NCBI GenBank assembly: GCA_964291495.2 | Contig: OZ219871.1 | Span: 800,001 to 864,000 of the forward strand | DNA from: Dehalococcoidia bacterium | GTDB lineage: Bacteria; Chloroflexota; Dehalococcoidia; UBA2979 | Length of the DNA: 64,000 nucleotides | Reading direction: 5' to 3' | Part shown: piece by piece, positions 1 through 64,000 of the stretch | Layout of the letters: the number at the start of each line of letters is the position of its first letter | Numbering within the stretch: the first letter of the stretch is position 1 | Position numbers and translations under genes: made by a program | Notes under the pieces: model-generated | The model's input: the letters and a program-made list of their open reading frames with translations, nothing else | The model's database searches: none | Told to the model about the DNA's origin: nothing

Positions 1-226
1 TCGCCACGAGGATCTGCGGCACCGACACGGCGAAGTCGAGCGCGACCTGGCCGAGCACGTGGATCGTGATGATCACCGCCGCGAGGTGGAGCCTCGCGTC
101 CCGGATGCTCGGGAGCACCACCGGATACGAGCGGCTGCCGACCCGGAGCCGGCGCTCCGGCGAGGCGGCGCCGGCCGCGAGCGCCTCGTGCGGCGGGGCG
201 GCGGTCGGCGGGGCGTAGAGCGACAC
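1..226 (-). CDS. Membrane protein, 5' part only (possibly RnfD/NqrB/UnbU-like); runs off the window
   Basis: Manual translation from GTG at 226 with an AAGGA RBS gives ...YPVVLPSIRDARLHLAAVIITIHVLGQVALDFAVSVPQILVA, a hydrophobic sequence; family call tentative. Confidence 0.45.
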   Translation of the reverse strand, partial: MSLYAPPTAAPPHEALAAGAASPERRLRVGSRSYPVVLPSIRDARLHLAAVIITIHVLGQVALDFAVSVPQILVA

Positions 227-658
227 GGCTGGTTCCTTCGTCCAGCGCCGCCTCGCGCCAGCTCTCACGGTCGAAGCGACCGAAGGCCCCGCTCGAACGG
301 CATGAGCGTAAGCCTATTGGTCCGGGTGGGCCGTGCGCATTCCCGTCGTCTCACAGTGTGAATCGTGGCCGGGGATCTGCGCACTCCGGGCTGGGTACGC
401 TGCGAGCCGGGACACCGTTCCGTAGTGCGAAACCGGGCGCGGAGGGGGGGTGATAGCGTGGAGCCCGGAGAGACCCGACCAGCGGAGGGAAGAGGCGAGG
501 ACGACTTCCTCGACGGCCTGGACGTGCTCCCCGGCTTCTCCTGCGCGGTGCGCGCCGTCTTCGGGGGGTAGACGCGCGGGCCTCGGGCACGAGCCCGGCG
601 GCCGGACGAAGTGCATGCAGGCGCCTCGCCTCAACAGGAACAGGGGAGGGAACACACG

Positions 659-1771
659 GTGAAGATCACCGACGTCACGGTCACCGAACTCCGGGCCACG
701 CCGGATCGGGAGCCACCCGCCGCGGCCGGCCGATTCATCATCCAGGTCCACACCGACGAGGGGCTGACCGGCATCGCGGAAGGCAAGGGCAACGCCGCCG
801 TGACCCGGACCTACCTCCACGAGCTGATCAAGCCCTTGATCGTCGGCATGGACCCGCTGCGCCCGCGCGGGATCTGGGAGGCGCTGCGCCTGGGCGTTGT
901 GTTGTTGACCCGCTTCCCCACGCAGGTCGTCGGACCCATCGACGTCGCCTGCTGGGACATCGTGGGCAAGGCCGCCGGGCTCCCGTTGCACGCGCTCCTG
1001 GGCGGCGCGCTCCGCACCGAGATCCCCCTCTACTGGAGCCGGGGCAACGGGTGGCGCAAGAATCCAGAGGAGATGCTGGAGGAGGTCCAGGAGGGATACG
1101 AGCGGGGCTTCCGCGCCTTCAAGATCCGGATGGATTGGCGCGACAACCGGCAGGACGGCGACCCGGCCAAGGACTTCGCCATCTTCCAGCGTTGCCGCGA
1201 GTGGCTGCCCGACGATGTCCCGCTGAGCTTCGACGCCAACTGCGGCTATTCCGTGCCCACCGCCATCGAGCAGGGGCGCCGCTTCGAGGAGTTGGGCATC
1301 GCCCACTTCGAGGAGCCGCTGCCGCACTACGACCTGCCGGGGCTGCGCCAGGTCGTCGACGCGCTCGACTGCGCCGTCTCCACCGGCGAGGGCGAGACCT
1401 CGTCCTGGCGGTTCCGCGACCTGATCCAGATCGGCAATCCCGACATCCTCCAGCCCGACGTGATCATCGTGGGCGGCCTGACCGAGATGCTGCGCGTCTT
1501 CGAGCTGGCCGTCGTGCACAACAAGGTGCTCATGCCGCACAGCCCGAACATCGGGCCCAACGCGGCGGCCAGCCTGCACGCCTACAGCACGGTCACCAAC
1601 GCCGTCCGGCCGCACGAGTTCTCGGAGGAGTTCACCGGCCCCGCCGAGGTGGTCGGCGAGATCTACCAGGAGCCCCTCATCCCGGAAGGCGGCGTGATCC
1701 GGCTGCCGGACCGGCCCGGGCTGGGCCTAGAGATCGACCAGGCCGCCCTGCGCAAGGCCGCGGTCGATTAG
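659..1771 (+). CDS. Mandelate racemase/muconate lactonizing enzyme family (enolase superfamily)
   Basis: GTG start after GGAGG; N-terminus KITDV...VHTDEGLTGIAE; DVACWDIVGK; KxR, DAN, EEP, GE and QPD metal-ligand motifs. Confidence 0.9.
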   Translation: MKITDVTVTELRATPDREPPAAAGRFIIQVHTDEGLTGIAEGKGNAAVTRTYLHELIKPLIVGMDPLRPRGIWEALRLGVVLLTRFPTQVVGPIDVACWDIVGKAAGLPLHALLGGALRTEIPLYWSRGNGWRKNPEEMLEEVQEGYERGFRAFKIRMDWRDNRQDGDPAKDFAIFQRCREWLPDDVPLSFDANCGYSVPTAIEQGRRFEELGIAHFEEPLPHYDLPGLRQVVDALDCAVSTGEGETSSWRFRDLIQIGNPDILQPDVIIVGGLTEMLRVFELAVVHNKVLMPHSPNIGPNAAASLHAYSTVTNAVRPHEFSEEFTGPAEVVGEIYQEPLIPEGGVIRLPDRPGLGLEIDQAALRKAAVD

Positions 1772-1909
1772 ACACAGCCCCGGCGAACAGCCCGCGCATC
1801 CTCACGACCGGCGCACGTCGGCCGCCGACGAGCCTCACGCATCACTCTGGGGGCGCGGGTGGAGGCGGCACTGCCACCTCGCTGGTGCGGAACCAGACGC
1901 CGGCGGGTC

Positions 1910-1955
1910 GGCGGGCACGTAGCGGATGGCGGGCACGTAGCGGATGGCGGGCACG
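1910..1955 (+). repeat. 18-bp tandem repeat (GGCGGGCACGTAGCGGAT) x2.5
   Basis: Seen directly in the sequence. Confidence 0.85.
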
Positions 1956-2049
1956 ATCCGCTCGCCGGCGGCGCCGCGGAAGCCAACTCGACGCGACCGT
2001 CCGCCAGACGCCGGATGCGGACCTTGCCGATGGCCACGCGCGGAGCGTA

Positions 2050-3027
2050 GAGCAGATCAAGCTGGGCCTCGGCGTGGTGATCCTGCCGTACCACCATCCG
2101 GCCAGGGTTGCGGAGCGGGTCGCCATGCTGGACCACCTCTCGGACGGACGCGTGGACTTCGGAACAGGTCGTTCAGGCACCTACGAGCTCACGGGTTTGG
2201 GAGTCGACCCTCGAGACTCGCGCGGGATGTGGGAGGAATCGCTCACTATGATTCCCAGGATCTGGGATTCCGATTGGTTCTCCTGGGAGGGCCGCTACTG
2301 GAGTATGCCGCCGCGGCAGGTGCTGCCCAAGCCCTACCAGAAACCGCACCCGCCGATCTGGGTCGCCGCCCAGCAGCCGGCAACCTTCGACATCGCAGCC
2401 GAGAAGGGCATCGGAGTCCTGGCGTTGGGCTCCAGCACTCCGAGCACTCTGGAGCCCTTCGTGCGGGCATACAAGGAAAAGGTCCGGGACGCCGACCCCG
2501 TGGGCGACTTCGTGAACGACCGGTGGGCCAGCGCCACGTTCGGTATCTGTATGGAAGACAACAAGGAGGCCCGTGAGCTGGCTGCGAAGTCCATCAGGAC
2601 CTTCTTCGGCCCCGGCAAGCCGTACATCGATCAGAAGCAGGAGATCTACAAGCAGCTTCTGGAACAGTGGGGTGGTGTGCCCAATCATCTCGAGGTTGAC
2701 TTCAACAGGGTCTTGAAGGGCGAACGCAACCCCCATCTCGAGGATTCCTTCGACCTCGCAGGCGGAGGCTCGATCCACCAGTCCATGATCGAACGGCTGG
2801 ACGCCGACACACTCGCCGATCGAGCGGTAACGATCGCGGGCGACCCCGACAGTTGCATCGAGGCCTTGAAGAAGCACGAGGCCACTGGCATCGACCAGTT
2901 GATGATCATGATGCAGACGGAGACCATCCCCCACGAACAGGTGATGAAGTCGATCGAGCTCTTCGGCAAGTACGTGCTCCCGGAATTCAAACGGTCCGCC
3001 GCGGCGCCCGCGGAGGCCACGGCGTAG
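2050..3027 (+). pseudogene. LLM-class flavin-dependent monooxygenase (luciferase-like), 5'-truncated
   Basis: IKLGLGVVILPYHHPARVAERVAMLDHLSDGRVDFGTGRS and PKPYQKPHPPIWVAA motifs; the N-terminal part of the fold (including the EHH region) is missing and replaced by low-complexity sequence. Confidence 0.75.
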
Positions 3028-3175
3028 CCGCCTCGAGCTGATCGGGGCTCGAGAAGGTGGGGATGGCGGACGACGGATTCACGCCGGACTGGGACGCGCT
3101 GACCGAGGACGGAGCGTCAGGCGAGCTTGAGGGCGCGATCCCGCACAAAATAGGTAGAGTTGGCGAGGATTTTTC

Positions 3176-3199
3176 TCACCACTGCACGAACATGGGCAT
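3176..3199 (-). other. Left att junction: displaced copy of the dnaN 3' end (MPMFVQW*)
   Basis: 20/24 nt identical to 50704-50727, with all four mismatches at synonymous third positions; similarity ends at core GGCAT (3195-3199 / 50723-50727). Confidence 0.9.
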
Positions 3200-3296
3200 C
3201 GACGCTCGACATTCACAAACCTGAGCGGGCGTACGTGCCCTTCCGGAGGACGTTTGCGCGGCCAGTCAGCGCCGCCACCCGCAAGTCCTGAGGCAA

Positions 3297-3314
3297 TCTC
3301 TCTCTCTCTCTCTC
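3297..3314 (+). repeat. (TC)9 dinucleotide tract
   Basis: Seen directly in the sequence. Confidence 0.8.
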
Positions 3315-3494
3315 GCTGGATTGCCGGCATGACGACGTGCTCGTGCAAGTAGGGTGCGCTCCGGTTCTGCGTGGAGCTGTCTCTCTGAGCGACCGAGAAC
3401 CCGTGCGCCGCTAACCTCGACTACACTTGAGACCCCGGCTACCAGTAGCGCGTCGTGCGCTGCACCACTGGTGATCACCCACTACAGAGATGGC

Positions 3495-4607
3495 ATGCCT
3501 GTGTCCAGCGACCGTAGCGAGCCGAACGAACTCGGGTCAGTCGATATCGAGTGGGGCGTCGATATGGACACGATGTCCTTCACACCCACGGTATCCGGCG
3601 CCTCCGGTCAGGCGATCAACTACCGGGGCCGTTGCCAGGGTTGTTGGGGAAGCTTGGTTGGCAGGGTCGACGAACACCATGTCTGGACGGGGATAAGGTG
3701 CCGCGTGTGTGCGGAGACTGTCGTAGGCACGAAGGCTGCTGAGGAGGAGCGCAGGCTATCGATGGAGCTCTTTGGCAACGTCTTCAGGATGGAGTTCGGT
3801 TCGGACTCGGCCTACGAGGAGGGTCCGTTCGCCTTCAAGGTGTTCCCTAGCCTAGATCGGTTGACCGAGGAAGAACTCCGATATCGAGTCGCCGCCGCCA
3901 CTTCAAGGATTACCCGGAGCCAAGCTCGGTCTCACCTCACGAGGAAGGCGTTCCCGCTCGGTTCGGCCGGCTGGCTCTTCCTTCAAGCCAAAGTCTTGGT
4001 GTCGGGAGCGCCCGCCGAGCCTAGCCTCCGCACGCGGTTAACTGTCGGCTTTCCACAGGTAGACTTTAACGATGACGGTGCAGTTGCTGCGCGGTTTGAT
4101 ACAGCAAGAATGAGCCAAGACCCTGACTCCGACAGGCAAACTATGCTCAGTGTACTGGGGTCCAACATGCGCGATGCCATGGTGTCCGCCTTCTGTTGTG
4201 AACTCGCCATGAAGGCGATCTGCCTTACCTTCGAGGACATCGCGCCCAAGTCCCATGACCTCCATGAACTCTTCACCCATCTTCCCGAACAGAGCCAGGC
4301 TCGAGTCAAGGCAGACTACTCGGAGATTGAGGCGGTGCTCCTGAGAGAGCGACAGACTTTCGGGGCGTGGAGATACTTCGAGAGGGATTCCGAGGCCAGG
4401 GGGATGGGCGCCATGATCAATCCAATCAAGGCATCGGAGCTGAGCCGGGCCGCGAGAGTGATCCTCGACGAGGCGGAAATCATGGGCCTCAGTGGGAGAA
4501 TCTCGCTAGACACGCGACAACGAGTACAAGAAGCCCACGGATCGCGGAGGTACGACAACACAGTCGACGCAAGTGTACGGGGCACCGAGCGGCCACCTAG
4601 ACCCTAA
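3495..4607 (+). CDS. Zn-ribbon + HEPN-like domain protein
   Basis: CQGC...CRVC near the N-terminus; C-terminal AFCCELAMKA...KSHDLHELF...WRY pattern typical of HEPN helical domains. Confidence 0.6.
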   Translation: MPVSSDRSEPNELGSVDIEWGVDMDTMSFTPTVSGASGQAINYRGRCQGCWGSLVGRVDEHHVWTGIRCRVCAETVVGTKAAEEERRLSMELFGNVFRMEFGSDSAYEEGPFAFKVFPSLDRLTEEELRYRVAAATSRITRSQARSHLTRKAFPLGSAGWLFLQAKVLVSGAPAEPSLRTRLTVGFPQVDFNDDGAVAARFDTARMSQDPDSDRQTMLSVLGSNMRDAMVSAFCCELAMKAICLTFEDIAPKSHDLHELFTHLPEQSQARVKADYSEIEAVLLRERQTFGAWRYFERDSEARGMGAMINPIKASELSRAARVILDEAEIMGLSGRISLDTRQRVQEAHGSRRYDNTVDASVRGTERPPRP

Positions 4608-4684
4608 TCATCTCCCGATGCCCAGCTGTCGAGGCCCCTAGCGAGACTGGCCAGCAGATCCGTGTCGCGGATTGCGATCCAACG

Positions 4685-6175
4685 TCACGCTTCCAGCCAC
4701 TCGTCAGCGAGTGCCTCAGCATGCTCAGGTCTTCCCGCCAGAATGAGTCCTACAGCTTCCCGATACGGGGCGAGCGCCCCGTCCATACTCCTTGGGTGCT
4801 GGACGACTAGGCGAGCTATGTCGCCTGGCTCGAGCTTCAGTAGACCCTGCGGATATTGCCGGACCAACTGGGCCCTCGATTCGGACGTAGTTGAGGAGAG
4901 CATCGCCAGGCACCAAGCGGCCTGCTCATCAGGGCTCGTGATCCCAGGGAACCGCACACCGTAAAGCGTATTCGAGGCTGTGAGCCCCGACTTGCGATTA
5001 AGCGCCACCCAGGGCCTCGCGACCGACATGCCCGTTACGAAGCCGTCGAACGGTTCGGGGATCGGGACGCGATACCAAGGATCGCGGTCTCTGACCTTCA
5101 TGGCCTCCCGACGGCACCCGCCTTCGTCCTCAGGAAGGTCCAGGTATGCGCGAACAGCTGCGTGCGAGAGATCTTCCTCCTCCGGCCAAAAGAGCCACAC
5201 ACGCTCGCCGGCATCCCAAAGCCCAGTCCAAGCATCTTCGTCGATCTCCGAGCCGATGATGTGCTGTGCCTTGGATACGACCGGTCTGAGGACGGAGCGC
5301 GGGAGCCCGAGCGCGAGTCGCTGGGTCTCGTTGAGCAGGAAGAAACGTGCATCCCCGGTTACAGCGCCGACGCGGATCTGAGCGATTTCGCCAAACCGGA
5401 CCTGGTTTTCAGCGAGACACGACTCGGTGGAGCGCAGCCCACTACTGGTCACCGCCAAGTCGGGCGTGCAGACGGCTTGGCTTAGTGCAGACAATGTCCG
5501 ATGTCTGATCACTTGTGCTCTGCGCCGGGGCTCTCGTCCGAAACCGCGGCCAACGAGCAAGACGGAACCGTCGGCGACTGTCTCGAACATCGGGACGGAG
5601 ACGCGGTGCACGTCGAGTTCCTCGAATGATGACTCACAAATGCTCCTGAGTGGGCTGGCGTAGTTCGCGTACTCCCAGGCAGCCGGCAGGATGTAGGCCA
5701 GAGATCCGCCAGGCTTCAGCAGTCGCATGCCGGCAACGAGGAAGGCCACCCAGTAGTTGGCTGTCGCCGAAATGCCGAACCCGTCGAGTCGTGTCTCTAG
5801 GGCCGGGCGTGACAGAGCCTCCTCGAGCTCGCGAAGCCGCACGAAAGGAGGATTGGCTATAACGCGATCAAACCGCCGGTCGGTCCGCTGCGCCCAGCTC
5901 AAGAAATCAGTACCTAGCAGGTTCTCCACGCCGATGCTGTTCAGCGTAGGTAGGTCTGCCTGCAAGTCGATAGCCAAGATCGATTCGGCGGGAACACCTG
6001 CTCGAAGAACGGCGGCAATGAGCTGACCGGACCCTGCGCTCGGGTCGAGCCAAGAGGCGGCTTCTGCCGGGCCCACGGCCCGGACCAAGGCGTCGGCCAG
6101 AAGATCAGGGGTGTCCGCCATGCCCTTGTCCGGCGGGACGGCGACAGTTCGTCGTTCCCGCTCTGCGCTACTCAT
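4685..6175 (-). CDS. N6-adenine DNA methyltransferase (gamma class, Eco57I/TaqI-like)
   Basis: Motif I LDPSAGSG precedes motif IV VIANPPF; C-terminal TRD-like region; start overlaps the upstream stop. Confidence 0.85.
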   Translation of the reverse strand: MSSAERERRTVAVPPDKGMADTPDLLADALVRAVGPAEAASWLDPSAGSGQLIAAVLRAGVPAESILAIDLQADLPTLNSIGVENLLGTDFLSWAQRTDRRFDRVIANPPFVRLRELEEALSRPALETRLDGFGISATANYWVAFLVAGMRLLKPGGSLAYILPAAWEYANYASPLRSICESSFEELDVHRVSVPMFETVADGSVLLVGRGFGREPRRRAQVIRHRTLSALSQAVCTPDLAVTSSGLRSTESCLAENQVRFGEIAQIRVGAVTGDARFFLLNETQRLALGLPRSVLRPVVSKAQHIIGSEIDEDAWTGLWDAGERVWLFWPEEEDLSHAAVRAYLDLPEDEGGCRREAMKVRDRDPWYRVPIPEPFDGFVTGMSVARPWVALNRKSGLTASNTLYGVRFPGITSPDEQAAWCLAMLSSTTSESRAQLVRQYPQGLLKLEPGDIARLVVQHPRSMDGALAPYREAVGLILAGRPEHAEALADEWLEA

Positions 6176-6938
6176 CATCCCAGGACGCATTCCAGAGAGA
6201 GTCGAGCACGCTCTTGTTGTCGCGAACCGCCGCCAAGGCCTCCCCAAAATATCCTTCCAGCAAGTGGCTCTGGGACACTCTCAGGGAACCCGTCCAAGCG
6301 GGTTCCCGCCGGATATTCTTGTAAGCGTCTGGGTAGAACGTCGCTGCGACAAGCTCGGACGCAAGGACTAGGTCCATCGGCATATGGAGCATCCGTGGCA
6401 CGGAGAGTGCTTCCGGGAACCAATGCAGTTCATCGGGCCGCGCGTTGCCGCCGACCTGAAGGTGGTAGTGCGGACCAGCCTGGCCCGAGTTCGCGAGGTC
6501 AAAGTGAACCCTCAGCATGACACGGCCGGTGTCGGGGTTGGTCTTGTGTTCTAGAGCGGGTGCATCCCACTCCTTTCTGAAGTAGACCTGGGGCTCAAGG
6601 CTCCACACGCGTATGACGACGCGCAGATCAACCGGCCGTTCGGCCGGTTCCTCCTCCCAATAGGCGCTCAAGAAGAGGTCGACACGGACATCGAGGCCGT
6701 TCACCATCGTCTTCGCGAATCTCAGGGGGTTGTTGGGACCTATTCGGAATCCCCACGGGCGCGTTGGCCTCTCACGCCGCCCCTGCTGTTGGCTCACGTC
6801 GAACGCCTCCTTGGACTCAAGCAGCATCGACTTCGCTTGTACGATCACAGCCCCGGCGCCGTCATCGAGAATCGGTCGGAATCGGCTGTCGATGGTTTCC
6901 AGGCTCTGCTGAACCTGACCCGCGGTGATCCCCATCAA
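6168..6938 (-). CDS. Hypothetical protein, DUF2290-like
   Basis: RVHFD...GPHYHLQVGG...PR..HMPMDL motif; coupled to neighbouring genes; family assignment from memory. Confidence 0.55.
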   Translation of the reverse strand: MMGITAGQVQQSLETIDSRFRPILDDGAGAVIVQAKSMLLESKEAFDVSQQQGRRERPTRPWGFRIGPNNPLRFAKTMVNGLDVRVDLFLSAYWEEEPAERPVDLRVVIRVWSLEPQVYFRKEWDAPALEHKTNPDTGRVMLRVHFDLANSGQAGPHYHLQVGGNARPDELHWFPEALSVPRMLHMPMDLVLASELVAATFYPDAYKNIRREPAWTGSLRVSQSHLLEGYFGEALAAVRDNKSVLDSLWNASWDDE

Positions 6939-8002
6939 ATGGCAGCCCGGATCTCTTCCAGGCGAGCCCTGCTTGCTGCCTCAACATACATTTCTTCGAC
7001 TTCATTGCTCTCGCGGATGGCTCTGAATGAGACGCGCGCTTCCTCCATTACAGGAGGTCGCGCATCCGGCTGATAGGGGAGCGAGGTTTCGATTCGGACG
7101 GGAACGCCGAGCACATGACACACCGTGTCGGCAGGACTACTGCCAGTCTCCTCGTCAGCGGACGGATCTAGCTCTAGGTCAAGGCTCTGGCCCGCAGCAA
7201 GGCGAAACCCCTCGCGCACTCCCCGTGCCGGATCTATGGATGCACACAATCGGCTCGCGATGTTGAAGAGAGAGTGCCGCCACCACCGCTGCTGCTCTTC
7301 CGAGAAGGGCCCTCGGTAGGTGGCGGGCTGCAGCAACACTTGGACAGCGTGCTGCCTGAAGCTCTCCAGCGAGATGCCAAGCGCTGTCGCTGCGTGTAGA
7401 TCGTCGTATAGGACTCCGGGATAGCGGAGAAGAACCGAGCGAAGCCAGTGGGCAACCTCGAACACTCTCCATCCGTCGCCTGGCGGTAGCGCCTCCAGGG
7501 CGTACCTCTGGCCAGCTTCATCTGTGTCGAGAAGTTCCAGCAGCGCCGACGCGGAGTGTTCCGGGGTACTACGCAGCGTTTGATACCCTCGGGCAAGCGA
7601 AACCAACCGCGCATGAGTACCGTCCGCGTCAGTCTCAAGCTCGGTGTCCTTGAACATGATGTCATCGAATGCCGCCCCGGTTAGGACGGTACGCTCCATT
7701 TGTGTCCACTTTCCAAGATTGCTTCTAGTAAGCAATACAATGGGTAAGTCCGGCTTTATCTCCCTTATTCGGGCGGCCAATGTCATCCCAAGGTACGGTG
7801 CGAAAGTTCCGTTTTCCTGTTTCGTATCCAACTCGTAATCAACAAGGAATAGATCTGCGTCGGCGTCAAGTAGAGGAGACATATCGAGATCAATCGGAGG
7901 TGCGAGAGGAATGACTTCAAAGTCACCAGCACAGATTCTCTCAATCAGCGCTGGAAGTGTAGTTCTGTCCTGATCGTCGACTAAGACTAGGTTGAACGTC
8001 AT
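6935..8002 (-). CDS. Response-regulator receiver domain fused to an unknown C-terminal domain
   Basis: VLVDDQ...FLVDYEL...LTR...FK receiver signature; ATGA overlap with the kinase gene. Confidence 0.8.
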   Translation of the reverse strand: MTFNLVLVDDQDRTTLPALIERICAGDFEVIPLAPPIDLDMSPLLDADADLFLVDYELDTKQENGTFAPYLGMTLAARIREIKPDLPIVLLTRSNLGKWTQMERTVLTGAAFDDIMFKDTELETDADGTHARLVSLARGYQTLRSTPEHSASALLELLDTDEAGQRYALEALPPGDGWRVFEVAHWLRSVLLRYPGVLYDDLHAATALGISLESFRQHAVQVLLQPATYRGPFSEEQQRWWRHSLFNIASRLCASIDPARGVREGFRLAAGQSLDLELDPSADEETGSSPADTVCHVLGVPVRIETSLPYQPDARPPVMEEARVSFRAIRESNEVEEMYVEAASRARLEEIRAAI

Positions 8003-10224
8003 GAATGTCCTCTAAGCGGCGCTACGACCTCGACGGTAGTTCGCCAAGGACTAGATGATGGTACGATCTCAACATCGCCGCCCCAAGCCTCTGCCAAGTC
8101 ACGGACTATCTTAAGGCCAAGACCGGTTCCTATCCCCAAAATAGGATCTGGCTGGCTCGTGGTAAAGAAAGGTTCAAATACAACATCCCTATTCTCGGGA
8201 GGGATGCCAACACCGGTGTCATGCACTCTGAGCGTGAACGTATCCTTCGTCATTTCCGCCTCCACGCGCACCCGACGCTCTGGGACGCCCTCCCGGACTG
8301 CCTTAAACGAGTTCGTCAGAAGGTTGAGCAGTACCGCGTACATCTCGGGCTCGTAGAGAGATGGTGTGCGCACAGCTGGTGGCACCTCGTTCTCTAGAGT
8401 GATGCTGAAGTGGTCTAAGTACTTGGCGAAGCCTCGCTCCAAGTTCTCGACCAACGGACGAACGGCGCGCGATCGCGGTCGTGTACGGGCTTCCGGGGCC
8501 AACAAGAGCCCTACCAGCGAGCCCTGGTCGAACGCCATCGTTGACCAAGACCGAAGATCGTCGAGTGCTTCCTGATAGCCGTCGAGATGTTCAGGCGGCA
8601 CATGGGTCGCGAGCAGCTCAAAGGCATCGCCAATTTCTCGGAGTTGCCTTGCCATGGTGCGAAGCATGTGATCGAAGACGACCACGGTGGTGCCGGCCGA
8701 AGCGAGTACGCGCAGCATCGACAGCTCCGAGGCTTGCGCGGCTGTCTCCTGGCGGAGGAGCGCCTCGGCCTCGTCGAGGGATGTCTCGATGGCTCGCCTT
8801 GCCTCATCGGGGATGGCCGCCTCGTGAACGACCGCACTCCGCAGGGACTGTAGAGCCTGGGCCACGCTCGCAGCTCCGTCCGAGTCGCCCGTCTCCCGTG
8901 GCCGATCGCGAGCTACCGCCGCCGCCTCGCGTGCGCGGCAGACCGTCATCCAGTCGATACCGTCTCGCACGAACTGCTTGAGCTGCTGAAAGCTGTCGTT
9001 TTGGACCAGCCGATCTCGGCCGATGCTCACCGCCAAGCCGGGGTTGTTCTCCCGGGAGATGGACACGGAGCCGAACAACTGCATATTGCCCGGCAACGAC
9101 AGCATTGGTCGATCGAGCCCTCCCGCTTCCGTCTCAAGCCACTTGGGAAGTTGAGCCTGCCTCCTGGCACGCTCTTGATCGAGGTCCAGCCAGTCGTCTC
9201 CCGGCGAACCGTATGAGAATACCTGGAAGCCGTCCAAGTAGACCCTGACCCCGCCTCTCGCACGTCCCAGGTCTCTCGCTTCCCTCAGGTTGTACCCTGA
9301 GCCCCTGAAACGCCCCCCCTGGTAGACCATCATTCGGATAGTGAAGGCGACTCTATGCAGGTCGGGAAACGAGCGCTCGTGCGGTTTGTGCTGAAGCAGA
9401 ATGTCAGTGTCAAGGAGATTGAGTTCATACTGGGGTTCCCCTCGATCGGTCACCGTGCCGGTGAGCAGCGCCCAAGCTGCTTCTAGGAACGGCTCCCCGA
9501 TGGCCCCCTCGAATCTTGGAAACTCTGGCGCGAGGATCTGTACCTCGAATCCTGGGTCAGCTTCATGGTCGTGATTCCGACGTACGTACCCGCCAAGTTC
9601 ATCCAGGTTCATCAAGTCACGGAACTCAGCCTGAAGCTCGGCCAGGTCCCCTTCGGTCCAACCATCTTTGAGTCCACTAAGGCGTAGGCTCGTTCCAGTT
9701 GGAAGCTCGTCATCGAGGAGCTCACGCGTAACGCTCGATGTCACATCGGCTAGATCGCGACCAGGCTCGAAGTCCTCCCAGTTGAACTCGGCCCTGATGC
9801 GCTCGGAGCCGCCCGACACGCTTGAAGTCGATTCGAGGGACAACCGAGACGCCAGCCGTCCACATGCGAATCGCCCTATGCCCTTCGCGCCAGTCCTCGG
9901 CCTGCCGAATCGCGTCGACCGCGCGTTTATCGTTGCATCGTTCGTCGCGATCCGCATCCAGCCCCGCTTCAGGGCCTCCAGAGTCATGCCCGAACCGTCG
10001 TCGAGCACCTCGATCGAACCCCGTGGACCTTTCACGTCCTCGAAACTCACAACGACCTCGGTCGCGTCGGCGTCGTAGGCGTTCTTGAGCAGCTCAGCGA
10101 GAGCCACCGAGCGGCGAGCGACCAGCCGTTCCCCCAACTCGATGAGCAGCGCAGCGTCGACATCGAAAGCTAGGCTGGTGGTTTCGCCTTCAGGCATCTT
10201 CTGTCCAGCCCTACGCGAAGTCAT
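7999..10224 (-). CDS. MORC/MutL-like GHKL ATPase fused to a histidine kinase
   Basis: N-terminal ELLKNAYDADA/DDGSGM/GAKGIGRFA; C-terminal H-box FDH, N-box NLLTNS, HDTGVGI, FEPFFTT, GTGLGL. Confidence 0.88.
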   Translation of the reverse strand: MTSRRAGQKMPEGETTSLAFDVDAALLIELGERLVARRSVALAELLKNAYDADATEVVVSFEDVKGPRGSIEVLDDGSGMTLEALKRGWMRIATNDATINARSTRFGRPRTGAKGIGRFACGRLASRLSLESTSSVSGGSERIRAEFNWEDFEPGRDLADVTSSVTRELLDDELPTGTSLRLSGLKDGWTEGDLAELQAEFRDLMNLDELGGYVRRNHDHEADPGFEVQILAPEFPRFEGAIGEPFLEAAWALLTGTVTDRGEPQYELNLLDTDILLQHKPHERSFPDLHRVAFTIRMMVYQGGRFRGSGYNLREARDLGRARGGVRVYLDGFQVFSYGSPGDDWLDLDQERARRQAQLPKWLETEAGGLDRPMLSLPGNMQLFGSVSISRENNPGLAVSIGRDRLVQNDSFQQLKQFVRDGIDWMTVCRAREAAAVARDRPRETGDSDGAASVAQALQSLRSAVVHEAAIPDEARRAIETSLDEAEALLRQETAAQASELSMLRVLASAGTTVVVFDHMLRTMARQLREIGDAFELLATHVPPEHLDGYQEALDDLRSWSTMAFDQGSLVGLLLAPEARTRPRSRAVRPLVENLERGFAKYLDHFSITLENEVPPAVRTPSLYEPEMYAVLLNLLTNSFKAVREGVPERRVRVEAEMTKDTFTLRVHDTGVGIPPENRDVVFEPFFTTSQPDPILGIGTGLGLKIVRDLAEAWGGDVEIVPSSSPWRTTVEVVAPLRGHS

Positions 10225-10296
10225 GATGGCTGTCGCAAGACTACCTCACGGACGGCACTGCTTCTTCGCGAGCGATAATCGCTGACTTGCTCTCGC

Positions 10297-10304
10297 AGTA
10301 TACT
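10297..10304. promoter_or_regulatory. Palindromic AGTATACT giving a TATACT -10 box on both strands between divergent defence operons
   Basis: Lies in the 131-bp gap between 10224(-) and 10356(+); no convincing -35 found. Confidence 0.4.
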
Positions 10305-10355
10305 CTTTGCCGTGCCTACGACCGCAGCTCCTCCCCATAGCACGAGGCATCTAGG

Positions 10356-11396
10356 ATGACGACTGCCCAAACTCAGTCCCACCTCCAGCGGCATCAGCTC
10401 GAAGCCTGGGTTCCCGACGGGCTGGGCGGGTTCAGCGATGAGCAGACCGCCATCCCGAGCATTGCCCGTGATCCCGAACTCACCGCGAGGATCTCTGATG
10501 CGGTGGAGCGTATCCCCACCTCACACCGACTCTACCTCGGTGACTCGCGCGACCTTTCGGAGATCGAGTCGGGCAGCGTGCATCTCGTCCTAACATCGCC
10601 GCCGTACTGGACACTGAAGGAATACAGGGACTCCGCTGGTCAATTGGGATCGGTCGTCGACTACGAGCGCTTCCTCTCCGAACTCGATCGTGTGTGGCGC
10701 GAGTGCTTCAGGTTGCTCGCCCCTGGGGGGCGCCTCGTTTGCGTCGTGGGCGATGTTCTGCTGTCCCGCCGACGGAACAACGGCCGGCACGTGGTCGTCC
10801 CGCTGCACGCGTCGATCCAGACCCACTGCCGTAGCCTAGGTTTCGACAACCTTGCCCCGATTATCTGGCACAAGATAGGGAACGCCGATTACGAGGCCGG
10901 CGGCGGCGGCTTCCTCGGGAAGCCGTACGAACCGAACGCCATCGTCAAGAACGACATCGAACATATCCTCTTTCAACGCAAGCCAGGCGGGTACCGGAGT
11001 CCCTCATTCGCCATGCGGCTGATGTCGGTCATTCCGGCGGAGGATCATCGAAGGTGGTTCCGGCAGGTGTGGACGGATGTGACCGGGGCCTCCACCAAGC
11101 TGCACCCGGCCCCGTTCCCCCTGGAGCTGGCAGACCGGCTGGTCCGCATGTTCAGCTTCGTCGGCGATACGGTGCTCGATCCCTTCCTCGGTACGGGCAC
11201 GACGAGCCTGGCCGCGTCGCGCAGTGGACGTAACAGCGTAGGCGTGGAGATAGCTGACGACTACCTCAACCTTGCCGCAGCCTCCTTGCGGCAAGAGGCG
11301 CTCCATCCCCACCGACGGATGGAGATTGAGGTCACCGAGCTGGGTAGCGCTAGTGCAGTCCCCGATCTCACGGATGAGGAAGTCCTGTCACCATGA
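10356..11396 (+). CDS. Site-specific DNA methyltransferase, beta class (N4-C/N6-A)
   Basis: Catalytic TSPPY precedes HPAPFP and DPFLGTGTT. Confidence 0.9.
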   Translation: MTTAQTQSHLQRHQLEAWVPDGLGGFSDEQTAIPSIARDPELTARISDAVERIPTSHRLYLGDSRDLSEIESGSVHLVLTSPPYWTLKEYRDSAGQLGSVVDYERFLSELDRVWRECFRLLAPGGRLVCVVGDVLLSRRRNNGRHVVVPLHASIQTHCRSLGFDNLAPIIWHKIGNADYEAGGGGFLGKPYEPNAIVKNDIEHILFQRKPGGYRSPSFAMRLMSVIPAEDHRRWFRQVWTDVTGASTKLHPAPFPLELADRLVRMFSFVGDTVLDPFLGTGTTSLAASRSGRNSVGVEIADDYLNLAAASLRQEALHPHRRMEIEVTELGSASAVPDLTDEEVLSP

Positions 11397-12328
11397 ACCC
11401 GCAGCCGCGTCCGTTCCGGGACGCCGTTGAGTACTTCTGGAGGAGCAGGAAGCGGTTCGAAGGCGACGAGAGCGTTGCATTCGCCGGCCGCCGGCAGGAG
11501 GTTGTGGGCGGCAGTCACTTCAACGAATTCCTCGCGACGCTGCGCGAACTGTTGATATCGGCCGACGTGCCGCAGGAGTCCGTGTTCTATCGCCGACGCC
11601 TTACGTTACTTCCGGGCTACTTCCGCGCCACGAAGATGTGGGACCTGCTGGTTGTTTCCGACGGGGAGCTCCAAGCGGTCGTCGAGTTGAAGGCTCAGGT
11701 TGGACCGTCATTTGGGAACAACGCGAACAATCGGGCAGAGGAGGCGTTGGGGAACGCGGTCGACCTCTGGACCGCGTATCGCGACGGCGCGTACAGCGCG
11801 AACCCCGCGCCCTGGGTGGGGTACCTGTTCTTGCTGGAGGATTGTGACGCGACTCGGCGTCCCCTCCGGACCGACGAACCTCACTTTCCCGTTCTCGGGG
11901 ACTTCCGGGGCGCCTCCTACGCGAAGCGGTATGAGTTCCTCCTCCGCCGCATGGTGATCGAGCGCCACTACTCCTCGGCCTGTCTGCTGCTGTCCGAGCC
12001 CCGCCTCGCAGCAAACGACCGTAACTACACAGAGCCCGCGCCCGACTTGAGCGCCGCTAGGTTCATCGATGGACTATTGCGCCGTTGCTCCCCGCTCGTA
12101 GGGCTAGGAGGAGCTCCATCGAAGACAGGCAATGGTGCCCTGAGGGCGGCGTCAACGATCTGGTCGCTCGGCGGAGCCTTTGTCGTCCTGCGAGAGACGG
12201 GCGTGCCCACGTCGGGAGTGTGCCAGGAGAGACTGGTGGGCGGCCGGGGCACACGTCTGCCAAGACGACTTTCGCAGGGGTGGCGGGGTACATACCACTC
12301 CGCTACTACGACGCAAGGGAGTAGATAA
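11393..12328 (+). CDS. PaeR7I/XhoI-family type II restriction endonuclease (3' tail possibly spurious)
   Basis: PGYFRATKMWDLLV...VELKAQVGPSFGNNANNRAEEALG motif; ATGA coupling to the MTase. Confidence 0.85.
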   Translation: MNPQPRPFRDAVEYFWRSRKRFEGDESVAFAGRRQEVVGGSHFNEFLATLRELLISADVPQESVFYRRRLTLLPGYFRATKMWDLLVVSDGELQAVVELKAQVGPSFGNNANNRAEEALGNAVDLWTAYRDGAYSANPAPWVGYLFLLEDCDATRRPLRTDEPHFPVLGDFRGASYAKRYEFLLRRMVIERHYSSACLLLSEPRLAANDRNYTEPAPDLSAARFIDGLLRRCSPLVGLGGAPSKTGNGALRAASTIWSLGGAFVVLRETGVPTSGVCQERLVGGRGTRLPRRLSQGWRGTYHSATTTQGSR

Positions 12329-12752
12329 TGATCCCAAGGAAGAGCGCCCCGAACATCATGGGCATAATCGTCTCTACCACCGAGAGTTTCCAATACCGAT
12401 TGCTCTTAGTGCCCGCCGATTCCGGGTCCCACTCCATCGTGAAGAACTGATACGGCAAGCGCGTCTCCATGTCGTGAAGCACGCGAAACTTCTCTGTGTT
12501 GAGTTGCCGGTACGATCGGAGAACGATGTACCACGACGCCGACACGATCAGACCACAAATTCCGATCGCGAGGATCACGATGGCATCGAGCGTCCGGTCC
12601 TCGCTGAATCTGATGAGGGTTCCGAGGAATACTACGAGAGCCACAGCGATGCTGACGTGAAGTCGGTTGGCTCCTTCTCGTCGTTGACTCACGCGGTCGG
12701 TGAGCTCAGCGTGGAGCTTGTATAGGTCCACATACGTGTCGGTCTCTGTCAC
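12306..12752 (-). CDS. Small multi-pass membrane protein (SLATT/RipA-like putative effector)
   Basis: About 3 hydrophobic helices; W...SYRQLN..KF.V...E..LP motif; GTGA overlap with the TIR gene. Confidence 0.7.
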   Translation of the reverse strand: MTETDTYVDLYKLHAELTDRVSQRREGANRLHVSIAVALVVFLGTLIRFSEDRTLDAIVILAIGICGLIVSASWYIVLRSYRQLNTEKFRVLHDMETRLPYQFFTMEWDPESAGTKSNRYWKLSVVETIMPMMFGALFLGIIIYSLAS

Positions 12753-13159
12753 ACGAGTTCTCGGATGCCCTTGACGATGCTCTCGGTGTTCCATCCAACG
12801 ACTTTGTCAGCCGTTTCCCGCACTCTGTCCGAGATGCGTTGGTTAGCCCAGGGCCGTACGGCGAGCACCGGCTTCTCTGACGTGAAACCGTTCTTTGCGA
12901 GGTCGAGCTCAATGTTGATCCACTTGCTGTAGGTGGCATAGACGCCCGCTAAGACAACCACGACCTGACAAGGGGCCATCTGCCTGCGAATCGCGTTGCG
13001 CAGTTCGGTCTGGTTCCTCGCATTGTGAATCGGGTCCTCTGGGGGGACCGAGTAGTCTCTGAACGAGAAATAGCGCCGTCGGTCGAGGAGGTTGATGAAT
13101 CGATCGTACGAATCGCTGTGACGCCACGAGTGACTGACGAACAGATTGTATGTGTTCAC
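12749..13159 (-). CDS. TIR-domain protein (ThsB/MTH538-DUF1863-like)
   Basis: LFVSHSW, SKWINIE (catalytic Glu position), KPVLAV, ADKVVGWN. Confidence 0.88.
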   Translation of the reverse strand: MNTYNLFVSHSWRHSDSYDRFINLLDRRRYFSFRDYSVPPEDPIHNARNQTELRNAIRRQMAPCQVVVVLAGVYATYSKWINIELDLAKNGFTSEKPVLAVRPWANQRISDRVRETADKVVGWNTESIVKGIRELV

Positions 13160-13550
13160 TGCTTCTTTCTCCCGTGCCCTGCCTTGTGCCTCAAGGGTCA
13201 GTACTGCTCGGTAAGCTGCGCCAGCCGCGCCCTCGATTCCTCGATGCTCGGCGTTCGGCGAAACCGACCTGCTTCAGACAATCATGTCCTGGGGCGGAGC
13301 GCCTGCCCAATCCCGTCTGCCTCATGGGTCGCAGTCTCCCTGAATGGACAGCCAGCCACAATCACGGCCTCCACCAATGCCACCGGGTCACGGGCGCACG
13401 ATGGCGCTGCTCCCGACCCATCTAGACGCCCTGCGGGCCCAGCCATGCTGGATATCCCGCGAGGACATCCATGGCACGCAAGAAGGCTGCCGCACATCGA
13501 AGGAGGGGAGGGCACCGCCGTCGGCGATGCCCTCCCTCTTGCGTGTCGGG

Positions 13551-15791
13551 CTAGCCTCTCTCGCCGACCCGCTCCGCCTCGCGCTCCCGCTTCAGTGCCC
13601 ACTCGAACAGGGAGAGCGTTGGGGCTTCGTCCCGGCGCTTGCGCGGCGGCTCCTCCGGCTCCGCGGCCATGAACTCCGCCCACGAGAACAGCGTGCGCTG
13701 CGGCCCCGAGTCCACGATAGCCTCGACGGCCACCGTGTCCGCGACCGGCTCCGGCTCGGGCGCGTGCCAGCCCTCGTCGACCAGCAGCGCCTCGGCCTCA
13801 GCCGCGACCTGCCGCGCCTGCTCGAAGAACGACTCGACCGAGCCGGCCTCCTCCTCGCCCGCGACGATCTTCCTCGCCAGGGCGATCAGGAGGTCGTCAC
13901 CGTCGTCCCCGTAGGCGGCGAGGCCGTCCTCCGGCAGCTCCCCCTCGACGGCGAGCGACGACTGGAGCTTCTGCGCCACGAGCTTGAGGGCGTCGGCCTG
14001 GAGGGTGTTCCGGTAGGCCATGAAGACGACCTGGACGGGCTCGCTCTGCCCGATCCGCCAGGAACGCCGTGACGCCTGCCGCATGGTGTAGACGGAGTAG
14101 TCCGTCTCGTACCAGCAGATCGTCGGGAACTCCACGAGATCGAGACCCGTCTGCACCAGCCGCGGGTGGCAGACGAGCACGTCGACGCCCTCCTCGACGC
14201 GCTTCGCCACCCACGCCTCGCGGCGCTCGGGCGGCACCGCGTCGGCCTTCATCACCGCGACCCGGAAGCCGTGGCGGGAGAGGAACTCCTCCATCCGCCC
14301 GGTGATGTCGCGCGTGCCCGTGTGCGTGGCGTAGACGAGCACCCGGCGTCCAGCCAGCCGCTCGGCGGCCACGAGGTCGACGAGCGCCCGCTCCTTCGGG
14401 TAGAGCCGGTCCTCGGGAAGCGGCGGCACCTGCACGAGCAGCTCCTCCGACTCCGGGTCGAAGACGGTCTCGCCCTGCGTGCAGCCGTCGGGGTAGGCGA
14501 GCAGCGTCTGCAGGTAGGTGGCGAGCAGCCGCCGCGAGCCCTTCGAGAGGGCGTCGGCGAGCGCTGCCCTGAGCGCCCCGTAGAGCTCGTCGTAGCCCGC
14601 GCGCTGCGAGAGCCCATTCCCGTCCGGCTCCGTATCCATCGAGGAGAGCAGCACGCGCTCCTCGTAGGGCGGAAGGCCCGAGGCGACGTCGGAGAGCCGC
14701 AAGAAGACGCTGTTCCCGATGAGGTGGAAGAGCGCGGCGGGGGCGAGCCCCGGCCGCTCGCGCACCACCTTGCGGTAGCGCTTGCGGCGGCTCGTGCGCC
14801 CGTCCTCGAAGGAGTCCGGGTCGTCTTTGCCGATGGTGTGCTCGACGAAGCCGTAGCGCTCGATCCAGCGGCTCTCCTCGGAGCGCCCGAACTCCGTGCG
14901 GATCTCCGGGCTGAACCGGTAGAGCAGGTGGAAGAGCGTCGAGGAGTAGCCTCCCATCAGGGTGCCCGAGAGCGAGAGCGACTTGCCGCAGGCGTCGGCG
15001 AGGACGCCGGCGGCGATGCCCTGGGCGGAGCCTCGCGCCTTGAACTCGTGGACCTCGTCGCCGATCAGCAGCTCGAAGAAGCCCCTCAGGCGGTGCTTCA
15101 CGTAGTCGCTGAGCGGGTAGCGCTTCGGTCCCGAGTTGTCGGCCTGCCAGAGGGCGGAGCCGCACTCGCCGCAGGTGCGCTTGCGGCGGGCGAGGTCGCG
15201 GCCAAGCAGCGGGACGCCGTCCTTGTCCACGACCTGCTCGTGGCAGTCCGGGCAGCAGGGCACCCGCAAGGGCTCGCCCGTCTCCTCGTCGCGCACGAGC
15301 CGGCCGCCGGACGTGGCCCAGCGCTGCACCACGGCGGGCTGCCAGCGGTACGAGAGCTTGGCGCGCTCGCGCGACATGATCGCGAAGAGCGGACCGGGGC
15401 CTGCCATGGCGCGCAGGCGCTCGAGGTCGGTGATCGAGGCGACGATGACGGCGCGGGCGCCGGGCACCGTCTCCTCGACCTCGCGCTTCCACTTGCGGGT
15501 CAGATGCGGGGGGCAGAGCACGAGCACCCGGCGGAAGCCGGCCATGTGGGCCGCCGAGGCGGCGATGAAGGTCTTGCCTGTGCCCATCTCGCCGACGACC
15601 GTGGTGCCGCGCTGCGCCTCAAGCGAGAGCGCCGCGCCGCGGATGGCATCGGCCTGCGCGCCCAGTGGGGCGCGCAGCAGGCGGGGGAGTGGGCGGCCCT
15701 GCTCCGAGGGCCGGTAGCGGGGCGGGTAGGACTCCACCACCCGCCGGGCGATGGCGTCACGGTAGGTGTCGATGAATTCGGCCAGGTCCAT
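13551..15791 (-). CDS. SF2 (SNF2-like) helicase with a Zn-finger insert
   Basis: GEMGTGKT, DEVH, SGT, TGLDL, QASRRSWRIGQ; CPDC...CGEC. Confidence 0.85.
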   Translation of the reverse strand: MDLAEFIDTYRDAIARRVVESYPPRYRPSEQGRPLPRLLRAPLGAQADAIRGAALSLEAQRGTTVVGEMGTGKTFIAASAAHMAGFRRVLVLCPPHLTRKWKREVEETVPGARAVIVASITDLERLRAMAGPGPLFAIMSRERAKLSYRWQPAVVQRWATSGGRLVRDEETGEPLRVPCCPDCHEQVVDKDGVPLLGRDLARRKRTCGECGSALWQADNSGPKRYPLSDYVKHRLRGFFELLIGDEVHEFKARGSAQGIAAGVLADACGKSLSLSGTLMGGYSSTLFHLLYRFSPEIRTEFGRSEESRWIERYGFVEHTIGKDDPDSFEDGRTSRRKRYRKVVRERPGLAPAALFHLIGNSVFLRLSDVASGLPPYEERVLLSSMDTEPDGNGLSQRAGYDELYGALRAALADALSKGSRRLLATYLQTLLAYPDGCTQGETVFDPESEELLVQVPPLPEDRLYPKERALVDLVAAERLAGRRVLVYATHTGTRDITGRMEEFLSRHGFRVAVMKADAVPPERREAWVAKRVEEGVDVLVCHPRLVQTGLDLVEFPTICWYETDYSVYTMRQASRRSWRIGQSEPVQVVFMAYRNTLQADALKLVAQKLQSSLAVEGELPEDGLAAYGDDGDDLLIALARKIVAGEEEAGSVESFFEQARQVAAEAEALLVDEGWHAPEPEPVADTVAVEAIVDSGPQRTLFSWAEFMAAEPEEPPRKRRDEAPTLSLFEWALKREREAERVGERG

Positions 15792-15918
15792 GGTGTGTGT
15801 CTCCTTCTCCTGTGAGGGACGACACCGGGTCCTGGACGCACTACCCCCATCCCCGTGCAGCAGGGGAAGGTTGAGTGTAAGAAGCCATGGAACCGTCCCC
15901 CTTTCTGTGGTCGGTGCG

Positions 15919-15954
15919 AGGCCCGCCGCTCCGGTAGGGGAGACGGCGGGTCTC
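15919..15954 (-). terminator. GC hairpin between the MTase and helicase genes
   Basis: AGGCCCGCCG...CGGCGGGTCT inverted repeat; no U-tract. Confidence 0.35.
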
Positions 15955-15979
15955 GTGTGAGTGCCGCTCGTGCGAGCGG

Positions 15980-17017
15980 TCAGGCGGCGATGTCAGTGAT
16001 CTCGCCGAGATCGAGGTCGAGCGCGACGACGGTCGTGCGCAGCCGCTCCCGGTAGACCTCCTTCGCGCGCGTGGTCTCGACGAGCAGCATCTCCTTCGAG
16101 GTGCGGCCCTTCACGAGGATGCGCCCGTCCTCGCCCTCGAGCTGGAGGTTGTCGAGGAAGCCGGCCGCCACCAGCATCGCCAGGTGCCCGCGCCGCAGCG
16201 GCATGAGCGGCCTGGTGCGCTGGTCTTCCGCCGGCCAGAGCGCGTCGGTGACGGTCGTGCTGACCCAGAGCCCGGAGCGGCGCGACTCCTCGGCCGCCGC
16301 CACGGGGTCGACCGTGCGGGTGGCGAAGAGCACCTCCCCGTCCGCCGTCGCTGGGGCGTTGTAGACCGGGTAGCGATGCGGGTGCAGCTCATCGAGGTTC
16401 CCCTCGATCGCCTCCTGCAGCGCCACGGCCGCGTACTGGTCGTACATCGCCTCCGCCTTGCGGATGCCGGTTACGACCACCTGGTCGAAGGCCTCGCGCT
16501 CCGGCTCGGGGAAGGCCCAGACGCGCAGGCTCCGGTAGTGCGAGGCGAGGTAGCGGGCGCACTCCGCCAGCCGCCGCCTGGGCACCACGAACACCAGCAG
16601 CCCCTGCTCGCAGAGGTAGCGCGTGCAGTGCCGGAGGAAACGCATCTCGACGCGCTTCTCCTCCTCCCCCGAGTCATCGTCGTACGGCGGGTTCAGGTAG
16701 AGCAGCCCGAAGGCCCCGTTGGCGATCGCGGTCTGGAAGAGGTCCGTGCCCAGCGCGTGGTCGAGGCGCGCTTCCGCTTCCTTGGCGCGCTCGGCGTGGA
16801 GCTCCACCCCGAAGGTCTCCACCGAGGCCCCGTCGGGGCGCCCGATGCGCGAGGCGAGGTCGGCCAGCGCCTCCCCGGCCCCGCAGCAGGGGTCGAGGAT
16901 GCGCAGCGTGGTCTCGCCCCGCGTGACCGTGCGAGCCTGCATGAGGCTCGCGACCAGCTCGACGACCCGAGGCGGCGTCGGGTAGAAGCCTCCCTTGAAC
17001 TGCGCGGCCAGTCTCAT
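15980..17017 (-). CDS. ICE-type DNA methyltransferase (DUF6094-like)
   Basis: GFYPTP, LDPCCGAG, LYLNPPY; directly upstream of the helicase. Confidence 0.85.
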   Translation of the reverse strand: MRLAAQFKGGFYPTPPRVVELVASLMQARTVTRGETTLRILDPCCGAGEALADLASRIGRPDGASVETFGVELHAERAKEAEARLDHALGTDLFQTAIANGAFGLLYLNPPYDDDSGEEEKRVEMRFLRHCTRYLCEQGLLVFVVPRRRLAECARYLASHYRSLRVWAFPEPEREAFDQVVVTGIRKAEAMYDQYAAVALQEAIEGNLDELHPHRYPVYNAPATADGEVLFATRTVDPVAAAEESRRSGLWVSTTVTDALWPAEDQRTRPLMPLRRGHLAMLVAAGFLDNLQLEGEDGRILVKGRTSKEMLLVETTRAKEVYRERLRTTVVALDLDLGEITDIAA

Positions 17018-17679
17018 CTCGTGTCTCCTTTCGCTCCGTTCATTCGGATGTGCTGCGCGCCCTCATCGGGCGGCAGCGTGAGCAGTCCCGAGCCGACCGC
17101 CACCGAGAGGTCTTCCCGGAGGGCCTCGGCGTCGGGTGTGCAGCGCCAGGCGTGGACGCCCGACGCCTGCAGCGCCGAGATCTCGCCCTTCGCCAACCCC
17201 CGCCGCCACAGCCACTCCGCCCAGCTGCGGTGCAGCGGGAGGGGACTGCGGCGGTCGAGGAAGCGGTGGTGCAGGGCGGGCGCCTCCGCCTCGCCGGGGG
17301 CGAGCAGCAGGAAGGCGTCCCGCTCGAAGGCGTACTCCGCCATGCGCGTGTAGACCATGGCGTGCCAGCCCCCGCTCACCGGCAGGCGGGCGATCTTCGT
17401 GGTCCACGTGCCGATGGTCTCGTGCGGGACCTCGCAGCGGTGGAAGCCGCCCGAGAGCGCGAGCCCGTTGGCGCCGGCGAGCAGGTGGGCGCTCTCCGGC
17501 GGTCGCTTGAGGAGGGCGGCCCAGATCGCCTTGAGGGCGGACTGGGCGCCGACCATGGAGAGGAACCAGAGGCCCCCCGAGTCGGGGTCGCGGGCGAAGG
17601 CGTCGGCCGTGGCCGAGAATCCGCCCGCGCTGATCGTGTACAGGTCGTCCGGGTTGATGGCGGCGTCGGCCGCGAGCAT
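17014..17679 (-). CDS. Hypothetical protein (ICE backbone)
   Basis: GGAG RBS, GC3-rich codons, ATGA overlap with the MTase. Confidence 0.7.
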   Translation of the reverse strand: MLAADAAINPDDLYTISAGGFSATADAFARDPDSGGLWFLSMVGAQSALKAIWAALLKRPPESAHLLAGANGLALSGGFHRCEVPHETIGTWTTKIARLPVSGGWHAMVYTRMAEYAFERDAFLLLAPGEAEAPALHHRFLDRRSPLPLHRSWAEWLWRRGLAKGEISALQASGVHAWRCTPDAEALREDLSVAVGSGLLTLPPDEGAQHIRMNGAKGDTR

Positions 17680-17743
17680 CTGCTGTCTCCTTCCGGTAGG
17701 GGATGGGTGGGTGCGCGGGGCGGGAGCCCGTGTGCCGCGGCGC

Positions 17744-18241
17744 TCAGAAGAGGCCGCGGTCCTTGAGGCTGACGGCGCTGCCCGGCCCGCCGATCACGAC
17801 GTGGTCGAGGAGGGTGACGCCGAGCAGCTTCGCCGCCTCGGCGAGGTCCTTCGTGACCCTGATGTCATCGGGACTGGGCGTTGGGTCACCCGACGGGTGG
17901 TTGTGGGCCACGATGATGTTGGGGGCGGCGACCACCACCGCCGGGCGCAGCACCTCGGCCGGCCTGACGACGCTGGAATAGGCGTTGCCCTGGTAGATCA
18001 CCCGCTGCCCCACGACGCGGTTCTTGCGGTCCAGCAGCAGCACCCGCACCTGCTCCTGCGCGAGCGCTCCCATCTCCGGCCCCAGCAGCCGCTGCACGGC
18101 CTGCGGGGAGCAGAGGGCGGGGGCGTCGGGGTCGCGCTCCGGGAGCGTCTCGACCTCGTAGCGCACCGCCAGCTCGCCGAGGACGTGCAGGTTCTGGCGC
18201 AGGGCCTCCAGCACGGCGTCGGCGTGCCCCGGGGCGCTCAC
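17744..18241 (-). CDS. radC: RadC-like JAB domain protein
   Basis: QEQVRVLLLD...AHNHPSGDPTPSPDD...LLDHVVIG. Confidence 0.9.
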   Translation of the reverse strand: MSAPGHADAVLEALRQNLHVLGELAVRYEVETLPERDPDAPALCSPQAVQRLLGPEMGALAQEQVRVLLLDRKNRVVGQRVIYQGNAYSSVVRPAEVLRPAVVVAAPNIIVAHNHPSGDPTPSPDDIRVTKDLAEAAKLLGVTLLDHVVIGGPGSAVSLKDRGLF

Positions 18242-18774
18242 GCCGCCACCTCCACGGGGATCGCCTGCCCCAGCGGGCAGATGCAGTCCTCGTGGTCGGG
18301 TGAGTGCTCGTCGTCGCAGTCGAGGCAGTTGCCGCAGTTGCTGCAGGCCACGCGCTGGTGGGCGGCATCGCGGGCATGCCGCCGCGCGACCGTCGCCTCC
18401 CAGCAGCAGTTGCGCTCGCAGTTGTCGCCGTGGTCGTCCTCGGAGACCACGCCGTCCCGCTCGCACTCGCGGCAGTGGGTGCCCCCGGGGATGACGGGGT
18501 AGCCGCAGCCCGCGCAGTCCCCGCCGTACTCGCCATGCGCCTCGAGCTCGCGCCGCACGATCGCCGTGGCGAGGGGGTTGCCGCCGGGTCCATCGGACTC
18601 GGCGACGTAGTGCCAGGCCCACCTCGCCCCGAGGTCGGCCCAGTCGTTCGTGCGGTAGGACCAGCGGTCGCAGGTGCAGTGGCCGTTGAAGGGCTCGTCG
18701 CCCTCCAGCAGGGTCATGACCAGCGTGTGCGCGCTCCAGGTCGGGAGTGCGTCGCGTTCGGTGTTGGTCGCCAT
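18238..18774 (-). CDS. Cysteine-rich hypothetical protein
   Basis: 15 Cys in 178 aa, arranged as CxC/CxxC clusters; AAGGAG RBS; coupled to radC. Confidence 0.7.
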   Translation of the reverse strand: MATNTERDALPTWSAHTLVMTLLEGDEPFNGHCTCDRWSYRTNDWADLGARWAWHYVAESDGPGGNPLATAIVRRELEAHGEYGGDCAGCGYPVIPGGTHCRECERDGVVSEDDHGDNCERNCCWEATVARRHARDAAHQRVACSNCGNCLDCDDEHSPDHEDCICPLGQAIPVEVAA

Positions 18775-18891
18775 CTTCGGTTCTCCTTCGTGGTCTTGCC
18801 GTTCGGGTGGAACGAGAGCGGGGCCGCCCCCGTGAGGGAGCGGCCCCGTTGTGCGCCCGCGCTCAGGCGGGCGGCGTGTTGCGTGCCGTGG

Positions 18892-19296
18892 CTAGAAGGG
18901 CTGGTCGTCCGCGACCCCGGCGGCGGCCGCCTCGCGGCTGCCGTTGCCGTTGGAGCGGCCGTTGCCGCCGTTGCCGTTCGAGTCGAGGAAGATGATCTCC
19001 TGCGCGTGCACCTCGGTGCGGTAGACGCGCTCGCCGTCCTCGCGCTCGTAGCTGTTCTGCGCTAGCGAGCCCGCGACGAACACCCTGTTGCCCTTCTGGA
19101 CGTACTCGGAGACGGCCTCGGCGAGCTTTCCCCAGCAGACGACGTTGTGCCAGTCGGCCTCGGTCTCGCCGTTCTGGCGGCGACGGTCGGTCGCCAGCCT
19201 GAGCTGGCAGACGGCGGTGCCGTTCTGGCTGTACTTGAGGTCCGGCTCGACGCCGACCCGGCCCAGCAGCTCGACGCGGTTCATGGTGCGTGACAT
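18892..19296 (-). CDS. ssb: Single-stranded DNA-binding protein
   Basis: MNRVELLGR...WHNVVCWGKLAE...KG..V.V.G; acidic DDQPF tail. Confidence 0.95.
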   Translation of the reverse strand: MSRTMNRVELLGRVGVEPDLKYSQNGTAVCQLRLATDRRRQNGETEADWHNVVCWGKLAEAVSEYVQKGNRVFVAGSLAQNSYEREDGERVYRTEVHAQEIIFLDSNGNGGNGRSNGNGSREAAAAGVADDQPF

Positions 19297-19494
19297 TTCA
19301 AATCTCCTTCTTGTGGTAGTGGTTGGTGTCACTTGTGGGGGTAGCGGTGAGACCGCCACCCGGGCGTAGACGACTGCGGGGCCGCCCCGGAGGACGGCCC
19401 CGTTCGCGCTCCCCCTCGGGGAGCGGCTCTTCAAGCCTGGGTCTGATGCTGCGCTCGATAGGCGCCTCCTTCCTTCGGTGGATTGCCGGGCCGC

Positions 19495-20226
19495 TCAGGC
19501 GGCCTGCGGCGTTTCCGTCAGGCCGTCCTCCCGCAGCTTGCGGGCGGCGGCCTCGACCAGCGGGGTGAGGGTCGCGGCGGGCAGCTCGTCGAGGTCGCGG
19601 CCGGTGCGCTCGCGCACGGCCGACCGCACCTTCGCCTCGTCGAAGCCGCGGCGCGCGCTCAGGTCGATGAGCGTCGTCCGCAGCGAGGGCGCGAGGTCGC
19701 CCGCCGCGCCGTCGCCGTAAAGCCCGTTGCCGAACTGGTCGCCGTAGCTCCTGAGCGCCCGCTTGAGCGCGTCCGTCACCGCTCCTTTCCAGGCGGTCTC
19801 GTGGCCCTCGACGGTCTCCTCGGCGACGGCCTGGAAGCCCGTGTCGGTGCGCGGCTGCGAGCCGGGGACGGTGACCCGCACGGTGGCGGCGTAGGCCCGC
19901 CAGGGCTTCGCCTCCCCCGTCTCCTGGTCGACGCTCTCGCCCTCGCGGAGGACGACCTCGCCGACGAGGTCGTATCCCCAGCCGCCGTAGCCGAAGACGC
20001 GGTTGGCCTGCTCGATGGCCGTGCGGCCCTCGAGGTAGGCGAAGCTGCGGCCCTTGCGCCCCCGGCGGTGCGAGACGAGCCCCTCGTCGAGGGGGTCGGC
20101 CAGCTTCGTGGTGACGGCGGGCGGGAGGCTCTCCCACATCAGGTCGGGCTCGCGGATCGGCTCGGAGTGGGCGCCGTTGGCGCTCGCCCCGTTCCGGCGG
20201 CCGTTGAGGGTGGTGGTCTCTGCCAT
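19495..20226 (-). CDS. Rad52/Rad22 (Sak)-family ssDNA annealing protein
   Basis: AYLEG..AIEQANRVFGYGGW; A.KGAVTDALKRALRSYGDQFGNGLY. Confidence 0.9.
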   Translation of the reverse strand: MAETTTLNGRRNGASANGAHSEPIREPDLMWESLPPAVTTKLADPLDEGLVSHRRGRKGRSFAYLEGRTAIEQANRVFGYGGWGYDLVGEVVLREGESVDQETGEAKPWRAYAATVRVTVPGSQPRTDTGFQAVAEETVEGHETAWKGAVTDALKRALRSYGDQFGNGLYGDGAAGDLAPSLRTTLIDLSARRGFDEAKVRSAVRERTGRDLDELPAATLTPLVEAAARKLREDGLTETPQAA

Positions 20227-20425
20227 GTGTCTCTCCTTCGTGTGCATTGCCTCGGTGGACTGGTGCGGGCCGCCCCGCGCGGGGAGGCCCGTGCGCGGGG
20301 CGGAGCCCCGTCGGTCATGCGTCATCGCGCCTCCCCTCAGGTCGGCGGTTGATCGGCGGGCACGCGCAACCGGCCCGGCTCGAAACGAGCCGGGCTGTCG
20401 GTGCCTGCCGGGTGGGATGGGTGGG

Positions 20426-21472
20426 TCAGCGGGCGGCGCGGGCCGCCCGTTCGAGCAGGCGCAGGAAGGTCCCGCGCCCGTGTGGACTGGTGGCCAGGTC
20501 GGCCACGTCCGCGACGCCCTCGGGCAGCATGACGGCGGCGGCGCGGCGGCCCAGCAGGGAGCCCAGCGCCGCCGTGGCCTCGCGCCCGGCCTTGTCGTCG
20601 TCGAAGGCGAGGAAGACGCGGGGGCAGCCGCGCAGGGCGGCGGCCACGCGCTCCATCCCCTGTGTCCCCAGGGCGGCGCAGGCGGGGAGGCCCCACTCGC
20701 TGAGCAGGAGCCAGTCGAAGACGCCTTCCGCGACGACCGCCCACGGCGGCGCGGGGCCGAGTCGCCCGAGCCCGAGCACGGGCTTGGGGCCGGGCAGGGC
20801 CTGGAAGCGCGGCGAGCGCTCCGGGTCCGTGGCCCGCCCCGCCAGCCAGCGGACGCGGCCAGCGGCGATCTCGGGGACGGTGACCATGCCCGCGAAGCGC
20901 TCTCTACCGCGCTCCAGGAACAGCCCGCTCTCGCGGACCCGCCCGCTGGCGAAACCGGCGGAGGCGAGCGCCTCACGCAGCCCGCCCCCCGGTGCGTAGC
21001 CGAGGCCGAGCCGCAGAGCGGCGTCGATGCCGATGCCCCGCGAGGCGAGGTAGGCACGCGCCTCGCGGCTGCGGCGGAGTTGCCCGGCGTAGTGCCGCGC
21101 AGCCGCCTTCAGTAGCGCCGGGTCGGGCGGCGCAACCGCGAGGCGGTCGCGCCGCTCACGGGCCGAGTGGCGGACGGGGGCGGTGGTGGGAGGCGCGGCG
21201 TCGAGCCTGCGGATCGCCTCCGGCAGGCTCAGGTCTTCGATGCGCCGGATGAAGTCCAGCACATCTCCGCCCTCGCCGCAGCCGAAGCAGTACCACCGCT
21301 CGGTGTCGGCGTAGACCGTGAAGCTGCCCTCGGCCTCCTCGTGGAAGGGGCAGACGCCCTGGCGGACGCGGCCCCGGCCGCGCAGCCGCACGCCCGACGC
21401 CTCCACGACGTCGCCCAGCGGGTGGCGCTCCTTGAGCGCCGCGAGGTCCACCGTCGCGTGCGCGGCGGTCAC
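20426..21472 (-). CDS. DnaG-like primase (CHC2 Zn finger + Toprim)
   Basis: CPFH...WYCFGC..GGD; AEGVFD; FDDDKAG; DVAD. Confidence 0.9.
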   Translation of the reverse strand: MTAAHATVDLAALKERHPLGDVVEASGVRLRGRGRVRQGVCPFHEEAEGSFTVYADTERWYCFGCGEGGDVLDFIRRIEDLSLPEAIRRLDAAPPTTAPVRHSARERRDRLAVAPPDPALLKAAARHYAGQLRRSREARAYLASRGIGIDAALRLGLGYAPGGGLREALASAGFASGRVRESGLFLERGRERFAGMVTVPEIAAGRVRWLAGRATDPERSPRFQALPGPKPVLGLGRLGPAPPWAVVAEGVFDWLLLSEWGLPACAALGTQGMERVAAALRGCPRVFLAFDDDKAGREATAALGSLLGRRAAAVMLPEGVADVADLATSPHGRGTFLRLLERAARAAR

Positions 21473-21936
21473 TGCGAGCCGCCCTTCGCGAGGGGCCGCA
21501 GGCCCCGCAGGCTGCGCCGCGAGACGAGTTTGCCCGGCTCCCAGCGCATCCCCAGGACGGCCAGCACTTCCAGCGCCCCGCCCGGGTGCGGGGCGAGGAC
21601 GGCGGCCCGCCCCGTGCCTGGGCTGTAGACCAGCGCCTCGCGTCCGGCGAAGCGTCTGCGCGCCACGTCGATCCACTCGGCGAAGGCCCAGCGCGTCTCG
21701 CGCTCCGTGGCCTGCTTGAACTCCGCGCCGGCGAGGACCGCCAGCGCGCCGTCGAGGTCGCCCAGTTGCCTCAGCCGCCGCGCCTCGTGGACGCTGGCGG
21801 CGACGCCCTGCCCGCGCTCCGGGGGTGCTCCGAGGAGCGCCTCGAAGACGCGGTCGACCAGTTCCTCGAGGCTGCGTCCGGGCGGGTCTCCCGCCGTCGC
21901 CGCAGCCGTGCTCATCGTCGTCGTTGCCATCGTCAT
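21469..21936 (-). CDS. Hypothetical protein
   Basis: AAGGAGG RBS; GTGA overlap with the primase gene. Confidence 0.65.
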   Translation of the reverse strand: MTMATTTMSTAAATAGDPPGRSLEELVDRVFEALLGAPPERGQGVAASVHEARRLRQLGDLDGALAVLAGAEFKQATERETRWAFAEWIDVARRRFAGREALVYSPGTGRAAVLAPHPGGALEVLAVLGMRWEPGKLVSRRSLRGLRPLAKGGSQ

Positions 21937-22061
21937 CTCGTGCCTCCTTTTGGCGTTGTGTCGTGTCGGTGTCGTGCGCCCTCGCGGGCATGAAGCGGGG
22001 CCGCCCCCGGAGGGACGGCCCCATGTCTCGTGGTGGCCGGGCGGGCCGAGGCCCGCGGTCG

Positions 22062-22568
22062 TCAGGACCGGAACGCCCTCCTCGCCCTGCCGGGGAGGCC
22101 GGCGAGGAGCGCCGCGGCGACGCCGAGGGCGCCCACGTTCGCGGCGGCCGTCTCCAGGCCCTGACCGAGCAGCAGCGGCGCGGCCAGCAGCAGGGCGCCT
22201 CCCGCGACGAGCGCGAGCCCGCGTCCCGGCCACCGCCTGCGCGGAGCCCTGGCCGAGGTCTCTGCCACCGCCTCGTAGGCCGTCCAGATGGGCAGTCCGA
22301 CGACGCCCTCGAGGGCGGTCACGATATGGCCGCGCGTGCAGCCGCCGGTGTGACAGCGCACGTCGATGCCGTTGCCGTCGGGTCGCTGGCGGAACGCCAG
22401 CCCGCCGGGCTCGTCGCCCCCGTGGCAGATGGCGCTGCTCGTCCTGAACCAGCCCCGCTCGAAGCTCACTTCGTGCGGGACGAGGCTCGCGATGCGGCCC
22501 GCGCTCGGTCCCGTGTACCGCTGCGTGCCGGCGCGCATCTCCATCGCGTCTCCCTGTGCTGCGTGCAT
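22062..22568 (-). CDS. Hypothetical protein: primase-like Zn-finger region + two C-terminal TM helices
   Basis: CH...CHTGGC pattern; hydrophobic C-terminus; GGAGG RBS. Confidence 0.55.
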   Translation of the reverse strand: MHAAQGDAMEMRAGTQRYTGPSAGRIASLVPHEVSFERGWFRTSSAICHGGDEPGGLAFRQRPDGNGIDVRCHTGGCTRGHIVTALEGVVGLPIWTAYEAVAETSARAPRRRWPGRGLALVAGGALLLAAPLLLGQGLETAAANVGALGVAAALLAGLPGRARRAFRS

Positions 22569-23262
22569 TCCGTGACCTCCTTCGTCACTGCGTGCTCGTT
22601 GCTCGTGCTGGTGACCCGCGTCGGCATCCGGTGCACAGGTCATGGCTGGCTTGCTACTGGACTCACTCCGTCCACGGTTGGATGCCGAACCGGGGAAAGG
22701 GTGGCTGGGCCGCGCGCGTGCGAAGCGGCCGGCCTGCGAGTGACTCGCGAACCGGCTCGTCGTGAGGTGCGGCGGACGTGAGGAACCGGACGGGTGCGGG
22801 ACACACCTCGCCCAGGGACTCCGGGGTCGAGTTGCTGAACGCATCTCGCCCGCGGCATCCCGACCTTTGAAGCGGCGTCGGGGGAGCAATGCTCGACCCG
22901 TCCGTCACTTCCCGCGGCGGGAAGGCGGGTCTCCCTCACTGGCCGGCCGTCAGGAGAGCAGGGCTCGATCCGTTCCGGTCGTCCGGGTCCGGGATGGACC
23001 CTCCAGGTTCTATGGCGTGAAACCTGGCAAAGCCTGAAACCGATCCGAGTGTCGCCCACCGCCCGTGCCGAGGGAAGGGGTTTCGGGCCCCAGGGGCCAA
23101 AGTGTTCACTCCGGTTCAACAGGAATGCGACAACGCTTCGACTCTGGGCCTCTTGAGAGCCGCACACCGCGGTTGCGCTATCTCGGCGATGTCGGTCGAC
23201 GCGCAGATACTTCTCGGCGTAGAACGCGTGGGATGGCCAGTCACAGAAGCCGGGAGCGTGAG

Positions 23263-23883
23263 ATGTCAGCGCTGATCAAGCACCTGCAGGACTTCAACAG
23301 GAAGGAGCGCTTCATCCTCCTCCGCGAAGCGCTCGGCGCGGACACGTTCACGCTCGGTGACGACTTTCGTGAGCGCCTTCGAACGACGATAGACGTGGCG
23401 ATTCCCCCAGACGCCTTCGTCGCGATGGACTACCACCTCGACTGGCTGCAGATGGCCCTCTACTTCGCGGCCACACCTTCGCCGCCGTCCCCGATTCCGA
23501 ACGACGACCTGTTCATGGCCAACCCGGAAGACATCGACCTGCTCGTCGCGTTCGACGGCGATGACACGACGCACATCGTGCTGATCGAGGCGAAGATGGA
23601 GACCGGGTGGATTACCGAGCAACTCGACTCAAAGGCCCAGCGACTGGGGCGGATCTTCGGGGCTGGTCGGCCAGGTGCGGACTTGGCGACGCCTCATTTG
23701 GTGCTGGCGTCGCCGAAGAAGTCGGAGCGAGCCCTAGCCAGCGCGTGGCCTGAGTCGCTGGCCCGACGCGGTGCGCCTCGTTGGATGGTGTTGCCGCGAC
23801 CGCCTGGGCTTCAGAAGGTGACGCGATGTACCGTTGAGAAGAAGCAGTCCAAAGCGGGGCGTTACCTCAAGATTCACTCGTAG
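23263..23883 (+). CDS. PD-(D/E)XK nuclease-like protein
   Basis: DIDLLVAF...IVLIEAK. Confidence 0.6.
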   Translation: MSALIKHLQDFNRKERFILLREALGADTFTLGDDFRERLRTTIDVAIPPDAFVAMDYHLDWLQMALYFAATPSPPSPIPNDDLFMANPEDIDLLVAFDGDDTTHIVLIEAKMETGWITEQLDSKAQRLGRIFGAGRPGADLATPHLVLASPKKSERALASAWPESLARRGAPRWMVLPRPPGLQKVTRCTVEKKQSKAGRYLKIHS

Positions 23884-23900
23884 CGTCCAGCGAGTGGGCG

Positions 23901-24647
23901 CTACTTCCTCCACAGCCCGATGGTGAGCACGCGGCGCACCCAGCGCCAGAACACCGCCCGTCTTCGCTCCGCCCGCGCGTCGGCCAGCGACTGCTGCCGA
24001 CGCCGTAGCTCGTCCCGGCGGTCGAAGCGATCCCAGGGGTACGCGGCCGGCGGCAGCGTCAGTTCGTGCTCCCCGATGAGCGCGAGTTCCAGCTCCCGCA
24101 TGCGCTGCCAGGCCGTGGCCCTCGTCACACGGTCCTTGCCCTCGACGTGCTCGACGCGTACCCGTCGCCACTCCGCGATGAGGGGCGTCGCCTCGCCGTA
24201 GACCAGCTCCTCGCCGACCTCCGGTTCCAGCGTCACGAGCTGAGGGTAGGCCCGCCGAGAACCTGTGGCTGCTGGCTGCTCCATGGGAACCGTCGGTGCC
24301 GCTGAGCCCGAACCGGGAAAGGGTCTGTCCGCGCCATGTAGCTCCGCTGCCAGCGCGTCCACGCGCTCCTCGAGGCCTCTGAACTGGCGCGCGAGTTCAG
24401 CGGTGTCCGCTCCCTGCCGGCTGGCCGACTCGCGGCTCTCGGACAGCAGGTGCAGCTCCAGTGCGTCGCGCATGCGTGCGGTGAGCCTGCCGGATGCCAG
24501 GGCTCTGCTCAGTGTCCGGGCGCTGACGCCCAGTAGCTCCGCCGTCTCCTGCCGGCCCCCGGTTCCGATGAGCTCGTGGAGCAGGGCCAGCAGCCTCTCG
24601 TCCCCCGCCTTCTCGTCGGTCCCGCCCGCTCCTTCTCCCTCGTTCAT
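23901..24647 (-). CDS. HTH-containing hypothetical protein
   Basis: QETAELLGVSARTLSRAL helix-turn-helix. Confidence 0.65.
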   Translation of the reverse strand: MNEGEGAGGTDEKAGDERLLALLHELIGTGGRQETAELLGVSARTLSRALASGRLTARMRDALELHLLSESRESASRQGADTAELARQFRGLEERVDALAAELHGADRPFPGSGSAAPTVPMEQPAATGSRRAYPQLVTLEPEVGEELVYGEATPLIAEWRRVRVEHVEGKDRVTRATAWQRMRELELALIGEHELTLPPAAYPWDRFDRRDELRRRQQSLADARAERRRAVFWRWVRRVLTIGLWRK

Positions 24648-24952
24648 GGCTGGGCCTGGACCGGCGTTCTGTCCCTTCCCGTGGAACGAGCCCTTAGGCC
24701 GAGGTGTTCACACGAGACATCCTGTAGGGGCGCTTTTCCCCTGTAGTGCCTTGTCCTCAGGGGCGGTGGCCAGACTGTCACCAACGTCGATCTCCTGTAC
24801 AGGCCAATGACATCACGGGCGGGGTCTCGCGGGTGAGGTCCCGCAGGGGACTACATCGGTGAAGTCCCCCTCGGGGGACTGCCCTTCGCCGTCCCTCCCA
24901 CGACACTCCGCGCTCCGAAGAACACCAGCTTCTTCTTCGCGCGGAGGCGTCC

Positions 24953-25576
24953 ATGAGGCGGCAACCAGGAACGACGACCGATAGGGCGAGGCGGCTGCGG
25001 ACGCTGGCGGCGGCCCTGCTGCTGGTGGCGCTCGCGGCCGTCCCGTCGAGCGGCACAGCCCTCGCCCAGGAGCCGCCCGACCCCTACTCGCCCATCGTCC
25101 TCGTCAATGAGGACGAGGAGTTCATCGAGCGCAAGAAGGACGGGCGCTTCATCGCCCGTCCCGTCTTCGACCGGGAGCTGCCCGCCGTCTACTACGGCGT
25201 GCGCGACGGCGACACGGGCGAGTGGATCGCGCCGATGTTCCGCGTGCGCGGCGGCGAGAAGGAGCGCCGCGACGGCTGGGAGTACAGCTTCGAGTACCCC
25301 TTCGAGGAGGGCCAGACGGAGCTCGACCCCGAGCGCCCCTACCTGCTCGTCATCCTCGGACGCAGCTGGGCGGTGGACACCCCGCAGGCCTTCTACGCGG
25401 TGATCCCCATCCACGAGCCGGGCGGCATCTGGAACAAGGTGCTGCGCGCGCTCGACCCCCCGCGCTGGGGCAGGGCCGCTGCCGGCTGGGTGATCGAGGG
25501 TGCGCACGGGACGCTCTGCGGCGTCGTCGAGCGCGCCGCCGGCTCGGACGCCGACGCCTGCGAGGCGACCCCGTGA
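24953..25576 (+). CDS. Secreted/membrane conjugation-region protein
   Basis: Signal peptide ending ALA-Q; GGAGG RBS; first gene of the transfer operon. Confidence 0.7.
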   Translation: MRRQPGTTTDRARRLRTLAAALLLVALAAVPSSGTALAQEPPDPYSPIVLVNEDEEFIERKKDGRFIARPVFDRELPAVYYGVRDGDTGEWIAPMFRVRGGEKERRDGWEYSFEYPFEEGQTELDPERPYLLVILGRSWAVDTPQAFYAVIPIHEPGGIWNKVLRALDPPRWGRAAAGWVIEGAHGTLCGVVERAAGSDADACEATP

Positions 25577-26556
25577 GTGACATCTTCACGGGCACGCCGG
25601 CCGGCCTCACCTACGACCACGAGATCGTGCGCCAGGCGTGGACGGCGGTCTGGATCATCGCCTCGGGCGCGCTCGTCGTGATCATCGGCTGGATGGGGCT
25701 GAGCCTCATCATGGGCGACCACCTCGGACGGGCGCAGGCGGGCTGGCGCGAGCTGGTGCCGCGGCTCGGCCTGGGGCTGGTGGCCGCCGCCTCCTCGCTC
25801 TGGTGGTGCGCGCTCGTCATCGACGTGGCCGACGCCGTCTCCGGCTTCATCGCCGTGGAGCTGGGCGTGACCGCCGGCGACATGCTGCGCTCGACACTCC
25901 AGACCCTGCTCACCGCCGTGGCGGTCGGCAGCGTGGGGATGGCCCTGCTGCTCGCGCTGCTCTACCTCATCTACGCCTTCTTCGTGCTCTACCTCGTCGT
26001 GCAGATGGTGCTGCGCCTGGCGCTGATCGACATCCTGCTGGCGCTGGCGCCGATCGCGCTCGGGCTCTGGATCCTCCCCCACACCGCGGGCTGGGGCCGG
26101 CACTGGCTGCGGCTCTTCATGACGACCGTCTTCCAGCAGGCGATCCAGCTCGTGGCGCTGGCGCTCGGCATCGGCTTCCTCAACGAGTACGCCGCGATCG
26201 GCGGCGCCGACGCCGTCCAGGACCTCGTCTGGAAGCTCCTGATGGCGCTGGCGTTCATCTACCTGGCGACGCGGGTGCCCTCGATGCTCGGCAACGCCGG
26301 CACCTTCGATGCCTGGCTGCACACCCTCTACTTCGGCATGTCCCTGCCCGGCTCGATGGTCCGCTCGGCGCGCTCCGTGGGGCTGCTGCTGGGCGGGGGA
26401 GCGGCGGGCGGACCGGTGGGTGCGGCAGTCGCCGCCGGCGCTGCCGGTGGCGTGGCCTCGGCGGCCACCTCCGGCCTGCGCTCGGCAGCGGAGCTGGCGA
26501 CCCCCTCGGGCGGCGGCGAAGCGGCCGGCGGCGCGCCGCGGAGCAGCAGCGAGTAG
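25573..26556 (+). CDS. VirB6/TrbL-like polytopic membrane protein
   Basis: Multiple TM helices, RLALIDILLALAPIAL..W..W motif, Gly/Ala-rich tail. Confidence 0.8.
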   Translation: MSDIFTGTPAGLTYDHEIVRQAWTAVWIIASGALVVIIGWMGLSLIMGDHLGRAQAGWRELVPRLGLGLVAAASSLWWCALVIDVADAVSGFIAVELGVTAGDMLRSTLQTLLTAVAVGSVGMALLLALLYLIYAFFVLYLVVQMVLRLALIDILLALAPIALGLWILPHTAGWGRHWLRLFMTTVFQQAIQLVALALGIGFLNEYAAIGGADAVQDLVWKLLMALAFIYLATRVPSMLGNAGTFDAWLHTLYFGMSLPGSMVRSARSVGLLLGGGAAGGPVGAAVAAGAAGGVASAATSGLRSAAELATPSGGGEAAGGAPRSSSE

Positions 26557-26689
26557 CGACAAGCACGACGACAGCCGGGCGCGGTCAGCCCGCGCCCGTT
26601 CGGCGACGCGACGGAGGTGGGAGATGTGCCGGTAGGCGAACGGACCGAGGACCCGAGAGACCAACCACGACACGCAAGGAGCGAAACAC

Positions 26690-26971
26690 GTGGAAGACCT
26701 GACTCAGACCATCTCCAATCTGGTGGGCATCCTGCTCGGGGTCGTCGGCGCGATCGGCGTCGGCTTCTTCATCTACGGGGCCTACCTCTACCTCACCGCC
26801 TCGGGCGCGCCGCACCAGATGGAGCGGGGCAAGAGCGCGATGATGACCGCCCTCGCCGGCGTCGTGCTGGCGATGGTGGCCTTCGGCGTCGTCGAACTCG
26901 TGATGGACGCCGTGGTCGACCCGGTGGTCGACATCGACGACATCCCCGACCCCGAGACCACGGGCGGGTAG
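26690..26971 (+). CDS. VirB2/TrbC-like pilin
   Basis: Two TM helices around YLTASG...ERGK..M..AL.G. Confidence 0.8.
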   Translation: MEDLTQTISNLVGILLGVVGAIGVGFFIYGAYLYLTASGAPHQMERGKSAMMTALAGVVLAMVAFGVVELVMDAVVDPVVDIDDIPDPETTGG

Positions 26972-26980
26972 GGGCTCCCC

Positions 26981-28726
26981 ATGCGACCACACGAGGTCCC
27001 CACCCACGTGCAGGCCGAGGACCGCGTCCTGCTGTGGTTCACCTTCCCCCAGATCGTGGCGATGACGGCGGTCTGCGCCCTCGCCTACGGTATCTACCAC
27101 TACGCCCCCGTCGGTCCCTCCGGGGTGCGCATGGCTGCCGCCGCGCTCTTCGGGCTCGTTGGGCTCGCCGCGATCGCCGGGCGCATCGGAGGCAGGCGGC
27201 TGCCGCTCGTGGCCGCCGACCTGCTGCGCTTCGGGCTGGGGGCGCGGCGCTACGCCGGGCCTCCGGCCCAGCTGGTGCGAAGCGAGCCGCCCGCGCCCGT
27301 GCAGCCCGCGGAGCGCGGGCCGGGCCCATTGCGGCTGCTCGCGCGGCGGGTCCTGCGCAGGACCCGCCGCGTGACGAAGCGACGGAAGGAGGGGGAGCGC
27401 CGCAACGGGCGCAGGCCCCTTCGTCCCCACCGCCGCTTTCGCCGGTGCCTGCGGAAGCAGGACGAGCGGATCGAGCACGACAGGCAGGCAACGACCCCTG
27501 AGGGCCCCCGGCAGCGGCCGCGGCGGCGCGGGTTTTGGAAGGCCTTCCTGCTCGCGGCCGTCGCGGCGCTGGTGGTGCTCACCGCGCTGCCACTCACGGC
27601 GGCCCTCGCCCAGGACCCGGGCCAGGAGGGCTGGCTCTCGGAGGAGATCGAGTTCCAGCCGCCGCCGGCGCTGCCGGGGCGGAGGCTCTTCGTCGAAGGA
27701 CTGACCGTCACCGGACAGCGCGCCGAGGTCGTCCTGCGGGCGGCCACCGACCTGCAGCTCACGGTGCGGGCCTACGGCGGCCCCGCAGGCCGCACGGTCC
27801 GCACCCACGCGAGCGCCTCGCTCGACCAGGGCGAGCAGGCGAGCTACGACCTGCCCCTGGACGGCCCAGCGCCGTCGCTCGTCTTCTCCTGGCAGGACGA
27901 GCTGGGGCTGGCCGGGGCGGTCAGCCTCGACGGGGGGCGGCTCCCATGGCCGCTACCCGAGGGTCGCGGTGAGCTGTGCGTGTTGCACGTCGTCTCGCTC
28001 GGCTGGAGCGCAGGGGCCGTCGAGGGCGTCGTGGCTTCGGAGTGCGTGAGCGCCACCGAGGAGGCGGTCGTCCTGCAGACGGTCGCCGGACACGCCGACG
28101 TCACCACGACGGCGCTGCTCGAGGCAGAGGTCGCCTCGATCACCGGGACCGTCACGGTCGCGTCCGCTGCGTCGGAGACGAGCGTGGCCTTCGTGGCCGG
28201 AGGCGAGACCAGCTTCCGGGTGCCGGTAGGGGCGGGCGAGGGCATCCACGCCCTCGCCGTGGCGGTGAGCCTCGAGGCGGCGCTGCGCATCCCGCTGCCG
28301 CCGCTGGTGGAGCTCACCCACCATCCGCAGCGCACCGAGCACCTCACCGAGACGGCGGTGGTGAACATCCCCGCCTTCGGCGACACGGTGACCGAGACGG
28401 TGGCCATCCCCAACGAGGACGGCACCTTCACGGAGCACGTCGTGACGGCCGGCTGCCATGTCCCGGCGTCGACCGTTCGCCAGGACGTCGTCTTCACCGT
28501 CGTCCACCCCGAACGCGTCGAGGCCGCGGTCACGGCGCGGGCGCCGCTCGCGCGCAGCCGGGAGGAGAGCCAGGCCCTCGCCTCCAGCGTCTGGGCCGAC
28601 GACCCGTACGTACCGCTCGCCGTCCCGGAGCCCGAACCCGAGCCCGACCCGGTCACCCAGACCACCGCCGGCAGCGGCGAGCTCGGCGACTGGTTCGAGC
28701 AGCTCGGGTGGGAGTGGCCGTGGTGA
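26981..28726 (+). CDS. PrgI/VirB3-like N-terminus fused to a large beta-rich extracellular region
   Basis: HEVPTHVQAEDRVLLWFTFPQI + 2 TM; an internal TM/signal followed by a Thr/Val-rich domain. Confidence 0.7.
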   Translation: MRPHEVPTHVQAEDRVLLWFTFPQIVAMTAVCALAYGIYHYAPVGPSGVRMAAAALFGLVGLAAIAGRIGGRRLPLVAADLLRFGLGARRYAGPPAQLVRSEPPAPVQPAERGPGPLRLLARRVLRRTRRVTKRRKEGERRNGRRPLRPHRRFRRCLRKQDERIEHDRQATTPEGPRQRPRRRGFWKAFLLAAVAALVVLTALPLTAALAQDPGQEGWLSEEIEFQPPPALPGRRLFVEGLTVTGQRAEVVLRAATDLQLTVRAYGGPAGRTVRTHASASLDQGEQASYDLPLDGPAPSLVFSWQDELGLAGAVSLDGGRLPWPLPEGRGELCVLHVVSLGWSAGAVEGVVASECVSATEEAVVLQTVAGHADVTTTALLEAEVASITGTVTVASAASETSVAFVAGGETSFRVPVGAGEGIHALAVAVSLEAALRIPLPPLVELTHHPQRTEHLTETAVVNIPAFGDTVTETVAIPNEDGTFTEHVVTAGCHVPASTVRQDVVFTVVHPERVEAAVTARAPLARSREESQALASSVWADDPYVPLAVPEPEPEPDPVTQTTAGSGELGDWFEQLGWEWPW

Positions 28727-29040
28727 GGCGGGTAACGACCGCCCTGCTCTTCGGCGGGGTCGCGCTGGTCACGACCGGCGCGGCTCCGGCCGAGGAGCGG
28801 GCCATGCTCGACGCCTTCGACGAGGCACTCACGGCGATGGCCTACGCCGCCGCCGGGCTGGCCGTCTTTGCCGTCGTCTGGGCGGGCTTCCTGCTCATGG
28901 CCGAGGGCGGCGAGGAGCGTGGCGGCGGACGCGCCCGCAGCGCCGTCGTGCTGGCCCTCGCGGGGCTCGCGCTCGTGCTCTCGGCGAAGGGCGTGGCGGC
29001 CCTGCTGCGCGCGGGCGTCGTCCCCTTCCCCATTCACTGA
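28723..29040 (+). CDS. Second pilin-like membrane protein
   Basis: Two TM helices flanking GEERGGGRAR; GTGA overlap with the upstream gene. Confidence 0.55.
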   Translation: MRRVTTALLFGGVALVTTGAAPAEERAMLDAFDEALTAMAYAAAGLAVFAVVWAGFLLMAEGGEERGGGRARSAVVLALAGLALVLSAKGVAALLRAGVVPFPIH

Positions 29041-29061
29041 AGGCGCAAGGAGCGCATCCTG

Positions 29062-31362
29062 ATGAGACGGCTACTCGAACTGAAGAAGCGCGCGGCGGCG
29101 GTCCTGCCCGGCCGGGACGCCGCCTCCCCACCGCATCCCGACGCCGGGCCTGCGCCCGGCCCGTATCCGCCTGAGCCCGAGGGCCCGGCTCCCAGGCCGC
29201 CGGCCGAGCTGCCCCTCGCCTTCATGCTCTCGCACCTCGAGAACGACGGGCCGGTGCGGCTCGACGGCGTCAAGCTCGGCGTCTGCGAGGTGCTCGGCCT
29301 GGAACTGGACGAGCCCCGCCTGGGGGCCCTCGCTGGCGCCCTCAACGCCTGTGACTTCCCCCTCCAGCTGCTCGTGCGCCAGCACCCGCCCGGCCTCGGA
29401 CAGCTGCGCGCCGACCTCGAAGCGGCCGAGCCCGAGGACCTGCCCCCGCGCACGCGCGCGGCGGCGCAGTCGCTCAGGCGGCTGCTGGGCGAGCTGGAGG
29501 GCCGCGAGGGCATCCTCGACCGCCGCTTCTACGCCGTCTGCGAGCTCGACCGCGCCGATGAGCTGCGGTCGCTGCTGCAGCGCGCCGGGCTCTCGGTGCA
29601 TCCGCTCGCCGGGCGCCAGCTGCGCATGCTCCTGCTCGCCTCCGCCCTCGGCGGCTCCCCCAGGGAGATCGACGAGGAGGCGGAGGTGGAGGTCGAGGTC
29701 AACCGCCGCGACATTCGCGCCGGCGACCACCTCACGCGCTCGCTCCACCTCGGCAAGTGGCCTCGCTCGCTCGCCCCCGGATTCCTCCAGAGCCTGATGG
29801 CTGCGGGCGTGCCCATGGACCTCTCCCTGCATCTCGGGCCGATCCCGGCAGCCGAGGCGGCGCGCACCCTGGAGTGGCAGAAGGTGCGCTTCGAGTCGGC
29901 GCGCAGCCTCTCCCTTCGACGCGGGCGCTCGATGTCGTCGGAAGCGGAGATCGCCCTCGAGGACGTGATGCGCCTGCGCGACGAGGTGCAACGCGGCCGC
30001 GAGCGCCTCTTCCACGCCTCCCTCTCCCTCACGCTGCACGCCCCCGACGAGGCGTCCCTCGCCGAGATCACGCAGACCGCACGGGCACACTTCGCCGCCA
30101 CGCTGGGCAAGCTCGACGCCCTCCCCTTCCGCCAGCGCGAGGGTCTGCTCTCCACGCTGCCGCTCGCCCTGAACGCCGTTGCCGTGTGGCGCACGCTCGA
30201 CACCTCGTCGCTCGCCCGCCTCTACCCCTTCTCACCGCCGGACCTCGACACGCGCGGCGGCGACCTGCGCGGCATCGACATGCGGGCCTCGTCACCTGTC
30301 GTCTACGACCCCTGGGACGGCACCCATCTCAACGCCAACACCGCCGTGCTCGCGCGCTCCGGCTCCGGCAAGTCCTTCGCGACGAAGCTGGGCGTGCTGC
30401 GCGGCCTCTGCCGCGGCATCGTCGCCTACGTGATCGATCCCGAGGGCGAGTACGCCGACATGGCGCGCGCGGCGGGCGGGCGCGTGCTCTCCCCGGGCGT
30501 GGCCGGCCAGGGCATGAACCCCTTCGTCATCGACCGGGGCGACCCCGAGGAGCTGCTGCTGCGCATCGGCAGCCTGAGACGGCTGATCGAGGTGATGATC
30601 GGAGAGTCCCTCGGCGCGGAGCGGCGCGCCGCTCTCGACCACGCCCTCGCCGCCTACTACGCACAGCCGCGCGAGCGCACCGGCTTCCGCGACTTCTTCG
30701 CCTACCTCCGGGACAGCGAGGAGGGCGATCCCGGTCTCGCCGGGCTGCTGCGCCCCTTCGCCACCGGCAGCCTGCGCCACCTGCTCTCCGATGAGGGCGA
30801 CGACCTGCTCACGAACGAGGCGCTCGTCACCGTCTTCGACCTGCGGCTGCTGGAGCCCGAGCTGCGCCCCGCCGCTGCGATGGTCTGCACCGAGACGGTC
30901 TGGGCCGCGGCGGCGCGCGACCCGAAGCCGCGCCTGCTGGTCGTCGACGAGGTGTGGTCGATCATGCAGCACCCAGAGGGCGCCGCCTTCATGGTCTCGA
31001 TGGCGAAGCGGGCGCGGAAACACCGGCTCGGGCTGCAGTTCATCACGCAGGACGTGCAGGACCTCCTCTCGGAGGATCCCTCGCGCGCCATCACCGGCCA
31101 CAGCGGGCGCGCCCTGCTCCAGAACGCCGCCTTCAAGCTCCTGCTCCAGCAGGACGCCGCCGCCATCTCGACGGTCGGTGACGCCTTCGACCTGCCGGAG
31201 GAGCTGCAGCGCTGGCTGCTCTCCTGCCCGCGCGGCGACGGCCTGCTGCTCGCCCGCAGCAACCGCTTCCCGATCCGCATCGAGGCGACGCCCGAGGAGG
31301 CCGAGCTGATCGAGTGGCGGCCCGGCTCCCACCGGCCGAGCGCAGGCGAGGCCGGCGGCTGA
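29062..31362 (+). CDS. virB4: VirB4-like conjugative ATPase
   Basis: ARSGSGKS, IDPEGEY, VVDEVW, KRARKH, ITQ. Confidence 0.92.
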   Translation: MRRLLELKKRAAAVLPGRDAASPPHPDAGPAPGPYPPEPEGPAPRPPAELPLAFMLSHLENDGPVRLDGVKLGVCEVLGLELDEPRLGALAGALNACDFPLQLLVRQHPPGLGQLRADLEAAEPEDLPPRTRAAAQSLRRLLGELEGREGILDRRFYAVCELDRADELRSLLQRAGLSVHPLAGRQLRMLLLASALGGSPREIDEEAEVEVEVNRRDIRAGDHLTRSLHLGKWPRSLAPGFLQSLMAAGVPMDLSLHLGPIPAAEAARTLEWQKVRFESARSLSLRRGRSMSSEAEIALEDVMRLRDEVQRGRERLFHASLSLTLHAPDEASLAEITQTARAHFAATLGKLDALPFRQREGLLSTLPLALNAVAVWRTLDTSSLARLYPFSPPDLDTRGGDLRGIDMRASSPVVYDPWDGTHLNANTAVLARSGSGKSFATKLGVLRGLCRGIVAYVIDPEGEYADMARAAGGRVLSPGVAGQGMNPFVIDRGDPEELLLRIGSLRRLIEVMIGESLGAERRAALDHALAAYYAQPRERTGFRDFFAYLRDSEEGDPGLAGLLRPFATGSLRHLLSDEGDDLLTNEALVTVFDLRLLEPELRPAAAMVCTETVWAAAARDPKPRLLVVDEVWSIMQHPEGAAFMVSMAKRARKHRLGLQFITQDVQDLLSEDPSRAITGHSGRALLQNAAFKLLLQQDAAAISTVGDAFDLPEELQRWLLSCPRGDGLLLARSNRFPIRIEATPEEAELIEWRPGSHRPSAGEAGG

Positions 31363-31394
31363 CCGGCCGCCGCCTCCAAGGAAAGGACCTTCCC

Positions 31395-33984
31395 ATGCGA
31401 CTCAACCCTCTCCGCCTCTTCCGCCGCTCGGAGCCTGAGCCTCCCGTCCTGCTGGCGGTCACGCCGCCGCGCAGCGGCGAGCGCACCGTGCTCGCCGTCG
31501 AGAACCTGCTCGGCTCCATCGCCGTGCCGGAGCCGTTCTCGCTCGAGCTCGCCGGCGACAGCGACGGCGTCACGCTCATGGCGCGCTGCCTCGACGGCGA
31601 GGTCGTGCGCGGCCAGATCGCCTCCCACTACCCGCAGGCCCGCATCCACCAGCTGGAGCCGGACGAGGATCCCCTGCTCCTCGGCGAGGGCGAGCAGGCC
31701 TGGGCCATGACGCTGCGCTCCGGCGGACCCGAGTACCTGCCCCTGCGCGTCTTCCGCGACGACGACCTGCTCGACCCCGGCTCCGACCCCCTCCTCTCCC
31801 TGCTCGGCGCGCTCTCGTCGCTCCGCGAGGGCGAGCGCATCGTGGCGCGGCTGCTGCTGCGCTCGCTCGGCCCGGACTGGTCCGAGGCCCACCAGGTCAG
31901 GGCCCACGAGCGGCCCGTGCGGGAGCCGCACGACTCCGCCTACACGAGCCAGGTCCGCCAGCACCGCAACGACGGCGTGATGATGGCCGTGCTCGGCGCC
32001 GGTGCGATCGGCCTTCCTCACGGGCTACCAGTGGGTGCAGGCCGGGGAGACGTGGAAGGCGATCGCACTGGGGGCCGGCCTCACCCTGGCGCTCGCCGTG
32101 GGCGGCTGGGCCTGGCAGCGCTGGAGCCGTGCCCGCAACCGGATCCACGACCCCCTCCTCGTCAAGGAGAAGGTCTCGCGCATCGCTTTCGACGCCGAGA
32201 TCGAGGTCGTGGCCGTCCTGCCGGCGATGCAGCCGGAGGACGGACACAAGCGCGCGCAGGAGCTGCTGGACCCGGTAGCAGCCGCCTACCGCCACTACGA
32301 CCACCCGGCGGGGGCGCGCTTCCGCGTGGGCAAGGTGCGTCCCGTGCTGCCGCAACCCTCGGCGCTGCACCCCTCCGGCCCCGGCCTGTTCGGGGCGCGC
32401 AGCGTCCTCGGCGTGCGCGAGGTCGCCTGCCTCTGGCACCCGCCGGGCGCGCGGGACGAGACGCCGCTCGTGGAGCGCTCCGGCGCACGGGTGCTGCTCC
32501 CCTCGGCGAGGGACGTGCGCGGCGGCGCGCTCGTGGGCGAGACGACGGCGGGCAGGCCGCGTCCGATCCGCTTCCCGGACGACCTGCTGCGCCGCCACCA
32601 CCTCTACGTGGCGAGGACGCGCATGGGCAAGTCGACGCTCATGCGCCACCTCGTCGCTCACAAGCTCGAAGAGAAGGCGGAGGGCCGCGACGGCGATGCG
32701 ATCGTCGTCGTCGACCCCCACGCCGACCTCGTGGGCGATCTGCTCGAGCTGGTGCCTCCCTCGCTCGCCGACCAGGTGCGGCTCGTCGACCTCGCCGCCC
32801 CGGGCGGCTTCCCCGGCATCAACCTGCTCGACACCCGCGTCTTCGCCGACCGCGACCGCACGGCCGACTCGGTCGTACGCGTCGCGAAGGGCCTCTGGGA
32901 GCAGTGGGGCCCGCGCATGCAGTCGATCCTCGAGCAGACGGTGAAGACCCTGCACGAGGCCAACGCCCACCCCGAGACGAGCGCGGAGGAGCAACACACC
33001 ATCCTCGACGGCCTGCCCCTGCTCTCCGACGACGGCTTCCGCGCGACCGTCCTCGAACGCGTCTCCGATCCGTTCCTGCTCGACTGGTGGGCCCGCGACT
33101 TCGGGGGCTGGCGGCGGGAGTACCGCGCCGAGGCGCTGGCTCCCGTGCAGACGCGCCTCTCCTACTACGCCTCCTCGAAGCGTGCGCGCGCCATCCTCGG
33201 CCAGCGCCGCTCCACCGTCGACGTACGCCGCACGATCCTCGACGGCGGCATCCTGCTGGTCTCGACCGCCCAGGGCACCGCCGGCCGTGATGTGGCCGCC
33301 CTCGTCGGGGCATCGCTCCTGAACCTCGTCGACGCCGTGATCCGCGAGCAGGGAGTCCTGCCGCCCGAGCGCCGCCGCGGCGCGCTCGTCGTCGTGGACG
33401 AGATGCAGTCGATGCCGGGCGTCGACTACGAGTCGATGCTGTCCGAGCTGGGGAAGTTCGGGGCGTCGTTCGTGCTCGCCACCCAGAGCCTCGACAAGCT
33501 CGACGACCTCTCGCGCACGATGCGCACCACCCTCCTCGCCAACGTCGGCTGCCTCGCCGTCTTCCAGGTGGCCGGCTCCGACGCGCGCCAGCTCGTCTGG
33601 GAGCTGGACCGCGACCGCATCTCCGAGGAGGACGTCGTCTCCCTCCCGGTCCACCACTGCTACGTGCGCGCGACCGTGGGGAGCGAGCGCATGCCCGCCT
33701 TCTCGATGAAGGTGCGCAAGCCCGAAGGCGGCGACCCGGACGTGGCCACCGCGATTCGCGCGCGCGCCTCGTCCTACCTCGTCACGGAGGCGGAGATCGT
33801 CGCCCGGCAGGAGGAGGGCCGCAGGCGCGTCGAGGAGTTCCGGGCGGGCGTCGAGGCCCTCCGCGAGGCCGGGACTCCGGAGCAGGGCAACGGAGGCCGC
33901 ACCTCCGGGAAGCGAGCGCGCAGGAAGCAGCGCAGCAAGCATGTCCGGCCGCCGGGAGAAGCCTCCGCTGAGGACGCCGGGTGA
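31395..33984 (+). CDS. Type IV coupling protein (VirD4/TraD-like), split by a +1 frameshift near 32010
   Basis: ARTRMGKS, VDPHAD, VDEMQ, LATQ; removing one G in ATCGGCC joins the two frames (...GAIAFLTGYQW). Confidence 0.85.
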
Positions 33985-35627
33985 GACCGGAGCACGACTG
34001 CCTGCGTCTCCTCGCTCACATGCCCCTCCTCGACCGCCTGGAGCTCGTGGCGGTCTCCGGCTGGTCGAGGGGCGCGGTCTACGGGAGCATCCGGGCGCTC
34101 GAGGAGGGAGGCCTCGTCGCCTCCCTGCCCCACGCCTCCGAGCTCGTCGCGCCGACGCGCCGCTACTGCCTCACCACGGCCGGGCTGCGCCGCCTCGCCA
34201 GCGAGGAGGACGTCGCCGTGCACGAGCTGCTCCGCTCGCGGCCCGTGTCCGCCCACTGGCGGCGCATTCTGCTGGAGCGGCTCGACGCCGTTGCGGCCAG
34301 CTATCGCCTCGCCGCCGCGATCGCCGACCTCCACTACCCGCTCCGCTTCCGCTGGTACCGGGCGATGCCCATGGACGCCTCGATCGCCCTCCCCGACGGG
34401 CGCACCCTCGCCGTCGTCAGGCAGGGCCACACGGCCGAACGCACGGCCTTCGCCAAGCGGCTCTGGCGCCTGCGGGACGGACCGCGGCCCGGCGCCTACC
34501 TCGTGCTCGCGCCCGACGAGATGCGTCTCCGGCACACGGCGCGACTCATGGCCGACGCTCCCGCCCCTGTCTTCCTCGCGCTCGAACGTGACGCCGTCTC
34601 TTCAGAGCCGGGGTCGCGTGTCTGGCGCACGGCGTCCGGGGCGCCGCTCCTTGAGCTCGACGAGGTGCTCCACCACGTCTTGGCCCACGGCGCCTGGCCG
34701 GAGGAGCAGCCGCCGTCGCGGGCCACCCTCCCAGAGGACCTCCGCGAGGTGGATGCAGGTGAGGCTCCCGGCCGGCTGCTCCCCGCCCGGCTCGGCTCGG
34801 CCTCGAAGCGCGCGCTCGACCTGATCGCCGACTGGCCCTGGATCTCGCCCGGCGACCTCGGTGGGCTGCTCGGCGTCTCCGGCGCACGGGTCTCGCAGCT
34901 CGTGCTGCCGCTCGAGGACATCGGTCTCGTGGTGCGTACTGTGGGCCGCCTCGTCCTCGGCGACCGCGGCCTCTCGATGCTCGCGCGGCGCGACCGGGCG
35001 TCGGTCGGCCTAGCGCGAAAGCGCTGGAGCGCCGCGCGGCTGCATCCTGACGCCCCACGCTCCTGGCGCAACCTGACCGGCAGGCGCACCCGGCAGCTCT
35101 TTCGCAACCTGGAACACACGGCGGCTGTCCACGGGTTCGTATCTGCCCTCGCGCGCCAGGCCCGTGACCTGGGCTGGGAGGTCGCGCAACTCGATCCGCC
35201 CCACCGGGCGACCCGGTATTTCCGCCACGACGGCTCTTTGCGCTCCGTTCACCCTGACGCCTTCGGCATGCTGAGACAGGGCGACACGGTCTGGCCGTTC
35301 TTCCTGGAGTGGGAGCGACGCGCCGTCCGGCCCGTCACGATGGCCGCCCGGCTCGCCCCGTACCTGCGCTACTACGCCTCACACCGGCCCAACGACGACC
35401 ATGGCGTCCGCCCCGCCGTGCTCGTGGTCTTCGACGATGAGCTGGCGGCATCCCGCTTTCTTCGCGTGGCGCGGGAGGGCATGGAGCACGCCCGGGTCGA
35501 GGTACCCCTGCTCGTTTCGCATCGCCGCCTGCTCCGGCATGAAGGGCCGCTGCGAGACTCTTGGTCTTGCTCAGCTGGCTCCAAGCCGACACACCCCTTC
35601 AGTCGAGCTCATCTTTCCTTGCTGTGA
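33981..35627 (+). CDS. Replic_Relax-family relaxase with two tandem domains
   Basis: C-terminal H...HPDAFG...FFLEWER...YLRYY; N-terminal half has a degenerate copy; follows the T4CP. Confidence 0.75.
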   Translation: MRPEHDCLRLLAHMPLLDRLELVAVSGWSRGAVYGSIRALEEGGLVASLPHASELVAPTRRYCLTTAGLRRLASEEDVAVHELLRSRPVSAHWRRILLERLDAVAASYRLAAAIADLHYPLRFRWYRAMPMDASIALPDGRTLAVVRQGHTAERTAFAKRLWRLRDGPRPGAYLVLAPDEMRLRHTARLMADAPAPVFLALERDAVSSEPGSRVWRTASGAPLLELDEVLHHVLAHGAWPEEQPPSRATLPEDLREVDAGEAPGRLLPARLGSASKRALDLIADWPWISPGDLGGLLGVSGARVSQLVLPLEDIGLVVRTVGRLVLGDRGLSMLARRDRASVGLARKRWSAARLHPDAPRSWRNLTGRRTRQLFRNLEHTAAVHGFVSALARQARDLGWEVAQLDPPHRATRYFRHDGSLRSVHPDAFGMLRQGDTVWPFFLEWERRAVRPVTMAARLAPYLRYYASHRPNDDHGVRPAVLVVFDDELAASRFLRVAREGMEHARVEVPLLVSHRRLLRHEGPLRDSWSCSAGSKPTHPFSRAHLSLL

Positions 35628-35830
35628 CCGGGCTCCTGTCCGTTGGCCGTCTCCATCTCCTGGTTCCCGCCGTCCACTGGGTCTTGGGTGGCCGGCGTCC
35701 GCGACTTGGATGCCGACCCATCCTGGTAGAGGTCCGGGTTCGCGAGGGCGTGGCGCACGATGATGCGTGCGAGAGTGCGAAGGCCCTCGATGCGGATCCG
35801 CTCCTGCTCGTCTGTCAGCCGTTGCCTCAT
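35609..35830 (-). CDS. Small hypothetical protein
   Basis: AGGAG RBS; ATGA overlap with the ImmA-like gene. Confidence 0.55.
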   Translation of the reverse strand: MRQRLTDEQERIRIEGLRTLARIIVRHALANPDLYQDGSASKSRTPATQDPVDGGNQEMETANGQEPGHSKER

Positions 35831-36312
35831 AGTCCAGCTCCTGAACGAGGGGTTTCAGTTTCGCTCTCTACGGTGACGTCTGCAGGAGGTTGCAGGCGAA
35901 GCGGATCGAGTTGGACCAACTCGTCGGGGACTCCGAAGTGCTCGGCCATCTCCCACGATTGAACAAGGCCTTCCGCCTCCGCTTCCTGCTCGTCGATGAG
36001 CAGTCCGTGAGCGAAGTCCTCCGCCTCCCGTTCATAGCGCCGTGCGAGATCCGTGTGGGCGCGCAGCCAGAGGTGATTGCCGGGATGGAGTAGCTGGTGC
36101 CCGATGGCGTGGGCGATCACCCATCGCCGCCACTCCGGGCTGAGCCGCTCCGCGACCACGACGATGCCGTCGATCTGCAGCTCCTTGAGGACGTCGAGTG
36201 GCCAGGGGATTACCTCAAGCCCCAGGGCGACGGCAACCGCTTCGGCGTCCACGCGGCCGAGCAGACCCAGCTCCCGCCGCAAGGTCGAGGCCCGTTGTCG
36301 CGCCCGGTTCAA
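35827..36312 (-). CDS. ImmA/IrrE-family metallopeptidase-like protein with HAxxH
   Basis: RRWVIAHAIGH...EREAEDFA..LL; TTG start after GGAGG. Confidence 0.8.
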   Translation of the reverse strand: MNRARQRASTLRRELGLLGRVDAEAVAVALGLEVIPWPLDVLKELQIDGIVVVAERLSPEWRRWVIAHAIGHQLLHPGNHLWLRAHTDLARRYEREAEDFAHGLLIDEQEAEAEGLVQSWEMAEHFGVPDELVQLDPLRLQPPADVTVESETETPRSGAGL

Positions 36313-36408
36313 ACCTGACCTCCCTCAGTCCGTTCGATGAGCCGGCCGGGCTGGGAGGGCAATCACGTCCTGGAGACTGGGGCCCAACCTACAACCGACG
36401 CTGATTGG

Positions 36409-39400
36409 CTACTCGCCTGGACCGGAAATCGTGAACTCCAGCCGGTCGGAGAGCTTCCCGCCGGATCCCGTGCAGACCGCGCCCCGCACGCCGCAGTCCG
36501 TCGCGGCGGGCAGCACGATGGTCACATCGCCAGTACCGTCCGGCGTTACGGTTATCTGCCAGTGAATGTTGCGGGTGGCGCTGTGACGATCCATGCGCCG
36601 CACCTCCGTTACCTGCCCACCCGTCACTGTGAGTGCATCGTCCCTCAACGTGAGGTAGCTGAGGCCCGCGATATGCTCGCTGAACCGCAGCTCGAAGGTG
36701 AACGCCGTCTGGCCGTCGTGGCTCTGCGGCGGGTTCTCCAGGCGGGCGGTCAGGTGTTCCGCGGCCGCCACCGTGAAGGAGACTTCGAGTGTTCCGAGTA
36801 CGTTGCCGCCGAGAGCCCGCCCCGAGTAGGCCGTCGCCCGGAGGAAGTAGCTGCCGACCGGCAGGGGCTGGCCGTTCAGCCCGCCCTCGCTGTCCCCGTA
36901 GAGCGAATAGGGAGCGTAGTTCTCCGTCTGCGAGACCGTCTTGGCACCGGAGAGCTCCAGCCGGACGCTCCCTACGCGTACGCGGTAGTCGGTCTCCACC
37001 CGGATGCCAAAGGCGCCGTTGTCGGGGTCGCTCAGCCTCAGCGCGGCCCCGCCAGTGAGGGCTCCCAGCACCTGCTGGTTCGCGGCGTTCACCACCGTGA
37101 AACCGGTCAGAGGGTCAGGCGGCGTCACCGCCGCCGTCATGTCGCTGGTGAGCTTTTCGTCGAAGTTGTTGTTGTCGAGGAAGGAGACCTCCACCCCGAT
37201 CCTGCTGCCCCTGTCGGCGTCCCGCAGGGTGTAGCTGGAAGCGGTCGCTCTGTAGATGCGACGCTCGGTCCCCCCATTGCTGCGGATCCACTGGTACTTG
37301 AGGAGGGCTCCGTCCATGCCGTTGGCGTCGGCGATGCCTGACACGTCAGCCGTCAGCGTCTCGCCGGTCTCGACCGTACCGCTGATCGTGGGCTTGCCCG
37401 TGGCCGGGGTATTCTGGACGGACTCTCCTAGGACCAGGCTCACCTCCACCTCGTCTCCGTGCGTCCACCCCAGGCCGGGATCCGCCCACCGGAACCGGTA
37501 GGGTGACTCGTTGACCCTCTCTGCCGAGGCTTCACCTGAGGCAAACTCTTCGTCGCCCACCCGCAACACGAAGGCGTAGTCGAACATCTTGGACATGCCG
37601 AAGTTCAGTTCGCTGTCCATGAGCAGGACGTAGTAGACCGTGTGGGTCGCTCCGTCCACCTCAAACCTAGTTTCCGACAGGGCGCCCAGTGTCGGTTGGC
37701 CGAACAACGTGTAGCCGCTTGCGCTGCGTCTGGTCTCCACGGTCAGCGTCGCCGTCCATGCCGCCGCTGGGCCCGACTCAGGTGCCGCCGAGACCTCGGC
37801 CGACGGCGAACCCTCGCCCACATCGTTGACGGCAATGACCCGCACCGCGTATTCCACCCCGCCCGTCAGCCCGCTGAGGGTGTGGGCAGGGCCGGTGGCG
37901 GTCTCCTCGGAAACGTCCGGCAGGGTGTCCCAGCTGCCCGAGGCATCCTTCCACTGCACCCTGTAGTGGGTGATGTCGGAGCCACCGTCGCTTACGGGCG
38001 CGTGCCAGGACAGATCCAGGGCCCCCGCATCGTGCGGAGACGCTTTCAGGTGTTGCGGCGCCCCCGGTACGGTGGCTGCAACCGCAGTAGTGGACGCACT
38101 CGTCAGGGATTCCTCGTTGTCGGCACCGTCTCTAAAACTCACCCGCACCTTGATGGTCTTGCCCGCATCGTCGTCGGACAGCACATACGTTGAGTCCGTC
38201 GCGCCACTGATGTCCACGTCGGTGTTCCCGTGGTTGGCAATCCACTGGTAGATAAAGGTGGCGTTGTCCAGCCCGTCGGCGTCGGCGATGCCTGACACGT
38301 CAGCCGTCAGCGTCTCGCCGGTCTCGACCGTACCGCTGATCGTGGGCTTGCCCGTGGCCGGGGCGTTGGGAGCTTCCGCAGCAATAGTCGCAAACCGTGC
38401 GATACGTGCCGAAATCGTCTGGCCGTCCTCCCAATCGACATCGACATCCTCCCAGGTAAAGTTGCTATCTCCTGGGTCTAGTTCCACCACTAAGTCTCCA
38501 ACTTGGAGGGTCAGATCCGCCGTGCCTGGAACGCCCTCAGAAAACGCTAAGCGTAGCTGGCGCTCCGGGGTGTAGTACCACAGCCACTTTGCCTGGAGGA
38601 CAGAACTGCCGCCGATATTCGAGAAGAGATCGGCGCGGACTGCGCCAATGGCACCATTGCCGAGGTCCACCACGGACATATCCGCCGACCACACCGGAAT
38701 TTCTCCCTTAACTGCCGCCGTTGATGCGCTGGATAAGGACTCCTTATTGCCACGGTCGTCAGTGAAGTTGACCCGAACTCTGATGGTCCTGCCTTCGTCG
38801 CCGGGTTCCAAGGGGTAGGTCGATCCCACGGCGTCTTGGATGTCCGTGTCCCCGGTTCCGTCGTTTTGAATCCACTGGTATTCGAAGATGGTGTCGGCGA
38901 GGCCATCGGGATCGGCGATCTCAGACGTGTCCACCGTCAGCGTCTCGCCAACCCTTGGGGTTCCGCTAATGATGGGTTCGCCGCTCGCAGGACCGTTATC
39001 AAAGCGCGAATCTTCGGTGAAGACCCAAGGTCGGGCCTGTTTGATCGAGAGAACATCCTCGCTCGTGATTTTGAACTCAATCTCGATGGCGAACAGATCA
39101 TCGGCTTCGATCCCGTAGAGTTCCGCGAGTTCGTCGTGGATCACTTCGAGGTGGCTGCGCAACTGAACCATTTGGGCATCGCTCATCAGGAGTTGCCCTC
39201 GCGCCACCTGATTGGAGGTCGCAAGAACTTCATACGTACCGGACCCGTGTAACAGAATCTCCTCGGGTATCGAGCGTGCCTCCGGGTTGGTCACCAAGTC
39301 CTCGCCGAGCTGCGTGTTGACGTAGTAGGCCCCATCTGTGCCACGTATAGGGTCGAAGCTGACGGCGACGCCATTGGCCCGCTCGTCGGAGAAGTTGGGA

Positions 39401-41385
39401 TGTACTAGCACTCCCATCGCCGTGATCATGTGGTCGATGCGGTGGAACTCACGCTCGGTGAAGGCCCGGAAGTTCCAGAGGCTGGCGTACACCTGCTTGA
39501 GGGACTTGTCGATGCCTTCTTCCGCGGTCTCATCCGGCTTCTGGGTCTTGGAGTCGTACAGCCCCGCGCCGCTGAATCCGGGAAGGTCCTCGTTGTTCGT
39601 GCTCGACCGGTAGCGCAGCGACTGACCTTCCGGGTAGGTGGCGTGCATCTCCTCCAGTGCTTCGACGATCCACACCGGCGTCTCACCGTTCTTGATCTTC
39701 TTGCGGAGCTTCTTGAGCTCCGACGCCTGGGTGTCGTAGTCAGACTGGAAATTAGGGTCAACCAGCATCTCTTCGATGTCGTCGTAGAACCCGTTGTGCT
39801 TCATGAACTCGTCGTAGAAATAGAACGGCACGGCGAACCCATCCGGGACGGTACCCTCAGGGAAGCCGAGTGTGCGGAGAACGGCCATATTCGCCGCCTT
39901 GACGCCGAAGGCGTCCCAATCGTCGAATGCAACGTCGTTGAGGGCGGTGATCTGTGTGACCGTCAGATCCCGCTCCGGCGTCTGGGGCTCTGATGGACGG
40001 GAACCGGCATAGTGAGCATCGACCTCTTCCGGTGTTGCCGCGCGGATTGTGTAGCCCGACTCGTCCACTGTGTAGTGGACATAGCTGCCGATGAGATCAC
40101 CAATGTCGTGATCGTGGAGGGCGTCGCGGATGAAGGCGTTGGGGGCGCCGTCTTGCACCGCCCGCAGGTTAACGTGCGACAGCGGGGTTTGAGGCACGGT
40201 CGTTATGATGCCCGCGACGCGCGATAGCTCGTTAGGCAAGGTCTCGTAGATCACGATGTCGCGAGGGTTTGGCCTTTCCTCCAGGGTCATTAGCCGTAAT
40301 GCGCCGTACCCTTGGCCCCGATTGAGCAAGACGAAGTCGACATCGGGGAGGATGTCGTCCTCGGCCAGCACAGTGACTCGGGAATCCTTGTAGAGCGCCT
40401 CTTCTTCTTTATACAGCTGCAGCGCTCGTCCTGGCAGTGGGTAATAGGAAAGGTTGTTCTCGATCAGCGGCATGCTAGCCGCTAAGAGCTCGTACGAGTG
40501 GCTAACATCCGCGAAGTGGACGGCGCTCACGGGCTCGAATTCGAATCGGTATACGCCAAGCGAACCATCAGGGGCAACGATATTGGGATGAAATACGATC
40601 ACTCCCCTCAACGTCCCTTGAAACCGATGCCAGCGAGGGTCGCTCCAAAGGTCGGTGGCTGACTCGAACTGGAAATGTGCTCGGTGTGTCTCAGTGTTTT
40701 GGAAATAGATACCAGGATGGTTGGTGTCCATCCCGAACAGCACGAACTTCACGAACTCTAGACCGACTAGATGCGTGTCAATTGACACGGCTGCGCCCTT
40801 GTAAGAGAGCCCTTCAAACGTCTCTCGGTCAGGTATGGCTAGAGCGCCATTGGCAAATGAGATGACTGGGGCCGGGTTCAGCGGGTTTCTCCCTACCCTA
40901 TCCTGGAGTTCGGTGATGTCGTCGATGCAGTCGCCGTCGAGGTCCGCTGGCTCGGCGACCAGATGCCTCTCTATCCGGTAATGCTCCTTGGGCAGTGCTT
41001 CGAGTTCCTCCGTCAGCGTGGTCGTTCCCGCTTGGCCCAGCGTCACCGAAACCGCAATTTCCCGAGGGGAATCCAGATCAGGTCGTACAAAGAGCGCGAA
41101 GTACTGCTCGGTGGTGGACTCGACGACGATAGGAACGTCCTCAACCTCGACCTCCGTTGGCGTCGGCGCTGGGTTCGTTCCAGGGCACGCATCCTCCTCT
41201 GCGGGTTGCTGGGCGGAAGCAGTGGACCTAGGTAGGAGCAATTCTGGGTGGGAGACGGCCGCTACAGTGGCAGCGAGCACGACCAGACCGAACAATTGGA
41301 GCGCCTGCCGCCGGATCGACTTCCTCGGGTTCCGAGTCCCAAAGCGTCGATAAATGGAGTTATCCACGCTATAACTTCCCGGCAC
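36409..41385 (-). CDS. Large secreted protein: phosphohistidine swivel + PEP/pyruvate-dikinase ATP-grasp + Ig-like repeats + FN3
   Basis: Signal-like N-terminus (ASA-Q); IITTVPQTPLSHVNLRA; FGVKAAN, VPDGFAVP, RSSTNNEDLPGFSGAGLYDS, IEFK, QARP; three G.P.ISG...YQW repeats; FN3 (PGAP...W...Y.VRV.AVN). Confidence 0.85.
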   Translation of the reverse strand: MPGSYSVDNSIYRRFGTRNPRKSIRRQALQLFGLVVLAATVAAVSHPELLLPRSTASAQQPAEEDACPGTNPAPTPTEVEVEDVPIVVESTTEQYFALFVRPDLDSPREIAVSVTLGQAGTTTLTEELEALPKEHYRIERHLVAEPADLDGDCIDDITELQDRVGRNPLNPAPVISFANGALAIPDRETFEGLSYKGAAVSIDTHLVGLEFVKFVLFGMDTNHPGIYFQNTETHRAHFQFESATDLWSDPRWHRFQGTLRGVIVFHPNIVAPDGSLGVYRFEFEPVSAVHFADVSHSYELLAASMPLIENNLSYYPLPGRALQLYKEEEALYKDSRVTVLAEDDILPDVDFVLLNRGQGYGALRLMTLEERPNPRDIVIYETLPNELSRVAGIITTVPQTPLSHVNLRAVQDGAPNAFIRDALHDHDIGDLIGSYVHYTVDESGYTIRAATPEEVDAHYAGSRPSEPQTPERDLTVTQITALNDVAFDDWDAFGVKAANMAVLRTLGFPEGTVPDGFAVPFYFYDEFMKHNGFYDDIEEMLVDPNFQSDYDTQASELKKLRKKIKNGETPVWIVEALEEMHATYPEGQSLRYRSSTNNEDLPGFSGAGLYDSKTQKPDETAEEGIDKSLKQVYASLWNFRAFTEREFHRIDHMITAMGVLVHPNFSDERANGVAVSFDPIRGTDGAYYVNTQLGEDLVTNPEARSIPEEILLHGSGTYEVLATSNQVARGQLLMSDAQMVQLRSHLEVIHDELAELYGIEADDLFAIEIEFKITSEDVLSIKQARPWVFTEDSRFDNGPASGEPIISGTPRVGETLTVDTSEIADPDGLADTIFEYQWIQNDGTGDTDIQDAVGSTYPLEPGDEGRTIRVRVNFTDDRGNKESLSSASTAAVKGEIPVWSADMSVVDLGNGAIGAVRADLFSNIGGSSVLQAKWLWYYTPERQLRLAFSEGVPGTADLTLQVGDLVVELDPGDSNFTWEDVDVDWEDGQTISARIARFATIAAEAPNAPATGKPTISGTVETGETLTADVSGIADADGLDNATFIYQWIANHGNTDVDISGATDSTYVLSDDDAGKTIKVRVSFRDGADNEESLTSASTTAVAATVPGAPQHLKASPHDAGALDLSWHAPVSDGGSDITHYRVQWKDASGSWDTLPDVSEETATGPAHTLSGLTGGVEYAVRVIAVNDVGEGSPSAEVSAAPESGPAAAWTATLTVETRRSASGYTLFGQPTLGALSETRFEVDGATHTVYYVLLMDSELNFGMSKMFDYAFVLRVGDEEFASGEASAERVNESPYRFRWADPGLGWTHGDEVEVSLVLGESVQNTPATGKPTISGTVETGETLTADVSGIADANGMDGALLKYQWIRSNGGTERRIYRATASSYTLRDADRGSRIGVEVSFLDNNNFDEKLTSDMTAAVTPPDPLTGFTVVNAANQQVLGALTGGAALRLSDPDNGAFGIRVETDYRVRVGSVRLELSGAKTVSQTENYAPYSLYGDSEGGLNGQPLPVGSYFLRATAYSGRALGGNVLGTLEVSFTVAAAEHLTARLENPPQSHDGQTAFTFELRFSEHIAGLSYLTLRDDALTVTGGQVTEVRRMDRHSATRNIHWQITVTPDGTGDVTIVLPAATDCGVRGAVCTGSGGKLSDRLEFTISGPGE
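37324..38363. repeat. 86-bp identical direct repeat (37324-37409 and 38278-38363) within the Ig-like units
   Basis: Nucleotide-identical segments encoding PATGKPTISGTVETGETLTADVSGIADA. Confidence 0.85.
41343..41370. other. dif/Xer-like recombination site A (AGCGTCGATAA-ATGGAG-TTATCCACGCT)
   Basis: 11-6-11 dyad with arms 10/11 complementary and a TAA-N6-TTA core. Confidence 0.8.
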
Positions 41386-41582
41386 TGACGAATAGAAAGC
41401 GGCACCCGCCGGGAGGGACTACGATTGTCGAAGGCCACACTCACGGGGCTTCGTGCCCGCACGACCATCGCCAGCTTCCAAGCGCCGACCACGACTCACA
41501 CCGGGCTTGCCCGCTCGTCCTGGGCCTCGCACCTGGCCTGGATGCCGCCTGGGAGGCTCCCGCTGCTCGGGAAGAAGCGGCC

Positions 41583-42689
41583 GTGCCCGGTCCGGGTCGA
41601 GGAGCTGTGGCAGGCACGCCGGTGAGCGGGGGGTACGGAGAGGTTGGGCACGAGACGGGAGCCGCCGGCGGGGTGGCCACGGCCAACGCGCTCCTGGCCT
41701 CTCCGCCGCCACCCGACGTCGCCCCAACGGGCCATTCGCGGCCGGGTGCTGCGGCCCTGACCACGTCTGACGTTGACAACCTCAACGCGGTTCTTGACCA
41801 CGAAGTCGCCCGAAGCACCCTCAGGAACTACCGGGTCCAGTGGAAGAACTTCATCGCTTGGACGCTCAGGAAGGGCGTCTCGGCGCTCCCTGCCGACTCG
41901 GCGCAAGTCGCGGCGTACCTGGCCGAGCGGATCGAGGAGCAGGGACACAAACCGGCAACACTGCGGGTGGCTGCCTCCGCGATTGCCTTCGTGCATAAGA
42001 CGGCCGGCATGGGCGATCCCTGCGCTGGGCAGGAGGTGAAGAGGACACTCAAGGGCGCAACGCGGAAGGCGGGGCGATCGCAGAAGCAGGCGGAGGGGCT
42101 GACGGCCGACGCCCTGGCCGCGATCCAATCGACGGCTCGCAATCCAAGGACGGGCAGAGGAGGGAGGCTCGAGAGTCAAGGCACCGCCGAGAGCAGGGGG
42201 AACCTGGACATTGCGCTCATCAGCCTCATGCGCGACGCCATGCTGAGGGTGTCGGAAGCGGCCGCGTTGACATGGAACGACATTCGGACTGCGCGCGACG
42301 GGACGGGCCGCCTCCTGATCCGCCAGTCCAAGACGGACCCAGAGGGGGAGGGCGCGGTCGCGTTCGTATCGGCGCCCACAATGGCGATGCTTCGATTGAT
42401 ACGCCGAGGCGCGACCGACACCGACCGTGTATTCGGCCTTCGGCCCAACCAGATATCGAGGCGGATCAAGCAGGCGGCGCAGGTGGCGGGGCTCGGCAAT
42501 GGCTTCAGCGGCCACTCACCGCGGGTGGGCATGGCGCAGGATCTGGCGAGAGCGGGGATCGAACTACCGAGCTTGATGACTGCGGGGCGCTGGCGCACTC
42601 CCGCCATGCCGGCGCATTACACGCGCAATGAGTCTGCCGGCAGAGGGGCCGTGGCGCAGTTCTACGACACACACGCCCATCTGGCCTGA
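41583..42689 (+). CDS. Tyrosine recombinase (Cre-like; start may be GTG 41622)
   Basis: SAM-like N-terminal domain; catalytic R (LRVSE), K (SKTD), HxxR (HSPR), W (GRW), Y (HYTR). Confidence 0.92.
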   Translation: MPGPGRGAVAGTPVSGGYGEVGHETGAAGGVATANALLASPPPPDVAPTGHSRPGAAALTTSDVDNLNAVLDHEVARSTLRNYRVQWKNFIAWTLRKGVSALPADSAQVAAYLAERIEEQGHKPATLRVAASAIAFVHKTAGMGDPCAGQEVKRTLKGATRKAGRSQKQAEGLTADALAAIQSTARNPRTGRGGRLESQGTAESRGNLDIALISLMRDAMLRVSEAAALTWNDIRTARDGTGRLLIRQSKTDPEGEGAVAFVSAPTMAMLRLIRRGATDTDRVFGLRPNQISRRIKQAAQVAGLGNGFSGHSPRVGMAQDLARAGIELPSLMTAGRWRTPAMPAHYTRNESAGRGAVAQFYDTHAHLA

Positions 42690-42805
42690 CGGGGTGCACA
42701 CGCACTGCTGACCCCCGTTCGGTGAGCGGCGAGCGCAGGCCAATCCCGGACCGGACAACGAACTAGCGGTGGCGCGGAGGTCCATCAGATGGATCGATCA
42801 GATGG

Positions 42806-42886
42806 TTGCCCGCGCTGGTGGCTCCATGCTAGGTTGCTGTCATTGACGCCCTTACCGGTGGAGCATAGGAGGGGGCCAAAGCGATG
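42806..42886 (+). promoter_or_regulatory. Outward-facing promoter + RBS + ATG at the edge of the invertible segment
   Basis: TTGCCC (42806)-N18-TAGGTT (42830) with extended TG; AGGAGG at 42867; ATG at 42884 currently reads MYNSIYTL*. Confidence 0.6.
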
Positions 42887-42908
42887 TATAACTCCATTTA
42901 TACGCTCT
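42881..42908. other. dif/Xer-like recombination site B (GCGATGTATAA-CTCCAT-TTATACGCTCT)
   Basis: GTATAA/TTATAC dyad; the spacer is the reverse complement of the site A spacer. Confidence 0.75.
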
Positions 42909-43176
42909 GACATTTACGGAATAAATGCGAAGAAGAGTTTCTCGAAGTGACTGAATTGGCCTCACCACCGCGCTCCTTCCGAAGCTGGTCGTAGACCTCC
43001 TTTAGGACTCCCTTCTATCTTACTACGTGACATATAAAGCAGGGGTAACCGAGTCACAAAACGGCGGTAAACAAGACGGTGCCTTGCGTGGAACACGAGG
43101 CTCCGAGGAGCCGACGGCAAGTTCCCGCTGGTTGCCTCGCCGAACCCTGAGGGGCGAACCTACTGCCCGGCGCTTC

Positions 43177-43545
43177 TCACGCTCCGCTCCGCCTTCTCTT
43201 CCGGCGTTGCGCACGCACGAACCTGATGAAGTCGTGGATCGACTCGATGTCCTCTGGCGGGAGGCCGGCCACAGCGTCGCGGAATGACACCTCCGCCGCT
43301 TTGAGCAACTCCGACTCGACCACGGATTGCCCAAGGAGTTGGTCCGCGCTCGTCTCGCAGTGGAAGGCCACCTCGACGAGGTGCTCGTGCTGGGGCTTCA
43401 TGCGGCCTGCCTCCCAGGCCCATACGGTGTGCGAGGCCACGCCGACGAGCTCGGCGAGTTGTCGCTGAGTCAGCCCCACCTGCTTGCGTGCCTCGCGGAT
43501 ACGCCCTCCCAGGGCCTTCCAGCGGTAGCCACGGTCCCGGGTCAT
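43177..43545 (-). CDS. XRE-family (ImmR/CI-like) repressor
   Basis: RIREARKQVGLTQRQLAELVGV....V.AWEAG...P. Confidence 0.88.
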   Translation of the reverse strand: MTRDRGYRWKALGGRIREARKQVGLTQRQLAELVGVASHTVWAWEAGRMKPQHEHLVEVAFHCETSADQLLGQSVVESELLKAAEVSFRDAVAGLPPEDIESIHDFIRFVRAQRRKRRRSGA

Positions 43546-43611
43546 GCGTGGGGGCTCCTGCATCCTTCGCCTCGCCAGAAGACGCTCTCCAAGATGATAG
43601 AACACGCGTTC

Positions 43612-43650
43612 TTGACAGGCACTGTGTCCTTACATACAGTAGCACACTGT
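43612..43650 (+). promoter_or_regulatory. Sigma70 promoter with overlapping operator-like dyads
   Basis: TTGACA (43612)-N17-TACAGT (43635); ACTGT/ACAGT inverted repeats at 43621-43640 and 43636-43650. Confidence 0.75.
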
Positions 43651-43685
43651 CCAGACGCAGATCATCGAGGAGCCTACGCACCGCC

Positions 43686-43928
43686 ATGCGCCGCCGCCGA
43701 GCAGTGGTGACACTCAAGCCCGAACCGCTCTGGGAGCGATTGGCCGTCCTCGGCCGCTCCCAGAACTGGCTTGCGCGTGAGGCGGGCATCAGCCCCGGCT
43801 ACCTCTCCATGCTGGTCAACGGCAAGCGCGCACCATCGGGCCGCCTCCGTAGGCGGCTGCTGCATATCCTCGAGGTGGAGGACTTCCATGAGTTGTTCGC
43901 CCTCCGGACGCCGGCCGACGACTCGTAG
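43686..43928 (+). CDS. Cro-like XRE HTH protein
   Basis: SQNWLAREAGISPGYLSMLVNGKRAPS; GAGGAG RBS; divergent from the repressor. Confidence 0.85.
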   Translation: MRRRRAVVTLKPEPLWERLAVLGRSQNWLAREAGISPGYLSMLVNGKRAPSGRLRRRLLHILEVEDFHELFALRTPADDS

Positions 43929-43962
43929 GGCCGCTCCCCGGCTGCCCCGCTACAGCGGCCCC

Positions 43963-44238
43963 GTGATCGCCGGGCGTCGCGTGCCCTACGGCAGGGGCGA
44001 GTTGCCGGAGGACTTCCCGGACCGGCTTGAGCGCTTGAAGCGGGCCAGCGGCCTGAGCTGGGACGCGTTCGCGGAAGCCGCGGGTGTCGAACGCAAGCAG
44101 GTCCTCCGCTGGCGCCGGGGAACCGAGCCGAGCGGCAGCGCCTACCACGCTCTTGTCGAGCTGGCCCGCTGGATCCCTGGTGGCATCGAGATCCTCTTGG
44201 GCGAGGACTTCCTCGCACCCCGGACCGGAGCCAAGTGA
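43963..44238 (+). CDS. XRE HTH protein (start uncertain)
   Basis: DFPDRLERLKRASGLSWDAFAEAAGV....RWRRG..PS. Confidence 0.7.
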   Translation: MIAGRRVPYGRGELPEDFPDRLERLKRASGLSWDAFAEAAGVERKQVLRWRRGTEPSGSAYHALVELARWIPGGIEILLGEDFLAPRTGAK

Positions 44239-44501
44239 TGCCGCGTCGCCGACCGCGTCCCCGGCGGGCCTCCTACGTGTACCCCAACGACTTCGGGCAG
44301 AGCCTGGAGCGAATCAAACAGGCGTCGGGCCTCACCTGGGCGGAGCTCGCCCGTCAGCTCGGGACCACCACGCTCAACCTCTGGCGCTGGCGCAAGGGCG
44401 TGCATCCCAGTAGCCGCCACTTGCTCGCCCTCCAGGACCTCGCACGCCGCCTGGACCTCGCACACCTGCTGCCGAGAGCGAGGATCCGCAGGCGATTGTG
44501 A
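44235..44501 (+). CDS. XRE HTH protein, paralog of the upstream gene
   Basis: DFGQSLERIKQASGLTWAELARQLG....RWRKG..PS. Confidence 0.75.
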   Translation: MMPRRRPRPRRASYVYPNDFGQSLERIKQASGLTWAELARQLGTTTLNLWRWRKGVHPSSRHLLALQDLARRLDLAHLLPRARIRRRL

Positions 44502-44595
44502 ACATGAGCAGCACCATGCCCTCAGGCTGGGTCGCGCGAGGAGCACTTGCCGTCGGTCTTGGGGAACCGAAAGACAGGCGACGCGCCACCCCCGT

Positions 44596-46191
44596 TCATT
44601 CTGCAGGGGTGGTGAACGCGCGTTTCAATACCGCGTCCAGGTCTCTCCGGAACCCACCCTCGCGCCCAGCGACCGCTCCTAGAGCGGCAACGTCGTCCCC
44701 GAAAGGTTGACTTGGCCCCGGATAGAGGATGGCTGCGTACTCAACCACTCGCTGATCATCCTCTCCGCGTATTGCGTCGCGGTAGGCATGCATCTTGTCG
44801 ATGTCGGACTTCTTGGGACGTCCGGTCAAGCCCTCTTCGTCGTCATCGCGGTCTTCGCTGTCGAGCTTGTACTTGGGGTCGAACACGAACAGCCGTGGGG
44901 CCGAGTCGAACGCTCGAACTTCGAGAACGATATCGGGGCGCTGGGGGAAGCTCACCGAGCGCGGCCATCTGGTCCGACCGAATGTCCGCTCATGTGTGAG
45001 GGTTGCCTCCGTGCCTGACTCGTCATGCCGGTACCGCACGAGCGGCCTGCCCCCGGGAAGCACTTCAATGAAGAGTGCCGCTTGCCGCCGGCGGGACAGG
45101 CGCTCCTCAACAACTCGGAAGCCTCGTTCACCAGCCGCCTGGGTCACCGCGTCGACCAGCTCGAGCAAGCACCACCGCTGGTAGAGGTATGGGAGATTCT
45201 CCAAAGGGGCGTCGAGCGCATCGTCTTCAAGATGCACAGCGACGCTGCGTCGGAATTCGACCAGTCCGTCGAGAACGGCGCGATACTCGGGTCGATTGAG
45301 GAGCACCATCGTTAGGACGATGGGGAGGTCGCGAGGTGTATCAACCTCTGCCAGGAATGTGGCGGCACGCTCAGCGCTCCGGAGCTCGTTGCCCAGCGCC
45401 TCGAGCTCGGCGAGCACTGCCTCACGCTCGACGACCTCGGCGAGAAGTCGCCGGATCCTCGTTGCAACCTCTCGGGCGAAGGTCTTCAGGAGCCGGTTCT
45501 CGTACACATCGGCCGTGTGTCTGACTCGCTGATCGATGAGCTTGCGCAGCTCACCCTCTTCATTGACGTTGCCGGCTGCGGCAACGGCCAATGCAAGGCG
45601 TGCTGGTTGGGGGCGGCGGACGCGGTCCGCTCGCATCCATACGTCGTCGTTGCGGAAGATGCGATACGGATCTCGCGAGATGCTTCGGAGCGCTTGTGCT
45701 AGCCCCGGTCGTCCGGACGTCCCGCGTACAGCCCGCCGCAAGCGCAGGAGCTCCTGCGCAAGCGTGGACTCGCGACGCGGAAGCAATCGCAGTCCTTGCA
45801 GTGCCCCTAGGCGCTGGAGCCCGACCGCGATCGACGTTGGCAAACCTGACTCCAGAGCGTCTATCGTGCCCGCAAGAGCTTCTCTGTTCAGCTTCCCTGA
45901 CCGAATGGTGAAGGCGATCGAAGCCGAACCGGATGGCGACTCAAGCTCGATGAGGTAGTTGCCTGGCCCCGAGCGCGGCCACTCGACAGACACCCCGCCC
46001 TTCCAGGAGGGGGTCGCCTTCGCACTGCCGAACGCCTCTCCCTGCAGTTTGAGTTGCGCGCCCTGTGCTTCCCACTCCTCTGGGGTGACGCCTACCTCGA
46101 GCGTCGACGGCTCCCACTCACGGGGAGTGTCTATCGGCTGGCCCGACGCATCGACAAACCTCAGCTCAGGCGAAGTAGCTGACTGAACCAT
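44596..46191 (-). CDS. McrC-like DUF2357/PD-(D/E)XK nuclease
   Basis: DVYENRLLK; YQRWC; RPDIV...FDPKYK; KMHAYRDAI. Confidence 0.85.
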   Translation of the reverse strand: MVQSATSPELRFVDASGQPIDTPREWEPSTLEVGVTPEEWEAQGAQLKLQGEAFGSAKATPSWKGGVSVEWPRSGPGNYLIELESPSGSASIAFTIRSGKLNREALAGTIDALESGLPTSIAVGLQRLGALQGLRLLPRRESTLAQELLRLRRAVRGTSGRPGLAQALRSISRDPYRIFRNDDVWMRADRVRRPQPARLALAVAAAGNVNEEGELRKLIDQRVRHTADVYENRLLKTFAREVATRIRRLLAEVVEREAVLAELEALGNELRSAERAATFLAEVDTPRDLPIVLTMVLLNRPEYRAVLDGLVEFRRSVAVHLEDDALDAPLENLPYLYQRWCLLELVDAVTQAAGERGFRVVEERLSRRRQAALFIEVLPGGRPLVRYRHDESGTEATLTHERTFGRTRWPRSVSFPQRPDIVLEVRAFDSAPRLFVFDPKYKLDSEDRDDDEEGLTGRPKKSDIDKMHAYRDAIRGEDDQRVVEYAAILYPGPSQPFGDDVAALGAVAGREGGFRRDLDAVLKRAFTTPAE

Positions 46192-48427
46192 GCTCGTTGA
46201 AACGAATGCGCATGCGGCGTGCCTTTTCCGCACTCAGCGGGAAGCGCTCCCCGCATAGTTCGATGAAGCCCGCCAAGGATTGCTCGATACGTGGGTCGAT
46301 GCCGTGTACCTTCGGCAGCAGCTTCTGAAGCATCTGTTCGTCGAGAGCTGCCTCAACTTCCACCCCGATCGCCTCGGCTTCTTCTACGTAGTTTGTAATG
46401 TCGTCGATCACCCTGAACGCGAACGGCGCGACCTCATGCAGCGTGTCCCACGCAGACAGCAAGGCTTCGGCAAGCGGCGAGTCGCCAAGGTGCCCCTGAA
46501 TCGCCTCTCGCGGCGCTTCAAGTTCAACCAGCTGTGCCCGGTCGTAGACTTTGTCGGCGAACCCATGTGTGGTCTCGTCCACGTTGACGGTGCCGACGAA
46601 CCGGAGGTTCGGCGTGAGCCACACTTGCTCCTCTCCCAACTGGAGGGCCACCTTCGTCTCGCGTTGCCGGACTTCGAGCGCGGAGAGGAAGGTCGCGAAG
46701 TAATACTCAACGCGCGCAAGATTCATCTCGTCGAGCACGAGGTAGTAGGGAACCGCCTTCCGGCCCGCCGCATTCGCTGACTCCCACTCGTTGCCCGCTC
46801 TCCGTAGGAAGTCGCTGAACTCTGTGTCGTAGTAGGCCTCCCGAAGCGGGTTGAAATAGCCGAGCAGGTCCTCGTTCGTCGTCCAGTTGGGGGCCACCGC
46901 AACAAGGCACTGTTCGCCGGCGACAGCGCGCGCGTATGCCTGTGCGAGCCAAGTCTTCCCGGTCCCGGAAATGCCAGAGAGGATTACGAAGCCACGAGAC
47001 CGCAGCGACAAGTGCAAGCGTCGAAGCGTTCGGTCACTGATGACGAGACCCTCAGCGTCGATGCGCGACCGAATCGTTTCAAGGTCCGGCTCAACATAGT
47101 CAGCTGCCGCTTCACTCTGAACCTCTGGGTCGATCGAAACGCCCTCAGCGAGCTGCCGGAAACTGTCAGAAACCTTGGAGGCGAAGCCTTCAGAGAGCGG
47201 GTACAGATACCCCTGGTTGACGGAGCCGCGCCGATTGAATGGCCCGCGCTCCTCCTGACGCCACTCGATCGGTATGTCTCGCAGCGACACGGGGTCACTG
47301 AGTGCTTCCACGTGTACCTGGGCAAGCCTGCCATCGGGTTGCCACCCCTCCTTGGCCAACGCCGCGGGGATCTGCGAAAGCTCAGCGGCCTCTGCAACAC
47401 TCGAGACCGCTCGGATGTGCCCCGCCCAGTAATGGAAGACCCTATCGCCGACCGTAAGGTCGGCCATGTTCCGATGATGAGCTAGCTCCCTATCGCCCGA
47501 CTTGACCGGGGCCCACAAGTAACCCCCCTCGATCTCTTGTTCGTGCGTACCTCCTTGGTTCACCCACCAGTGGCGCCTCACGTGATCCGTCGACGGCTTG
47601 TCCTCGACGGCCTCTCGCTTCACTCGCTCCACCGTATGGACAAACTTCGACACATCACCCTGGACCTGCCCGCCGTCGAGGTCCGTGACCAAGGCGAATC
47701 TCCTGTTCTCTCCACCATCGTCGGCGACAATCTCGGAACCTTCGTAGCCGTCCCAGAAGGCACCGGGGCCGATTCCTGCTCGTCCTCCTCCAATCCGGCC
47801 TCGGTGAAGGAGTAGCGTATGTCCGGACTCAACCTCGCGTGCGAAGCATCCACCGATCCGCCGGTTCACCCCCGCAAGTGGTGAGTTCACCTCGCAGGTA
47901 ATCGAGGTCATGCCGCCGGGGCTTGGCTCCGAGGTCCCAAGCGCGTTCCAAAACCGGTTTCCCTCCGGCGCGACGCGGGACGCTAGCCAGACACTCTCGG
48001 CCGCAAGCCAGTAGGCAGTCTCCTCGACGGAGCCGCCCTGGAAGCCGAAGCGAACACCGTCGATCGGGACGGTTCCCCGCCGGAAGGCTCGGGCGAATGC
48101 TTCCTGAGCCTCTTGTATCTCGTCCACTGCCGAAAGCACGACCGCCGTAGGCGAGTCGAGCTGCGCAAGATTTGCCCTGGCGGCAGCGACGTCTTCGAAG
48201 TTCCAGAACTCGTAACCATTCGTGTTCGGAGAGGCGCGGCCTGGGTTGGCGCGGGTAATGACTGCCATAGCCGCGCCACTTGGCGAGGTGTAGGCACCAA
48301 CGCCATCAACCTCGTATTGACTGCCACCGCCAGGTCCGCGGACGATCCGACACCGATATTCGCTGCCCATGTACCCGGCGACCAGGACTACTCCGGGCGC
48401 TAGGAGTGAGCGTTCTTCTTGCTTCAT
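46166..48427 (-). CDS. McrB-like AAA+ NTPase with RAMA-like and EVE-like N-terminal domains
   Basis: GISGTGKT, LDEMNLARVEYYF, GTVNVDETT; N-terminal SPSGAA..V...NGYEFW; WWVNQG...GYLWAP. Confidence 0.88.
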   Translation of the reverse strand: MKQEERSLLAPGVVLVAGYMGSEYRCRIVRGPGGGSQYEVDGVGAYTSPSGAAMAVITRANPGRASPNTNGYEFWNFEDVAAARANLAQLDSPTAVVLSAVDEIQEAQEAFARAFRRGTVPIDGVRFGFQGGSVEETAYWLAAESVWLASRVAPEGNRFWNALGTSEPSPGGMTSITCEVNSPLAGVNRRIGGCFAREVESGHTLLLHRGRIGGGRAGIGPGAFWDGYEGSEIVADDGGENRRFALVTDLDGGQVQGDVSKFVHTVERVKREAVEDKPSTDHVRRHWWVNQGGTHEQEIEGGYLWAPVKSGDRELAHHRNMADLTVGDRVFHYWAGHIRAVSSVAEAAELSQIPAALAKEGWQPDGRLAQVHVEALSDPVSLRDIPIEWRQEERGPFNRRGSVNQGYLYPLSEGFASKVSDSFRQLAEGVSIDPEVQSEAAADYVEPDLETIRSRIDAEGLVISDRTLRRLHLSLRSRGFVILSGISGTGKTWLAQAYARAVAGEQCLVAVAPNWTTNEDLLGYFNPLREAYYDTEFSDFLRRAGNEWESANAAGRKAVPYYLVLDEMNLARVEYYFATFLSALEVRQRETKVALQLGEEQVWLTPNLRFVGTVNVDETTHGFADKVYDRAQLVELEAPREAIQGHLGDSPLAEALLSAWDTLHEVAPFAFRVIDDITNYVEEAEAIGVEVEAALDEQMLQKLLPKVHGIDPRIEQSLAGFIELCGERFPLSAEKARRMRIRFNEHGSVSYFA

Positions 48428-48724
48428 GGCAATGTCCGGTCAGCGGCATACAGAGGCCGCGGCAGTCAGCAGCGTACCGGTTGGGACTGCGGAAACGCGA
48501 GCGTCTGACGGAGCCAGCGCCGCATGCACGAGTACCAGAGTGCTCCGACCCTGCCGTTGCTGTGCTCAAGCCTCGCGGCGTGGGGAGGGCACTTCAGCTA
48601 TGAAGTCCCTCGCGGGGGATTCCTCTCGCGTGCCCGCTGCGCGACGCTCGCCATTCACGTTCGGAAGGCGACACGACGGATGTGTTCACTGTCGGACTCA
48701 TCAAACGGGGGCGAGAGCAGCGAC

Positions 48725-48964
48725 ATGGAGGAGACGCAGAACTCCGGGCACCCGAGCGCCGGCGACGAAGCGTCCGAGGACGAGATGACAGGACCGGTGG
48801 CGCCGAATCGCTATGCGGTCGTGCTCAAGACCGAGTGGCGGACCGGCCCCCGCACCCGCGCCTGGGACGAACTGTGGCGCTGGCTGCTCTCAGACGCTCT
48901 CCCTGACCCTCGTCAGTCCGGCATCCCTCGGTCTGATGGCGATGGGGAGCAGGACACGGCCTAA
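48725..48964 (+). CDS. Small protein upstream of the integrase (possible directionality factor)
   Basis: Short ORF with Trp-rich AWDELWRWLL; function inferred only from position; start uncertain. Confidence 0.45.
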   Translation: MEETQNSGHPSAGDEASEDEMTGPVAPNRYAVVLKTEWRTGPRTRAWDELWRWLLSDALPDPRQSGIPRSDGDGEQDTA

Positions 48965-49145
48965 CCGCTCCCGAACTCTCGCGGTCCGGTTGCCCGGAGG
49001 CTTTGGGCAGCGCGAGCCTTGCATCGTCCCGTGGCCTGGTGAACGATTGGGTCCGACCTCCCCGAGTATCGAGTCGGCTGGCACCAGAGGGCTCAGGTGC
49101 ACGAACGAGCAGCGAGAAGCCCCGGCCTCAACATGGGAGATGGCA

Positions 49146-50729
49146 ATGCGAGCGATCGTCTATTCACGCGTGTCGACCGACACACAAGAGCGCGACGGCA
49201 CTTCACTTGATACGCAGGAGCGCGCGTGCGTCGAACTCGCCGAGGACCGTGGGTGGCGCGTAGTGCGCTGCGTCCGCGACGCCGCCAGCGGAGGGGCGCT
49301 GGAGCGCGACGGCCTGGACGAACTGCGGGCGGCGTTGCAGCGGGGTGAGGCTGACGTCGTCGTCGCGTACGCGGTTGACCGCCTGTCGCGGAGCCAGAAC
49401 CACATCGGGATCCTGTTCGACGAGTTCGAGCGCGCCGAGGCGCGCCTCGAGTTCGTGACCGAGCGCTTCGAGGACACCGCGGTCGGGCGCTTCATCCTCG
49501 CCGCGCGCGCGTTCATCGCCGAAGTGGAGCGCGAGAAGATCGCGGAGCGGACCATGCGCGGCAAGGAAGAGCGAGCGAAGAGCGGGCGTATCCCCCAGGC
49601 GTTCGGCCGGGGCTGCTACGGGTACACGTACAACCCGGAGACCGGGCGCCGCGAGATCGATCCCTATCAGGCGGCGGTCGTCGGCCGGATCTTCGTGCGG
49701 TACGCGGCCAGCCGCAGCTTCTCGACCGTGGCCAACGAACTCAACGACGCCGGCATCCCTGCCTTCTCGGGAGGGCGCTGGTACGGGATCACGATTAGAC
49801 GAATGCTCCTCAACGAGGCGTACATCGGCCGCACTGTGTATCGCAGAACGAAGCGGGTGCGAGTGCGCGCTGCGGGAGCGCGCAGGCGCACCCGCGTGAT
49901 CGAGCGGCCCGAAGAGGAGCACATCGAGATTCCTGGCGCGACCCCGCCGATCGTTGACACCGAACTCTGGGATCGCGTTCAGGCGATCCTCAACGACCCC
50001 GAGCGAACGAATCGGCGCTCCACCGCGAAGCGCCAGTACATGCTGAGTGGCCGGCTGCGCTGCGGGCTCTGCAGCAGCGCGATGGTAGGGCAGACGCTCA
50101 CCTCGAAGGGTAAGACCTACTCGTACTACCGCTGCCGGCACGCCTACACCCGAGTCACCGGCCACCGCTGCGAGTCCCGCTACATCCGGGCGGAGGCGCT
50201 TGAGCAGGGGACTAGGGCTGAGGTGCGCAGTGTGCTCACCGAGCCCGAGCTTGTCCTGCGCGAGCAGCGCCGACTTGGCGAGACCGCACCCGACCCTGAG
50301 GAAGTCGAGCGGCTGGAGTCGGAGATGACCTCGCTGCGGAAGCGAGAGGAGCGGCTCGTTCGGCTCTTCGGCTACGACGAGGTGGACGGCGACGTAGTGC
50401 GTTCTGAACTTCGCCAGTTGCAGGGTCAGCGCGAGCTTCTCGCCAGCGAAATGGACGCCCTCACAGGTGTGGGGTCAGCGCTCGGTGCGGACGTTGACGA
50501 GGGTGACCTCAGACGGACCTGTGGCGCGATCGCAGAGCTCCTGGACGGCGCCGGACCGGAGGATCAGGACCTTGTCCTAGAGACGGTTCAGCTACAGATC
50601 ACGGCAACTCGCGATGAAGTGACGCTGGAAGGCGTTCTCCCGGTCGACGCGCCAGAATCTATCAGAACACCTCGTAAATCTAGTCAAAACGACCAGAAGT
50701 TTATCACCATTGAACAAACATCGGCATGA
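49146..50729 (+). CDS. Large serine recombinase (integrase)
   Basis: YSRVST catalytic Ser, DRLSR, recombinase domain, Zn ribbon CGLC...YYRC...C, coiled coil. Confidence 0.95.
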   Translation: MRAIVYSRVSTDTQERDGTSLDTQERACVELAEDRGWRVVRCVRDAASGGALERDGLDELRAALQRGEADVVVAYAVDRLSRSQNHIGILFDEFERAEARLEFVTERFEDTAVGRFILAARAFIAEVEREKIAERTMRGKEERAKSGRIPQAFGRGCYGYTYNPETGRREIDPYQAAVVGRIFVRYAASRSFSTVANELNDAGIPAFSGGRWYGITIRRMLLNEAYIGRTVYRRTKRVRVRAAGARRRTRVIERPEEEHIEIPGATPPIVDTELWDRVQAILNDPERTNRRSTAKRQYMLSGRLRCGLCSSAMVGQTLTSKGKTYSYYRCRHAYTRVTGHRCESRYIRAEALEQGTRAEVRSVLTEPELVLREQRRLGETAPDPEEVERLESEMTSLRKREERLVRLFGYDEVDGDVVRSELRQLQGQRELLASEMDALTGVGSALGADVDEGDLRRTCGAIAELLDGAGPEDQDLVLETVQLQITATRDEVTLEGVLPVDAPESIRTPRKSSQNDQKFITIEQTSA

Positions 50730-51837
50730 CGACGTGGGTGTAGCGGTCGTCGCCGACGGGGCGGAGAACGCCGGGGCTTGAGGGGGAGCTGGTCTCGACG
50801 GCGACGCGGTCGGCGTCGAGGACCTGCAGGACCTCGGTGAGGTAGCGGCTGTTGAAGGCGATCTTTGCCTCCTCGCCGTCGACGATGGCGTCCAGCTCGC
50901 CTTCGTTATTGCCCAGCTCCTCGGCGCGCGCGGTGATCAGCAGCCGGCCGGGCGCTCCATCCTCGCCCGGCGTGGCGACGAGCCGCACGATGCCGGACCC
51001 GTCGCGCGCGAAGATCGAGGCGATGCGCGTCTCACGCATGAACTCAGCGACGGCGATTTCGGTTCGCGTCGCGTGCGCGCTGGGAATCAGCTGGTCGTAG
51101 TTGGGGAAGGTGCCCTGAAGCAGCGTGGCGCTGAGCGTCGCGTGGCCGAGGTCGAAGAGCACCTGCGTGCCGACGGCGTTGAAGCGCATCTCGACCGGCT
51201 CGTCGACCTCCGCGAGCATCCGCGCCAGTTCGCCGAGGGCGCGCGCCGGCACGATCGCCTCCCGCTCGGGAGGACTGCCCTCAAGCTCCATCGTGTGGAC
51301 GGCGAGGCGGAAGCCGTCGGCGGCGGCGAGGCGCAGCTGCGACCCCTTGATTCCGAAGTGGACGCCGGTGAGCACCGGCCTCGAGTTGTCGGTCGCGGCG
51401 GCGAAGACCACCTGGTTGATCGCCCGGCGCAGCGCGGTCGGGTCGAGGGCGAGCGAGTCTCCGTCCTCGACGGGCGGAATGGGCGGGAAGTCGTCGGCGC
51501 TCTGGCCGCCGATGGAGGCCTCGTTGCGAGCGCAGGAGAGGCTGACCTGGCGCGAGCGTTCGGCAAGCGAGAGGTTGATCGGCTGCTGGGGAAGCGAGGC
51601 CACGAAGTCGGAGAGCAGCCGCGAGGGGAGCGTGATCGCCCCGGATTCCTCGATGTCGGAGGCGATCGTGTAGGTGATCGCGATCGTCTCGGCGTCGGTG
51701 GCCGAGAGCGTGAGATTCGAGTCGCCTGAATCGAGCAGGATGTGACCGGCGATGGGGAGGGACGAGCGCGCGGGTACGGCGCGCGAAACGGCGCTGAGCC
51801 CCCGGTGGAGGTCCTCTTGCTGGACCGTAAGCTGCAT
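50704..51837 (-). CDS. dnaN: DNA polymerase III beta sliding clamp
   Basis: SRPVLTGV, AADGFRLA, GTFPNY, IAFNSRYL, HVVMPM. Confidence 0.97.
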   Translation of the reverse strand: MQLTVQQEDLHRGLSAVSRAVPARSSLPIAGHILLDSGDSNLTLSATDAETIAITYTIASDIEESGAITLPSRLLSDFVASLPQQPINLSLAERSRQVSLSCARNEASIGGQSADDFPPIPPVEDGDSLALDPTALRRAINQVVFAAATDNSRPVLTGVHFGIKGSQLRLAAADGFRLAVHTMELEGSPPEREAIVPARALGELARMLAEVDEPVEMRFNAVGTQVLFDLGHATLSATLLQGTFPNYDQLIPSAHATRTEIAVAEFMRETRIASIFARDGSGIVRLVATPGEDGAPGRLLITARAEELGNNEGELDAIVDGEEAKIAFNSRYLTEVLQVLDADRVAVETSSPSSPGVLRPVGDDRYTHVVMPMFVQW

Positions 51838-51893
51838 AGGCGAGTCCGCCTCGCCAAACCGATCAAGCGCTGCGCGCGTGAGCCCGCCACGCG

Positions 51894-51922
51894 AGTATAC
51901 GGGTGAGCACTCGCCGAGGCAA
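51894..51922 (-). promoter_or_regulatory. Sigma70 promoter of dnaN
   Basis: TTGCCT-N17-TATACT on the minus strand. Confidence 0.7.
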
Positions 51923-51979
51923 TGCGCCCCCCTCTCCCCGAGGAGACATCTGCGAAACTCCCACAAGCCCGATCCGGCT

Positions 51980-52289
51980 CCCTCTCCCTGGGGAGAGGGC
52001 GGGGGTGAGGGGAGGACTCCCGCGCGCCTCCGAGAGCCCCGATGGCGCAATGCAATCCCGGAGGGCGGACCCTCCCTCACCCTAACCCTCTCCCTCGGGG
52101 AGAGGGCACCGGAGGGGGGCGCGACGGGCCCTCGAGGGCGGATCCGGCCCCCTCGGGGTGCTCCGTCGTTCGGCCGCCAAAAGCAGAGCCGGAATCCCCC
52201 TCACCCTAACCCTCTCCCGCCGGGGGAGAGGGGATCGAAGGGGGCACCCGGGATCGCCCTCACCCTATCCCTCTCCCTCGGGGAGAGGG
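51980..52289. repeat. Cluster of 4 REP-like palindromes CCCTCACCCTAACCCTCTCCC-N-GGGAGAGGG
   Basis: Copies at ~51980 (reverse), 52074, 52198, 52257. Confidence 0.85.
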
Positions 52290-52303
52290 GACCGGAGGGA
52301 GCG

Positions 52304-53623
52304 CTACGCCTCGGAGGCGGCCTCGCGGAGGGCGGTGGCTACGGCCTCGATGGTGCGCTCGATCAGCGCCTCGTCGTGGGCGAGGGAGACGAACCAGGCC
52401 TCGAACTGCGAGGGCGGCAGCATGACGCCACGGTCGAGCAGCGCGCGGTGGAAACGGGCGAAGCGCGCCGTGTCGCTCTCCGCCGCCTCGGCGTAGTCGC
52501 GAGGGGCCTCAGAGCGGAAGAAGCCGGTCAGCGCCGATCCGACGCGCGCGACCGCGAAGGGCACGCCCGCCTCGCGCGCCGCCGCGGCGACGCCGTCCTC
52601 GAGCCGTGCGCCGAGCGCCTCGAGGCGTGCGTAGGCGGTCTCGTCGGCCTGCAGCGTGCGCAGCGTCGCGAGGCCGGCGGCGGTCGCCAGCGGGTTGCCG
52701 GAGAGCGTGCCGGCCTGGTAGACGCCGCCGGCCGGGGCCATCTGCTCCAGCAGCTCGCGCGGGCCGCCGTAGGCGCCGACGGGCAGGCCGCCGCCGATCA
52801 CCTTGCCGAGCGTGGTGAGGTCCGGACGCACGCCGTAGCGACCCTGCGCGCCGGACCAGCCGACGCGGAAGCCGGTGATCACCTCGTCGAAGACGAGCAG
52901 CGCGCCGTGCGCGTCGCAGAGCCGCCGCAGCGCCTCGAGGTAGCCGTCGCGCGGCGGGACCACGCCCATGTTACCGGCGACGGGCTCGACGATGACGGCG
53001 GCGACGGCGTCCGGGTGCGCCTCGAAGATCGCCTCGACGGCCGAGACGTCGTTGTAGGGGGCGAGCAGCGTCTGCGCGGCGAAGGCGGCGGGCACGCCGG
53101 GCGAGTCCGGCAGCCCGAGGGTGGCGACGCCCGAGCCGGCGGCGGCGAGCAGGCCGTCGGAGTGGCCGTGGTAGCCGCCCTCGAACTTCACGATCAGGTC
53201 GCGCCCGGTGGCGGCGCGGGCGAGCCGCAGCGCGCTCATCACCGCCTCGGTGCCGGAGTTGACGAAGCGCACCATCTCCACCGAGGGCAGCGCCTCGACG
53301 ATCAGCTCGGCGAGCTCCAGCTCGGCCTCCGTCGGCGCGCCGAACGAGGTGCCGCGCGCCGCCGCCTGCCCCACCGCCTCGACGACGGCCGGGTGGGCGT
53401 GGCCGAGGATCAGCGGGCCGAACGATCCGAGGTAATCGACGTACTCGTTGCCGTCGGCGTCGGCGACGATCGCGCCCGCGCCGCGGTCGAGCACGACGGG
53501 GTCGCCGCCGACGGCGCGGTAGGCGCGCGCCGGCGAGTTGACGCCGCCGGGGAGCACCTCGCGCGCCCGCGCCATCAGCGCGCGCGAGCGTTCGAGCGAG
53601 CGGCCGCCGGCCTCGGCGCTCAC
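52304..53623 (-). CDS. hemL: Glutamate-1-semialdehyde 2,1-aminomutase
   Basis: [40 protein letters not shown]. Confidence 0.97.
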
Positions 53624-54426
53624 GAGGCGACCACGCTCGGAAGGGGCACGCCAAGCGCCTCCGCCAGCTCGGGGAGCGTGTCGATGGCGAGTGCCGGCCT
53701 CGGCAGATCCTCTGCCAACTCGGCGTCCTCGCTGCGGCGCACCCACGCGACGGGCAGCCCGGCGTTGCTGGCGCCCATCACATCGGCCTGCGGGGAGTCG
53801 CCGACGTAGAGCACCTCGGCGGGCTCGCACGCAAGGCGCAGGCAGGTGTCCCGGAAGACCGAGCGATGCGGCTTGTAGGCGCGCAGCGACTCGGAGCTGT
53901 GGATCACGGAGAAGCGCAGGCGGTTGTGCGAGACGGCGCTCTGCAGGAAGTCCTCGTCGGCGTTCGAGAGCAGGGCGAGGCGGTAGCCCGCGGCGTCGAG
54001 GGCGTCGAGCACCTCGCGCGTGCCGGGGTAGGCCGGAGCGTGGCTCAGCACCTCGCGGAAGTGGGTCGCGCCGGCGGCCGGGTCGCCCTCAAGGCCCTGG
54101 TCGTCGAAGACCCAGGCGAACTGGCGCCGCCAGATCTCCCAGGTGGTGATGAACTCGGGCACGGGGCCGTCGAGCATGTACTCGCGGTCCGGCTTGCCCT
54201 CGTCGTCGACGCGGTCGCCCCAGGGGCTGACGCTGTTCCAGGCCTTCTCGAAGCTCTTGGCGGTCGCCTCGAAGTCCTCGACGGCGAGGCCTTGCTGGTC
54301 GAGCGCCTGGCGCAGCGCGGCGCGGAAGTCCCAGTCGAGCAGGGTGCCGTAGCCGTCGAAGGCCACGGCGCGGATCGCGCCGGGGTCGAGGGCAGGCGCA
54401 GCCGAGGCGCCGTCGTCGCTCGTCAC
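53620..54426 (-). CDS. HAD-family hydrolase
   Basis: [18 protein letters not shown]. Confidence 0.9.
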
Positions 54427-55421
54427 CGCGTCTCGCGTAGCCAGCGCGCCGCCTCCTTCGCGTGGTACGTGAGCAGGATGTCGGCGCCGGCGCGGCGGAT
54501 CGAGGTCAGCGCCTCGAGGACGGCGCCGCGCTCGTCGATCCAGCCATTGGCGGCCGCCGCCTTCAACATCGCGTACTCGCCGGAGACGTTGTACGCCGCA
54601 AGCGGCAGTTCGGTCGAGTCCCGCACCGCGCGCACCACGTCGAGGTAGGCGAGCGCGGGCTTCACCATGACGATGTCGGCCTGCTCCTCGATGTCGATCG
54701 CGACCTCGCGGACGGCCTCGCGCACGTTGGGCGGATCCATCTGGTAGCCGCGGCGGTCGCCGAACTGCGGGGCGGAGTCGGCGGCCTCGCGGAAGGGGCC
54801 GTAGAAGGCGGAGGCGTACTTCGCGCTGTAGGCCATGATCGGCAGCTGCGCGAAGCCGGACTCGTCGAGCGCCGCGCGGATCGCGGCGACCCGCCCGTCC
54901 ATCATGTCCGAGGGCGCGACCATGTCCACGCCCGCCTCGGCGAGCGAGACCGAGGTCTGGGCAAGCAGCTCGATCGCGGCGTCGTTCTCCACCTCGCCAC
55001 GGGCGTTGATCGGGCCGCAGTGGCCGTGGTCGGTGTACTCGCAGAGGCAGACGTCGGCGATCACGGCCAGCGAGGGGTCGGCCTGCTTGAGCGCCTCGAT
55101 GGCGCGCTGCGTGATGCCGTCGGTCGCCCAGGCGCCGCTGCCCTCGGCGTCCTTGTAGTCGGGCACGCCGAAGAGCAGCACCGCGCGCACGCCGAGCTCG
55201 TGCAGCTCGGCGGCCTCGGCGGCGAGCATGTCGGTGGAGAGCCGCGCCTGCCCGGGCATCGACTCGATCGGCTGCCGCACGCCTGAGCCCTCGGTGACGA
55301 AGAGCGGGTAGACGAAGGAGGCCGGGTCGAGGCGCGTCTCGCGCACGAGCCCGCGCAGCGCCTCGCTACTGCGCAGCCTCCTCGTACGCGCGAAGTCCCG
55401 CGTGCGCGTCGCGATGGTCAT
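54423..55421 (-). CDS. hemB: Porphobilinogen synthase
   Basis: [41 protein letters not shown]. Confidence 0.97.
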
Positions 55422-56407
55422 GAGGCAGCCTCCTCTGTGGTGGCGGCGAGGGCTTCGAGGTCGAGGGCTCGAATGCGCGGCTCAAACGCACTGTGGAACC
55501 TAGGGAGCAGTTCGACAGCCCACTGCTTGAACTCTTCGAGCTCCTCGGGCGGCGAGCCGATGGTGCCGGGTCGGCCAGCGAACACCCGTGAAGCGAGGCG
55601 ATCGTAGTTGTGGCGGTCCCACTCCAATGGCTGCCCGACTTCGGTATCGACGGCGTCTTGCTCCTCACGGAGTCGATCAAAGGCTGCCTCGTTGACGGCG
55701 CGGCTGGCCGTCTCAATCACCATCTCGACTTCAAAGTGCTTCCGCTGAAACGTCGTGGCAAGCCGGAAACTAGTGTGCCCGATTCGTGGGAATGTGATGA
55801 ACGCGCCACGGCGAGCACGCGGCGGGGGAAACGCCGGACTCGCAGCACGGAGGCGTCGCAGCAAGTCATCGTTGAACTCACGGAAGCCGGATTGGCCTTC
55901 GTCCGATCGTGCAGCCGTACGCCGGAGGTCTCTCTGGAACTCGCTGGGCTCGGCAACGACGCTGAAGCGCGGTGCGGGCAACGAGTCGCCGATCCGCCAC
56001 ACCTCTACTTCAACCGCGAAGAACGCGACCGCCTCGCTTGTTCGCTCGTTGAGCCAGTGGACCGCTTCGCGGTGCTCATCACGGACATCCGGACTTATCC
56101 AGACCACGATCCTTGCGTCGAGGCCAGCCGCGTAGGCGAGCAACTGGCCGAGATGTGCATGGTCAGTGCGCTCTAGTTGGTTCTCGACGATGACGACGCG
56201 ATCGCTGTCCGAGACCTTGCCGAGGATGTCAAGGCTGAACGCCCCGACCGCCGCTTCGGTCTGCGTGACCTCGATGTCCAGCCCGAGCGCCTCGCCGAGC
56301 GAATCGATGTGCTCTGCCAGCCACGGCGTGAAGTCGCTCGCCTCGTTGGGCCAGACCTTGCGCGGGTTTACGTTCTCGATGCTGCCAAGTTCCGGCTCTA
56401 CCATCAC
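55418..56407 (-). CDS. PD-(D/E)XK-like nuclease domain + DUF4268-like domain
   Basis: [10 protein letters not shown]...LDIL...[21 protein letters not shown]. Confidence 0.8.
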
Positions 56408-57942
56408 ACCCTCCCCGCCGCATATCTTCGCAGCGCAGCCACGAGGGCGTCGACCGAGGCGTGGTCGGCGACGGCCTGCGGGGGCAGGCCCGCCTCGACC
56501 GCGGCCTCGGCGGTCTGCGGGCCGATGCAGGCGACGACGGCGGCTCGCAAGGCGTCGAGGTCGCCGCCGAGCAGCGTGGCGAGGTTGCGCACGGTGGAGG
56601 AGGAGGTGAACGTCACCGCCTCGATCTCGCCGGCGTGCAGCGCGGCCAGCACTTCCGGTGGCGGGTCGGCCGGCGGCGCCGCGAGGTAGAGCGTGACCTC
56701 GTCGACCGAGGCGCCCCCTGCACGCAGGCGCTCGACCAGCGCCGGGTCGGCGCGCTCGGCGCGCGGCACGAGCACGCGCGCGCCCTCGATGCCTCGCTCC
56801 AGCAGCGCGTCCGCGACGCCCGTGCCGCTCGCGCGCTCCGGCAGCAGGTCCGGCGACAGCCCGTGCGCCTCGAGGGCGCGCGCCGTCGCAGCGCCGACGG
56901 CGGCGATACTCGCCCCGGCGAAGAGCCGCGCGTCTTGGCCCGCCTCGCGCACGAGGTCGAACCAGGCCTCGACGGCGTTGCCGGAGGTGAAGGCGACCCA
57001 GTCGTAGTCGCCCTCACGCAGCGCCTCGATGGCGGCTCGCACGGCCTCTGGGTCGGCGCGGCGCGAGATCTCGATCGCGGGCAGCAGCACGGGCTCGGCG
57101 CCCTCGGCGCGCAGCGCCTCGGCGAGGCTCGAGGCCTGGCGGCGCGTGCGCGTGACCAGCACCCGCCAGCCCGCCAGCGGGCGGCGCAGCGCCGGCGCGA
57201 GCCGCTCGCGCAGTGCGACCACCTCGCCGACGACGAGCAGCGCGGGGGGCTGCACCCCGGCCTCGCGCGCCGCCTCGGCGATGCAATCGAGCCGCGCCTC
57301 AACGACGCGCTGGCGCGGCGTCGTTGCCTCGACGATCAGCGCGCTCGGCGTCGCGGGCGGGCGGCCGCCCTCGATCAGCGCGCGGGCGATGCCCTCGAGG
57401 CGGCCGACGCCCATCAGCACGACGAGCGTGTCGACCGCCGTGGCGAGCTCCGCCCAGCGCACCTGCGCGGCGGGCTTGGTGGGGTCCTCGTGGCCGGTGA
57501 CGACGGCGAAGCTGGCGGCGACGCCGCGGTGGGTGACGGGGATGCCGGCCGCCGCGACGCCCCCGATCGCTGAGGTCACGCCCGGCACGACGGTCGCCTC
57601 GAGGCCCGCGTCCGCGAGCGCCTCGAGCTCCTCGCCGCCGCGCCCGAAGACGAAGGGGTCGCCACCCTTGAGGCGCACGACGCGCCTGCCCGCGCGGGCC
57701 TGGGCGACGAGCGCGGCGTTGATCTCGTCCTGCGTCATTGCCGAGCCGCCGGGCGCCTTGCCTGCGTCGATCAGCTCCGCCTCGGAGGCGCACTCCGCAA
57801 GCAGCTCGGCAGTTCCGAGGCGGTCGTACAGCACGACCTCGGCCTGGCGCAGCGCCTCGAGGCCTCCCTGCGTCACGAGACCGGGGTCGCCGGGCCCCGC
57901 GCCGATCAGCCAGACGTGTCCGGCCTCGCCCCCCGCGCTCAT
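56404..57942 (-). CDS. cobA: Uroporphyrinogen-III C-methyltransferase/synthase fusion (CobA-HemD)
   Basis: GAGPGDPGL, RLKGGDPFVFGRGGEE; C-terminal VLVTR, FTS.NAV, IGPQTA. Confidence 0.93.
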   Translation of the reverse strand: MSAGGEAGHVWLIGAGPGDPGLVTQGGLEALRQAEVVLYDRLGTAELLAECASEAELIDAGKAPGGSAMTQDEINAALVAQARAGRRVVRLKGGDPFVFGRGGEELEALADAGLEATVVPGVTSAIGGVAAAGIPVTHRGVAASFAVVTGHEDPTKPAAQVRWAELATAVDTLVVLMGVGRLEGIARALIEGGRPPATPSALIVEATTPRQRVVEARLDCIAEAAREAGVQPPALLVVGEVVALRERLAPALRRPLAGWRVLVTRTRRQASSLAEALRAEGAEPVLLPAIEISRRADPEAVRAAIEALREGDYDWVAFTSGNAVEAWFDLVREAGQDARLFAGASIAAVGAATARALEAHGLSPDLLPERASGTGVADALLERGIEGARVLVPRAERADPALVERLRAGGASVDEVTLYLAAPPADPPPEVLAALHAGEIEAVTFTSSSTVRNLATLLGGDLDALRAAVVACIGPQTAEAAVEAGLPPQAVADHASVDALVAALRRYAAGRV

Positions 57943-58849
57943 CGCGCGCCGTCCTCGGTGACACCCCCGGCGCCAAGCTGCGCCGCGAGGCCGCGGCCGA
58001 GCGCCTCGGCTTCGTCCGCCGGTCCGGCGGCGTCGCCGAAGCTCGCCCCTTCGCCGTCCTCGTCGCCGATCATGGCGCGCAGGGCGAGCAGGCCGTCGGC
58101 GATCTGCGCGTAGGCGCCGACGGGCACGGAGCAGCCGCTGCCCAGCTCGGCGAGGACGCCGCGCTCGGCCTCGACGGCCGCGCGCGTGGCGGCGTCGTCG
58201 ATGCCCGCCAGCAGCTCGCGCGTCGCCGCGTCGTCGCTGCGGCACTGCACGGCGAGCGCGCCCTGCCCGGGTGAGGGCAGGAACTCCATCGGCTCGAACA
58301 GCTGCGTCGCCTCCTCGAGCCGTTCGAGGCGCGCGAGGCCGGCCGCCGCGAGCACGACGGCGTCGTACTCGCCGCTCTCCACCTTGCCGAGGCGGGTGTC
58401 GACGTTGCCGCGGATCGGGCGACCTCGATGTCCGGGCGCAGCGCGCGGAGCAGCAGCGCCCGCCGCCGCGATCCGCTGCCCACGCGCGCCCCCGAGGGCA
58501 GCTCGGCGAGCCGCCGCCCGCCCGAGGCGACGAGGGCGTCGCGAGCGTCGGCGCGCGGCAGGATCGCGGCCAGTGTCAGCTCCTCGATGGCGGCGGTCGG
58601 CACGTCCTTGAGCGAGTGCACGGCGATCTCTGCCCGACCGTCGAGCAGGGCCTGCTCGACCGCCCGCACGAAGACGCCGCGCCCGCCGATCGCCGTGAGC
58701 GGCGAATCGCGGTCGATGTCGCCCTCGGTGCGGACGCGCACGAGCTCGATCTCGATGCCGGGGTGGCGGTCGCGGAGGGCGTCGGCGACGAGCTCGCTCT
58801 GCGCGAGCGCCAGGCGCGATCCGCGCGTGGCGAGGCGCAGCCGCGTCAA
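57939..58849 (-). CDS. hemC: Hydroxymethylbilane synthase; 1-nt frameshift near 58418 (likely sequencing error)
   Basis: ATRGSRLALAQ, VHSLKDVP, then RGNVDTRL and GCSVP in another frame; one extra C restores VAPIRGNVDTR. Confidence 0.9.
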
Positions 58850-60138
58850 GGCGCCGCTGGCGGGTCCGCCGGCTCGTCGAGGCGGAAGAGATGCCGGACC
58901 GCGTCCACGTAGACGTCGCGGTCGCCGCGCTCGCGCAGGGCCGCGATCGGGTCGTGCAGGATGCGGCGCACCAGCGCCTTGGTCATCGCCTCGACGCGCT
59001 CGCGCTCGCCATCGTCGAGGTCGAGCCGCCGCAGGGTGCGCTCCAGCTCGCCTTGCCGCAGCTGCTCTGCCCGCTCGCTGAGCGCGGCAATCGTCGGCGC
59101 GACCTGGAGGTGCTCCCACCATTCGAGGAAGCGCCCCGTCTCCTCCTCGACGAGCCGCTCGACGGCCTGCACCTCTGCGGCGCGCGCGTGCGCGTGGGTG
59201 GCGGCGATCTCCTGCAGGTCGTCGATGTCGCGGTAGGTCACGCCGGGGATAGCGGCGACGCTGGGATCGCAGGCGCGCGGCACACCGATGTCGATGATCA
59301 GCTGCGGGGCGCCCTCGCGGCGCACGAGCGCACTCGCGACGCGGCCGCTGTTCAGCACGGGCTCCGGCGCATCGGTGGCGGCGATCACGACGTCGGCCGC
59401 GGACAGCTCCGCGCCGAGGCTGCCGTACGGCACGCTGCGCCCGCCGAGCTCCTCGGCGAGCGCCTCCGCGCGCGACTCGGTGCGGTTGCTGACGGCGATC
59501 GAGCCGATGCCGTGGTCGACGAGCGAGGCGGCGGCCAGCCTCCCCGCCTCGCCGGCCCCGACGACGAGCACGGCCGCGCCGGCCGGGTCGGCGGTGAGCT
59601 CGCGCGCCTGCTGCGCGGCGATCGAGGAGATCGACAGCGCGCCGTGCCCGATCGCGGTCTCCGTGCGCGCGCGGCGTCCGAGGCGGATGGCGGTGTGGAA
59701 GAGCCGCGAGAGCAGCGCCGTGTCGGCTCCGGCCGCGACCGTCGCCGCGAACGAGGACCGCACCTGCCCGAGGATCTCGGACTCGCCGATCACCATCGAG
59801 TCGATCCCCGCGGCGACGGCGTAGAGGTGGCTGACCGCCTCGGCGTCCCGGCGCGGCAGCAGGTAGCGCTCGCCGAGGTCCGGTTCGGCCCCGGCGGCCT
59901 CGCAGAGGAAGCCCGTCAACTCCTCGGGTGCTTGCTCGCCGGGCACGTAGAGCTCGAGGCGGTTGCAGGTGGCGACGATCGCGCCAGAGCCGAAACGCTC
60001 GGCCACTTCGTGGCGGACGTCCGGCAGTGCCTCCGCGGTGATCGCGAAGCGCTCGCGCACGGACAGCGGCGCGTTGCGGTGGCTGACGCCGACCATCGTG
60101 AGCATCGCGGCCTGGCCCTCGGTTCGTTCGGCGGTCAT
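58846..60138 (-). CDS. hemA: Glutamyl-tRNA reductase
   Basis: TCNRLE, GIDSMVIGESEILGQV, GAGEAG, DIGVPR. Confidence 0.96.
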   Translation of the reverse strand: MTAERTEGQAAMLTMVGVSHRNAPLSVRERFAITAEALPDVRHEVAERFGSGAIVATCNRLELYVPGEQAPEELTGFLCEAAGAEPDLGERYLLPRRDAEAVSHLYAVAAGIDSMVIGESEILGQVRSSFAATVAAGADTALLSRLFHTAIRLGRRARTETAIGHGALSISSIAAQQARELTADPAGAAVLVVGAGEAGRLAAASLVDHGIGSIAVSNRTESRAEALAEELGGRSVPYGSLGAELSAADVVIAATDAPEPVLNSGRVASALVRREGAPQLIIDIGVPRACDPSVAAIPGVTYRDIDDLQEIAATHAHARAAEVQAVERLVEEETGRFLEWWEHLQVAPTIAALSERAEQLRQGELERTLRRLDLDDGERERVEAMTKALVRRILHDPIAALRERGDRDVYVDAVRHLFRLDEPADPPAAP

Positions 60139-60881
60139 GCCGGCTGTCCTTGCCACTCCGGGATCGCGAGCGGCCGGTCGAGGCCGAGCGACGCCACGAG
60201 GCGCGCGCGTGCGGCTTCGTACTCGCCGGCGCGCAGCAGCGATCGCAGGTCGTCGTCGATCGCGGCCTGCCATGTGTCGTTGCTGATGCGGTTCGGGCAG
60301 GCCTCGCAGAGTAGCGGGGGAGGCGGTCGCGTGCGGTCGCAGCTCGCGGCGCACTCGCGGTCACGCTCGCGGGCCTGCACGCGCACCTCGGCGAGCAGGT
60401 CGCCGAGCGCCGCCACCTCGTCGCTCAGGAACTCCTCGAGGCGCTCGCGCAGCCAGCGCGCCAGCGCGGGGCTCGCCCCGCCCGTCGAGGCGGCGAGGGC
60501 GATGCGCCCGCGCTTCGCGAGCGAGGGCAGGATGAAGTCGCAGTTCGCCGCGTCGTCGGCGGCGTTGACCCAGATGCCGAGCTCGCGCGCCTCGGCGGCG
60601 ATGCCAGCGTTCACGGCGCCGTCGTCGGTGGCGATCATCACCACCTCGAAGCCGCGCACGTCACCCGCCTCGTAGACGCGGGGGAGCCACGTCGCGCTGC
60701 CGCGATCGACGACCTCGCGCACGGGCGGGATCAGGTCGGGCGCGACGATGGTCACGTCCGCGCCGGCGTCGACGAGCTTGCCGAGCTTCTCGTCGGCGAC
60801 ACGGCCGCCGCCGACCAGCAGCACGCGCCGCCCTTCCATCTCCACGAAGATCGGGTAGTAGCCCACGCTAATCTTGCCCAT
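60135..60881 (-). CDS. Precorrin-2 dehydrogenase/sirohydrochlorin ferrochelatase (SirC/CysG-N)
   Basis: YYPIF...VGGGRVA..K, NAADD...CDF..P, STGGASPALA. Confidence 0.9.
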   Translation of the reverse strand: MGKISVGYYPIFVEMEGRRVLLVGGGRVADEKLGKLVDAGADVTIVAPDLIPPVREVVDRGSATWLPRVYEAGDVRGFEVVMIATDDGAVNAGIAAEARELGIWVNAADDAANCDFILPSLAKRGRIALAASTGGASPALARWLRERLEEFLSDEVAALGDLLAEVRVQARERDRECAASCDRTRPPPPLLCEACPNRISNDTWQAAIDDDLRSLLRAGEYEAARARLVASLGLDRPLAIPEWQGQPA

Positions 60882-61506
60882 CGTCGTAGGCGGCGCTGAC
60901 ACCGAGCAGGACGCGGTCGGCGAGGCCGCCGATGCGTTCCCGGGCGTCGGCGGCCTCGCGCGCGTCCATGCGGTTGCGCTCCGCCATCTGCTTCGCGGTC
61001 TCGTCGAGCGAGCGGCGGAAGAACGTGAACGCCTCCATCGCCCGCAGCAGCGGCGTATCGCGCTCGACCAGCAGTTCGCCGTAGTGGCGGCCGATCTCGT
61101 CGACCTCGTGCTCGATCTCGGCGCGCGGGCGGCGCCCCGCGATGTACTCGCCAACCAGCTCGACGAGACGGCGTCCGAGGGGGCGCAGCGCCTCGCGCTC
61201 GGACTCCTCGATCTCCTGGTACCAGCCGGTCCCGCCACGCCCGGCGTGCAGCTTGCGGCGGATCTGCGAGACGGCGGCGCTGCGGAGGTCGCCCGCAGGG
61301 TTCTCGCGCGTCAGCGAGAGCAGGTCCTCCTCGGCGAAGCGGCGGTGGCCGCCGGGCGTGCGGAAGCAGCGGATCTGGCCAGAGTCCGCCCAGCGGCGCA
61401 CGGTCGACTGGTTGACGCCGAGGATCTCGCAGGCCCGGCCGAGGTTGACCCAGTTCGGCCCGGATCGCTGCCCGGAGCGCGCTGCTGCGTCCTGGTTCGA
61501 TACCAC
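60868..61506 (-). CDS. MerR/excisionase-like HTH regulator with a helical C-terminal domain
   Basis: ACEILGVNQSTVRRWADSG...RTPGGHRRF; heads the heme operon. Confidence 0.8.
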   Translation of the reverse strand: MVSNQDAAARSGQRSGPNWVNLGRACEILGVNQSTVRRWADSGQIRCFRTPGGHRRFAEEDLLSLTRENPAGDLRSAAVSQIRRKLHAGRGGTGWYQEIEESEREALRPLGRRLVELVGEYIAGRRPRAEIEHEVDEIGRHYGELLVERDTPLLRAMEAFTFFRRSLDETAKQMAERNRMDAREAADARERIGGLADRVLLGVSAAYDDGQD

Positions 61507-61653
61507 GCAAATCTACCTGTCTAAGGCGAAGACCTGAGAGGTTTTCGTTTCGGCGACCGTAGGGTAGCAACGATGCACGGTAGGTACGAACGCCCGCCCG
61601 CCACGTCGGAAGGTTTGCGCAGGTTCGGAGCGCCCTCGGCGGTCCCGCCCCGC

Positions 61654-62844
61654 CTACTCGCGATGGTCCTTACGCCCTCGCCGCAGCCCGCGACGCACCG
61701 CCTCGCCCCCGTAGCGGCCGCGGATCGTATCGATCGCGAGATCGACGCTGGCGGCGCGGAGCGACTCGTCGTCGTCGAAGCCGAGCTGGACGGCGTCCTC
61801 GACGAGGTTCGAGGCGCCGAGGCCGATCAGCCGGACGGGCCGCATCCGCTCGCGCGAGAGCAGCTCGTCGAGTAGCGCGACGCCGACGCTGGACAGCTCG
61901 TCCGTCAGCTGCACGGGCTGCGCGACCGTGCGGCTGCGCGTCAGTGTCGTGAAGTCCGACCAGCGCAGCTTGAGCGTGACCGTGCGTGCCCGGCGGCCCT
62001 GCCGCCGCAGGTCGGCGCCGACGCGCTCGGCGTGCGCGCGCAGCGTGCGGCGCAGCTCATCGAGGTCGCTGACGTCCTCCTCGAAGGTGACTTCGCGCGA
62101 GATCGAGCGCGCGCCGCGGCGGCCGTCGCCGACCGGGGCCGCGTCGACGCCGCGCGCGCGGTCGGCGAGCAGCAACCCGGCCTTGCCGAAGCGCCGCTCC
62201 AGCCAGCGCGGGTCGAGGGCGGCCGCGTCGCCGATCGTGCGCACGCCGAGCGCCGTGAGTTGCTCGCCGAAGCGCGGCCCGACGAGCGGCAGGTCGCGCA
62301 GCGGCAGCGGCGCGAGGAACTCCGCATCCCCGCCCGGGGGCACCTCGAGCAGCCCGTCCGGCTTGGCGCGGTCGCTGCCGACCTTCGCAGTGGTGCGCGA
62401 GCCGGCGATGCAGGCGGAAACGGGCAGGTCCAGCTCGTCGCGGGTGCGCTCGCGGACGCGCTCAGCGGCAGCCCGCGCGCCCGTGCCGCCCTCGCCGAGG
62501 CCGGTCAGGTCCGCGTACGCCTCGTCGATGCCGCCCGGTTCGACGATCGGTGCGCAGTCGCGAAGGATCTCGTGGAAGGCGCGCGAGCAGGCGCTGTAGC
62601 GCTCGAAGTCGGGCGGGACGACGATCGCCTCGGGGCAGAGTCGCAACGCCTGCGACATCGGCTGCGCCGAGTGGCAGCCGTACTCGCGCGACTCGTACGA
62701 GGCGCTGGCGACGACCCCGCGCCCACCCCGCCCGCCGACGAGCACCGGCTTGCCTCGCAGCGAGGGGTCGCGCGCCCGCTCGACGGACACGAAGAACGTA
62801 TCGAGGTCGAAGTGCGCGATGCGGCGCGGAAGCGAGCGCTCCAC
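61654..62844 (-). CDS. dinB: DNA polymerase IV
   Basis: HFDLDTFFVSVE, ASYE.R.YG, IDEAY, KPDG. Confidence 0.95.
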   Translation of the reverse strand: MERSLPRRIAHFDLDTFFVSVERARDPSLRGKPVLVGGRGGRGVVASASYESREYGCHSAQPMSQALRLCPEAIVVPPDFERYSACSRAFHEILRDCAPIVEPGGIDEAYADLTGLGEGGTGARAAAERVRERTRDELDLPVSACIAGSRTTAKVGSDRAKPDGLLEVPPGGDAEFLAPLPLRDLPLVGPRFGEQLTALGVRTIGDAAALDPRWLERRFGKAGLLLADRARGVDAAPVGDGRRGARSISREVTFEEDVSDLDELRRTLRAHAERVGADLRRQGRRARTVTLKLRWSDFTTLTRSRTVAQPVQLTDELSSVGVALLDELLSRERMRPVRLIGLGASNLVEDAVQLGFDDDESLRAASVDLAIDTIRGRYGGEAVRRGLRRGRKDHRE

Positions 62845-62917
62845 GGTTCACGTCCCTGTGTGGAGCGTAGCGCAGCGGCGGACCGAGGTGGGCATGCTCC
62901 CCCGAGGCCAATCCGCC

Positions 62918-63055
62918 CCCTCTCCCCGAGGGAGAGGGTGGGGGTGAGGGAGGCGCACGCCGGCGGTCCGAGGGGCAAGCTTCCGAGGGCGCGCCGAACC
63001 TCCCGAAACCCGATCCGGCACCCTCTCCCCTGGCGGGAGAGGGCGGGGGTGAGGG
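62918..63055. repeat. Two more REP-like palindromes of the same family (62918-62950, 63021-63055)
   Basis: CCCTCTCCC-N-GGGAGAGGG..GGGGTGAGGG. Confidence 0.8.
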
Positions 63056-63202
63056 GGAGCGGGCGCAGCCCGCCGCTTCGGCGCCCGCCGGGCAGCGAAT
63101 CAGCGGCGGCGCGGGTGCGGGCTCAAGGGGGTACGGGAGGAACTCGCGCGCGGGCGCTTTGGCGCGGGAGAGGTCAGGGCGCGGAGACTCGCGTGAGTGC
63201 GG

Positions 63203-63655
63203 CTAGAGGCCGCGCTTCGCGGGGACTGCTTCCTGCTCCATGGCATCGTCGGGGCCGTGGCCGTTGCCGCGCGGGGCCGCCTCGGTCTCCGTCTCGACCT
63301 CGACAACGTCGCCCTCGGCGGTGGCTTCGGCTTCGCTTGTGTCTTCGTCCTCGGCGTCGCCGCCGTTGGTCCAGGGCTCGCGCTCGTCCTTCTGGCCTCT
63401 GAGCTCCTCTTCGGTGAGGGAGGCGATCGCCTCCTCCTCGCTCTGGCCGTTGCGCAGCCGCCGCGCGATCGCGACGCCGGCGAGCACCACCAGCGAGGTG
63501 GAGACCGCCGCGCCGCCGGCGATGTACTTGTGGCGCTTCACCAGGTCCGGGAAGCGCTCGAGGCCGCGGTAGGCGAGCCGCACGGCATCCGTCGCCGTGC
63601 CCTGCAGGCGTTCGCCTCCGCTGGGATGCTTGAGTTCGTCGGGGAGCTTGCTCAT
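63203..63655 (-). CDS. Hypothetical single-TM protein with an acidic tail
   Basis: AGGAG RBS; one TM helix; Glu/Asp-rich C-terminus. Confidence 0.7.
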   Translation of the reverse strand: MSKLPDELKHPSGGERLQGTATDAVRLAYRGLERFPDLVKRHKYIAGGAAVSTSLVVLAGVAIARRLRNGQSEEEAIASLTEEELRGQKDEREPWTNGGDAEDEDTSEAEATAEGDVVEVETETEAAPRGNGHGPDDAMEQEAVPAKRGL

Positions 63656-63697
63656 GTCCAGTCTCCTGTGCCTGGGGCGCCGCGTCGGCGGCGGGCC

Positions 63698-64000
63698 TCA
63701 GCCGATCTTCCGGAACAGGTTCGCCATCTCGAGCGCTGCGCGCATGGCCTCGTCGCCCTTGTTGCCCGCGGATCCGCCGGAGCGGGCCCGTGCCTGCGCC
63801 ATGGTGTCGCAGGTGAGCACGCCGAAGGCTACGGGCAGATTGAATTCCTGCGACACCATCGTAAGCCCTCGCGCCGCCTCGCTGCACACATAATCGAAGT
63901 GCGGCGTCTCGCCGCGCACGACCGCACCGAGGCAGACGATCGCGTCGTAGCCCCCCGCGCTCGCCAGCCTGCGCGCCGCCTGCGGCAACTCGAACGCGCC
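63698..64000 (-). CDS. ribH: 6,7-dimethyl-8-ribityllumazine synthase, 3' part (5' end outside the window)
   Basis: [30 protein letters not shown]. Confidence 0.95.

Follow-up and report, generated by a model that had tools for sequence, protein, structure and literature searches.

A conjugative element at the 3' end of dnaN in Dehalococcoidia, probably integrated by its own large serine recombinase with replacement of the gene end

The dnaN locus and the element beside it

The window, that is, the whole analysed stretch of 64,000 nucleotides from a Dehalococcoidia bacterium (GCA_964291495.2, OZ219871.1:800001-864000), carries on its minus strand, at 50704-51837, the gene dnaN for a beta sliding clamp of 377 aa, identified by Pfam and by a PDB match. 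The three clamp domains of the product (DNA_pol3_beta; PF00712, PF02767 and PF02768) all exceed the Pfam cut-offs, the best PDB match is 7evp (E 2e-53, residues 1-373 of 377), and the solved clamps align with it to residue 373-374 of 377. The C-terminus is the intact MPMFVQW*, encoded by 50704-50727 on the minus strand, and this ending is common to most of the relatives compared, including some without an integrase match beside dnaN. No second clamp gene was detected in the assembly, which is a metagenome-assembled genome (MAG) of 93.7% completeness and 3.68% contamination, so a second dnaN may lie on unassembled DNA; the single copy, together with general knowledge of the clamp, makes it probable that the gene is essential. 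The upstream neighbours are hemL, hemB and hemD, and dnaA is located about 470 kb away on the same contig. A spare paralogue, which this neighbourhood of hem genes instead of dnaA might suggest, was ruled out because dnaN is the only clamp gene in the assembly.

On the plus strand, at 49140-50729, a gene for a large serine recombinase (LSR) of 529 aa, counted from the ATG at 49140, converges on dnaN. Its Resolvase (PF00239, E 3e-33, 115.4 bits with a cut-off of 23.3), Recombinase (PF07508, 85.1 bits) and Zn_ribbon_recom (PF13408, 47.2 bits) domains all score above the Pfam cut-offs, and both their order and the protein length fit the LSR family, in which the Recombinase domain and the zinc ribbon follow the catalytic domain within about 450-700 aa. 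The motif YSRVSTDTQ is visible in the translation, and the choice of the catalytic serine follows general knowledge of the family. The PDB matches include gamma-delta resolvase and the catalytic domain of TP901-1 integrase, besides SPbeta YokA and a 500-aa integrase chain. The Pfam scan of 46 ORFs found no second ORF with a Resolvase domain, and the only other serine recombinase of the genome is on contig C8.

The ends of the two genes overlap tail-to-tail by 26 nt. As a reading of the DNA made from the sequence alone had claimed, the segment 50704-50729 is dual-coding, being the tail of dnaN on the minus strand and TIEQTSA* of the integrase on the plus strand; it forms the P-type arm of attR, within which the tail of dnaN is supplied by the element.

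The element occupies about 47.5 kb (3200-50727), delimited by two dnaN tails, by its gene content and by the backbone in common with an element of the related genome G001. Behind the left terminus, a plus-strand P' arm of "class 1" at 3200-3325 with homologues at the left termini of related elements, follows a low-GC cargo arm (3354-13159; GC 0.60-0.63, GC3 about 0.7), annotated by Pfam and PADLOC, with a type II methyltransferase (4685-6247), a HATPase protein (7999-10224), an N6/N4 methylase (10356-11396) together with an XhoI-like endonuclease (11393-12328), and an 8xMP membrane protein with a ThsB-like TIR protein (12306-13159). The conjugation and replication core (13551-35627; Pfam) encodes a helicase (13551-15791), a DUF6094 methylase (15980-17017), an SSB (18892-19434), a DnaG-type primase (20426-22024), TrbL/VirB6 (25222-26556; TrbL, 34.6 bits), a T4SS pilin (26690-26971; T4SS_pilin, 46.9 bits), a VirB4-like ATPase (29062-31362; P-loop_TraG, 41.6 bits, and AAA_10, 38.1 bits), a coupling protein (32002-33984; TrwB_AAD_bind, 25.2 bits with a cut-off of 20.5) and a Replic_Relax relaxase (33981-35627; 37.2 bits with a cut-off of 25.3), several of these Pfam scores for T4SS components being modest. 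The second low-GC cargo arm (36409-48427; Pfam, PADLOC) contains a PPDK_N/fn3 protein of 1658 aa (36409-41385), a tyrosine recombinase (41583-42689), HTH regulators (43177-43928) and a PDC-M26A-like AAA protein (46166-48427).

The host-like GC3 of the core (0.82-0.96) would fit chromosomal DNA caught between two elements, a reading of 13.5-35.6 kb that was ruled out by the T4SS, relaxase and primase genes in it and by its being backbone in common with the G001 element (13577-35564 and the integrase), at 78-88% nucleotide identity in the core. With an integrase placed at its end, direct repeats of the target as its bounds, the ATPase, the coupling protein, the relaxase and the pore parts, the element is an integrative conjugative element (ICE) of the type IV secretion kind with a defence cargo. 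A search with ARAGORN for tmRNA and tRNA genes in the window gave none.

Repeated tails, older scars and the crossover zone

A distal copy of the dnaN tail (MPMFVQW and stop) lies on the minus strand at 3176-3199 and serves the present ICE as the B-type arm of its attL. The same peptide with four synonymous differences had been noted at this junction in the sequence-only reading, and indeed 4 of the 24 bases differ from the tail at dnaN, all of them in third codon positions and all synonymous. The codon choice of the distal copy is the same as in the tails beside an integrase of another clade, int-B, in two relatives (G013 and G002). When searched with a fully degenerate 21-nt back-translation of MPMFVQW, the 3.08-Mb genome gave three matches, in one orientation and on one contig, while the reversed pattern used as control gave none; the repeat of the tail is more than chance. 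At least two tails are present in 8 of 19 genomes of the genus and in 49 of 401 of the class, with 0 control matches.

The tail at the left junction does not represent the original end on the chromosome; it was supplied by an older element, of whose truncated end it is part. Directly before it, at 3102-3175 on the plus strand, blastn detected the truncated 3' end of an older LSR gene of the int-B clade, a scar left by the right end of an earlier element. Four or five relatives that carry the full-length integrase match here with 86-92% identity, over the int-B 3' end, the tail and the flank. Further to the left, positions 2052-3109 are 97% identical to DNA located 343 bp downstream of dnaN in G009, the shared stretch starting at 3109 and extending leftwards. 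Beyond the window, 20.7 kb to the left of the second tail, a third one is found; tails 2 and 3 are directly adjoined on their left by scars of the 3' ends of int-B and int-C, respectively, and the three tails share one orientation. Since the left tail belongs to the older int-B element, the tail of the clamp gene was replaced more than once, and the third tail 20.7 kb out points to serial stacking of islands. At least three generations of insertion at dnaN are recorded in this genome: the int-C scar followed by tail 3, a 20.7-kb island that ends in the int-B scar followed by tail 2, and the present ICE followed by tail 1 and dnaN.

The comparison of tails and arms revealed a zone common to all four att sites, GGCAT, at 3195-3199 in attL. 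The last position at which the two tails differ is the base immediately to the left of GGCAT, and the arms diverge directly to the right of it, which narrows the crossover to these 5 nt. In the integrase stop TGA (50727-50729), the T comes from GGCAT and the GA from the dnaN side of the crossover. By analogy with the enzyme family, this integrase would recombine attP with attB in one direction only, at a central dinucleotide expected within GGCAT, the crossover thus spanning 2 nt. The imperfect dyad symmetry around GGCAT, earlier ascribed to the rebuilt attP, did not hold, the best dyad of the attP rebuilt from the window comprising 8 of 20 arm positions, which is below the mean best of 9.8 in 500 shuffles. 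The rebuilt attP of relatives gave a borderline dyad (11-12/20) around the GG of GGCAT, and the rebuilt attB scored 13/20, centred on the AT.

The integrase-dnaN pairing in Dehalococcoidia

Integrase homologues tail-to-tail with dnaN, the arrangement for which a survey had been proposed with the initial reading, were found throughout the family. Among homologues of at least 44% identity, 25 of 30 loci have the dnaN tail at the integrase 3' end, 19 of them carrying dnaN itself, and the remaining five are cut by contig ends or are truncated genes. Within the genus, an LSR homologue stands tail-to-tail with dnaN in 9 of the 16 relatives that have a dnaN match, the integrases belonging to at least three clades of 44-73% identity; tblastn (E <= 1e-5) gave no LSR match up to 1.5 kb downstream of dnaN in the other seven. 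The scan of genome contigs showed the same pairing at 11 of 15 loci, and integrase with tail at three more. In other families of the class, an LSR (34, 48 and 56% identity) adjoins dnaN in 3 of 7 sampled multi-tail loci; none was found within about 2.2 kb of dnaN in another three, and one is a piece with neither gene. The scan for the tail pattern was positive in 339 of the 401 Dehalococcoidia genomes sampled. Judged from these gene arrangements, in surveys that share genomes and include related genomes which are not independent, dnaN targeting is family-wide in these Dehalococcoidia elements.

LSR matches of only 29-35% identity occur elsewhere in the genomes of G001 and G015. Among the seven genus relatives without an LSR match downstream of dnaN, inspection by eye points to a short A-type scar in G009 and to a likeness to C-type integrase ends in G004 and in G008. 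In other clades, the integrase ORF extends 40-250 nt into dnaN.

Proposed integration, its alternatives and related systems

It is very probable that the ICE integrated in the 3' end of dnaN by means of its own large serine recombinase, with the end of the gene replaced. The initial proposal of a dnaN-specific LSR that moves the ICE, restores the dnaN end from the antisense of the integrase and uses a conserved attB is supported by the comparative data. An attP within the last integrase codons would recombine with an attB in the last ~14 codons of dnaN, the crossover taking place in GGCAT, which reads ATGCC on the dnaN strand, in the Met-Pro codons of ...VVMPMFVQW*. The part of dnaN beyond the crossover, from the wobble base of Pro through MFVQW to the stop, would be moved to the far end of the element, and the displaced end of dnaN would be replaced by the synonymous copy on the antisense strand of the C-terminal integrase codons. 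Since this copy is synonymous, the clamp protein would be unchanged, and since it imitates the target, the rebuilt end of dnaN would stay usable as attB, which makes serial insertions possible.

Location of attP inside its reading frame would leave the integrase without a stop codon of its own. In the integrated state the ORF would be closed by the antisense of the host dnaN, and after excision it would read on into the other end of the element. Such a readthrough would add 30 codons, and exactly 30 in two diverged relatives; the differences in this extension are distributed over the codon positions as 6/4/8, and 6 of the 15 changed codons are synonymous, which is only suggestive of a coding constraint. 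Tentatively, these features may be combined into a picture in which the integrase lacks its own stop and occurs in two forms reporting the state of the element, while attR is kept usable as attB; if true, the end of dnaN would be a class-wide landing pad, at which islands stack and the older ones decay to scars.

Integration by the serine recombinase may have occurred in the past and left a fixed fossil, now unable to excise or transfer, and several observations agree with this: the older neighbours at the locus have decayed to scars, the core is flanked by large cargo arms of foreign composition, no empty site for this element was seen, and a pattern scan of the genome contigs for an attP-like junction identified no excised circle, every tail-bearing match being explicable as a tandem-array or attL junction. 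However, the integrase ORF is unbroken and encodes all three domains, the core genes have open frames with the identity to the G001 element given above, and the ICE occupies the newest position, beside dnaN. Moreover, the relative of the ICE in G001 and G018 has integrases 97.6% and left ends 99.1% identical, the similarity ending at the tail, whereas the dnaN genes of these hosts have 77% nucleotide identity and no similarity is detectable upstream of dnaN; element ends so much more alike than the hosts' dnaN point to recent movement. We consider a fossil rather unlikely, and the ICE is presumably still mobile.

Also unlikely is a different left boundary, according to which the ICE proper would start at about 3326-3331. 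The preceding 126 bp (3200-3325) would then be a stump left by another element, mostly lost by deletion, that lies in the stack between int-B scar and ICE, and the circle junction drawn earlier would be off by 126 bp. An internal att-like motif of "class 2" on the plus strand at 3326-3380 resembles, and is homologous to, the P' arms that directly follow the dnaN tail in other genomes (loci L064, L047, L056 and L058), and its 14 nt GGCATGACGACGTG are identical to 50723-50736 at the dnaN junction. The distance between tail and motif differs among related ICEs (139, 338 and 1052 nt), and a small gene there is intact in one class-1 element and truncated in G001 and G018, both of which fit a gradual decay of the stump. 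Against this boundary, the 99.1% identity between G001 and G018 begins exactly where the tail meets the class-1 arm, the left flanks being different, so that the unit moved between the species starts with this arm; in OZ253575.1, a class-1 arm is separated by about 49 kb from an integrase that is 79% identical to the present one, and their orientation is as expected. The class-1 terminus adjoins dnaN tails with six different left flanks in related elements. Both boundaries can be historically true, if an accreted stump now acts as the terminus.

Insertion of the element by the tyrosine recombinase (41583-42689) instead of the serine recombinase is highly improbable: its Phage_integrase domain is recognizable (54.1 bits), but the gene lies about 8 kb from either junction in a low-GC cargo arm absent from the G001 element, while across genomes it is the serine recombinase gene that goes with the dnaN tails and contributes its own end to the junction. 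An origin of the repeated tail by chance or by misassembly, conceivable for a MAG, has a practically negligible probability in view of the pattern counts (3 against 0 for the control here, and 0 for the control in 401 genomes), the same architecture in many independent assemblies, single-contig ones among them, and the 1.66-Mb length of the contig that holds the window.

Integration by the serine recombinase with replacement of the gene end, the reading preferred here, has partial counterparts in several known systems. The large serine integrases of phages (A118/phi10403S in comK, SPbeta SprA in spsM, Bxb1 in groEL1, and phiC31) belong to the same enzyme family and have the same domain architecture, but the phage elements split or inactivate a non-essential gene until excision, whereas the present element carries a substitute for the gene end and so leaves its target whole. 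Among ICEs, SXT/R391 (in prfC) and ICESt3 (in fda) insert at the end of a housekeeping gene, which they restore; like the present element, they are site-specific and conjugative and supply the displaced gene end, although they use tyrosine recombinases and other targets. In SCCmec, we know of no antisense overlap of integrase and target. The SCCmec elements of staphylococci, inserted by CcrA/CcrB in the 3' end of rlmH (orfX), likewise leave a housekeeping gene intact and show direct repeats and tandem or composite elements, but they have two recombinases, no conjugation machinery as described, another phylum and another target (PMC3146451).

The element is close to the ssrA islands of Dehalococcoides, which are described as using a ~540-aa serine recombinase, DsiB, for insertion at the 3' end of a gene that is essential and single-copy (McMurdie et al. 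2011, PMC3146451). Both kinds of element occur in the same bacterial class, and in both, insertion at a gene 3' end is ascribed to a serine recombinase; a direct repeat of the gene end of about 20 bp marks each island boundary, and multiple tandem islands lie downstream, some without the integration module there (PMC3146451). The targets differ, the tmRNA gene ssrA there and the protein-coding dnaN here, and the ssrA islands are described as mobilizable, not conjugative (PMC3146451). Their six-gene module includes a second, small serine recombinase, DsiA, which has no counterpart among the ICE ORFs scanned here, and their integrase adjoins attL, an overlap with the target not being part of that description (PMC3146451). 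In the literature searched, dnaN is not named as a target of a serine integrase; an apparent match of the text "into dnaN" in a mobilome paper was actually the tool name DNAnalyser.

With this element, the gene of the replicative sliding clamp joins the short list of essential genes that serve as landing sites for serine integrases, and the replacement of its end is written in the antisense strand of the integrase itself. In the stacked tails and integrase scars, the history of repeated island acquisition at a single locus can be read, and the near-identical element ends in two species, together with the use of the site by more than one integrase clade, provide material on the discrimination between attB and attR. 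The Dehalococcoidia, a class that includes organohalide respirers, have few genetic tools, and the occurrence of the 21-nt target in most of the sampled genomes of the class makes these integrases natural candidates for site-specific genome insertion.

Overlap of the integrase with the dnaN 3' end

The beta-clamp gene dnaN lies on the minus strand at 50704-51837 (377 aa from the Met at 51837, within a long ORF of 50704-52080), and its product contains all three DNA_pol3_beta domains of Pfam, the solved clamps being aligned with it up to residue 373-374 of 377. A large serine recombinase (LSR) is encoded on the plus strand at 49140-50729 (529 aa; Resolvase, Recombinase and Zn_ribbon_recom domains), with its 3' end inside dnaN. 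Since the Resolvase domain is found only from residue 114 of the long integrase ORF, which begins at 48813, the likely start is the ATG at 49140. The 26-nt overlap (50704-50729) is read on both strands, as MPMFVQW* on the minus and TIEQTSA* on the plus, in agreement with the dual coding noted in the sequence-only reading; the four synonymous differences reported there for the same peptide at the left junction were also recovered, the second copy of the heptapeptide and stop (3176-3199) differing at 4/24 bases, all of them third codon positions. The fully degenerate 21-nt pattern for MPMFVQW gave three matches in the 3.08-Mb assembly, in one orientation and all on C5, the contig that carries the window, and the reversed control pattern gave none in the same assembly. 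These copies are designated below as tail 1 (beside dnaN), tail 2 (3176-3199) and tail 3 (outside the window).

The genes upstream of dnaN encode a class III aminotransferase, a HAD hydrolase, ALAD and HemD/methylase and do not include dnaA, which is on this contig too but at a distance of about 470 kb. A second clamp gene was therefore looked for, and none turned up when the whole assembly (93.7% complete) was searched with the protein and with two Pfam families, so that this dnaN is unlikely to be a spare paralogue. From this single copy and general knowledge, the gene is presumed to be essential. Most of the relatives inspected have the identical C-terminal peptide, among them some without an integrase match beside dnaN, and the tail pattern was found in 339/401 sampled genomes of the class Dehalococcoidia, a tally that includes one unpublished genome (G259). 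The pocket through which the E. coli clamp contacts its partner proteins is lined by its last residues, and such a role of the tail residues would explain the need for exact restoration of the peptide.

Two further features of clamp loci were observed. The 81 codons 5' of the dnaN start (51838-52080), with which the long ORF opens, are a copy of a dispersed repeat; with the long ORF as query, the genome gave 57 further partial matches (43-93% identity, query residues 1 to about 79; contigs C1, C4, C5, C6 and C7). The repeat looks like an intergenic one of the REP/MITE type. For the dnaN of the genus member G006 (L042/L043, G006:C1:928628-929911), the alignment falls into two overlapping pieces that cover query residues 1-210 and 169-377 within one open frame of 544 aa, which suggests an internal duplication or insertion.

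Gene content and junctions of the conjugative element

ORF filtering by GC3 and subsequent Pfam and PADLOC scans resolved three gene blocks between the tails. The conjugation and replication core (13.5-35.6 kb; GC3 of 0.82-0.96, host-like) encodes an SF2 helicase, a DUF6094 methylase, SSB, a DnaG-type primase, TrbL/VirB6, a T4SS pilin, a VirB4-like ATPase, a coupling protein and a Replic_Relax relaxase. Defence genes are abundant in both cargo arms: the left (3354-13159; GC of 0.60-0.63 as a window average and GC3 of about 0.7) carries two type II restriction-modification modules, one XhoI-like, a HATPase protein, and a ThsB-like TIR protein paired with an 8xMP membrane protein; the right (36409-48427; GC of about 0.60-0.67) carries a 1658-aa PPDK_N/fn3 protein, a lone tyrosine recombinase, HTH regulators and a PDC-M26A-like AAA protein. 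No tRNA or tmRNA genes were found within the 64-kb window. The element between the tails is a T4SS-type integrative conjugative element (ICE) of about 47.5 kb.

The last base that differs between tails 1 and 2 lies immediately left of GGCAT, and directly to the right of GGCAT the sequences diverge, to CGACGC... in the element arm and to GACGAC... in the body of dnaN; the junctions in the relatives G018 and G001 set the same limit. This places the crossover, as judged from aligned sequences, probably within GGCAT, or ATGCC (Met-Pro) on the dnaN strand, the element replacing the Pro wobble base, MFVQW and the stop. Half-sites of other serine integrases are of about 20 bp; with half-sites of that length, the whole attB would fall within the last ~14 codons of dnaN. 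Dyad symmetry at the att sites is weak. The symmetry previously ascribed to the attP around GGCAT did not hold, as the rebuilt site of the window scores 8/20, under the mean of the best scores of 500 shuffles (9.8; 95th percentile, 11); the rebuilt attB scores 13/20, centred on the AT of GGCAT, and class-1 sites of relatives (class 1 and class 2 being two kinds of element-end, or P', arm beyond the tails) score 11-12/20, centred on GG.

The TGA of the window integrase is composite, its T belonging to GGCAT and its GA lying on the dnaN side; the integrase gene lacks a stop codon of its own, and host DNA closes the frame. The same 26-nt arrangement was present at seven loci of the family survey (44-100% identity), with endings such as TIE(Q/R)TSA*, and at its other loci the frame, followed on from the final aligned residues, reaches a stop 40-252 nt past the tail start; these extents come from simple frame extension and do not stand for verified gene models. 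In the excised form, the integrase ORF would continue for 30 codons. The extension is of exactly 30 codons in two diverged class-1 arms and of 0 where a class-2 arm follows; the substitutions between two arms, by codon position 6/4/8, are suggestive, not decisive, of a coding constraint.

The left end of the ICE, claimed from the sequence at 3200, gained support from related elements. The dnaN genes of G001 and G018 share 77% nucleotide identity, with no similarity detected upstream of dnaN; between the two genomes, identity is 97.6% for the integrases and 99.1% over 470 nt for the opposite ends of the elements, the similarity ending at the tail. The pair serves as a natural experiment in transfer. 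Common to the G001 element and the window are the core (13577-35564, 78-88% identity), a regulator segment and the integrase. A scan with a degenerate attL-junction pattern found the class-1 left terminus adjoining dnaN tails whose left flanks are of six different kinds, and OZ253575.1 has this terminus and a 79%-identical integrase oriented as expected, with about 49 kb between them. Together, these ends, flanks and the OZ253575.1 layout support 3200 as the left end. The main rival reading, which sets the boundary instead at a class-2 att-like motif (3326-3380) lying 126 nt inside the ICE, draws on the homology of this motif to class-2 arms directly after tails in other genomes and on its first 14 nt, which recur unchanged at the dnaN junction (50723-50736); against the support for 3200 it is considered unlikely. 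Related ICEs carry the motif +338 and +1052 nt from their tails, and it may represent a fossil attL that was taken up through accretion.

Pairing with dnaN and stacked insertions in the source genome and relatives

Tail-to-tail overlap of integrase homologues with dnaN, which the sequence-only reading had put forward as a check, was found in surveys that overlap in genomes and cover related, not independent, ones. In the genus, a dnaN match was obtained in 16/18 relatives, and in 9 of the 16 an LSR homologue stands tail-to-tail with it (identities of about 73%, 49% and 44%), a second locus of G003 (L044) adding one at 68%. The genome_contigs scan found the integrase adjoining dnaN at 11/15 loci, followed by a tail (one a variant) and then the end of another element at 3/15, and one distant match (29%) with neither. 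Among the best 30 loci of the family survey, 25 have the dnaN tail at the integrase 3' end, 19 of these with dnaN itself, and the remaining five are cut by contig ends or have truncated genes. Weak LSR matches (29-35%) in G001 and G015 lie elsewhere in the genome and serve as an internal control. Seven multi-tail genomes were sampled from other families of the class: an LSR (34, 48 and 56% identity) adjoins dnaN in three, dnaN is without an LSR within about 2.2 kb in three, and one fetched piece has neither gene.

Two loci from other families were also recorded. On contig G345:C1, eight copies of the dnaN tail, of both orientations, are scattered across about 860 kb; one copy adjoins dnaN with the LSR of 56% identity (L080). 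Their scatter suggests rearrangements, or elements elsewhere in the genome whose attP is intact. In L036 (G026), a second dnaN tail (3159-3236), with 88% identity over 26 residues, follows dnaN at a distance of about 530 bp, and the two tails bracket a small ORF, also found 3' of dnaN in L034, as a very small insert at the dnaN-tail site.

The window at 3102-3251 is 86% identical to the G018 junction, where a full-length int-B (an LSR of another clade, ~50% identical to the window integrase) is followed by a tail and a class-1 arm; 3095-3204 matches the int-B end in four relatives at 88-92% identity, and left of 3109 there is 97% identity to a stretch of G009 located 343 bp downstream of its dnaN. 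By these matches, tail 2 was supplied by an earlier element, now truncated, and its left flank is not ancestral. Tail 3 (C5:782440-782460) lies 20.7 kb left of tail 2, and its left flank includes an 80-nt match (92.5%) to the 3' end of a third integrase clade with its tail. The DNA between tails 3 and 2 (G000:C5:782440-803199, G000 being the source genome) holds genes for an amidase, a peptide ABC transporter, an IclR regulator, a molybdopterin oxidoreductase, an enolase-superfamily enzyme and a luciferase-like monooxygenase, and no integrase was found in these 20.7 kb. Two peptide-permease genes of this island form a tandem duplicate (L062, 2517-4428 and 4558-6442) with near-identical Pfam scores. 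The clamp tail has been replaced by each of at least three insertions. Stacking at the dnaN tail is common, with two or more tails in 8/19 genomes of the genus and in 49/401 of the class, the latter counted by eye from the table.

Relation to described elements

In literature searches of main full texts, no paper turned up in which dnaN is named as a target of integration. The closest described system is that of the Dehalococcoides ssrA islands, where the serine integrase DsiB acts at the end of a single-copy essential gene, with a 20-bp repeat and tandem islands (PMC3146451). Like the dnaN ICE, these islands belong to the class Dehalococcoidia and combine a serine integrase at the 3' end of a single-copy gene with a repeat and stacking; however, their target is tmRNA, they are not conjugative, and they have a second small recombinase (PMC3146451).

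The dnaN-tail ICE is a real and well-supported feature of a general kind already known, that of a site-specific element entering the end of an essential gene and restoring that gene. Its interest lies in the full T4SS ICE, the target conserved across the class, the serial stacking with integrase scars, and the integrase frame closed by host DNA.

Follow-up and report, generated by a model that had tools for sequence, protein, structure and literature searches.

A serine integrase gene that probably spans its own attachment site, with a conserved tail read only on the circle, in a dnaN-targeting conjugative element of a Dehalococcoidia bacterium

The window analysed here is a 64,000-nt stretch from a Dehalococcoidia bacterium (assembly GCA_964291495.2, contig OZ219871.1, positions 800,001–864,000 of the forward strand). 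It holds an integrative conjugative element (ICE) next to dnaN, the gene for the beta clamp, together with the following features, given in window coordinates.

3095..3199, + strand: remnant of an older group-3 serine integrase, reduced to its final 35 codons and including its attachment-site arm
3195..3199: left copy of GGCAT, with the probable crossover dinucleotide GG at 3195–3196 (dyad-symmetry scan)
3199..3291, + strand: detached tail of the integrase open reading frame (ORF), 30 codons and a TGA stop at 3289–3291 (translation and conservation)
3200..50727: ICE of 47.5 kb (Pfam matches and boundary comparison)
3326..3390, + strand: candidate relic of a group-3 attP, with a 15-bp attR copy and a second type of P' arm, its own frame decayed
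49170..50729, + strand: large serine integrase in its integrated, tail-less form, 519 aa (Pfam)
50704..51837, − strand: dnaN, with three DNA_pol3_beta domains (Pfam)
50704–50724, − strand: last dnaN codons, PMFVQW and stop, supplied by the element
50723..50729, + strand: right copy of GGCAT (50723–50727) and the junction stop TGA (50727–50729)

Pfam matches to conjugation and replication functions within the element include TrbL/VirB6, a T4SS pilin, a TraG/AAA_10 ATPase, Replic_Relax, a DnaG-type primase and SSB, and integrase, relaxase and type IV secretion genes are thereby found together in one bounded insert. Because this conjugation gene set lies within the 47.5 kb, the element is classed as an ICE and not, as a preliminary description of the locus had it, as a phage. 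Defence functions are represented by Pfam matches to XhoI-type and Eco57I-type restriction-modification sets and to a McrBC-like pair (AAA_5 plus PD-(D/E)XK). The defence-type genes lie at 4688–12325 and 44599–48427, and those listed comprise an Eco57I-like methylase, a two-HATPase protein and an N6/N4 methylase with an XhoI-type endonuclease. No resistance gene was seen among the Pfam matches across the 47.5 kb. The element also carries a second recombinase, a tyrosine integrase (41583–42686), and a 1658-residue protein on the − strand (36412–41385) in which fibronectin type III domains and Ig domains of the AIR9 type come after PPDK_N (pyruvate phosphate dikinase ATP-binding), an unusual combination for cargo of such an element.

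The large serine integrase matches Resolvase (PF00239, 1.3e-29), Recombinase (PF07508, 4e-24) and Zn_ribbon_recom (PF13408, 2.6e-12). In an alignment of 64 integrase sequences the catalytic residues R8 and S10 are invariant, as are the zinc-ribbon cysteines C306, C309, C328 and C340, and the AlphaFold model of a natural relative places long helices (347–467), as of a coiled coil, between the strands of the zinc ribbon. The 3' end of dnaN is the insertion target of the 47.5-kb ICE, by way of this integrase. The end of dnaN, MPMFVQW and stop, is antisense to the last integrase codons, and the right arm of the element rebuilds the last dnaN codons on one strand while it encodes the integrase C-terminus on the other. 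Since one arm serves both purposes, the crossover falls inside the last codons of the integrase.

A 5-bp block of identity, GGCAT, is common to both element ends; to its right, the left end runs into element DNA and the right end into dnaN. With GGCAT at both ends, the T of the integrase stop codon lies inside the shared block and its G and A are bases of dnaN, in agreement with the preliminary description, which had the stop straddling the core. A dyad-symmetry scan was performed on four right-arm/left-arm junctions, three of them natural and the fourth made from the two ends of the window's element. In all four the attP dyad was best centred on GG (50723–50724 or 3195–3196), with 18, 12, 15 and 12 of 24 positions paired. 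The dyad of the target site was ambiguous in the sequence scan, its best centre being AT, 3 nt to the right of GG and still inside GGCAT. Both candidate centres lie within GGCAT, and the frame outcome is therefore independent of the exact position of crossover.

Base 3199 is the same as base 50727, so that the tail can be read without joining the two ends. Translation of 3199–3291 gives STLDIHKPERAYVPFRRTFARPVSAATRKS, followed by the stop, and bears out the earlier proposal that a circular join of 50727 to 3200 removes the junction stop and adds an in-frame tail of 30 residues ending at 3289–3291. On the circle the integrase ORF thus extends 30 codons into the left end of the element; after integration these codons sit 47.5 kb away and dnaN closes the gene, here with an immediate TGA. 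The crossover lies inside the integrase ORF and integration alters the 3' end of the gene. Because a recombinase ORF that crosses attP must encode different C-termini in the circular and integrated forms, two isoforms can be expected with high confidence whenever the gene is expressed in both states.

Codon usage of the tail resembles that of the integrase body at the third position (GC3 of 0.79 vs 0.80), with GC1 of 0.61 and GC2 of 0.69 in the tail. The tail is basic (pI 10–12). In the AlphaFold model of a natural full-length ORF of 546 residues, positions 501–546 have pLDDT below 50, compared with a mean of 81.9, and adopt no fold; with such values the model lends no support to docking of the tail onto its own integrase, which had been considered. 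A complex prediction from a DnaN alignment and a tail alignment scored 0.01 against a mark of 0.32, and speaks neither for nor against binding to the beta clamp. The last two residues of eight tails are KS, ER, EQ, GK, GE, VE, MW and SS; none ends in -AA. The final residues vary, and the tail does not have the appearance of a tag of the ssrA type. A minus-strand gene beneath the tail was rejected, as those frames hold stops. No promoter-like or terminator-like site following the tail stop was found at 3100–3600, and the predicted RNA fold of 3280–3400 was no better than that of shuffled sequences (z = 1.11). A (CT)n microsatellite, read from the sequence, occupies 3298–3314, between the tail stop and the relic site.

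The left junction had been described as lying against host DNA; what adjoins it is the remnant of an older integrase. [quoted passage not shown] The full serine integrases of these genomes (for example G013:C1:827526-829001, G012:C19:159078-160553 and G018:C2:1995821-1997296) are 48–50% identical to that of the window, and 3095–3199 is read in another frame. On the − strand, 3176–3199 encodes MPMFVQW and a stop, as the end of dnaN does, and is a displaced copy of it. Two assignments were considered and rejected: the ~100 bp to the left of 3199, which continue into dnaN in four congeners, are the older integrase remnant and not native host DNA, and L003, L006, L008 and L010 are junctions of a resident group-3 element and not empty attB sites. 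The junction at 3199/3200 sets the old arm against the new left end, and the boundaries of the present element are unchanged. Further to the left, at 3048–3109, lies a repeat of ~60 bp, possibly REP-like, which occurs at 89–94% identity in many congeneric genomes and has a second copy in its own genome (C5:92706-92767).

A serine integrase adjoins dnaN in all five congeners checked. With arms that reproduce the end of dnaN, resident elements leave a junction that resembles a fresh target, and newcomers stack beside dnaN. This arrangement marks the 3' end of dnaN as a hotspot of tandem arrays, in which new elements appear to take the junction of the previous element as their target. The dnaN-end mimic (50698–50729 and 3172–3199; L003–L010, L004, L009) is read antisense to dnaN by three integrase groups, each in a frame of its own, and their arms encode the same dnaN end by way of synonymous differences. 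The third integrase group uses the third frame of this region and has a short circle-form tail of its own; each group seems to possess its own left arm and its own such tail. In the small number of copies from the other two groups at this site these tails look conserved, a common stop position being found in 2 of 3 group-2 copies and in 2 of 2 active group-3 copies.

About 35 nt after the tail stop, a 15-bp attR sequence, CGGCATGACGACGTG, is present at 3326–3340 and again at 50722–50736. The left copy leads into a conserved stretch, a second type of P' arm. A left arm of this second type is seen in G013 (L016) and G265 (L018), where its first nine bases are the same as those of dnaN. Read in the group-3 frame, this arm stays open for 19 codons and stops at an identical position in G013 and G265, and in G013 it accompanies a group-3 integrase. 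A shortened relic site follows the tail stop in the window, in G012 (L062) and in G014 (L061); it begins 3 nt after the stop in the latter two, and the window and G012 have it with a broken frame. A weaker relic-like stretch after the tail stop of G302 (L053) was recognised by eye only, the relic-site pattern giving no match there. These observations suggest that the relic is the decayed attP of another integrase group and that integrase cassettes have been exchanged: a group-3-type element would have had its integrase exchanged for an integrase-plus-tail cassette, and the resulting composite would then have moved through the tail arm, since it is always the tail arm that faces outside DNA.

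Conservation of the tail was examined at the DNA level, beginning with a search of 401 genomes of the class, in which only G022 and G302 gave matches that covered the tail; a further copy, in G018, was recovered through a search with the flanks. A DNA pattern was fitted to four tail copies, checked on the known copies and scanned through the sequence collections, where it found 12 further loci (four in metagenomes, eight in genomes and none in viral sequences). A mismatch-tolerant form of the pattern matched in 8 of the 99 genomes of the order. With a looser setting of three mismatches, the 401 class genomes yielded only the six known genomes and noise-like matches with 2–3 mismatches, and a reversed control matched as well. 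The viral contigs contained neither a pattern match nor a close integrase relative (one locus, 22% identity), and the plasmid and phage collections contained no integrase relative above 33% identity and none that covered the tail. One pattern match, L047, had unrelated flanks and was discarded as a chance match. L049 was excluded from the counts of frame and stop because its tail is broken: it lacks 12 nt and stops at codon 12. After removal of duplicates, eight usable tail lineages remained, subject to an ascertainment bias in that the search pattern demanded part of the tail motif.

In seven of these eight lineages the first stop falls at codon 31, and in the eighth at codon 34 (33 codons). 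When the bases after codon 17 were shuffled, a stop position common to at least four of the eight lineages arose in 6 of 20000 trials. The tail consensus reads WTFNxHKPE, three variable positions, (V/L)(P/S)FRRT, two variable positions, R and nine variable positions before the stop at its fixed position; T2, H6, K7, E9, F15, R16, R17 and R21 are invariant. The preliminary description had asked for an open, conserved tail, perhaps with an xPF motif, and the tail is open and conserved in relatives, with the motif (V/L)(P/S)FRR. In G003 the two arginines of FRR are kept through two synonymous changes of arginine codon. Across nine copies, amino-acid identity in the tail frame was 0.56 and the BLOSUM62 score 2.64 per site, compared with 0.41–0.53 and 1.43–1.83 in the five other frames; nucleotide identity across the copies was 66%. 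For three phylogenetically independent pairs, pN/pS in the tail frame was 0.50, with 26 of 64 changes synonymous where 26% were expected (one-sided p = 0.0065), and in the +1 and +2 frames of the same pairs it was 1.04 and 0.81. The tail conservation measured in this way exceeds what chance would be expected to give.

The constraint nevertheless looks moderate only: codons 18–30 are variable at nearly every column, and the pair formed by the window and G302 is nearly neutral (pN/pS 0.87). The broken tail of L049 and the lineage with 33 codons likewise count against a functional tail. The tail is absent from all of the best 120 integrase homologues, of which 16 end exactly at the junction, three have other short extensions and 13 fall in a second group.

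Integrase and tail occur as one uninterrupted natural ORF in L044/L054 (549 aa), L050 (546 aa) and L057, and searching proteins with the final 50 residues brought up three clusters, one of them new, in which gene callers report the combined ORF. The junction of L050 lies within a chromosome and is a tandem hybrid, the integrase of a resident being fused in frame to the tail of a newcomer; we infer the same arrangement for L057, which lies on a short contig. The integrase of a resident thus appears to acquire, in frame, the tail of a newcomer that inserts beside dnaN, as seen in G001 and probably also in G003. The copies include no true circular-form sequence, the natural fusions within chromosomes being tandem hybrids, and no circular junction of the present element was found, its left-end DNA matching the window's own genome once, at its own place.

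Cognate pairs, defined by an integrase adjoining dnaN and a tail at the far end with no other close integrase between them, were identified in the window (47.5 kb), in G001 (87 kb) and in G201 (41 kb). Other tail copies are orphans (G022, G302, G474, G475 and G014), situated far from dnaN or in genomes without a close integrase. Four of these five keep the 30-codon frame, which selection on the fused protein does not explain unless the copies were orphaned recently. The tail copies of G012 are on contigs other than that of dnaN, and the same genome holds close integrases. A serine integrase 10 kb from the L049 copy in G475 was considered as its partner and rejected: it targets something else, its frame entering an apparent antisense tRNA as judged by eye. 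L067 (G475:C1:2588410-2589870) is an unrelated serine integrase (27% identity) whose frame continues past the domain region into what by eye is an apparent antisense tRNA; it may be another integrase gene that spans its own attachment site.

The end of the integrated form varies with the host. In G001 and G018 the immediate junction TGA is identical to that of the window. L065 (G201:C1:868597-873129) has an identical right-arm sequence and a C-terminus nearly identical to those of the G001 and G018 integrases, but it lacks the junction stop and reads 37 arginine-rich residues from antisense dnaN, because dnaN there uses GTG and not GTC for the two valines before the final Met-Pro. The earlier proposal of two recombinase isoforms therefore stands in that the ORF crosses attP and the C-termini differ, and has to be amended for the short form, which from these comparisons is host-dependent and has no fixed product.

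Taken together, these results lead us to favour an integrase gene that spans attP and gains a conserved tail on the circle only, a reading to which we assign a probability of about 0.68. That the tail is under selection as a protein is probable from the substitution pattern, at about the same confidence, and we infer that it forms a genuine, translated portion of the protein under moderate constraint, in the shape of a basic and probably disordered extension. The principal competing account is that the tail is translated on the circle without a role of its own, its conservation reflecting DNA functions of the left end, namely the P' half-site and perhaps other signals. An integrase gene that converges on dnaN must overlap the mimic, and its ORF would then simply continue to the next stop. 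Tail codons 2–8 do overlap the P' half-site of attP (about 3204–3220), so that their conservation may act at the level of DNA. Sequence conservation does not extend to the second half of the tail, no fold is predicted for the tail, orphan copies without an integrase keep the frame, and the end of the integrated form is arbitrary across hosts. The +1 frame is likewise open in nine of nine related copies of this GC-rich DNA, and openness alone therefore says little. The excess of synonymous changes, on the other hand, is specific to the tail frame, amino-acid conservation peaks there among the six frames, FRR is maintained by synonymous arginine changes, and the stop position is conserved between variable flanks. 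The PFRRT block, moreover, lies 38–52 nt from the junction, outside the inverted-repeat motif and beyond the half-site of an attachment site of 40–50 bp, the usual size for serine integrases according to the portions of the literature consulted. On this balance we regard a tail without a role as improbable, though deserving of real weight. The same openness of the +1 frame, and the frequency of 30-codon open stretches at this GC content, could also be taken to mean that the frame is open by chance and has no biological meaning; with motif, length and stop position conserved across lineages of only 66% nucleotide identity, this is barely credible.

A different kind of objection concerns the boundary. 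The tail could derive from an older element, with the true left end at the second P' arm at 3332; the circle would then keep its TGA and there would be no isoform switch. This second arm starts with the same bases as dnaN, the 15-bp attR copy lies at 3326–3340, the dnaN end is a site of tandem arrays, and in G013 an integrase 3' end (a remnant, with no full gene there) runs directly into the second arm and stops at TGA. The arm of this type in G013 goes with a group-3 integrase, however, which is read in another frame, and the copy in the window has a broken frame and a degraded left partner arm. Tail and relic also occur together in G012, G014 and apparently G302, in different contexts, and it is always the tail arm that abuts outside DNA, as for a composite that moved as a unit through the tail arm. 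We consider an older origin of the tail very unlikely.

If the gene spans attP as we favour, the full-length integrase would be produced at just those times at which the element has to integrate, namely once it has excised or has entered a recipient cell, and the resident, integrated form would be without the tail. The tail would then most likely tune the activity or lifetime of the integrase towards integration, much as integration of phage Mx8 rewrites the 3' end of its integrase gene. It is as a circle that a conjugative element has to integrate, and among the possible functions we therefore favour the promotion of integration or the setting of protein lifetime. Control of directionality or stability by the tail is a tentative suggestion and on present indications a doubtful one. 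Less likely still is a built-in, self-resetting switch by which only the circular element would make an integration-proficient (or stable) integrase; because recombination itself removes the tail, such a switch would need no extra regulator. Where elements are stacked, incoming elements could re-arm or disarm the integrases of their neighbours.

Serine integrases are widely used tools of genome engineering, and that they act in one direction is put down to a directionality factor separate from the enzyme. If the proposed arrangement holds, recombination that rewrites the C-terminus of the enzyme would constitute a second, built-in layer of control in a natural family. It would also bear on annotation, as the integrase genes of integrated copies are truncated or have host-derived ends, and the catalogued proteins may therefore not be the integrating form. 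The tandem stacking at dnaN further provides an apparent case in which successive elements reuse the gene-end mimic of the previous element as their target.

Attachment sites inside recombinase genes are familiar from other families. In the archaeal integrases of the SSV1 type, which are tyrosine recombinases, attP lies inside the integrase gene and integration alters the gene by splitting it into two large parts; here, by comparison, a short tail is lost. Mx8 Int, from Myxococcus phage Mx8, is a tyrosine recombinase that integrates at tRNA-Asp and is shortened by a long stretch at its C-terminus. Its two forms, IntP of the phage and IntX of the prophage, likewise result from an attP within the integrase gene and are the closest published parallel that was found, differing from the present case, in which a serine integrase of a conjugative element targets dnaN and loses a 30-residue tail. 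The likeness is therefore one of layout and not of recombinase family. A review places attP of Mx8 inside the integrase coding sequence and describes how integration recombines the gene so that its 3' end is new; the integrase altered in this way is reported as still active, with changed properties (PMC6070905).

The parallel with mycobacteriophages drawn in the preliminary description is real (PMC3694055, in the sections available). In BPs, Brujita, cluster P and M. abscessus prophages, as the available sections of two reports describe them, attP lies inside a gene, so that the C-termini of the viral and prophage proteins differ, and the junction stop is sometimes completed by the first bacterial base (PMC3694055, PMC8092301). 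The gene that is split in this integration-dependent immunity is, in the same sections, the repressor gene, the recombinase is a tyrosine integrase, and the piece removed is an ssrA-like tag ending in -AA (PMC3694055, PMC8092301). In the element studied here it is the recombinase itself that is split; attP is not in a repressor gene, and the ends of the tails are variable and not -AA. In the literature searched, no description of state-dependent isoforms of serine integrases was found, nor, in the parts consulted, was a serine integrase gene that spans attP or a dnaN target; these parts included passages of a large recombinase survey whose supplements might bear on the point (10.1101/2021.11.05.467528). 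In its domain set, and apparently in its short att sites with a small common core, the integrase is as the phiC31, Bxb1, A118 and SPbeta integrases are described in the material available. Canonical serine integrases, according to the same partial sources, integrate unidirectionally and are reversed by a separate directionality factor (RDF). In structural work on the SPbeta integrase, as far as the available text of the report describes it, the RDF was fused to the C-terminus, and the last 28 residues of the integrase are disordered (PMC11722253). A polypeptide appended to the C-terminus of a serine integrase can thus influence directionality, and it is at this end that the tail is joined on the circle.

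Follow-up and report, generated by a model that had tools for sequence, protein, structure and literature searches.

Four genes, here g1 to g4, lie on the minus strand at positions 4685-10224 of a 64,000-nucleotide stretch of a Dehalococcoidia contig (the window) and recur in the same order in each of five related loci, so that their arrangement is not a product of chance. The most likely reading, in our view, is a defence module that is associated with methylation, gated by a phosphorelay and transported as cargo of a conjugative element. The fuller proposal, put forward tentatively and with somewhat less than even confidence, is a self-contained mobile cassette for defence in which DNA methylation is used and a His-Asp phosphorelay exerts control.

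Four coupled genes that travel together

The features of the locus are as follows.

4685..6178, minus strand: g4, Eco57I-type (gamma-class) N6-adenine DNA methyltransferase with a C-terminal target-recognition domain, 497 aa (Pfam and PADLOC)
6168..6935, minus strand: g3, DUF2290-like protein, presumed effector, 255 aa (confident AF2 model; DUF2290 link through relatives)
6935..8002, minus strand: g2, receiver protein with output domain, 355 aa (AF2 pLDDT 81; receiver fold by Foldseek)
6938..7570, minus strand: output region of g2, residues ~145-355 (~210 aa) (conservation; predicted secondary structure)
7628..8002, minus strand: receiver domain of g2, residues 1 to ~125, with the Asp55 codon at 7838-7840 (invariant residues; Response_reg matches in relatives)
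7999..10224, minus strand: g1, soluble paraMORC/MutL-like GHKL ATPase fused to a histidine kinase, 741 aa (Pfam HATPase_c_3 and HATPase_c)
8011..8346, minus strand: C-terminal kinase catalytic (CA) domain of g1, residues 627-738 (HATPase_c; HK853 and CpxA matches in the PDB)
8662..8676, minus strand: H-box FDHML of g1 with the presumed phospho-accepting His519 (conservation; CpxA alignment)
9652..10167, minus strand: N-terminal GHKL (sensor/ATPase) domain of g1, residues ~20-191 (HATPase_c_3, MutL match, conserved residues)
10225..10355, no strand assigned: divergent intergenic region between g1 and an XhoI-family methylase gene, 131 bp, presumed operon promoter region

An earlier note on this DNA had described four coupled, overlapping genes for a kinase, a receiver, a small protein and an m6A methyltransferase; the co-oriented, tightly linked minus-strand ORFs were found at that position, and domain matches together with a receiver fold bear out the anatomy. 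The reading frames of g1 (7999-10224) and g2 (6935-8002) overlap by 4 nt, and g2 overlaps the ATG start of g3 (6168-6935/6938, 255/256 aa) by 1 nt. The longest frame of g4 spans 4685-6247, but the most probable start is the ATG-ATG at 6178/6175 and not the TTG at 6247, leaving an overlap of 8-11 nt with g3; the 497-aa version aligns from residue 1 in tblastn against the related locus L004. The 131-bp region upstream of g1 is partly conserved with locus L003 and presumably serves as the promoter region; a search of it for a consensus sigma-70 site returned none.

Gene order, the loss of which had been named beforehand as a possible refutation, is kept in all five loci, from Chloroflexota, Actinomycetota and Myxococcota, with every gene intact, and g2 and g3 are joined by start/stop overlaps or direct abutment. 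For 63 of 79 clusters of g3 homologues, the longest contig has exactly the same size as that of a listed cluster of g2 homologues. Mobile and defence-island contexts were also recovered: the flanks contain transposases, type I and type ISP R-M genes, AAA_21 with DUF4276, McrB-like genes and a PD-(D/E)XK nuclease, and in the window the cassette lies in a stretch of ~60% GC adjoining an ICE-like region of ~71%. Across the related loci, no further neighbour of the cassette is conserved. An XhoI-family R-M pair (10356-12328) lies immediately upstream in divergent orientation; it is a divergent neighbour in one of the five related loci as well (L003), where it is disrupted by IS elements while the cassette is intact. 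The cassette itself encodes no helicase, and an SNF2 gene 3.3 kb away likewise recurs in one locus of the five only. The cassette moves as a unit among unrelated contexts and phyla. Our literature search found no experiments on any member of this cassette family.

A MutL-like ATPase fused to a histidine kinase core

Both ends of g1 belong to the GHKL superfamily. Pfam assigns residues 40-135 to HATPase_c_3 (E 2.9e-21) and residues 627-738 to HATPase_c (E 4.1e-28); in the PDB, the N-terminal domain matches MutL (E 2.1e-5) and the DHp+CA portion of CpxA aligns with residues 477-716 (E 3.8e-8). The NCBIfam model for BbrUII/HgiDII restriction enzymes is matched by the N-terminal part alone (E 4.8e-17, 61.7 bits against a cut-off of 550), and REase_II, the single PADLOC match of g1, covers the same GHKL part. 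Apart from this similarity, no restriction endonuclease family was found in g1 to g3, in agreement with the note's remark on the operon; the XhoI-family pair is a divergent neighbour.

The residues expected of an active protein are present in seven of seven homologues: E44, N48, D51, D75, G77 and G79 in the N-terminal domain, N634, N638, D669, G671, G673, G699, G701 and G703 in the CA domain, and the candidate phospho-accepting H519 within the FDHML motif that had been proposed as H-box, 115-119 residues upstream of the N-box Asn residues. The kinase carries no TM-like segment (top 19-residue hydropathy 1.29), which agrees with the earlier reading of a kinase without a TM sensor. Pfam searches at E<=10 gave neither a HisKA nor a HEF_HK match for g1, and HEF_HK matched none of six g1-type proteins at E<=1 (in a Pfam copy taken to include PF19191). 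Full-length homologues come from the five loci and one Paraburkholderia plasmid.

A conserved receiver next to a protein without a structural match

The AF2 model of g2 matches receiver structures (Foldseek, TM ~0.7 to the target), and every one of 34 sequences carries the receiver residues D10, D55, T92 and K118. The Asp claimed for the receiver is therefore retained, and the ~210-aa output domain is without a family match, as had been noted. g2 itself has zero Pfam matches at E<=10 and zero PADLOC matches, and its 141 homologues are without any Pfam domain in their table; in a set of 35 family members, Response_reg (PF00072) matches 15 (best E 5.9e-5) and Response_reg_2 none. Judging from conservation, the relay is predicted to be competent, with H519, the ATP-binding residues of both GHKL domains and the receiver residues all retained and the receiver fold confirmed. 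The output region, mainly helical, gave no Atlas lead and no significant PDB sequence match. Predicted secondary structure and motif suggest a possible HTH at 7358-7396; Atlas and PDB sequence searches gave no support for a wHTH. The C-terminal tail is strongly conserved (motif at 7055-7084) and modelled with low confidence (pLDDT<50, residues 309-335).

For g3, AF2 returned a confident model (pLDDT 89, pTM 0.88) that has no Foldseek match at E<=1e-3 in PDB or BFVD; structure prediction, which the note had recommended for both genes, thus identified the receiver fold of g2 and left g3 without a structural counterpart. Homology searches recovered 80 close homologues and, with a profile, 582 representative clusters. 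The proposed DUF2290 character of g3 holds through relatives and not for the protein itself: g3 does not match DUF2290 (PF10053) in Pfam at E<=10 or in PADLOC at E<=1, and a few of its profile-detected relatives do (Pfam, 2 of 77, best E 2.2e-4; PADLOC, 6 of 77, best E 2.5e-6, P0305). An Atlas lead also points to DUF2290 (0.89), and the tie, as judged from these sequence matches, is an indirect one through intermediates. No HNH match was obtained for g3 in Pfam, NCBIfam or PADLOC, and no nuclease or other catalytic family for g2 or g3 in Pfam, NCBIfam, PADLOC, PDB or BFVD. H158, G162, R181 and P186 are the only residues that stay invariant throughout the broader g3 superfamily, and they do not suffice to define an active site. 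One metagenomic protein of 608 aa (P0291) is a natural fusion of a g2 homologue (E 3e-52) with a g3 homologue (E 7.9e-36); the search for longer fused forms found no others.

A methyltransferase that is exchanged independently

g4 matches Eco57I (E 1.6e-11), M_Eco57I_C (E 9.6e-6) and N6_Mtase in Pfam, as well as MTase_II in PADLOC (E 6.8e-49), and its motif I (6026-6046) precedes the NPPF motif (5843-5854). The PADLOC check suggested earlier placed g4 and the GHKL part of g1 (REase_II) and found no model for g2 or g3. Among the related loci, g4 falls into three classes with a mutual identity of 24-31%, whereas g1 to g3 share 50-66%; these identities indicate that the methyltransferase has been exchanged independently of the other genes. 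A weak match to the MADS model mad2 (E 1.9e-14, PADLOC) is not accompanied by matches of the remaining mad models in the cassette.

Proposed mechanism and alternative explanations

GHKL ATPase domains of the MutL/paraMORC type clamp or remodel DNA. In the model we favour, g1 would be a cytoplasmic sensor kinase in which such a domain replaces the usual sensory domain. Infection or foreign DNA would trigger autophosphorylation of His519 and phosphotransfer to Asp55 of g2, and phosphorylated g2 would license the effector arm, preferably through direct post-translational gating of g3 by the conserved output domain and tail, possibly combined with operon induction. g3, DUF2290-like and of new fold, stands in the nuclease slot of related systems and is presumed to act on DNA; g4 would set the methylation status of the target DNA and may also provide sequence recognition. 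What is observed comprises the gene anatomy, the intact catalytic motifs, cross-phylum synteny, methylase exchange, the receiver fold, the tie between g3 and DUF2290 and the single g2-g3 fusion; we infer defence by the cassette, the signal sensed, direct gating and the nuclease activity of g3. Speaking for this explanation are synteny, co-occurrence, the lack of any further conserved neighbour, the conserved residues of the relay, the overlap and fusion of g2 and g3, the effector slot, methylase exchange, and the precedents of Detocs and Ambrosia. Speaking against it are the missing catalytic family in g2 and g3, the small set of four invariant residues in the g3 superfamily, a fusion seen in a lone metagenomic protein, and 2021 Pfam models that do not recognise g1 or g2. 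The most specific version, in which g3 and its DUF2290-like relatives are DNA-targeting effectors of new fold switched on directly by phosphorylated g2, we regard as rather unlikely.

The serious competitor is also a defence system, in which g2 is solely a DNA-binding response regulator that induces the operon upon infection, so that g4 and g3 are made only then; g3 may in that case target DNA that g4 itself has marked, much as type IV enzymes do. The template is Ambrosia, where reporters in the methylase and nuclease positions show hardly any expression until infection and strong expression during it, the receiver protein AbrC carries a wHTH and its D60A mutation abolishes defence, and phage DNA gains no protection from AbrA methylation (10.1101/2025.09.30.679545). 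Its authors favour transcriptional control, which counts against direct gating, and the HTH-like stretch of g2 would likewise suit a plain transcription factor; their view, including the non-protecting methylase, differs from the idea of sensing R-M status in the earlier note. Exchange of the methylase without a matching change in g1 to g3 suits an effector that reads a methyl mark rather than a sequence. However, the cassette in the window lacks an XRE/C-protein gene, and its genes form a single translationally coupled operon that begins with the kinase and ends with the methylase, and therefore induction could only be self-amplifying. The g2-g3 fusion and the conserved, disordered tail of g2 suggest a protein-protein role, and the Atlas and PDB sequence searches did not confirm a wHTH in g2. 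On balance, purely transcriptional control appears somewhat unlikely.

A regulatory, non-defensive role, either two-component tuning of DNA methylation as an epigenetic switch or control of neighbouring R-M or mobile-element functions with g3 as an accessory, seems improbable to us. It is in line with the published speculation that such kinase/receiver pairs control R-M systems (PMC8011034), with the divergent XhoI-family pair beside the cassette here and in L003, and with the failure to detect a nuclease, yet the pair accompanies one in five related loci and is broken there next to an intact cassette, which itself transfers as a unit across unrelated contexts and phyla. Moreover, relatives of g3 fall in a family used by a validated defence system (PMC9122126), and the analogous Ambrosia defends (10.1101/2025.09.30.679545). 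Still further removed is a methyl-directed repair or surveillance module of the Dam/MutL/MutH kind, combining an m6A methylase, a MutL-like ATPase and g3 as a small nicking protein. The MutL match of g1, the adenine methylase and the size of g3, which we take to be MutH-like, fit this idea, but similarity to MutS or MutH was not found, mismatch repair has no place for a kinase and a receiver, and the distribution is patchy and mobile with an exchanged methylase; we hold it to be highly improbable.

Implications of the cassette

We found two experimental precedents for two-component signalling as an immune trigger, Detocs and Ambrosia, and the cassette would extend this idea to three further phyla. 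Here, a known HNH nuclease is swapped for a protein family whose fold is neither solved nor recognisable. This suggests a modular effector slot and makes DUF2290-like proteins candidates for an effector class that is new and shared with a helicase-based system. If g3 is indeed gated by phosphorylated g2, this would be R-M-like immunity in which a phosphorelay driven by a MutL/MORC-type clamp licenses attack post-translationally and an exchangeable methylase provides the mark or the sequence recognition, and a role could be assigned to DUF2290 in the helicase system. The conserved combination of a MutL/MORC-type ATPase and a kinase core is also a tractable bacterial system in which to study how a GHKL DNA clamp turns DNA state into a signal, and independent methylase exchange suggests a simple route for reprogramming specificity.

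Comparison with known systems

Several systems share single elements with the cassette. Classical type II R-M systems pair the methylase with a restriction endonuclease, which is not recognisable here, and MADS, an eight-gene operon with OLD-like ATPase-nuclease modules (PMC13662399), is represented by the mad2 methylase model only. The canonical two-component features are present, namely phospho-His, N, G1, F and G2 boxes and the receiver Asp, Thr and Lys, from which phosphotransfer is predicted. The paraMORC GHKL ATPases of R-M systems resemble g1 in their N-terminal GHKL domain with intact ATP-binding motifs, the methylase beside them and their mobile DNA (Iyer, Abhiman, Aravind 2008, PMC2292703); the passages concerned describe no kinase/receiver fusion, and the word 'receiver' occurs 0 times in that paper.

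Detocs couples a receiver to a non-transcriptional effector, and mutation of its His or Asp abolishes defence (10.1101/2023.01.24.525353). A His-Asp phosphorelay directly serving immunity would be common to both, whereas the TPR sensor, the buffer receiver and the PNP ATP-nucleosidase effector are reported for Detocs, which has no methylase among its described components. The precedent of DUF2290 with a helicase, named in the earlier note, is indeed on record: the system is validated against T7, with DUF2290 as the non-helicase partner (Rousset et al. 2022, PMC9122126). Both place a protein of the DUF2290-like superfamily beside an ATP-driven sensor or motor, but g3 falls below the DUF2290 models, a GHKL-kinase and a receiver stand in place of the helicase, and a methylase is present.

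The pairs of MORC-type kinases and receivers near R-M genes that the note mentions are likewise documented, from computation in 2021, as paraMORC-kinase/RR-like pairs (HEF_HK PF19191 / Response_reg_2 PF19192) adjoining methylases (PMC8011034). They share with the cassette a soluble kinase of the order HATPase_c_3, H-box, HATPase_c, an adjacent receiver-like gene with an uncharacterised C-terminal part, and a methylase alongside. In contrast, 0 of 6 g1-type proteins match HEF_HK and 0 of 35 g2-type proteins Response_reg_2, with 15 of 35 matching the canonical Response_reg, and the methylase of the pairs is a C5 enzyme and not an Eco57I-type N6A enzyme. Table S2 of that study contains 82 HNH_2 entries and none for DUF2290 or Eco57I.

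By gene content and domains, the closest counterpart is Ambrosia (AbrR-AbrA-AbrB-AbrC-AbrD: XRE, N6A methylase, HATPase kinase, REC, HNH nuclease), validated as anti-phage with a required receiver Asp (10.1101/2025.09.30.679545), so that the description of this kind of system as largely uncharacterised no longer applies. Both clusters hold an N6-adenine methyltransferase (in g4 Eco57I, N6_Mtase and NPPF), a HATPase-type sensor kinase (in g1 HATPase_c and a conserved H-box, a domain-level match only) and a receiver protein with a conserved phospho-Asp, followed by one further effector gene. Ambrosia is headed by a HipB-like XRE regulator, and the cassette has no such ORF between 4607 and 10356; the methylase is second in Ambrosia and last here; and the hosts are Gammaproteobacteria as opposed to Actinomycetota, Chloroflexota and Myxococcota. 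The Paraburkholderia plasmid locus (L006) has the Ambrosia gene order, with an 81-aa HTH gene at its head followed by genes for a methyltransferase, a kinase, a receiver-like protein and a small protein with g3-like motifs only. The paraMORC-kinase/receiver/methylase kind is thus already known from the 2021 description and the 2025 validation of Ambrosia. The features that separate the cassette from both precedents are its lack of recognition by the 2021 Pfam models, its organisation without an XRE regulator, and a DUF2290-like protein in the Ambrosia nuclease position. The gene after the receiver encodes an HNH nuclease in Ambrosia, where it is of type IV and comes last, as well as in the 2021 data set (PMC8011034), and g3 occupies this slot here: the cassette most resembles Ambrosia, but with a different presumed effector.

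Organisation of the cassette and its surroundings

Four tightly packed genes (g1-g2-g3-g4, here the cassette) lie on the minus strand, and their reading frames and junctions confirm the overlapping arrangement at 4685-10224 that an earlier note on this DNA had claimed.

Genes of the cassette
7999-10224, minus strand: g1, paraMORC/MutL-like GHKL and histidine kinase protein (741-aa ORF)
6935-8002, minus strand: g2, receiver protein (355-aa ORF)
6168-6935, minus strand: g3, DUF2290-like protein (255 aa counted from ATG; the TTG codon just before it is likewise open)
4685-6247 as longest ORF, minus strand: g4, N6-adenine methyltransferase (likelier start, ATG-ATG at 6178/6175)

An ATGA of 4 nt is common to g1 and g2, and the stop codon of g2 overlaps the ATG of g3 by one base. 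The start of g4 is most likely the ATG-ATG pair, 8-11 nt within the end of g3; L004, one of five related genome loci (L001-L005), aligned from residue 1 of this 497-aa version of g4 (tblastn). No TM-like segment was found in any of the four proteins, which agrees with the claim that the kinase has no TM sensor. Upstream of g1, no consensus site emerged from a promoter scan, and no tRNA genes were found within the window. The cassette lies in a stretch (~2-13.5 kb) of ~60% G+C inside DNA of ~71% G+C, and it resembles cargo of lower G+C located at one end of an ICE-like region.

Neighbouring features
1051-3027, plus strand: luciferase-like monooxygenase (Pfam match at residues 334-616)
3354-4607, plus strand: 417-aa ORF
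10356-12328, plus strand: XhoI-family type II R-M pair, divergent from g1 across 131 bp
10356-11396, plus strand: N6_N4 methylase of this pair
11393-12328, plus strand: XhoI-family endonuclease of this pair (Pfam E 5.1e-69)
12306-12794, minus strand: 8xMP family small membrane protein (PF24838, E 5.5e-33)
13551-50729: ICE-like region, ~71% G+C
13551-15791: SNF2 helicase, in the ICE-like region
36409-41385, minus strand: 1658-aa protein of the mobile region, with PPDK_N (ATP-grasp-like), fibronectin type III and Ig-like domains
41583-42689: tyrosine integrase, in the ICE-like region
44596-48427: McrBC-like pair, in the ICE-like region
48813-50729: large serine recombinase, in the ICE-like region

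Further genes of the ICE-like region encode a DUF6094 methyltransferase, SSB, a Rad52-like protein, TrbL, a TraG/VirB4-like ATPase, a coupling protein, a relaxase and an M78 peptidase. The drop in G+C starts within the luciferase-like monooxygenase ORF, which is probably over-extended at its 5' end. The 8xMP gene directly follows the XhoI-family endonuclease gene, with its own 3' end running into the long endonuclease ORF. The same XhoI-family pair also adjoins the cassette in L003, with 76-85% identity, but in that locus IS elements interrupt the methylase gene. The 417-aa ORF is convergent with g4 and has a weak HEPN match (E 0.033). Two neighbours were rejected as parts of the system, given that the SNF2 helicase recurs in one of the five loci and the 417-aa ORF in none.

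Kinase and receiver

The kinase g1 contains two GHKL ATPase domains: residues 40-135 match HATPase_c_3 (E 2.9e-21), and residues 627-738 match a HATPase_c of the kinase type (E 4.1e-28). The N-terminal domain is similar to the ATPase head found in BbrUII/HgiDII-type restriction enzymes (NCBIfam E 4.8e-17, well short of the family cut-off and confined to the N-terminal part) and is also MutL-like (PDB, E 2.1e-5). The DHp+CA core of CpxA aligned with residues 477-716 (PDB, E 3.8e-8). The DHp families (HisKA, HEF_HK and others) gave no match in g1 at E<=10, and the H-box region searched alone against the PDB returned nothing. The histidine of the FDHML motif read earlier as an atypical H-box, H519, is kept in all seven homologues compared, as are the N-terminal GHKL residues E44, N48, D51, D75, G77 and G79 (7/7) and the N, G1 and G2 residues of the kinase (7/7). 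The N-box asparagines follow H519 by 115-119 residues, a normal kinase spacing comparable to that of EnvZ, HK853 and CpxA.

Searches of g2 against Pfam, NCBIfam and PADLOC gave no match. In a model built from 34 homologues (pLDDT 81), the N-terminus forms a (beta-alpha)5 domain that is matched by many receiver structures (TM ~0.7, normalised to the target), and D10, D55, T92 and K118 are invariant (34/34 sequences). At E<=1, the canonical Response_reg model is matched by 15 of the 35 family members (best 5.9e-5) and Response_reg_2 by none. The receiver aspartate of the earlier note is D55, and the output domain of ~220 aa corresponds to the unassigned residues ~145-355, which are mainly helical in the model. 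This part gave no Atlas lead and nothing significant in the PDB by profile or sequence. Two alignments used as search profiles, A2 and A3, found just marginal receiver matches in the PDB (E 0.034) and noise. The helical part of g2 includes a stretch that reads like an HTH. Coinciding with this stretch are weak, non-significant calponin-homology-like matches to MICAL-type proteins (E 0.2-0.3; query 175-260, 7223-7480 on the minus strand; residues 182-240). Conservation within g2 is highest in a motif at the C-terminal tail, which is modelled at pLDDT<50.

A protein indirectly related to DUF2290 and its possible tie to the receiver

None of the 80 close homologues of g3 (47-75% identity) is named or carries a Pfam domain, and a profile search at E<=1e-3 returned 582 representative clusters, almost all of them ~250 aa long and unfused. 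The structure prediction proposed in the earlier note for g2 and g3 recovered a receiver fold in the former but no fold match for the latter: g3 is modelled well (pLDDT 89, pTM 0.88), and Foldseek found no match at E<=1e-3 in the PDB or in BFVD. The designation 'DUF2290-like' holds only through relatives and not for g3 itself, which does not match DUF2290. Two of 77 relatives match the Pfam family (best 2.2e-4) and six of 77 the PADLOC DUF2290 models (best 2.5e-6, by P0305, a full-length g3 relative at ~3e-32); Atlas lists for g3 a cluster that partly carries DUF2290 (score 0.89). The common core is the region around HxD ... PxYHxQxGG ... PR..H.P.DL. Readings of the conserved His, Asp and Arg residues of g3 and g2 as Fe(II)/2OG-dioxygenase, PD-(D/E)xK, HNH or HEPN were dropped, there being no fold or profile support.

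The metagenomic protein P0291 (608 aa) joins both partners: residues 1-359 are homologous to g2 (30% identity, E 3e-52) and residues 390-605 to g3 (E 7.9e-36). No other fused form appears among the best 150 profile matches, and an A3 alignment search found no further g2-g3 fusions or longer g3 forms, which is weak evidence. The source of P0291 is a low-G+C organism. Complex prediction for g2 (140-355) with g3 scored 0.01 against a mark of 0.32 and counts neither way.

Conservation of the cassette and exchange of the methylase

A scan with the g3 alignment, covering one genome per species, identified the five loci in three Dehalococcoidia MAGs, Candidatus Spongiisocius (Acidimicrobiia) and an Archangium MAG. 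Gene order, which the earlier note had named as a check, is conserved: g1-g2-g3-g4 occur in the same order and orientation in 5/5 loci, with every gene intact. Beyond the cassette the loci have no other conserved surroundings, and their flanks contain transposases, a type ISP-like enzyme, type I R-M genes, AAA_21+DUF4276, a PD-(D/E)XK nuclease and a McrB-like ATPase. As a metagenome proxy, 63 of 79 g3-homologue clusters match a g2-homologue cluster (120 listed) exactly in the size of the longest contig; five of the 16 unmatched clusters are on contigs <2.1 kb.

The methylase g4 is Eco57I-type, with motif I, then NPPF and a C-terminal M_Eco57I_C-type domain, in line with the m6A methyltransferase of the earlier note, and all loci encode this type. 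Identity of g1-g3 is 50-66% in all between-lineage pairs among the window, L003, L004, L001 and L002. The g4 proteins fall into three classes, namely the window, L003 and L004 (58-71%), L001 and L002 (78%), and L005, with 24-31% identity between classes. By these identities, exchange or divergence of the methylase has taken place independently of g1-g3, which argues that g1-g3 themselves read no specific sequence.

Searching plasmids with g2 (tblastn) gave one match, on a Paraburkholderia plasmid (L006, NZ_AP023177.1, 3491-9123), where a distant variant adjoins a tyrosine recombinase in an order like that of the anti-phage system Ambrosia. The series opens with an HTH regulator of 81 aa and a SAM-dependent methyltransferase that shares 25% identity with g4 (E 1e-10). 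Next come a 745-aa 'sensor histidine kinase', which aligns with g1 full-length at 29% identity (E 2.7e-68), and a hypothetical protein of 355 aa that matches g2 in its C-terminal domain (E 1e-10); a 225-aa hypothetical protein closes the series. This last protein is undetected by g3 profiles and reaches an hhalign probability of only 8%; the aligned stretch has HxD ... PxFHxQxG, and P..H..P..L.L comes later in the protein, in the same order as in g3, which is suggestive only of a relationship. Plasmid searches (tblastn) with g3 and two single proteins from our searches, P0340 and P0305, found nothing, and the receiver-like gene of L006 matched only itself.

Proposed mechanism

We consider the cassette most likely to be a defence module that resembles Ambrosia but is equipped with another effector. 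The kinase g1 would act as the sensor, its classical input domain being replaced by the MutL/paraMORC head, and phosphotransfer from H519 to D55 would activate g2. The putative effector is g3, presumed to be so from the position of nucleases in related systems and from its kinship to the protein that accompanies the helicase in another defence pair. The DNA mark would be set by g4. For the step between receiver and effector, we tentatively favour direct gating of g3 by g2, because of the P0291 fusion, the conserved translational coupling of g2 and g3, the conserved but unstructured tail of g2, the single-operon layout and the lack of an XRE gene. Purely transcriptional control has a precedent in the proposal made for Ambrosia, and on the same evidence we regard it as somewhat less probable. 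Roles outside defence fare worse, because the cassette travels as a unit among unrelated, defence-rich or mobile contexts and has the XhoI neighbour in only one of five loci: a regulatory function is improbable, and a repair-like one would surprise us greatly. The phosphorelay-gated defence of the earlier note is supported in part only.

Comparison with known systems

ParaMORC GHKL ATPases have been placed in R-M systems (Iyer et al., 2008, PMC2292703), in a text where the word 'receiver' does not occur. The MORC-kinase/receiver pairs near R-M genes that the earlier note mentioned are described in a computational study (Bellieny-Rabelo et al., 2021, PMC8011034), in which HATPase_c_3+HEF_HK+HATPase_c kinases adjoin Response_reg_2 proteins and, in most cases, C5 methylases. 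In contrast to our cassette, neither DUF2290 nor Eco57I is listed in Table S2 of that study, whereas HNH_2 has 82 entries. The DUF2290 system of the earlier note is equally on record: a helicase and a DUF2290 protein together block T7 (Rousset et al., 2022, PMC9122126), and Detocs is another defensive two-component system (bioRxiv 10.1101/2023.01.24.525353). MADS (PMC13662399) has eight genes and a make-up unlike the cassette, with only its methylase model matching g4, weakly. Our literature search found no paper combining 'DUF2290' with 'histidine kinase'.

The closest counterpart is Ambrosia, validated in Pseudomonas and composed of an XRE regulator, an N6A methylase, a HATPase kinase, a REC/wHTH protein and a type IV HNH nuclease (10.1101/2025.09.30.679545). 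According to this preprint, all five proteins are required, the receiver mutant D60A is dead, infection raises expression, and phages gained no protection from methylation by the enzyme of the system itself. The likeness of the cassette to Ambrosia is one of gene content, and the two differ in the effector. The earlier description 'largely uncharacterised' therefore needs adjusting: the kind is known, through Ambrosia, but barely characterised, and the variant described here is new.

Follow-up and report, generated by a model that had tools for sequence, protein, structure and literature searches.

Within the window, the whole 64,000-nt stretch of DNA analysed, an uninterrupted frame of 1658 codons (Table 1) encodes, in order, a recombination site (site A), a signal-peptide-like stretch, and then PPDK_N, fn3, and Ig-like domains. 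Homologues of this protein have their own ATG a few codons ahead of the hydrophobic stretch, whereas the window gene lacks one; there is no start codon between site A and the hydrophobic stretch. The only in-frame starts upstream of the signal peptide, GTG 41385 and GTG 41367, both lie inside the segment bounded by site A and a second site, B, and the gene call for this protein in the collection (P0009) begins at residue 114, skipping both GTGs. A first-pass annotation had placed site A within the first codons of a 1658-aa ORF, and the frame does cross the site. As argued below from the sequences of this locus and its relatives, the 1.5-kb segment from about 41341 to 42910 is probably a self-contained invertible on/off cassette for the giant gene.

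Table 1. Coordinates of the cassette, its sites, and neighbouring features in the window
Feature	Position	Strand	Description
ImmA/IrrE-type peptidase gene	35827-36312	-	Downstream of the giant gene; Pfam Peptidase_M78, E 5.9e-10
Giant secreted-protein frame	36409-41385	-	1658 codons from GTG 41385, 1652 from GTG 41367
Site A	41341-41372		Outer arm 41341-41353, spacer 41354-41359 (ATGGAG), inner arm 41360-41372
Terminator-like hairpin and T-rich run	41398-41410	-	Just upstream of the GTG starts; weak (1 found, 1.0 expected from shuffles)
Cre-like tyrosine recombinase gene	41583-42689	+	Pfam Phage_integrase; nearest structures Cre/Tre; catalytic residues invariant
Promoter-like element	42806-42835	+	Outward-facing; TTGCCC, 18 nt, TAGGTT; TG at 42827-42828 (extended -10)
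Shine-Dalgarno-like AGGAGG	42867-42872	+	11 nt before ATG 42884
Site B	42879-42910		Inverted relative to A; inner arm 42879-42891, spacer 42892-42897 (CTCCAT), outer arm 42898-42910
8-codon frame	42884-42910	+	From the inner-arm ATG of site B
XRE repressor gene	43177-43605		Convergent; right flank of the cassette

Sites A and B each consist of two inverted arms around an asymmetric spacer, and together they form inverted repeats around a short segment that carries a recombinase gene. The repeat arms (41350-41366 and 42885-42901) are 17 nt long and 94% complementary (16/17), with an exact 14-mer within, the inverted core that the first-pass annotation had reported. Allowing up to 2 mismatches, this core has exactly 2 matches in the window, for which shuffles predict 0.01 and none of 100 reaches 2. 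A search of the complete genome (3,079,595 bases, 3.08 Mb) with up to 1 mismatch again finds 2, and a reversed control finds 0. The site pair greatly exceeds chance expectation and has no further copy in the genome; the search for additional sites that the annotation had proposed returns the two known ones only. The annotation had also called the sites dif-like, with an 11-6-11 layout. The pair is real, and so is its resemblance (ATAA, 6 nt, TTAT) to dif, but the arms are better described as 13-6-13 by the consensus of the homologous-cassette family considered below. One relative (L022) contains a perfect 13-6-13 palindrome; of its 26 arm positions, the window sites share 22 and 18. Scored without gaps against the family consensus over the same number of arm positions, site A likewise reaches 22/26 and site B 18/26, making B the weaker site. 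The inner arm of B has an apparent 1-nt insertion and contains an ATG (42884-42886). The arm ends next to the spacer (GTATA and TATAC) also occur in loxP.

The gene between the sites, first annotated as a Cre-like tyrosine recombinase, retains that assignment and, judged from its sequence, is intact. Its product matches Pfam Phage_integrase (PF00589, E 2.2e-14, above the curated cut-off), and the nearest solved structures are 17 Cre/Tre sequences (E 7e-12 to 1.5e-10), while XerD reaches only 2.1e-4. The alignment with Cre/Tre spans both domains; residue identity with Cre is low, most of it being detected within the C-terminal 55 residues. R222, K250, H311, R314, W337, and Y346 are invariant across 13 aligned homologues, and all six positions fall in stretches aligned to Tre/Cre. 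These residues correspond to the catalytic set of Cre (R, K, H-x-x-R, W, and the nucleophilic Y). GTG 41583 is the first start codon of the frame, although the start actually used is uncertain; the conserved core sets in near 41745. A serine invertase switch of the Hin/Gin type was rejected, since a search of the cassette recombinase for a Pfam Resolvase match gave none and returned tyrosine-recombinase families only. A Xer/dif or Xer-exploiting element was also rejected, because the cassette has its own recombinase and the arms vary with the recombinase lineage, the arm types that track lineage being GTGTATAA, GGATAA, and CCGTATAA. In more distant relatives (45-55% identity), one palindromic site stands shortly before the recombinase gene, which is the layout of P1 cre/loxP.

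As read from the sequence, launch signals, namely a promoter-like motif, a Shine-Dalgarno sequence, and a start codon in the site arm, face outward only at the cassette end that follows the recombinase gene, in the homologous cassettes as well. Here the AGGAGG, the ATG, and the short frame within site B noted in the first-pass annotation are indeed present; in the assembled orientation, the frame from ATG 42884 stops at 42908-42910, just outside the site. The promoter-like sequence noted ahead of site B fares less simply. A strict σ70 scan of 41200-43300 finds no promoter and does not list the 42806-42835 element, but the motif is conserved in homologues, and how well such rules hold in this lineage is uncertain. 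Among four same-genus loci its TTGC and TAG..T columns are invariant and the surrounding spacer is poorly conserved, and it is conservation across homologous cassettes that makes the element a putative promoter. An outward TTGnnn, 16-19 nt, TAnnnT motif is found within the recombinase-distal 130 nt in 10/14 cassettes, against 0/14 for the opposite end; control regions give 0/11 (DNA between site A and the target) and 1/13 (upstream of the recombinase). Likewise, of 15 cassettes scored for an extended -10, 10 have it at the recombinase-distal end and none (0/15) at the other. A purine-rich, GGAG-type motif occupies the equivalent place in most homologous cassettes and is missing at the other inner end. 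In one cassette (L140), the two inner ends are identical until one reads GGAGAC and the other CTAGAC. The outward expression signal inside the segment is a candidate defined at the level of sequence.

Around the cassette is a low-GC integrative island whose other genes include a McrBC-like system, XRE/ImmA regulators, and a large serine recombinase (48813-50729, 6 kb from the cassette). Relatives share the right flank, XRE genes included, at 82-84% conservation. In three same-genus relatives, an ImmA homologue is directly beside site A, at a distance of about 165 nt; in the window, the interval from the site A outer arm to ImmA is precisely where the 5-kb giant gene is found.

Four independent searches yielded 22 homologous cassettes, with recombinases 61-75% identical to that of the window where identity was measured (part of the 22 loci). 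The annotation had suggested looking for inverted sites around recombinase homologues, and every one of the 22 has such a pair with the same 6-bp spacer at both sites, while 13 different spacers occur across cassettes. Strand exchange by a tyrosine recombinase requires matching spacers. Spacers that are identical within but diverse between cassettes indicate that the site pair is kept matched. At each of the 21 classifiable loci, a large gene has its 5' end toward the cassette; the neighbours encode giant adhesin-like proteins or are defence genes; two cassettes adjoin an Eco57I-type methylase and a DUF499 protein. L140 is a second locus whose giant frame crosses the site. In L052 and L136, which are in the flipped state, a frame initiated in the cassette crosses the site, and its stop overlaps the target start (GTGA in L052, ATGA in L136). 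Direct fusion or a stop/start overlap with the cassette start codon is seen in four cassettes: that of the window, L140, L052, and L136. Most cassettes have neither, and 100-600 nt lie between the stop of the site frame and the target start. Cassettes and flanks are reshuffled among relatives, and in one of these (L024) the B site is mostly lost.

Homologous loci carry the cassette in both orientations, and the breakpoints coincide with the repeats. In two pairs of related loci, the difference is an inversion of the cassette at the sites; in a third pair, it is a more complex rearrangement there. Between L051 and L052, a 93.5%-identical flank changes strand exactly at the core, and the left flank of L052 recurs, reversed, as the right flank in L050, L055, and L061. 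Between L136 and L137, which belong to one genus, both flanks are swapped and reversed around a collinear cassette; L138 and L142 have right flanks that are 97.9% identical, against which their cassettes point in opposite directions. For the genome of the window, the only run that contains it (X1, available as contigs) provides a 2907-nt contig, at depth 14, that bridges both sites in the assembled orientation. No inversion joint is listed among the contigs of this run, which as contigs drop rare variants, and the run is possibly the source of the assembly itself. The same state as that of the window is seen in 18 of 21 classifiable cassettes and in all four same-genus assemblies, a distribution that fits a switch that is mostly off and would equally fit a working state.

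These features suggest the following mechanism. The Cre-type recombinase encoded by the cassette would recombine the two inverted lox-like sites that bound it, and the recombinase-distal end would act as a launch pad, supplying the promoter-like element, the Shine-Dalgarno sequence, and a start codon located within a recombinase-binding arm. In the assembled orientation, this launch pad would face non-coding DNA and yield only the 8-codon frame. The giant gene would then have its two GTGs, with neither a Shine-Dalgarno sequence nor a recognisable promoter; thus, its expression is probably weak or off. Inversion would bring the launch pad up against the site A outer arm, with the ATG then reading in frame through the site into the giant signal peptide, and would turn the gene on. 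When the exchange at the core is carried out in silico, the ATG is in frame with the giant frame, a stop codon lies just upstream of the ATG, and the protein has the 1652 residues previously predicted, the same length as that from GTG 41367. We infer that the recombinase acts on the sites, that the cassette inverts in this organism, how often it does so, and which of the two states is the on state. That the assembled state is off is suggested by the asymmetry of the sequence, and some expression in this state is possible, since the frame is open and has two GTGs. The earlier proposal of a phase-variation module with a translated site is upheld for the matched sites, the signals at the distal end, the two orientations among homologues, and the in-frame geometry, and is a prediction as regards inversion in this genome and the off polarity.

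Other explanations must be weighed against this one. The cassette may invert with a different polarity or logic: the assembled state could be the one that expresses, from GTG 41367 or 41385, or both states could express at different levels, with the outward promoter acting mainly on the other flank, for example antisense to the XRE gene. Both inner arms do give an in-frame start (GTG at A, ATG at B), the assembled state predominates in the family and among the four same-genus genomes, and the XRE flank is conserved. However, the inner end at A has no Shine-Dalgarno sequence, and the promoter motif and extended -10 are absent from that end in every cassette scored (0/14 and 0/15); furthermore, relatives have an in-frame stop codon directly before the inner arm of site A, the gene call skips both GTGs, and it is the flipped-state cassettes that have frames coupled to the target start. 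This alternative is unlikely, although less so than the others. It is improbable that the cassette is a fossil, locked in this genome next to a giant gene that is silent or decaying. The degenerate arms of site B, with the apparent insertion and the lower consensus score, would fit such decay, as would the single orientation in the X1 contigs and the loss of most of the B site in L024. Yet the spacer and 16 of 17 surrounding positions are intact at both sites, as are the recombinase frame, its catalytic residues, and the 1658-codon frame.

About as improbable, or slightly more so, is a selfish or housekeeping island element of the Cre/lox type, serving multimer resolution or mobility, with an incidental neighbour and no regulatory role for inversion. 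The single upstream site of distant relatives, the surrounding island with its serine recombinase, XRE/ImmA, and McrBC-like genes, and the reshuffling of cassettes and flanks are in keeping with such an element. However, inverted sites can neither excise nor resolve, the constant orientation of the large gene toward the cassette (21/21) speaks against an incidental neighbour, and for such a neighbour the asymmetry in promoter, Shine-Dalgarno, and start codon would be unexpected, as would the start/stop overlaps. The annotation had further raised the idea that site A is an integron-like capture/expression site, with the giant gene inserted as a cassette. The position of this gene between the outer arm and ImmA, which in relatives is close to site A, is what such an insertion would produce. 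Nevertheless, the idea has very little probability: a third site is absent from the far end of the giant gene and from the rest of the window and genome, and no cassette array is present; in place of an attI site and an attC array in direct orientation there are two inverted sites only, and the recombinase is Cre-like.

The preferred reading, an invertible on/off cassette, shares features with several known systems. Like Cre/loxP of phage P1, the cassette has Cre as its nearest structural relative, the catalytic residues, palindromic arms, and an asymmetric spacer. Unlike Cre/loxP, it has two inverted sites that bracket the recombinase gene, an arm that encodes a start codon, and a variable spacer of 6 bp (8 bp with the fixed A and T included). 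As in Salmonella Hin/hix, the recombinase gene and an outward promoter lie within the invertible segment, and a surface-protein gene is switched. Hin, a serine invertase, depends on an enhancer and on Fis; the promoter that it switches brings no start codon with it, and the hix sites are not known to be translated as part of the target. The E. coli fimS switch (FimB/FimE) and the cwpV and flagellar switches of C. difficile (RecV) resemble the cassette in that a tyrosine recombinase inverts a short promoter segment governing surface structures. In these systems, the recombinase genes are outside the segment, and the repeats are outside the coding frame of the target. Expression of cwpV has been described as phase variable (PMC2784873).

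Inversion at short repeats also moves an expression region before alternative surface-protein genes at Ureaplasma UU172/mba and Mycoplasma vsa/vpma. In Ureaplasma, the UU172N/irb region, including a 5' coding part, is described as lying before UU172C or, when inverted, before UU171 (PMC3047005). The tyrosine recombinases Xer1, Mbr, and HvsR are reported near the Ureaplasma and Mycoplasma loci, and the recombination sites of vpma are placed in the 5' untranslated region (PMC2268961). Those are multi-gene loci with the recombinase beside the moving segment, whereas here there is one gene, to which about 10 codons (the site) would be supplied. Finally, gene-altering programmed inversions and the type I R-M invertons (PsrA/CreX) have inverted repeats in coding sequence and a tyrosine invertase nearby. 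Eco57I-type and BREX genes are reported to be enriched as neighbours of programmed inversions, which are described as swapping downstream gene parts and retaining one upstream part (PMC9881135). In the cassette, by contrast, it is the upstream part (promoter, ribosome site, and start) that would move.

The chances are about even that the window cassette belongs to a horizontally spread family of plug-in switches derived from a Cre/lox-type system. If so, any promoterless, startless gene that abuts the outer arm would become switchable, either by direct fusion, as in the window and L140, or through a leader frame that crosses the site and overlaps the target start with its stop codon, as in L052 and L136. 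Such a family would control giant adhesin-like proteins together with restriction/defence genes in at least two phyla, and its 13 natural spacer variants would constitute ready-made, mutually incompatible lox-like sites.

The first-pass annotation read the cassette (41341-42910), a tyrosine recombinase gene between inverted sites A and B, as a switch that controls the adjoining giant gene by inversion, and this remains the reading that the sequence best supports. The inverted repeat claimed around the recombinase gene is real: its 17-nt arms (41350-41366 and 42885-42901) are complementary at 16 of 17 positions and include an exact 14-mer. At up to two mismatches, the 14-mer occurs in the 64-kb window only as the two cassette copies (shuffle expectation 0.01; 0 of 100 shuffles reach two), and a window scan for consensus arms scoring at least 17/26 finds no third site. 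At up to one mismatch, the same two copies are the only ones in the whole 3.08-Mb, 8-contig genome, and the suggested search for further copies elsewhere was thus negative. Alignment with homologous loci reveals that each site consists of two inverted arms of ~13 bp with a 6-bp spacer between them; in one relative (L022), the arms form a perfect palindrome. Within the inner (cassette-side) arm of site B, an apparent one-base insertion creates an ATG. Because the spacer is asymmetric, the sites are directional and mutually inverted. The arm ends next to the spacer are the same as those of loxP and dif, and both "lox-like" and "dif-like" are fair descriptions. Of the earlier label, "dif-like 11-6-11", the dif-likeness therefore stands, but the arms are longer than proposed.

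Features of the cassette and its surroundings (window coordinates)
Feature	Position	Strand or direction	Remarks
Replic_Relax (replication-relaxation) protein	33981-35627		
ImmA/IrrE-type peptidase	35827-36312		
Giant frame	36409-41385	-	1658 codons; PPDK_N, fn3, Ig-like repeats; runs into site A
Site A	41341-41372		22/26 arm positions match the L022-type consensus
Tyrosine recombinase gene	41583-42689	+	Pfam Phage_integrase, E 2.2e-14; sole gene between the repeats
Promoter-like element, TTGCCC, 18 nt, TAGGTT	42806-42835	outward	TG before the -10
AGGAGG	42867-42872		precedes site B
Site B	42879-42910		18/26 arm positions match the L022-type consensus
ATG	42884-42886		opens a frame that stops after 8 codons in the assembled orientation
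Three XRE-type genes	43177-44238		
McrBC-like pair, PD-(D/E)XK/DUF2357 and AAA_5 proteins	44596-48427		
Large serine recombinase	48813-50729		

The nearest solved relatives of the recombinase are Cre and the Cre derivative Tre, while XerD is a much weaker match. Thus, as annotated, the enzyme is Cre-like; it is a true Cre relative, unlike invertases of the Fim, Xer, or Hin type. No promoter of its own was identified, the motif being present upstream of the gene in just one of 13 loci. In all four same-genus loci (the window and L015-L017) the recombinase frame is open upstream through site A (485, 453, 451, and 670 codons; 41234-41583 in the window), and in L015-L017 a GTG in the outer (flank-side) arm lies in this frame. 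This could be an accident of high GC, or the site may be crossed by a second frame.

Relatives were searched in the same genus and class, in one genome per species (31 loci), in metagenome contigs (68 loci), and in 401 genomes of the class, ten of which, including the window's own, have a match at E <=1e-70. The check for inverted sites flanking recombinase homologues yielded 22 site-bounded cassettes (the window, L015-L017, L019-L023, L025, L027, L050, L052-L054, and L136-L142), establishing both the anatomy of the cassette and its conservation. Their recombinases are 61-75% identical to that of the window in the genus/class, per-species, and metagenome loci (L136-L142 carry no percentages). 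In the per-species search, members are labelled Tepidiformaceae, Dehalococcoidia, Caldilineaceae, and Nitrospirales. L019 and L020 are copies within one genome (95% identical); L140 and L141, in two genomes, are 92.5% alike over the cassette and right-hand neighbours. Spacers are identical at both sites in 22 of 22 cassettes, yet 13 different spacers occur across cassettes (ATGGAG in the window, GTGCAG in three same-genus relatives). Since strand exchange by tyrosine recombinases needs matched spacers, this match indicates joint use of both sites within a cassette. Arm sequences vary along with the recombinase lineage, which suggests that the cassette-encoded enzyme, and not the host Xer proteins, acts on them.

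Inverted repeats also flank the gene in two distant relatives, labelled Paracoccaceae and Alphaproteobacteria, at 33-34% identity. At 38-55% identity (L026, L028-L030, L056-L077, L109-L111) no flanking inverted pair was found; several homologues at 45-55% have a single palindromic 11-6-11 site just upstream of the gene, as cre and loxP are arranged in P1. Plausibly, the cassette arose when a Cre/lox-type system acquired a second, inverted site downstream of the gene. Two loci in this range contain a second, unrelated perfect 11-6-11 palindrome 3.6 kb downstream of the recombinase gene (L059 6504, L028 7584). Viral contigs gave only two distant relatives (28-35% identity), with convincing flanking repeats at neither. 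One genome (G343) has four recombinase homologues, three of them in site-flanked cassettes (L138, L139, L140) with spacers ATGCAG (twice) and ATGTAG (once); around the fourth (L140 9195-10715), which precedes another giant gene on its own strand, no flanking repeats were detected. L024 (5100-5200), closely related to L025 and L027, retains site A but lacks both spacer and outer arm at site B; this would be a naturally locked cassette.

Comparisons among relatives, made between genomes or contigs rather than inside one population, reveal natural inversions. Between L051 and L052, a 3.6-kb flank of 93.5% identity passes from one strand to the other precisely at the 13-bp core, and the recombinase segments remain collinear (83.6%); on its opposite side, L052 has the right flank of L050, L055, and L061 in reverse. 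Between L136 and L137, from one genus, the cassette is collinear and both flanks are swapped and reversed. L138 and L142 have right flanks that are 97.9% identical, against which their cassettes lie in opposite orientations, with the strand change at the site. The history of L142 is more complex, since it has an inverted second copy of ~410 nt of this flank (G136; 6510-6925 and 8381-8790, one on each side of the cassette); it resembles the outcome of an exchange, site A of one copy with site B of another, more than that of a plain inversion. Judging by these alignments, inversion has taken place at such sites in relatives; its activity in this organism and its frequency we infer. For the window itself, sequencing run X1 (kept as contigs) has one 2907-nt contig, at depth 14, that bridges both sites in the assembled orientation, and no flipped form or joint is listed there, while runs X2 and X3 contain next to none of the window. 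This contig shows only that the assembled form dominates in X1.

The two ends of the cassette are not equivalent. Across the window and L015-L017, the promoter-like element keeps its TTGC and TAG..T columns unchanged, although the spacer around them is poorly conserved. In 10 of 14 cassettes, the inner 130 nt next to the site that follows the recombinase gene (the B end) contain an outward TTGnnn, 16-19 nt, TAnnnT motif, which begins 50-83 nt ahead of the repeat and has near-consensus hexamers in two low-GC members. By the same rule, the motif is found in 0/14 at the opposite inner end and in 0/11 of the stretches (111-952 nt) from site A to the neighbouring gene. At the B end, 10/15 cassettes have an extended -10 (TG, one base, TAnnnT), versus 0/15 at the opposite end. 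Most members also have, at the B end, a GGAG-type purine run followed by an ATG or GTG in the inner arm. Such a run is absent at the opposite inner end, where in L015-L017, L050, L051, and L052 an in-frame stop codon directly precedes the arm. In L140, the inner ends are identical for 37 nt and then diverge, with GGAGAC at one and CTAGAC at the other. Of the launch signals annotated at site B, the AGGAGG and the arm ATG are present and the promoter-like element is conserved within the genus, but a strict scan of 41200-43300 found no promoter. A terminator scan of this interval gave one terminator-like site versus 1.0 expected, and Rfam, at gathering thresholds, had no match in 35000-45000. In L015-L017 the B-end ATG opens a conserved 16-codon frame (L015 9777-9830, L016 9715-9770, L017 10237-10290); the DNA immediately outside site B is conserved in these loci, and part of it (GTGACTGAA) is common to the window too.

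The giant gene appears to depend on the cassette for its start codon. Directly after site A, its frame encodes a signal-peptide-like stretch (judged by eye). The only in-frame starts ahead of this stretch are GTG 41385 and GTG 41367, both within the cassette; no ATG, GTG, or TTG is present from the site to the hydrophobic stretch. A scripted exchange of flanks at the core confirmed the prediction that inversion places the site-B ATG in frame with the giant frame, where it is the first start past a stop codon. The existing collection gene call (P0009, 1545 aa) begins at residue 114 and lacks the signal peptide. At least 1393 proteins match the giant protein over its first 400 residues (E <=1e-5, 7999 candidates scored). 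Among the 120 matches listed, many start with a Met of their own, a few residues ahead of the hydrophobic stretch and of a conserved 'STASAQQ' motif, which is present in the window protein too. None of these 120 has site-encoded residues at its N-terminus, so that the flipped form of the giant gene was not found elsewhere. Common to the family are an N-terminal module of ~400 residues and PPDK_N; the domains that come after these (Ig, fn3, LRR, cadherin, and others) form arrays that differ greatly between members. One match is labelled Candidatus Poriferisodalis. PPDK_N is of the ATP-grasp type and here lies in a secreted protein.

In the proposed mechanism, the Cre-like enzyme would invert the 1.5-kb cassette. 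Once flipped, the giant gene would be driven by the outward promoter, Shine-Dalgarno sequence, and arm-borne ATG; in the assembled state, these signals point into ~270 nt that is non-coding and towards an XRE gene in convergent orientation, 3' end first. The assembled orientation is thus read as OFF and the flipped as ON, a polarity that we infer.

The cassettes adjoin very different large genes, whose 5' end faces the cassette in all 21 classifiable loci. The recombinase is directed away from the large gene in 18, as in the window, and two loci (L052, L136) are in the flipped state; L142 is complex. In L141 (G365) the large gene is absent: L140 has a 2042-codon giant gene beside site A, and nothing in L141 corresponds to ~5.5 kb of it. 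A Pfam run on nine of the neighbours identified proteins with LRR and fn3, cadherin-like domains (three), LRR and RTX repeats, Ig/AIR9-type repeats, and an inverse-autotransporter beta domain (intimin-like), all surface/adhesin-like, together with an Eco57I-type methylase and a DUF499 protein, which are defence genes. Surface/adhesin and defence genes are the two classic phase-variable classes. In both flipped loci, a frame begun within the cassette crosses the site and its stop overlaps the start codon of the neighbour (26 codons ending GTGA in L052; ~190 codons ending ATGA in L136). L051, the unflipped partner of L052, has the same crossing frame without a start codon. Stop/start overlaps at the target are present in L025, L050, L051, L052, and L136; the crossing frame of L025 has no start codon within either inner arm. 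In the window and L140 the large frame itself passes through the site. The idea that a site-crossing frame always ends at the target start was rejected, given gaps of 106-617 nt in L021, L022, L027, L137, and L138. In L019, L023, L053, and L054, the pattern used for this test did not match the spacer.

The cassette lies in a lower-GC stretch (~35.6-48.8 kb of the window) adjacent to dnaN, and the interval from 33981 to 50729, with the replication-relaxation, ImmA/IrrE-type, XRE-type, McrBC-like, and serine recombinase genes of the table, is an integrative island. In same-genus relatives an ImmA homologue is directly next to site A, with giant genes after it, whereas in the window the giant gene lies between site A and ImmA. 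In L015 (G010), two copies of an ImmA-like segment (637-1236 and 7792-8191) enclose genes of 303 and 1642 codons, as if this giant-gene block had been inserted with duplication. The first-pass annotation had also raised the possibility that the site serves for integron-like capture or expression. No third site is present at the far end of the giant gene, and nothing therefore supports capture of this kind; inversion remains the favoured reading. Engineered lox66/lox71 pairs trap a cassette in one state, and a comparable design, with a "good" site A and a "double-mutant" site B, was considered and dropped, as arm quality varies from cassette to cassette without a consistent pattern.

Switching by DNA inversion is a textbook mechanism, and each single element of the cassette has precedent. 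Promoter switches worked by tyrosine recombinases are exemplified by fim and RecV, and the invertible segment of Hin, like the cassette, holds both recombinase and promoter. Inversion sites within 5' coding regions are described for Ureaplasma UU172 (PMC3047005), and PMC9881135 describes programmed inversions that adjoin restriction genes, a precedent for the cassettes beside such genes. A full-text search of article text found no description of the cassette family. The screen for Cre-type enzymes in PMC10250229, which gave ~500 recombinase/site pairs, demanded an 8-bp spacer and half-sites of 11-15 bp (figure legend) or 13-15 bp (text), and may have missed sites of this shape. What appears new, in that it was not found described, is the combination of a Cre-type enzyme, a start-codon-encoding lox-like arm, portability of all parts, and many targets.

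Recombinase, both sites, promoter, ribosome site, and start codon fit in 1.5 kb, and the first ten codons of the target are a translated lox-like site. Natural recombinase/site pairs with many spacer variants are useful genome-engineering parts. The same cassette occurs, by labels, in uncultured Chloroflexota and Nitrospirota, lineages in which phase variation has hardly been studied; its presence there beside such varied large genes suggests that heterogeneity of the cell surface and of defence may be common in these little-studied bacteria.
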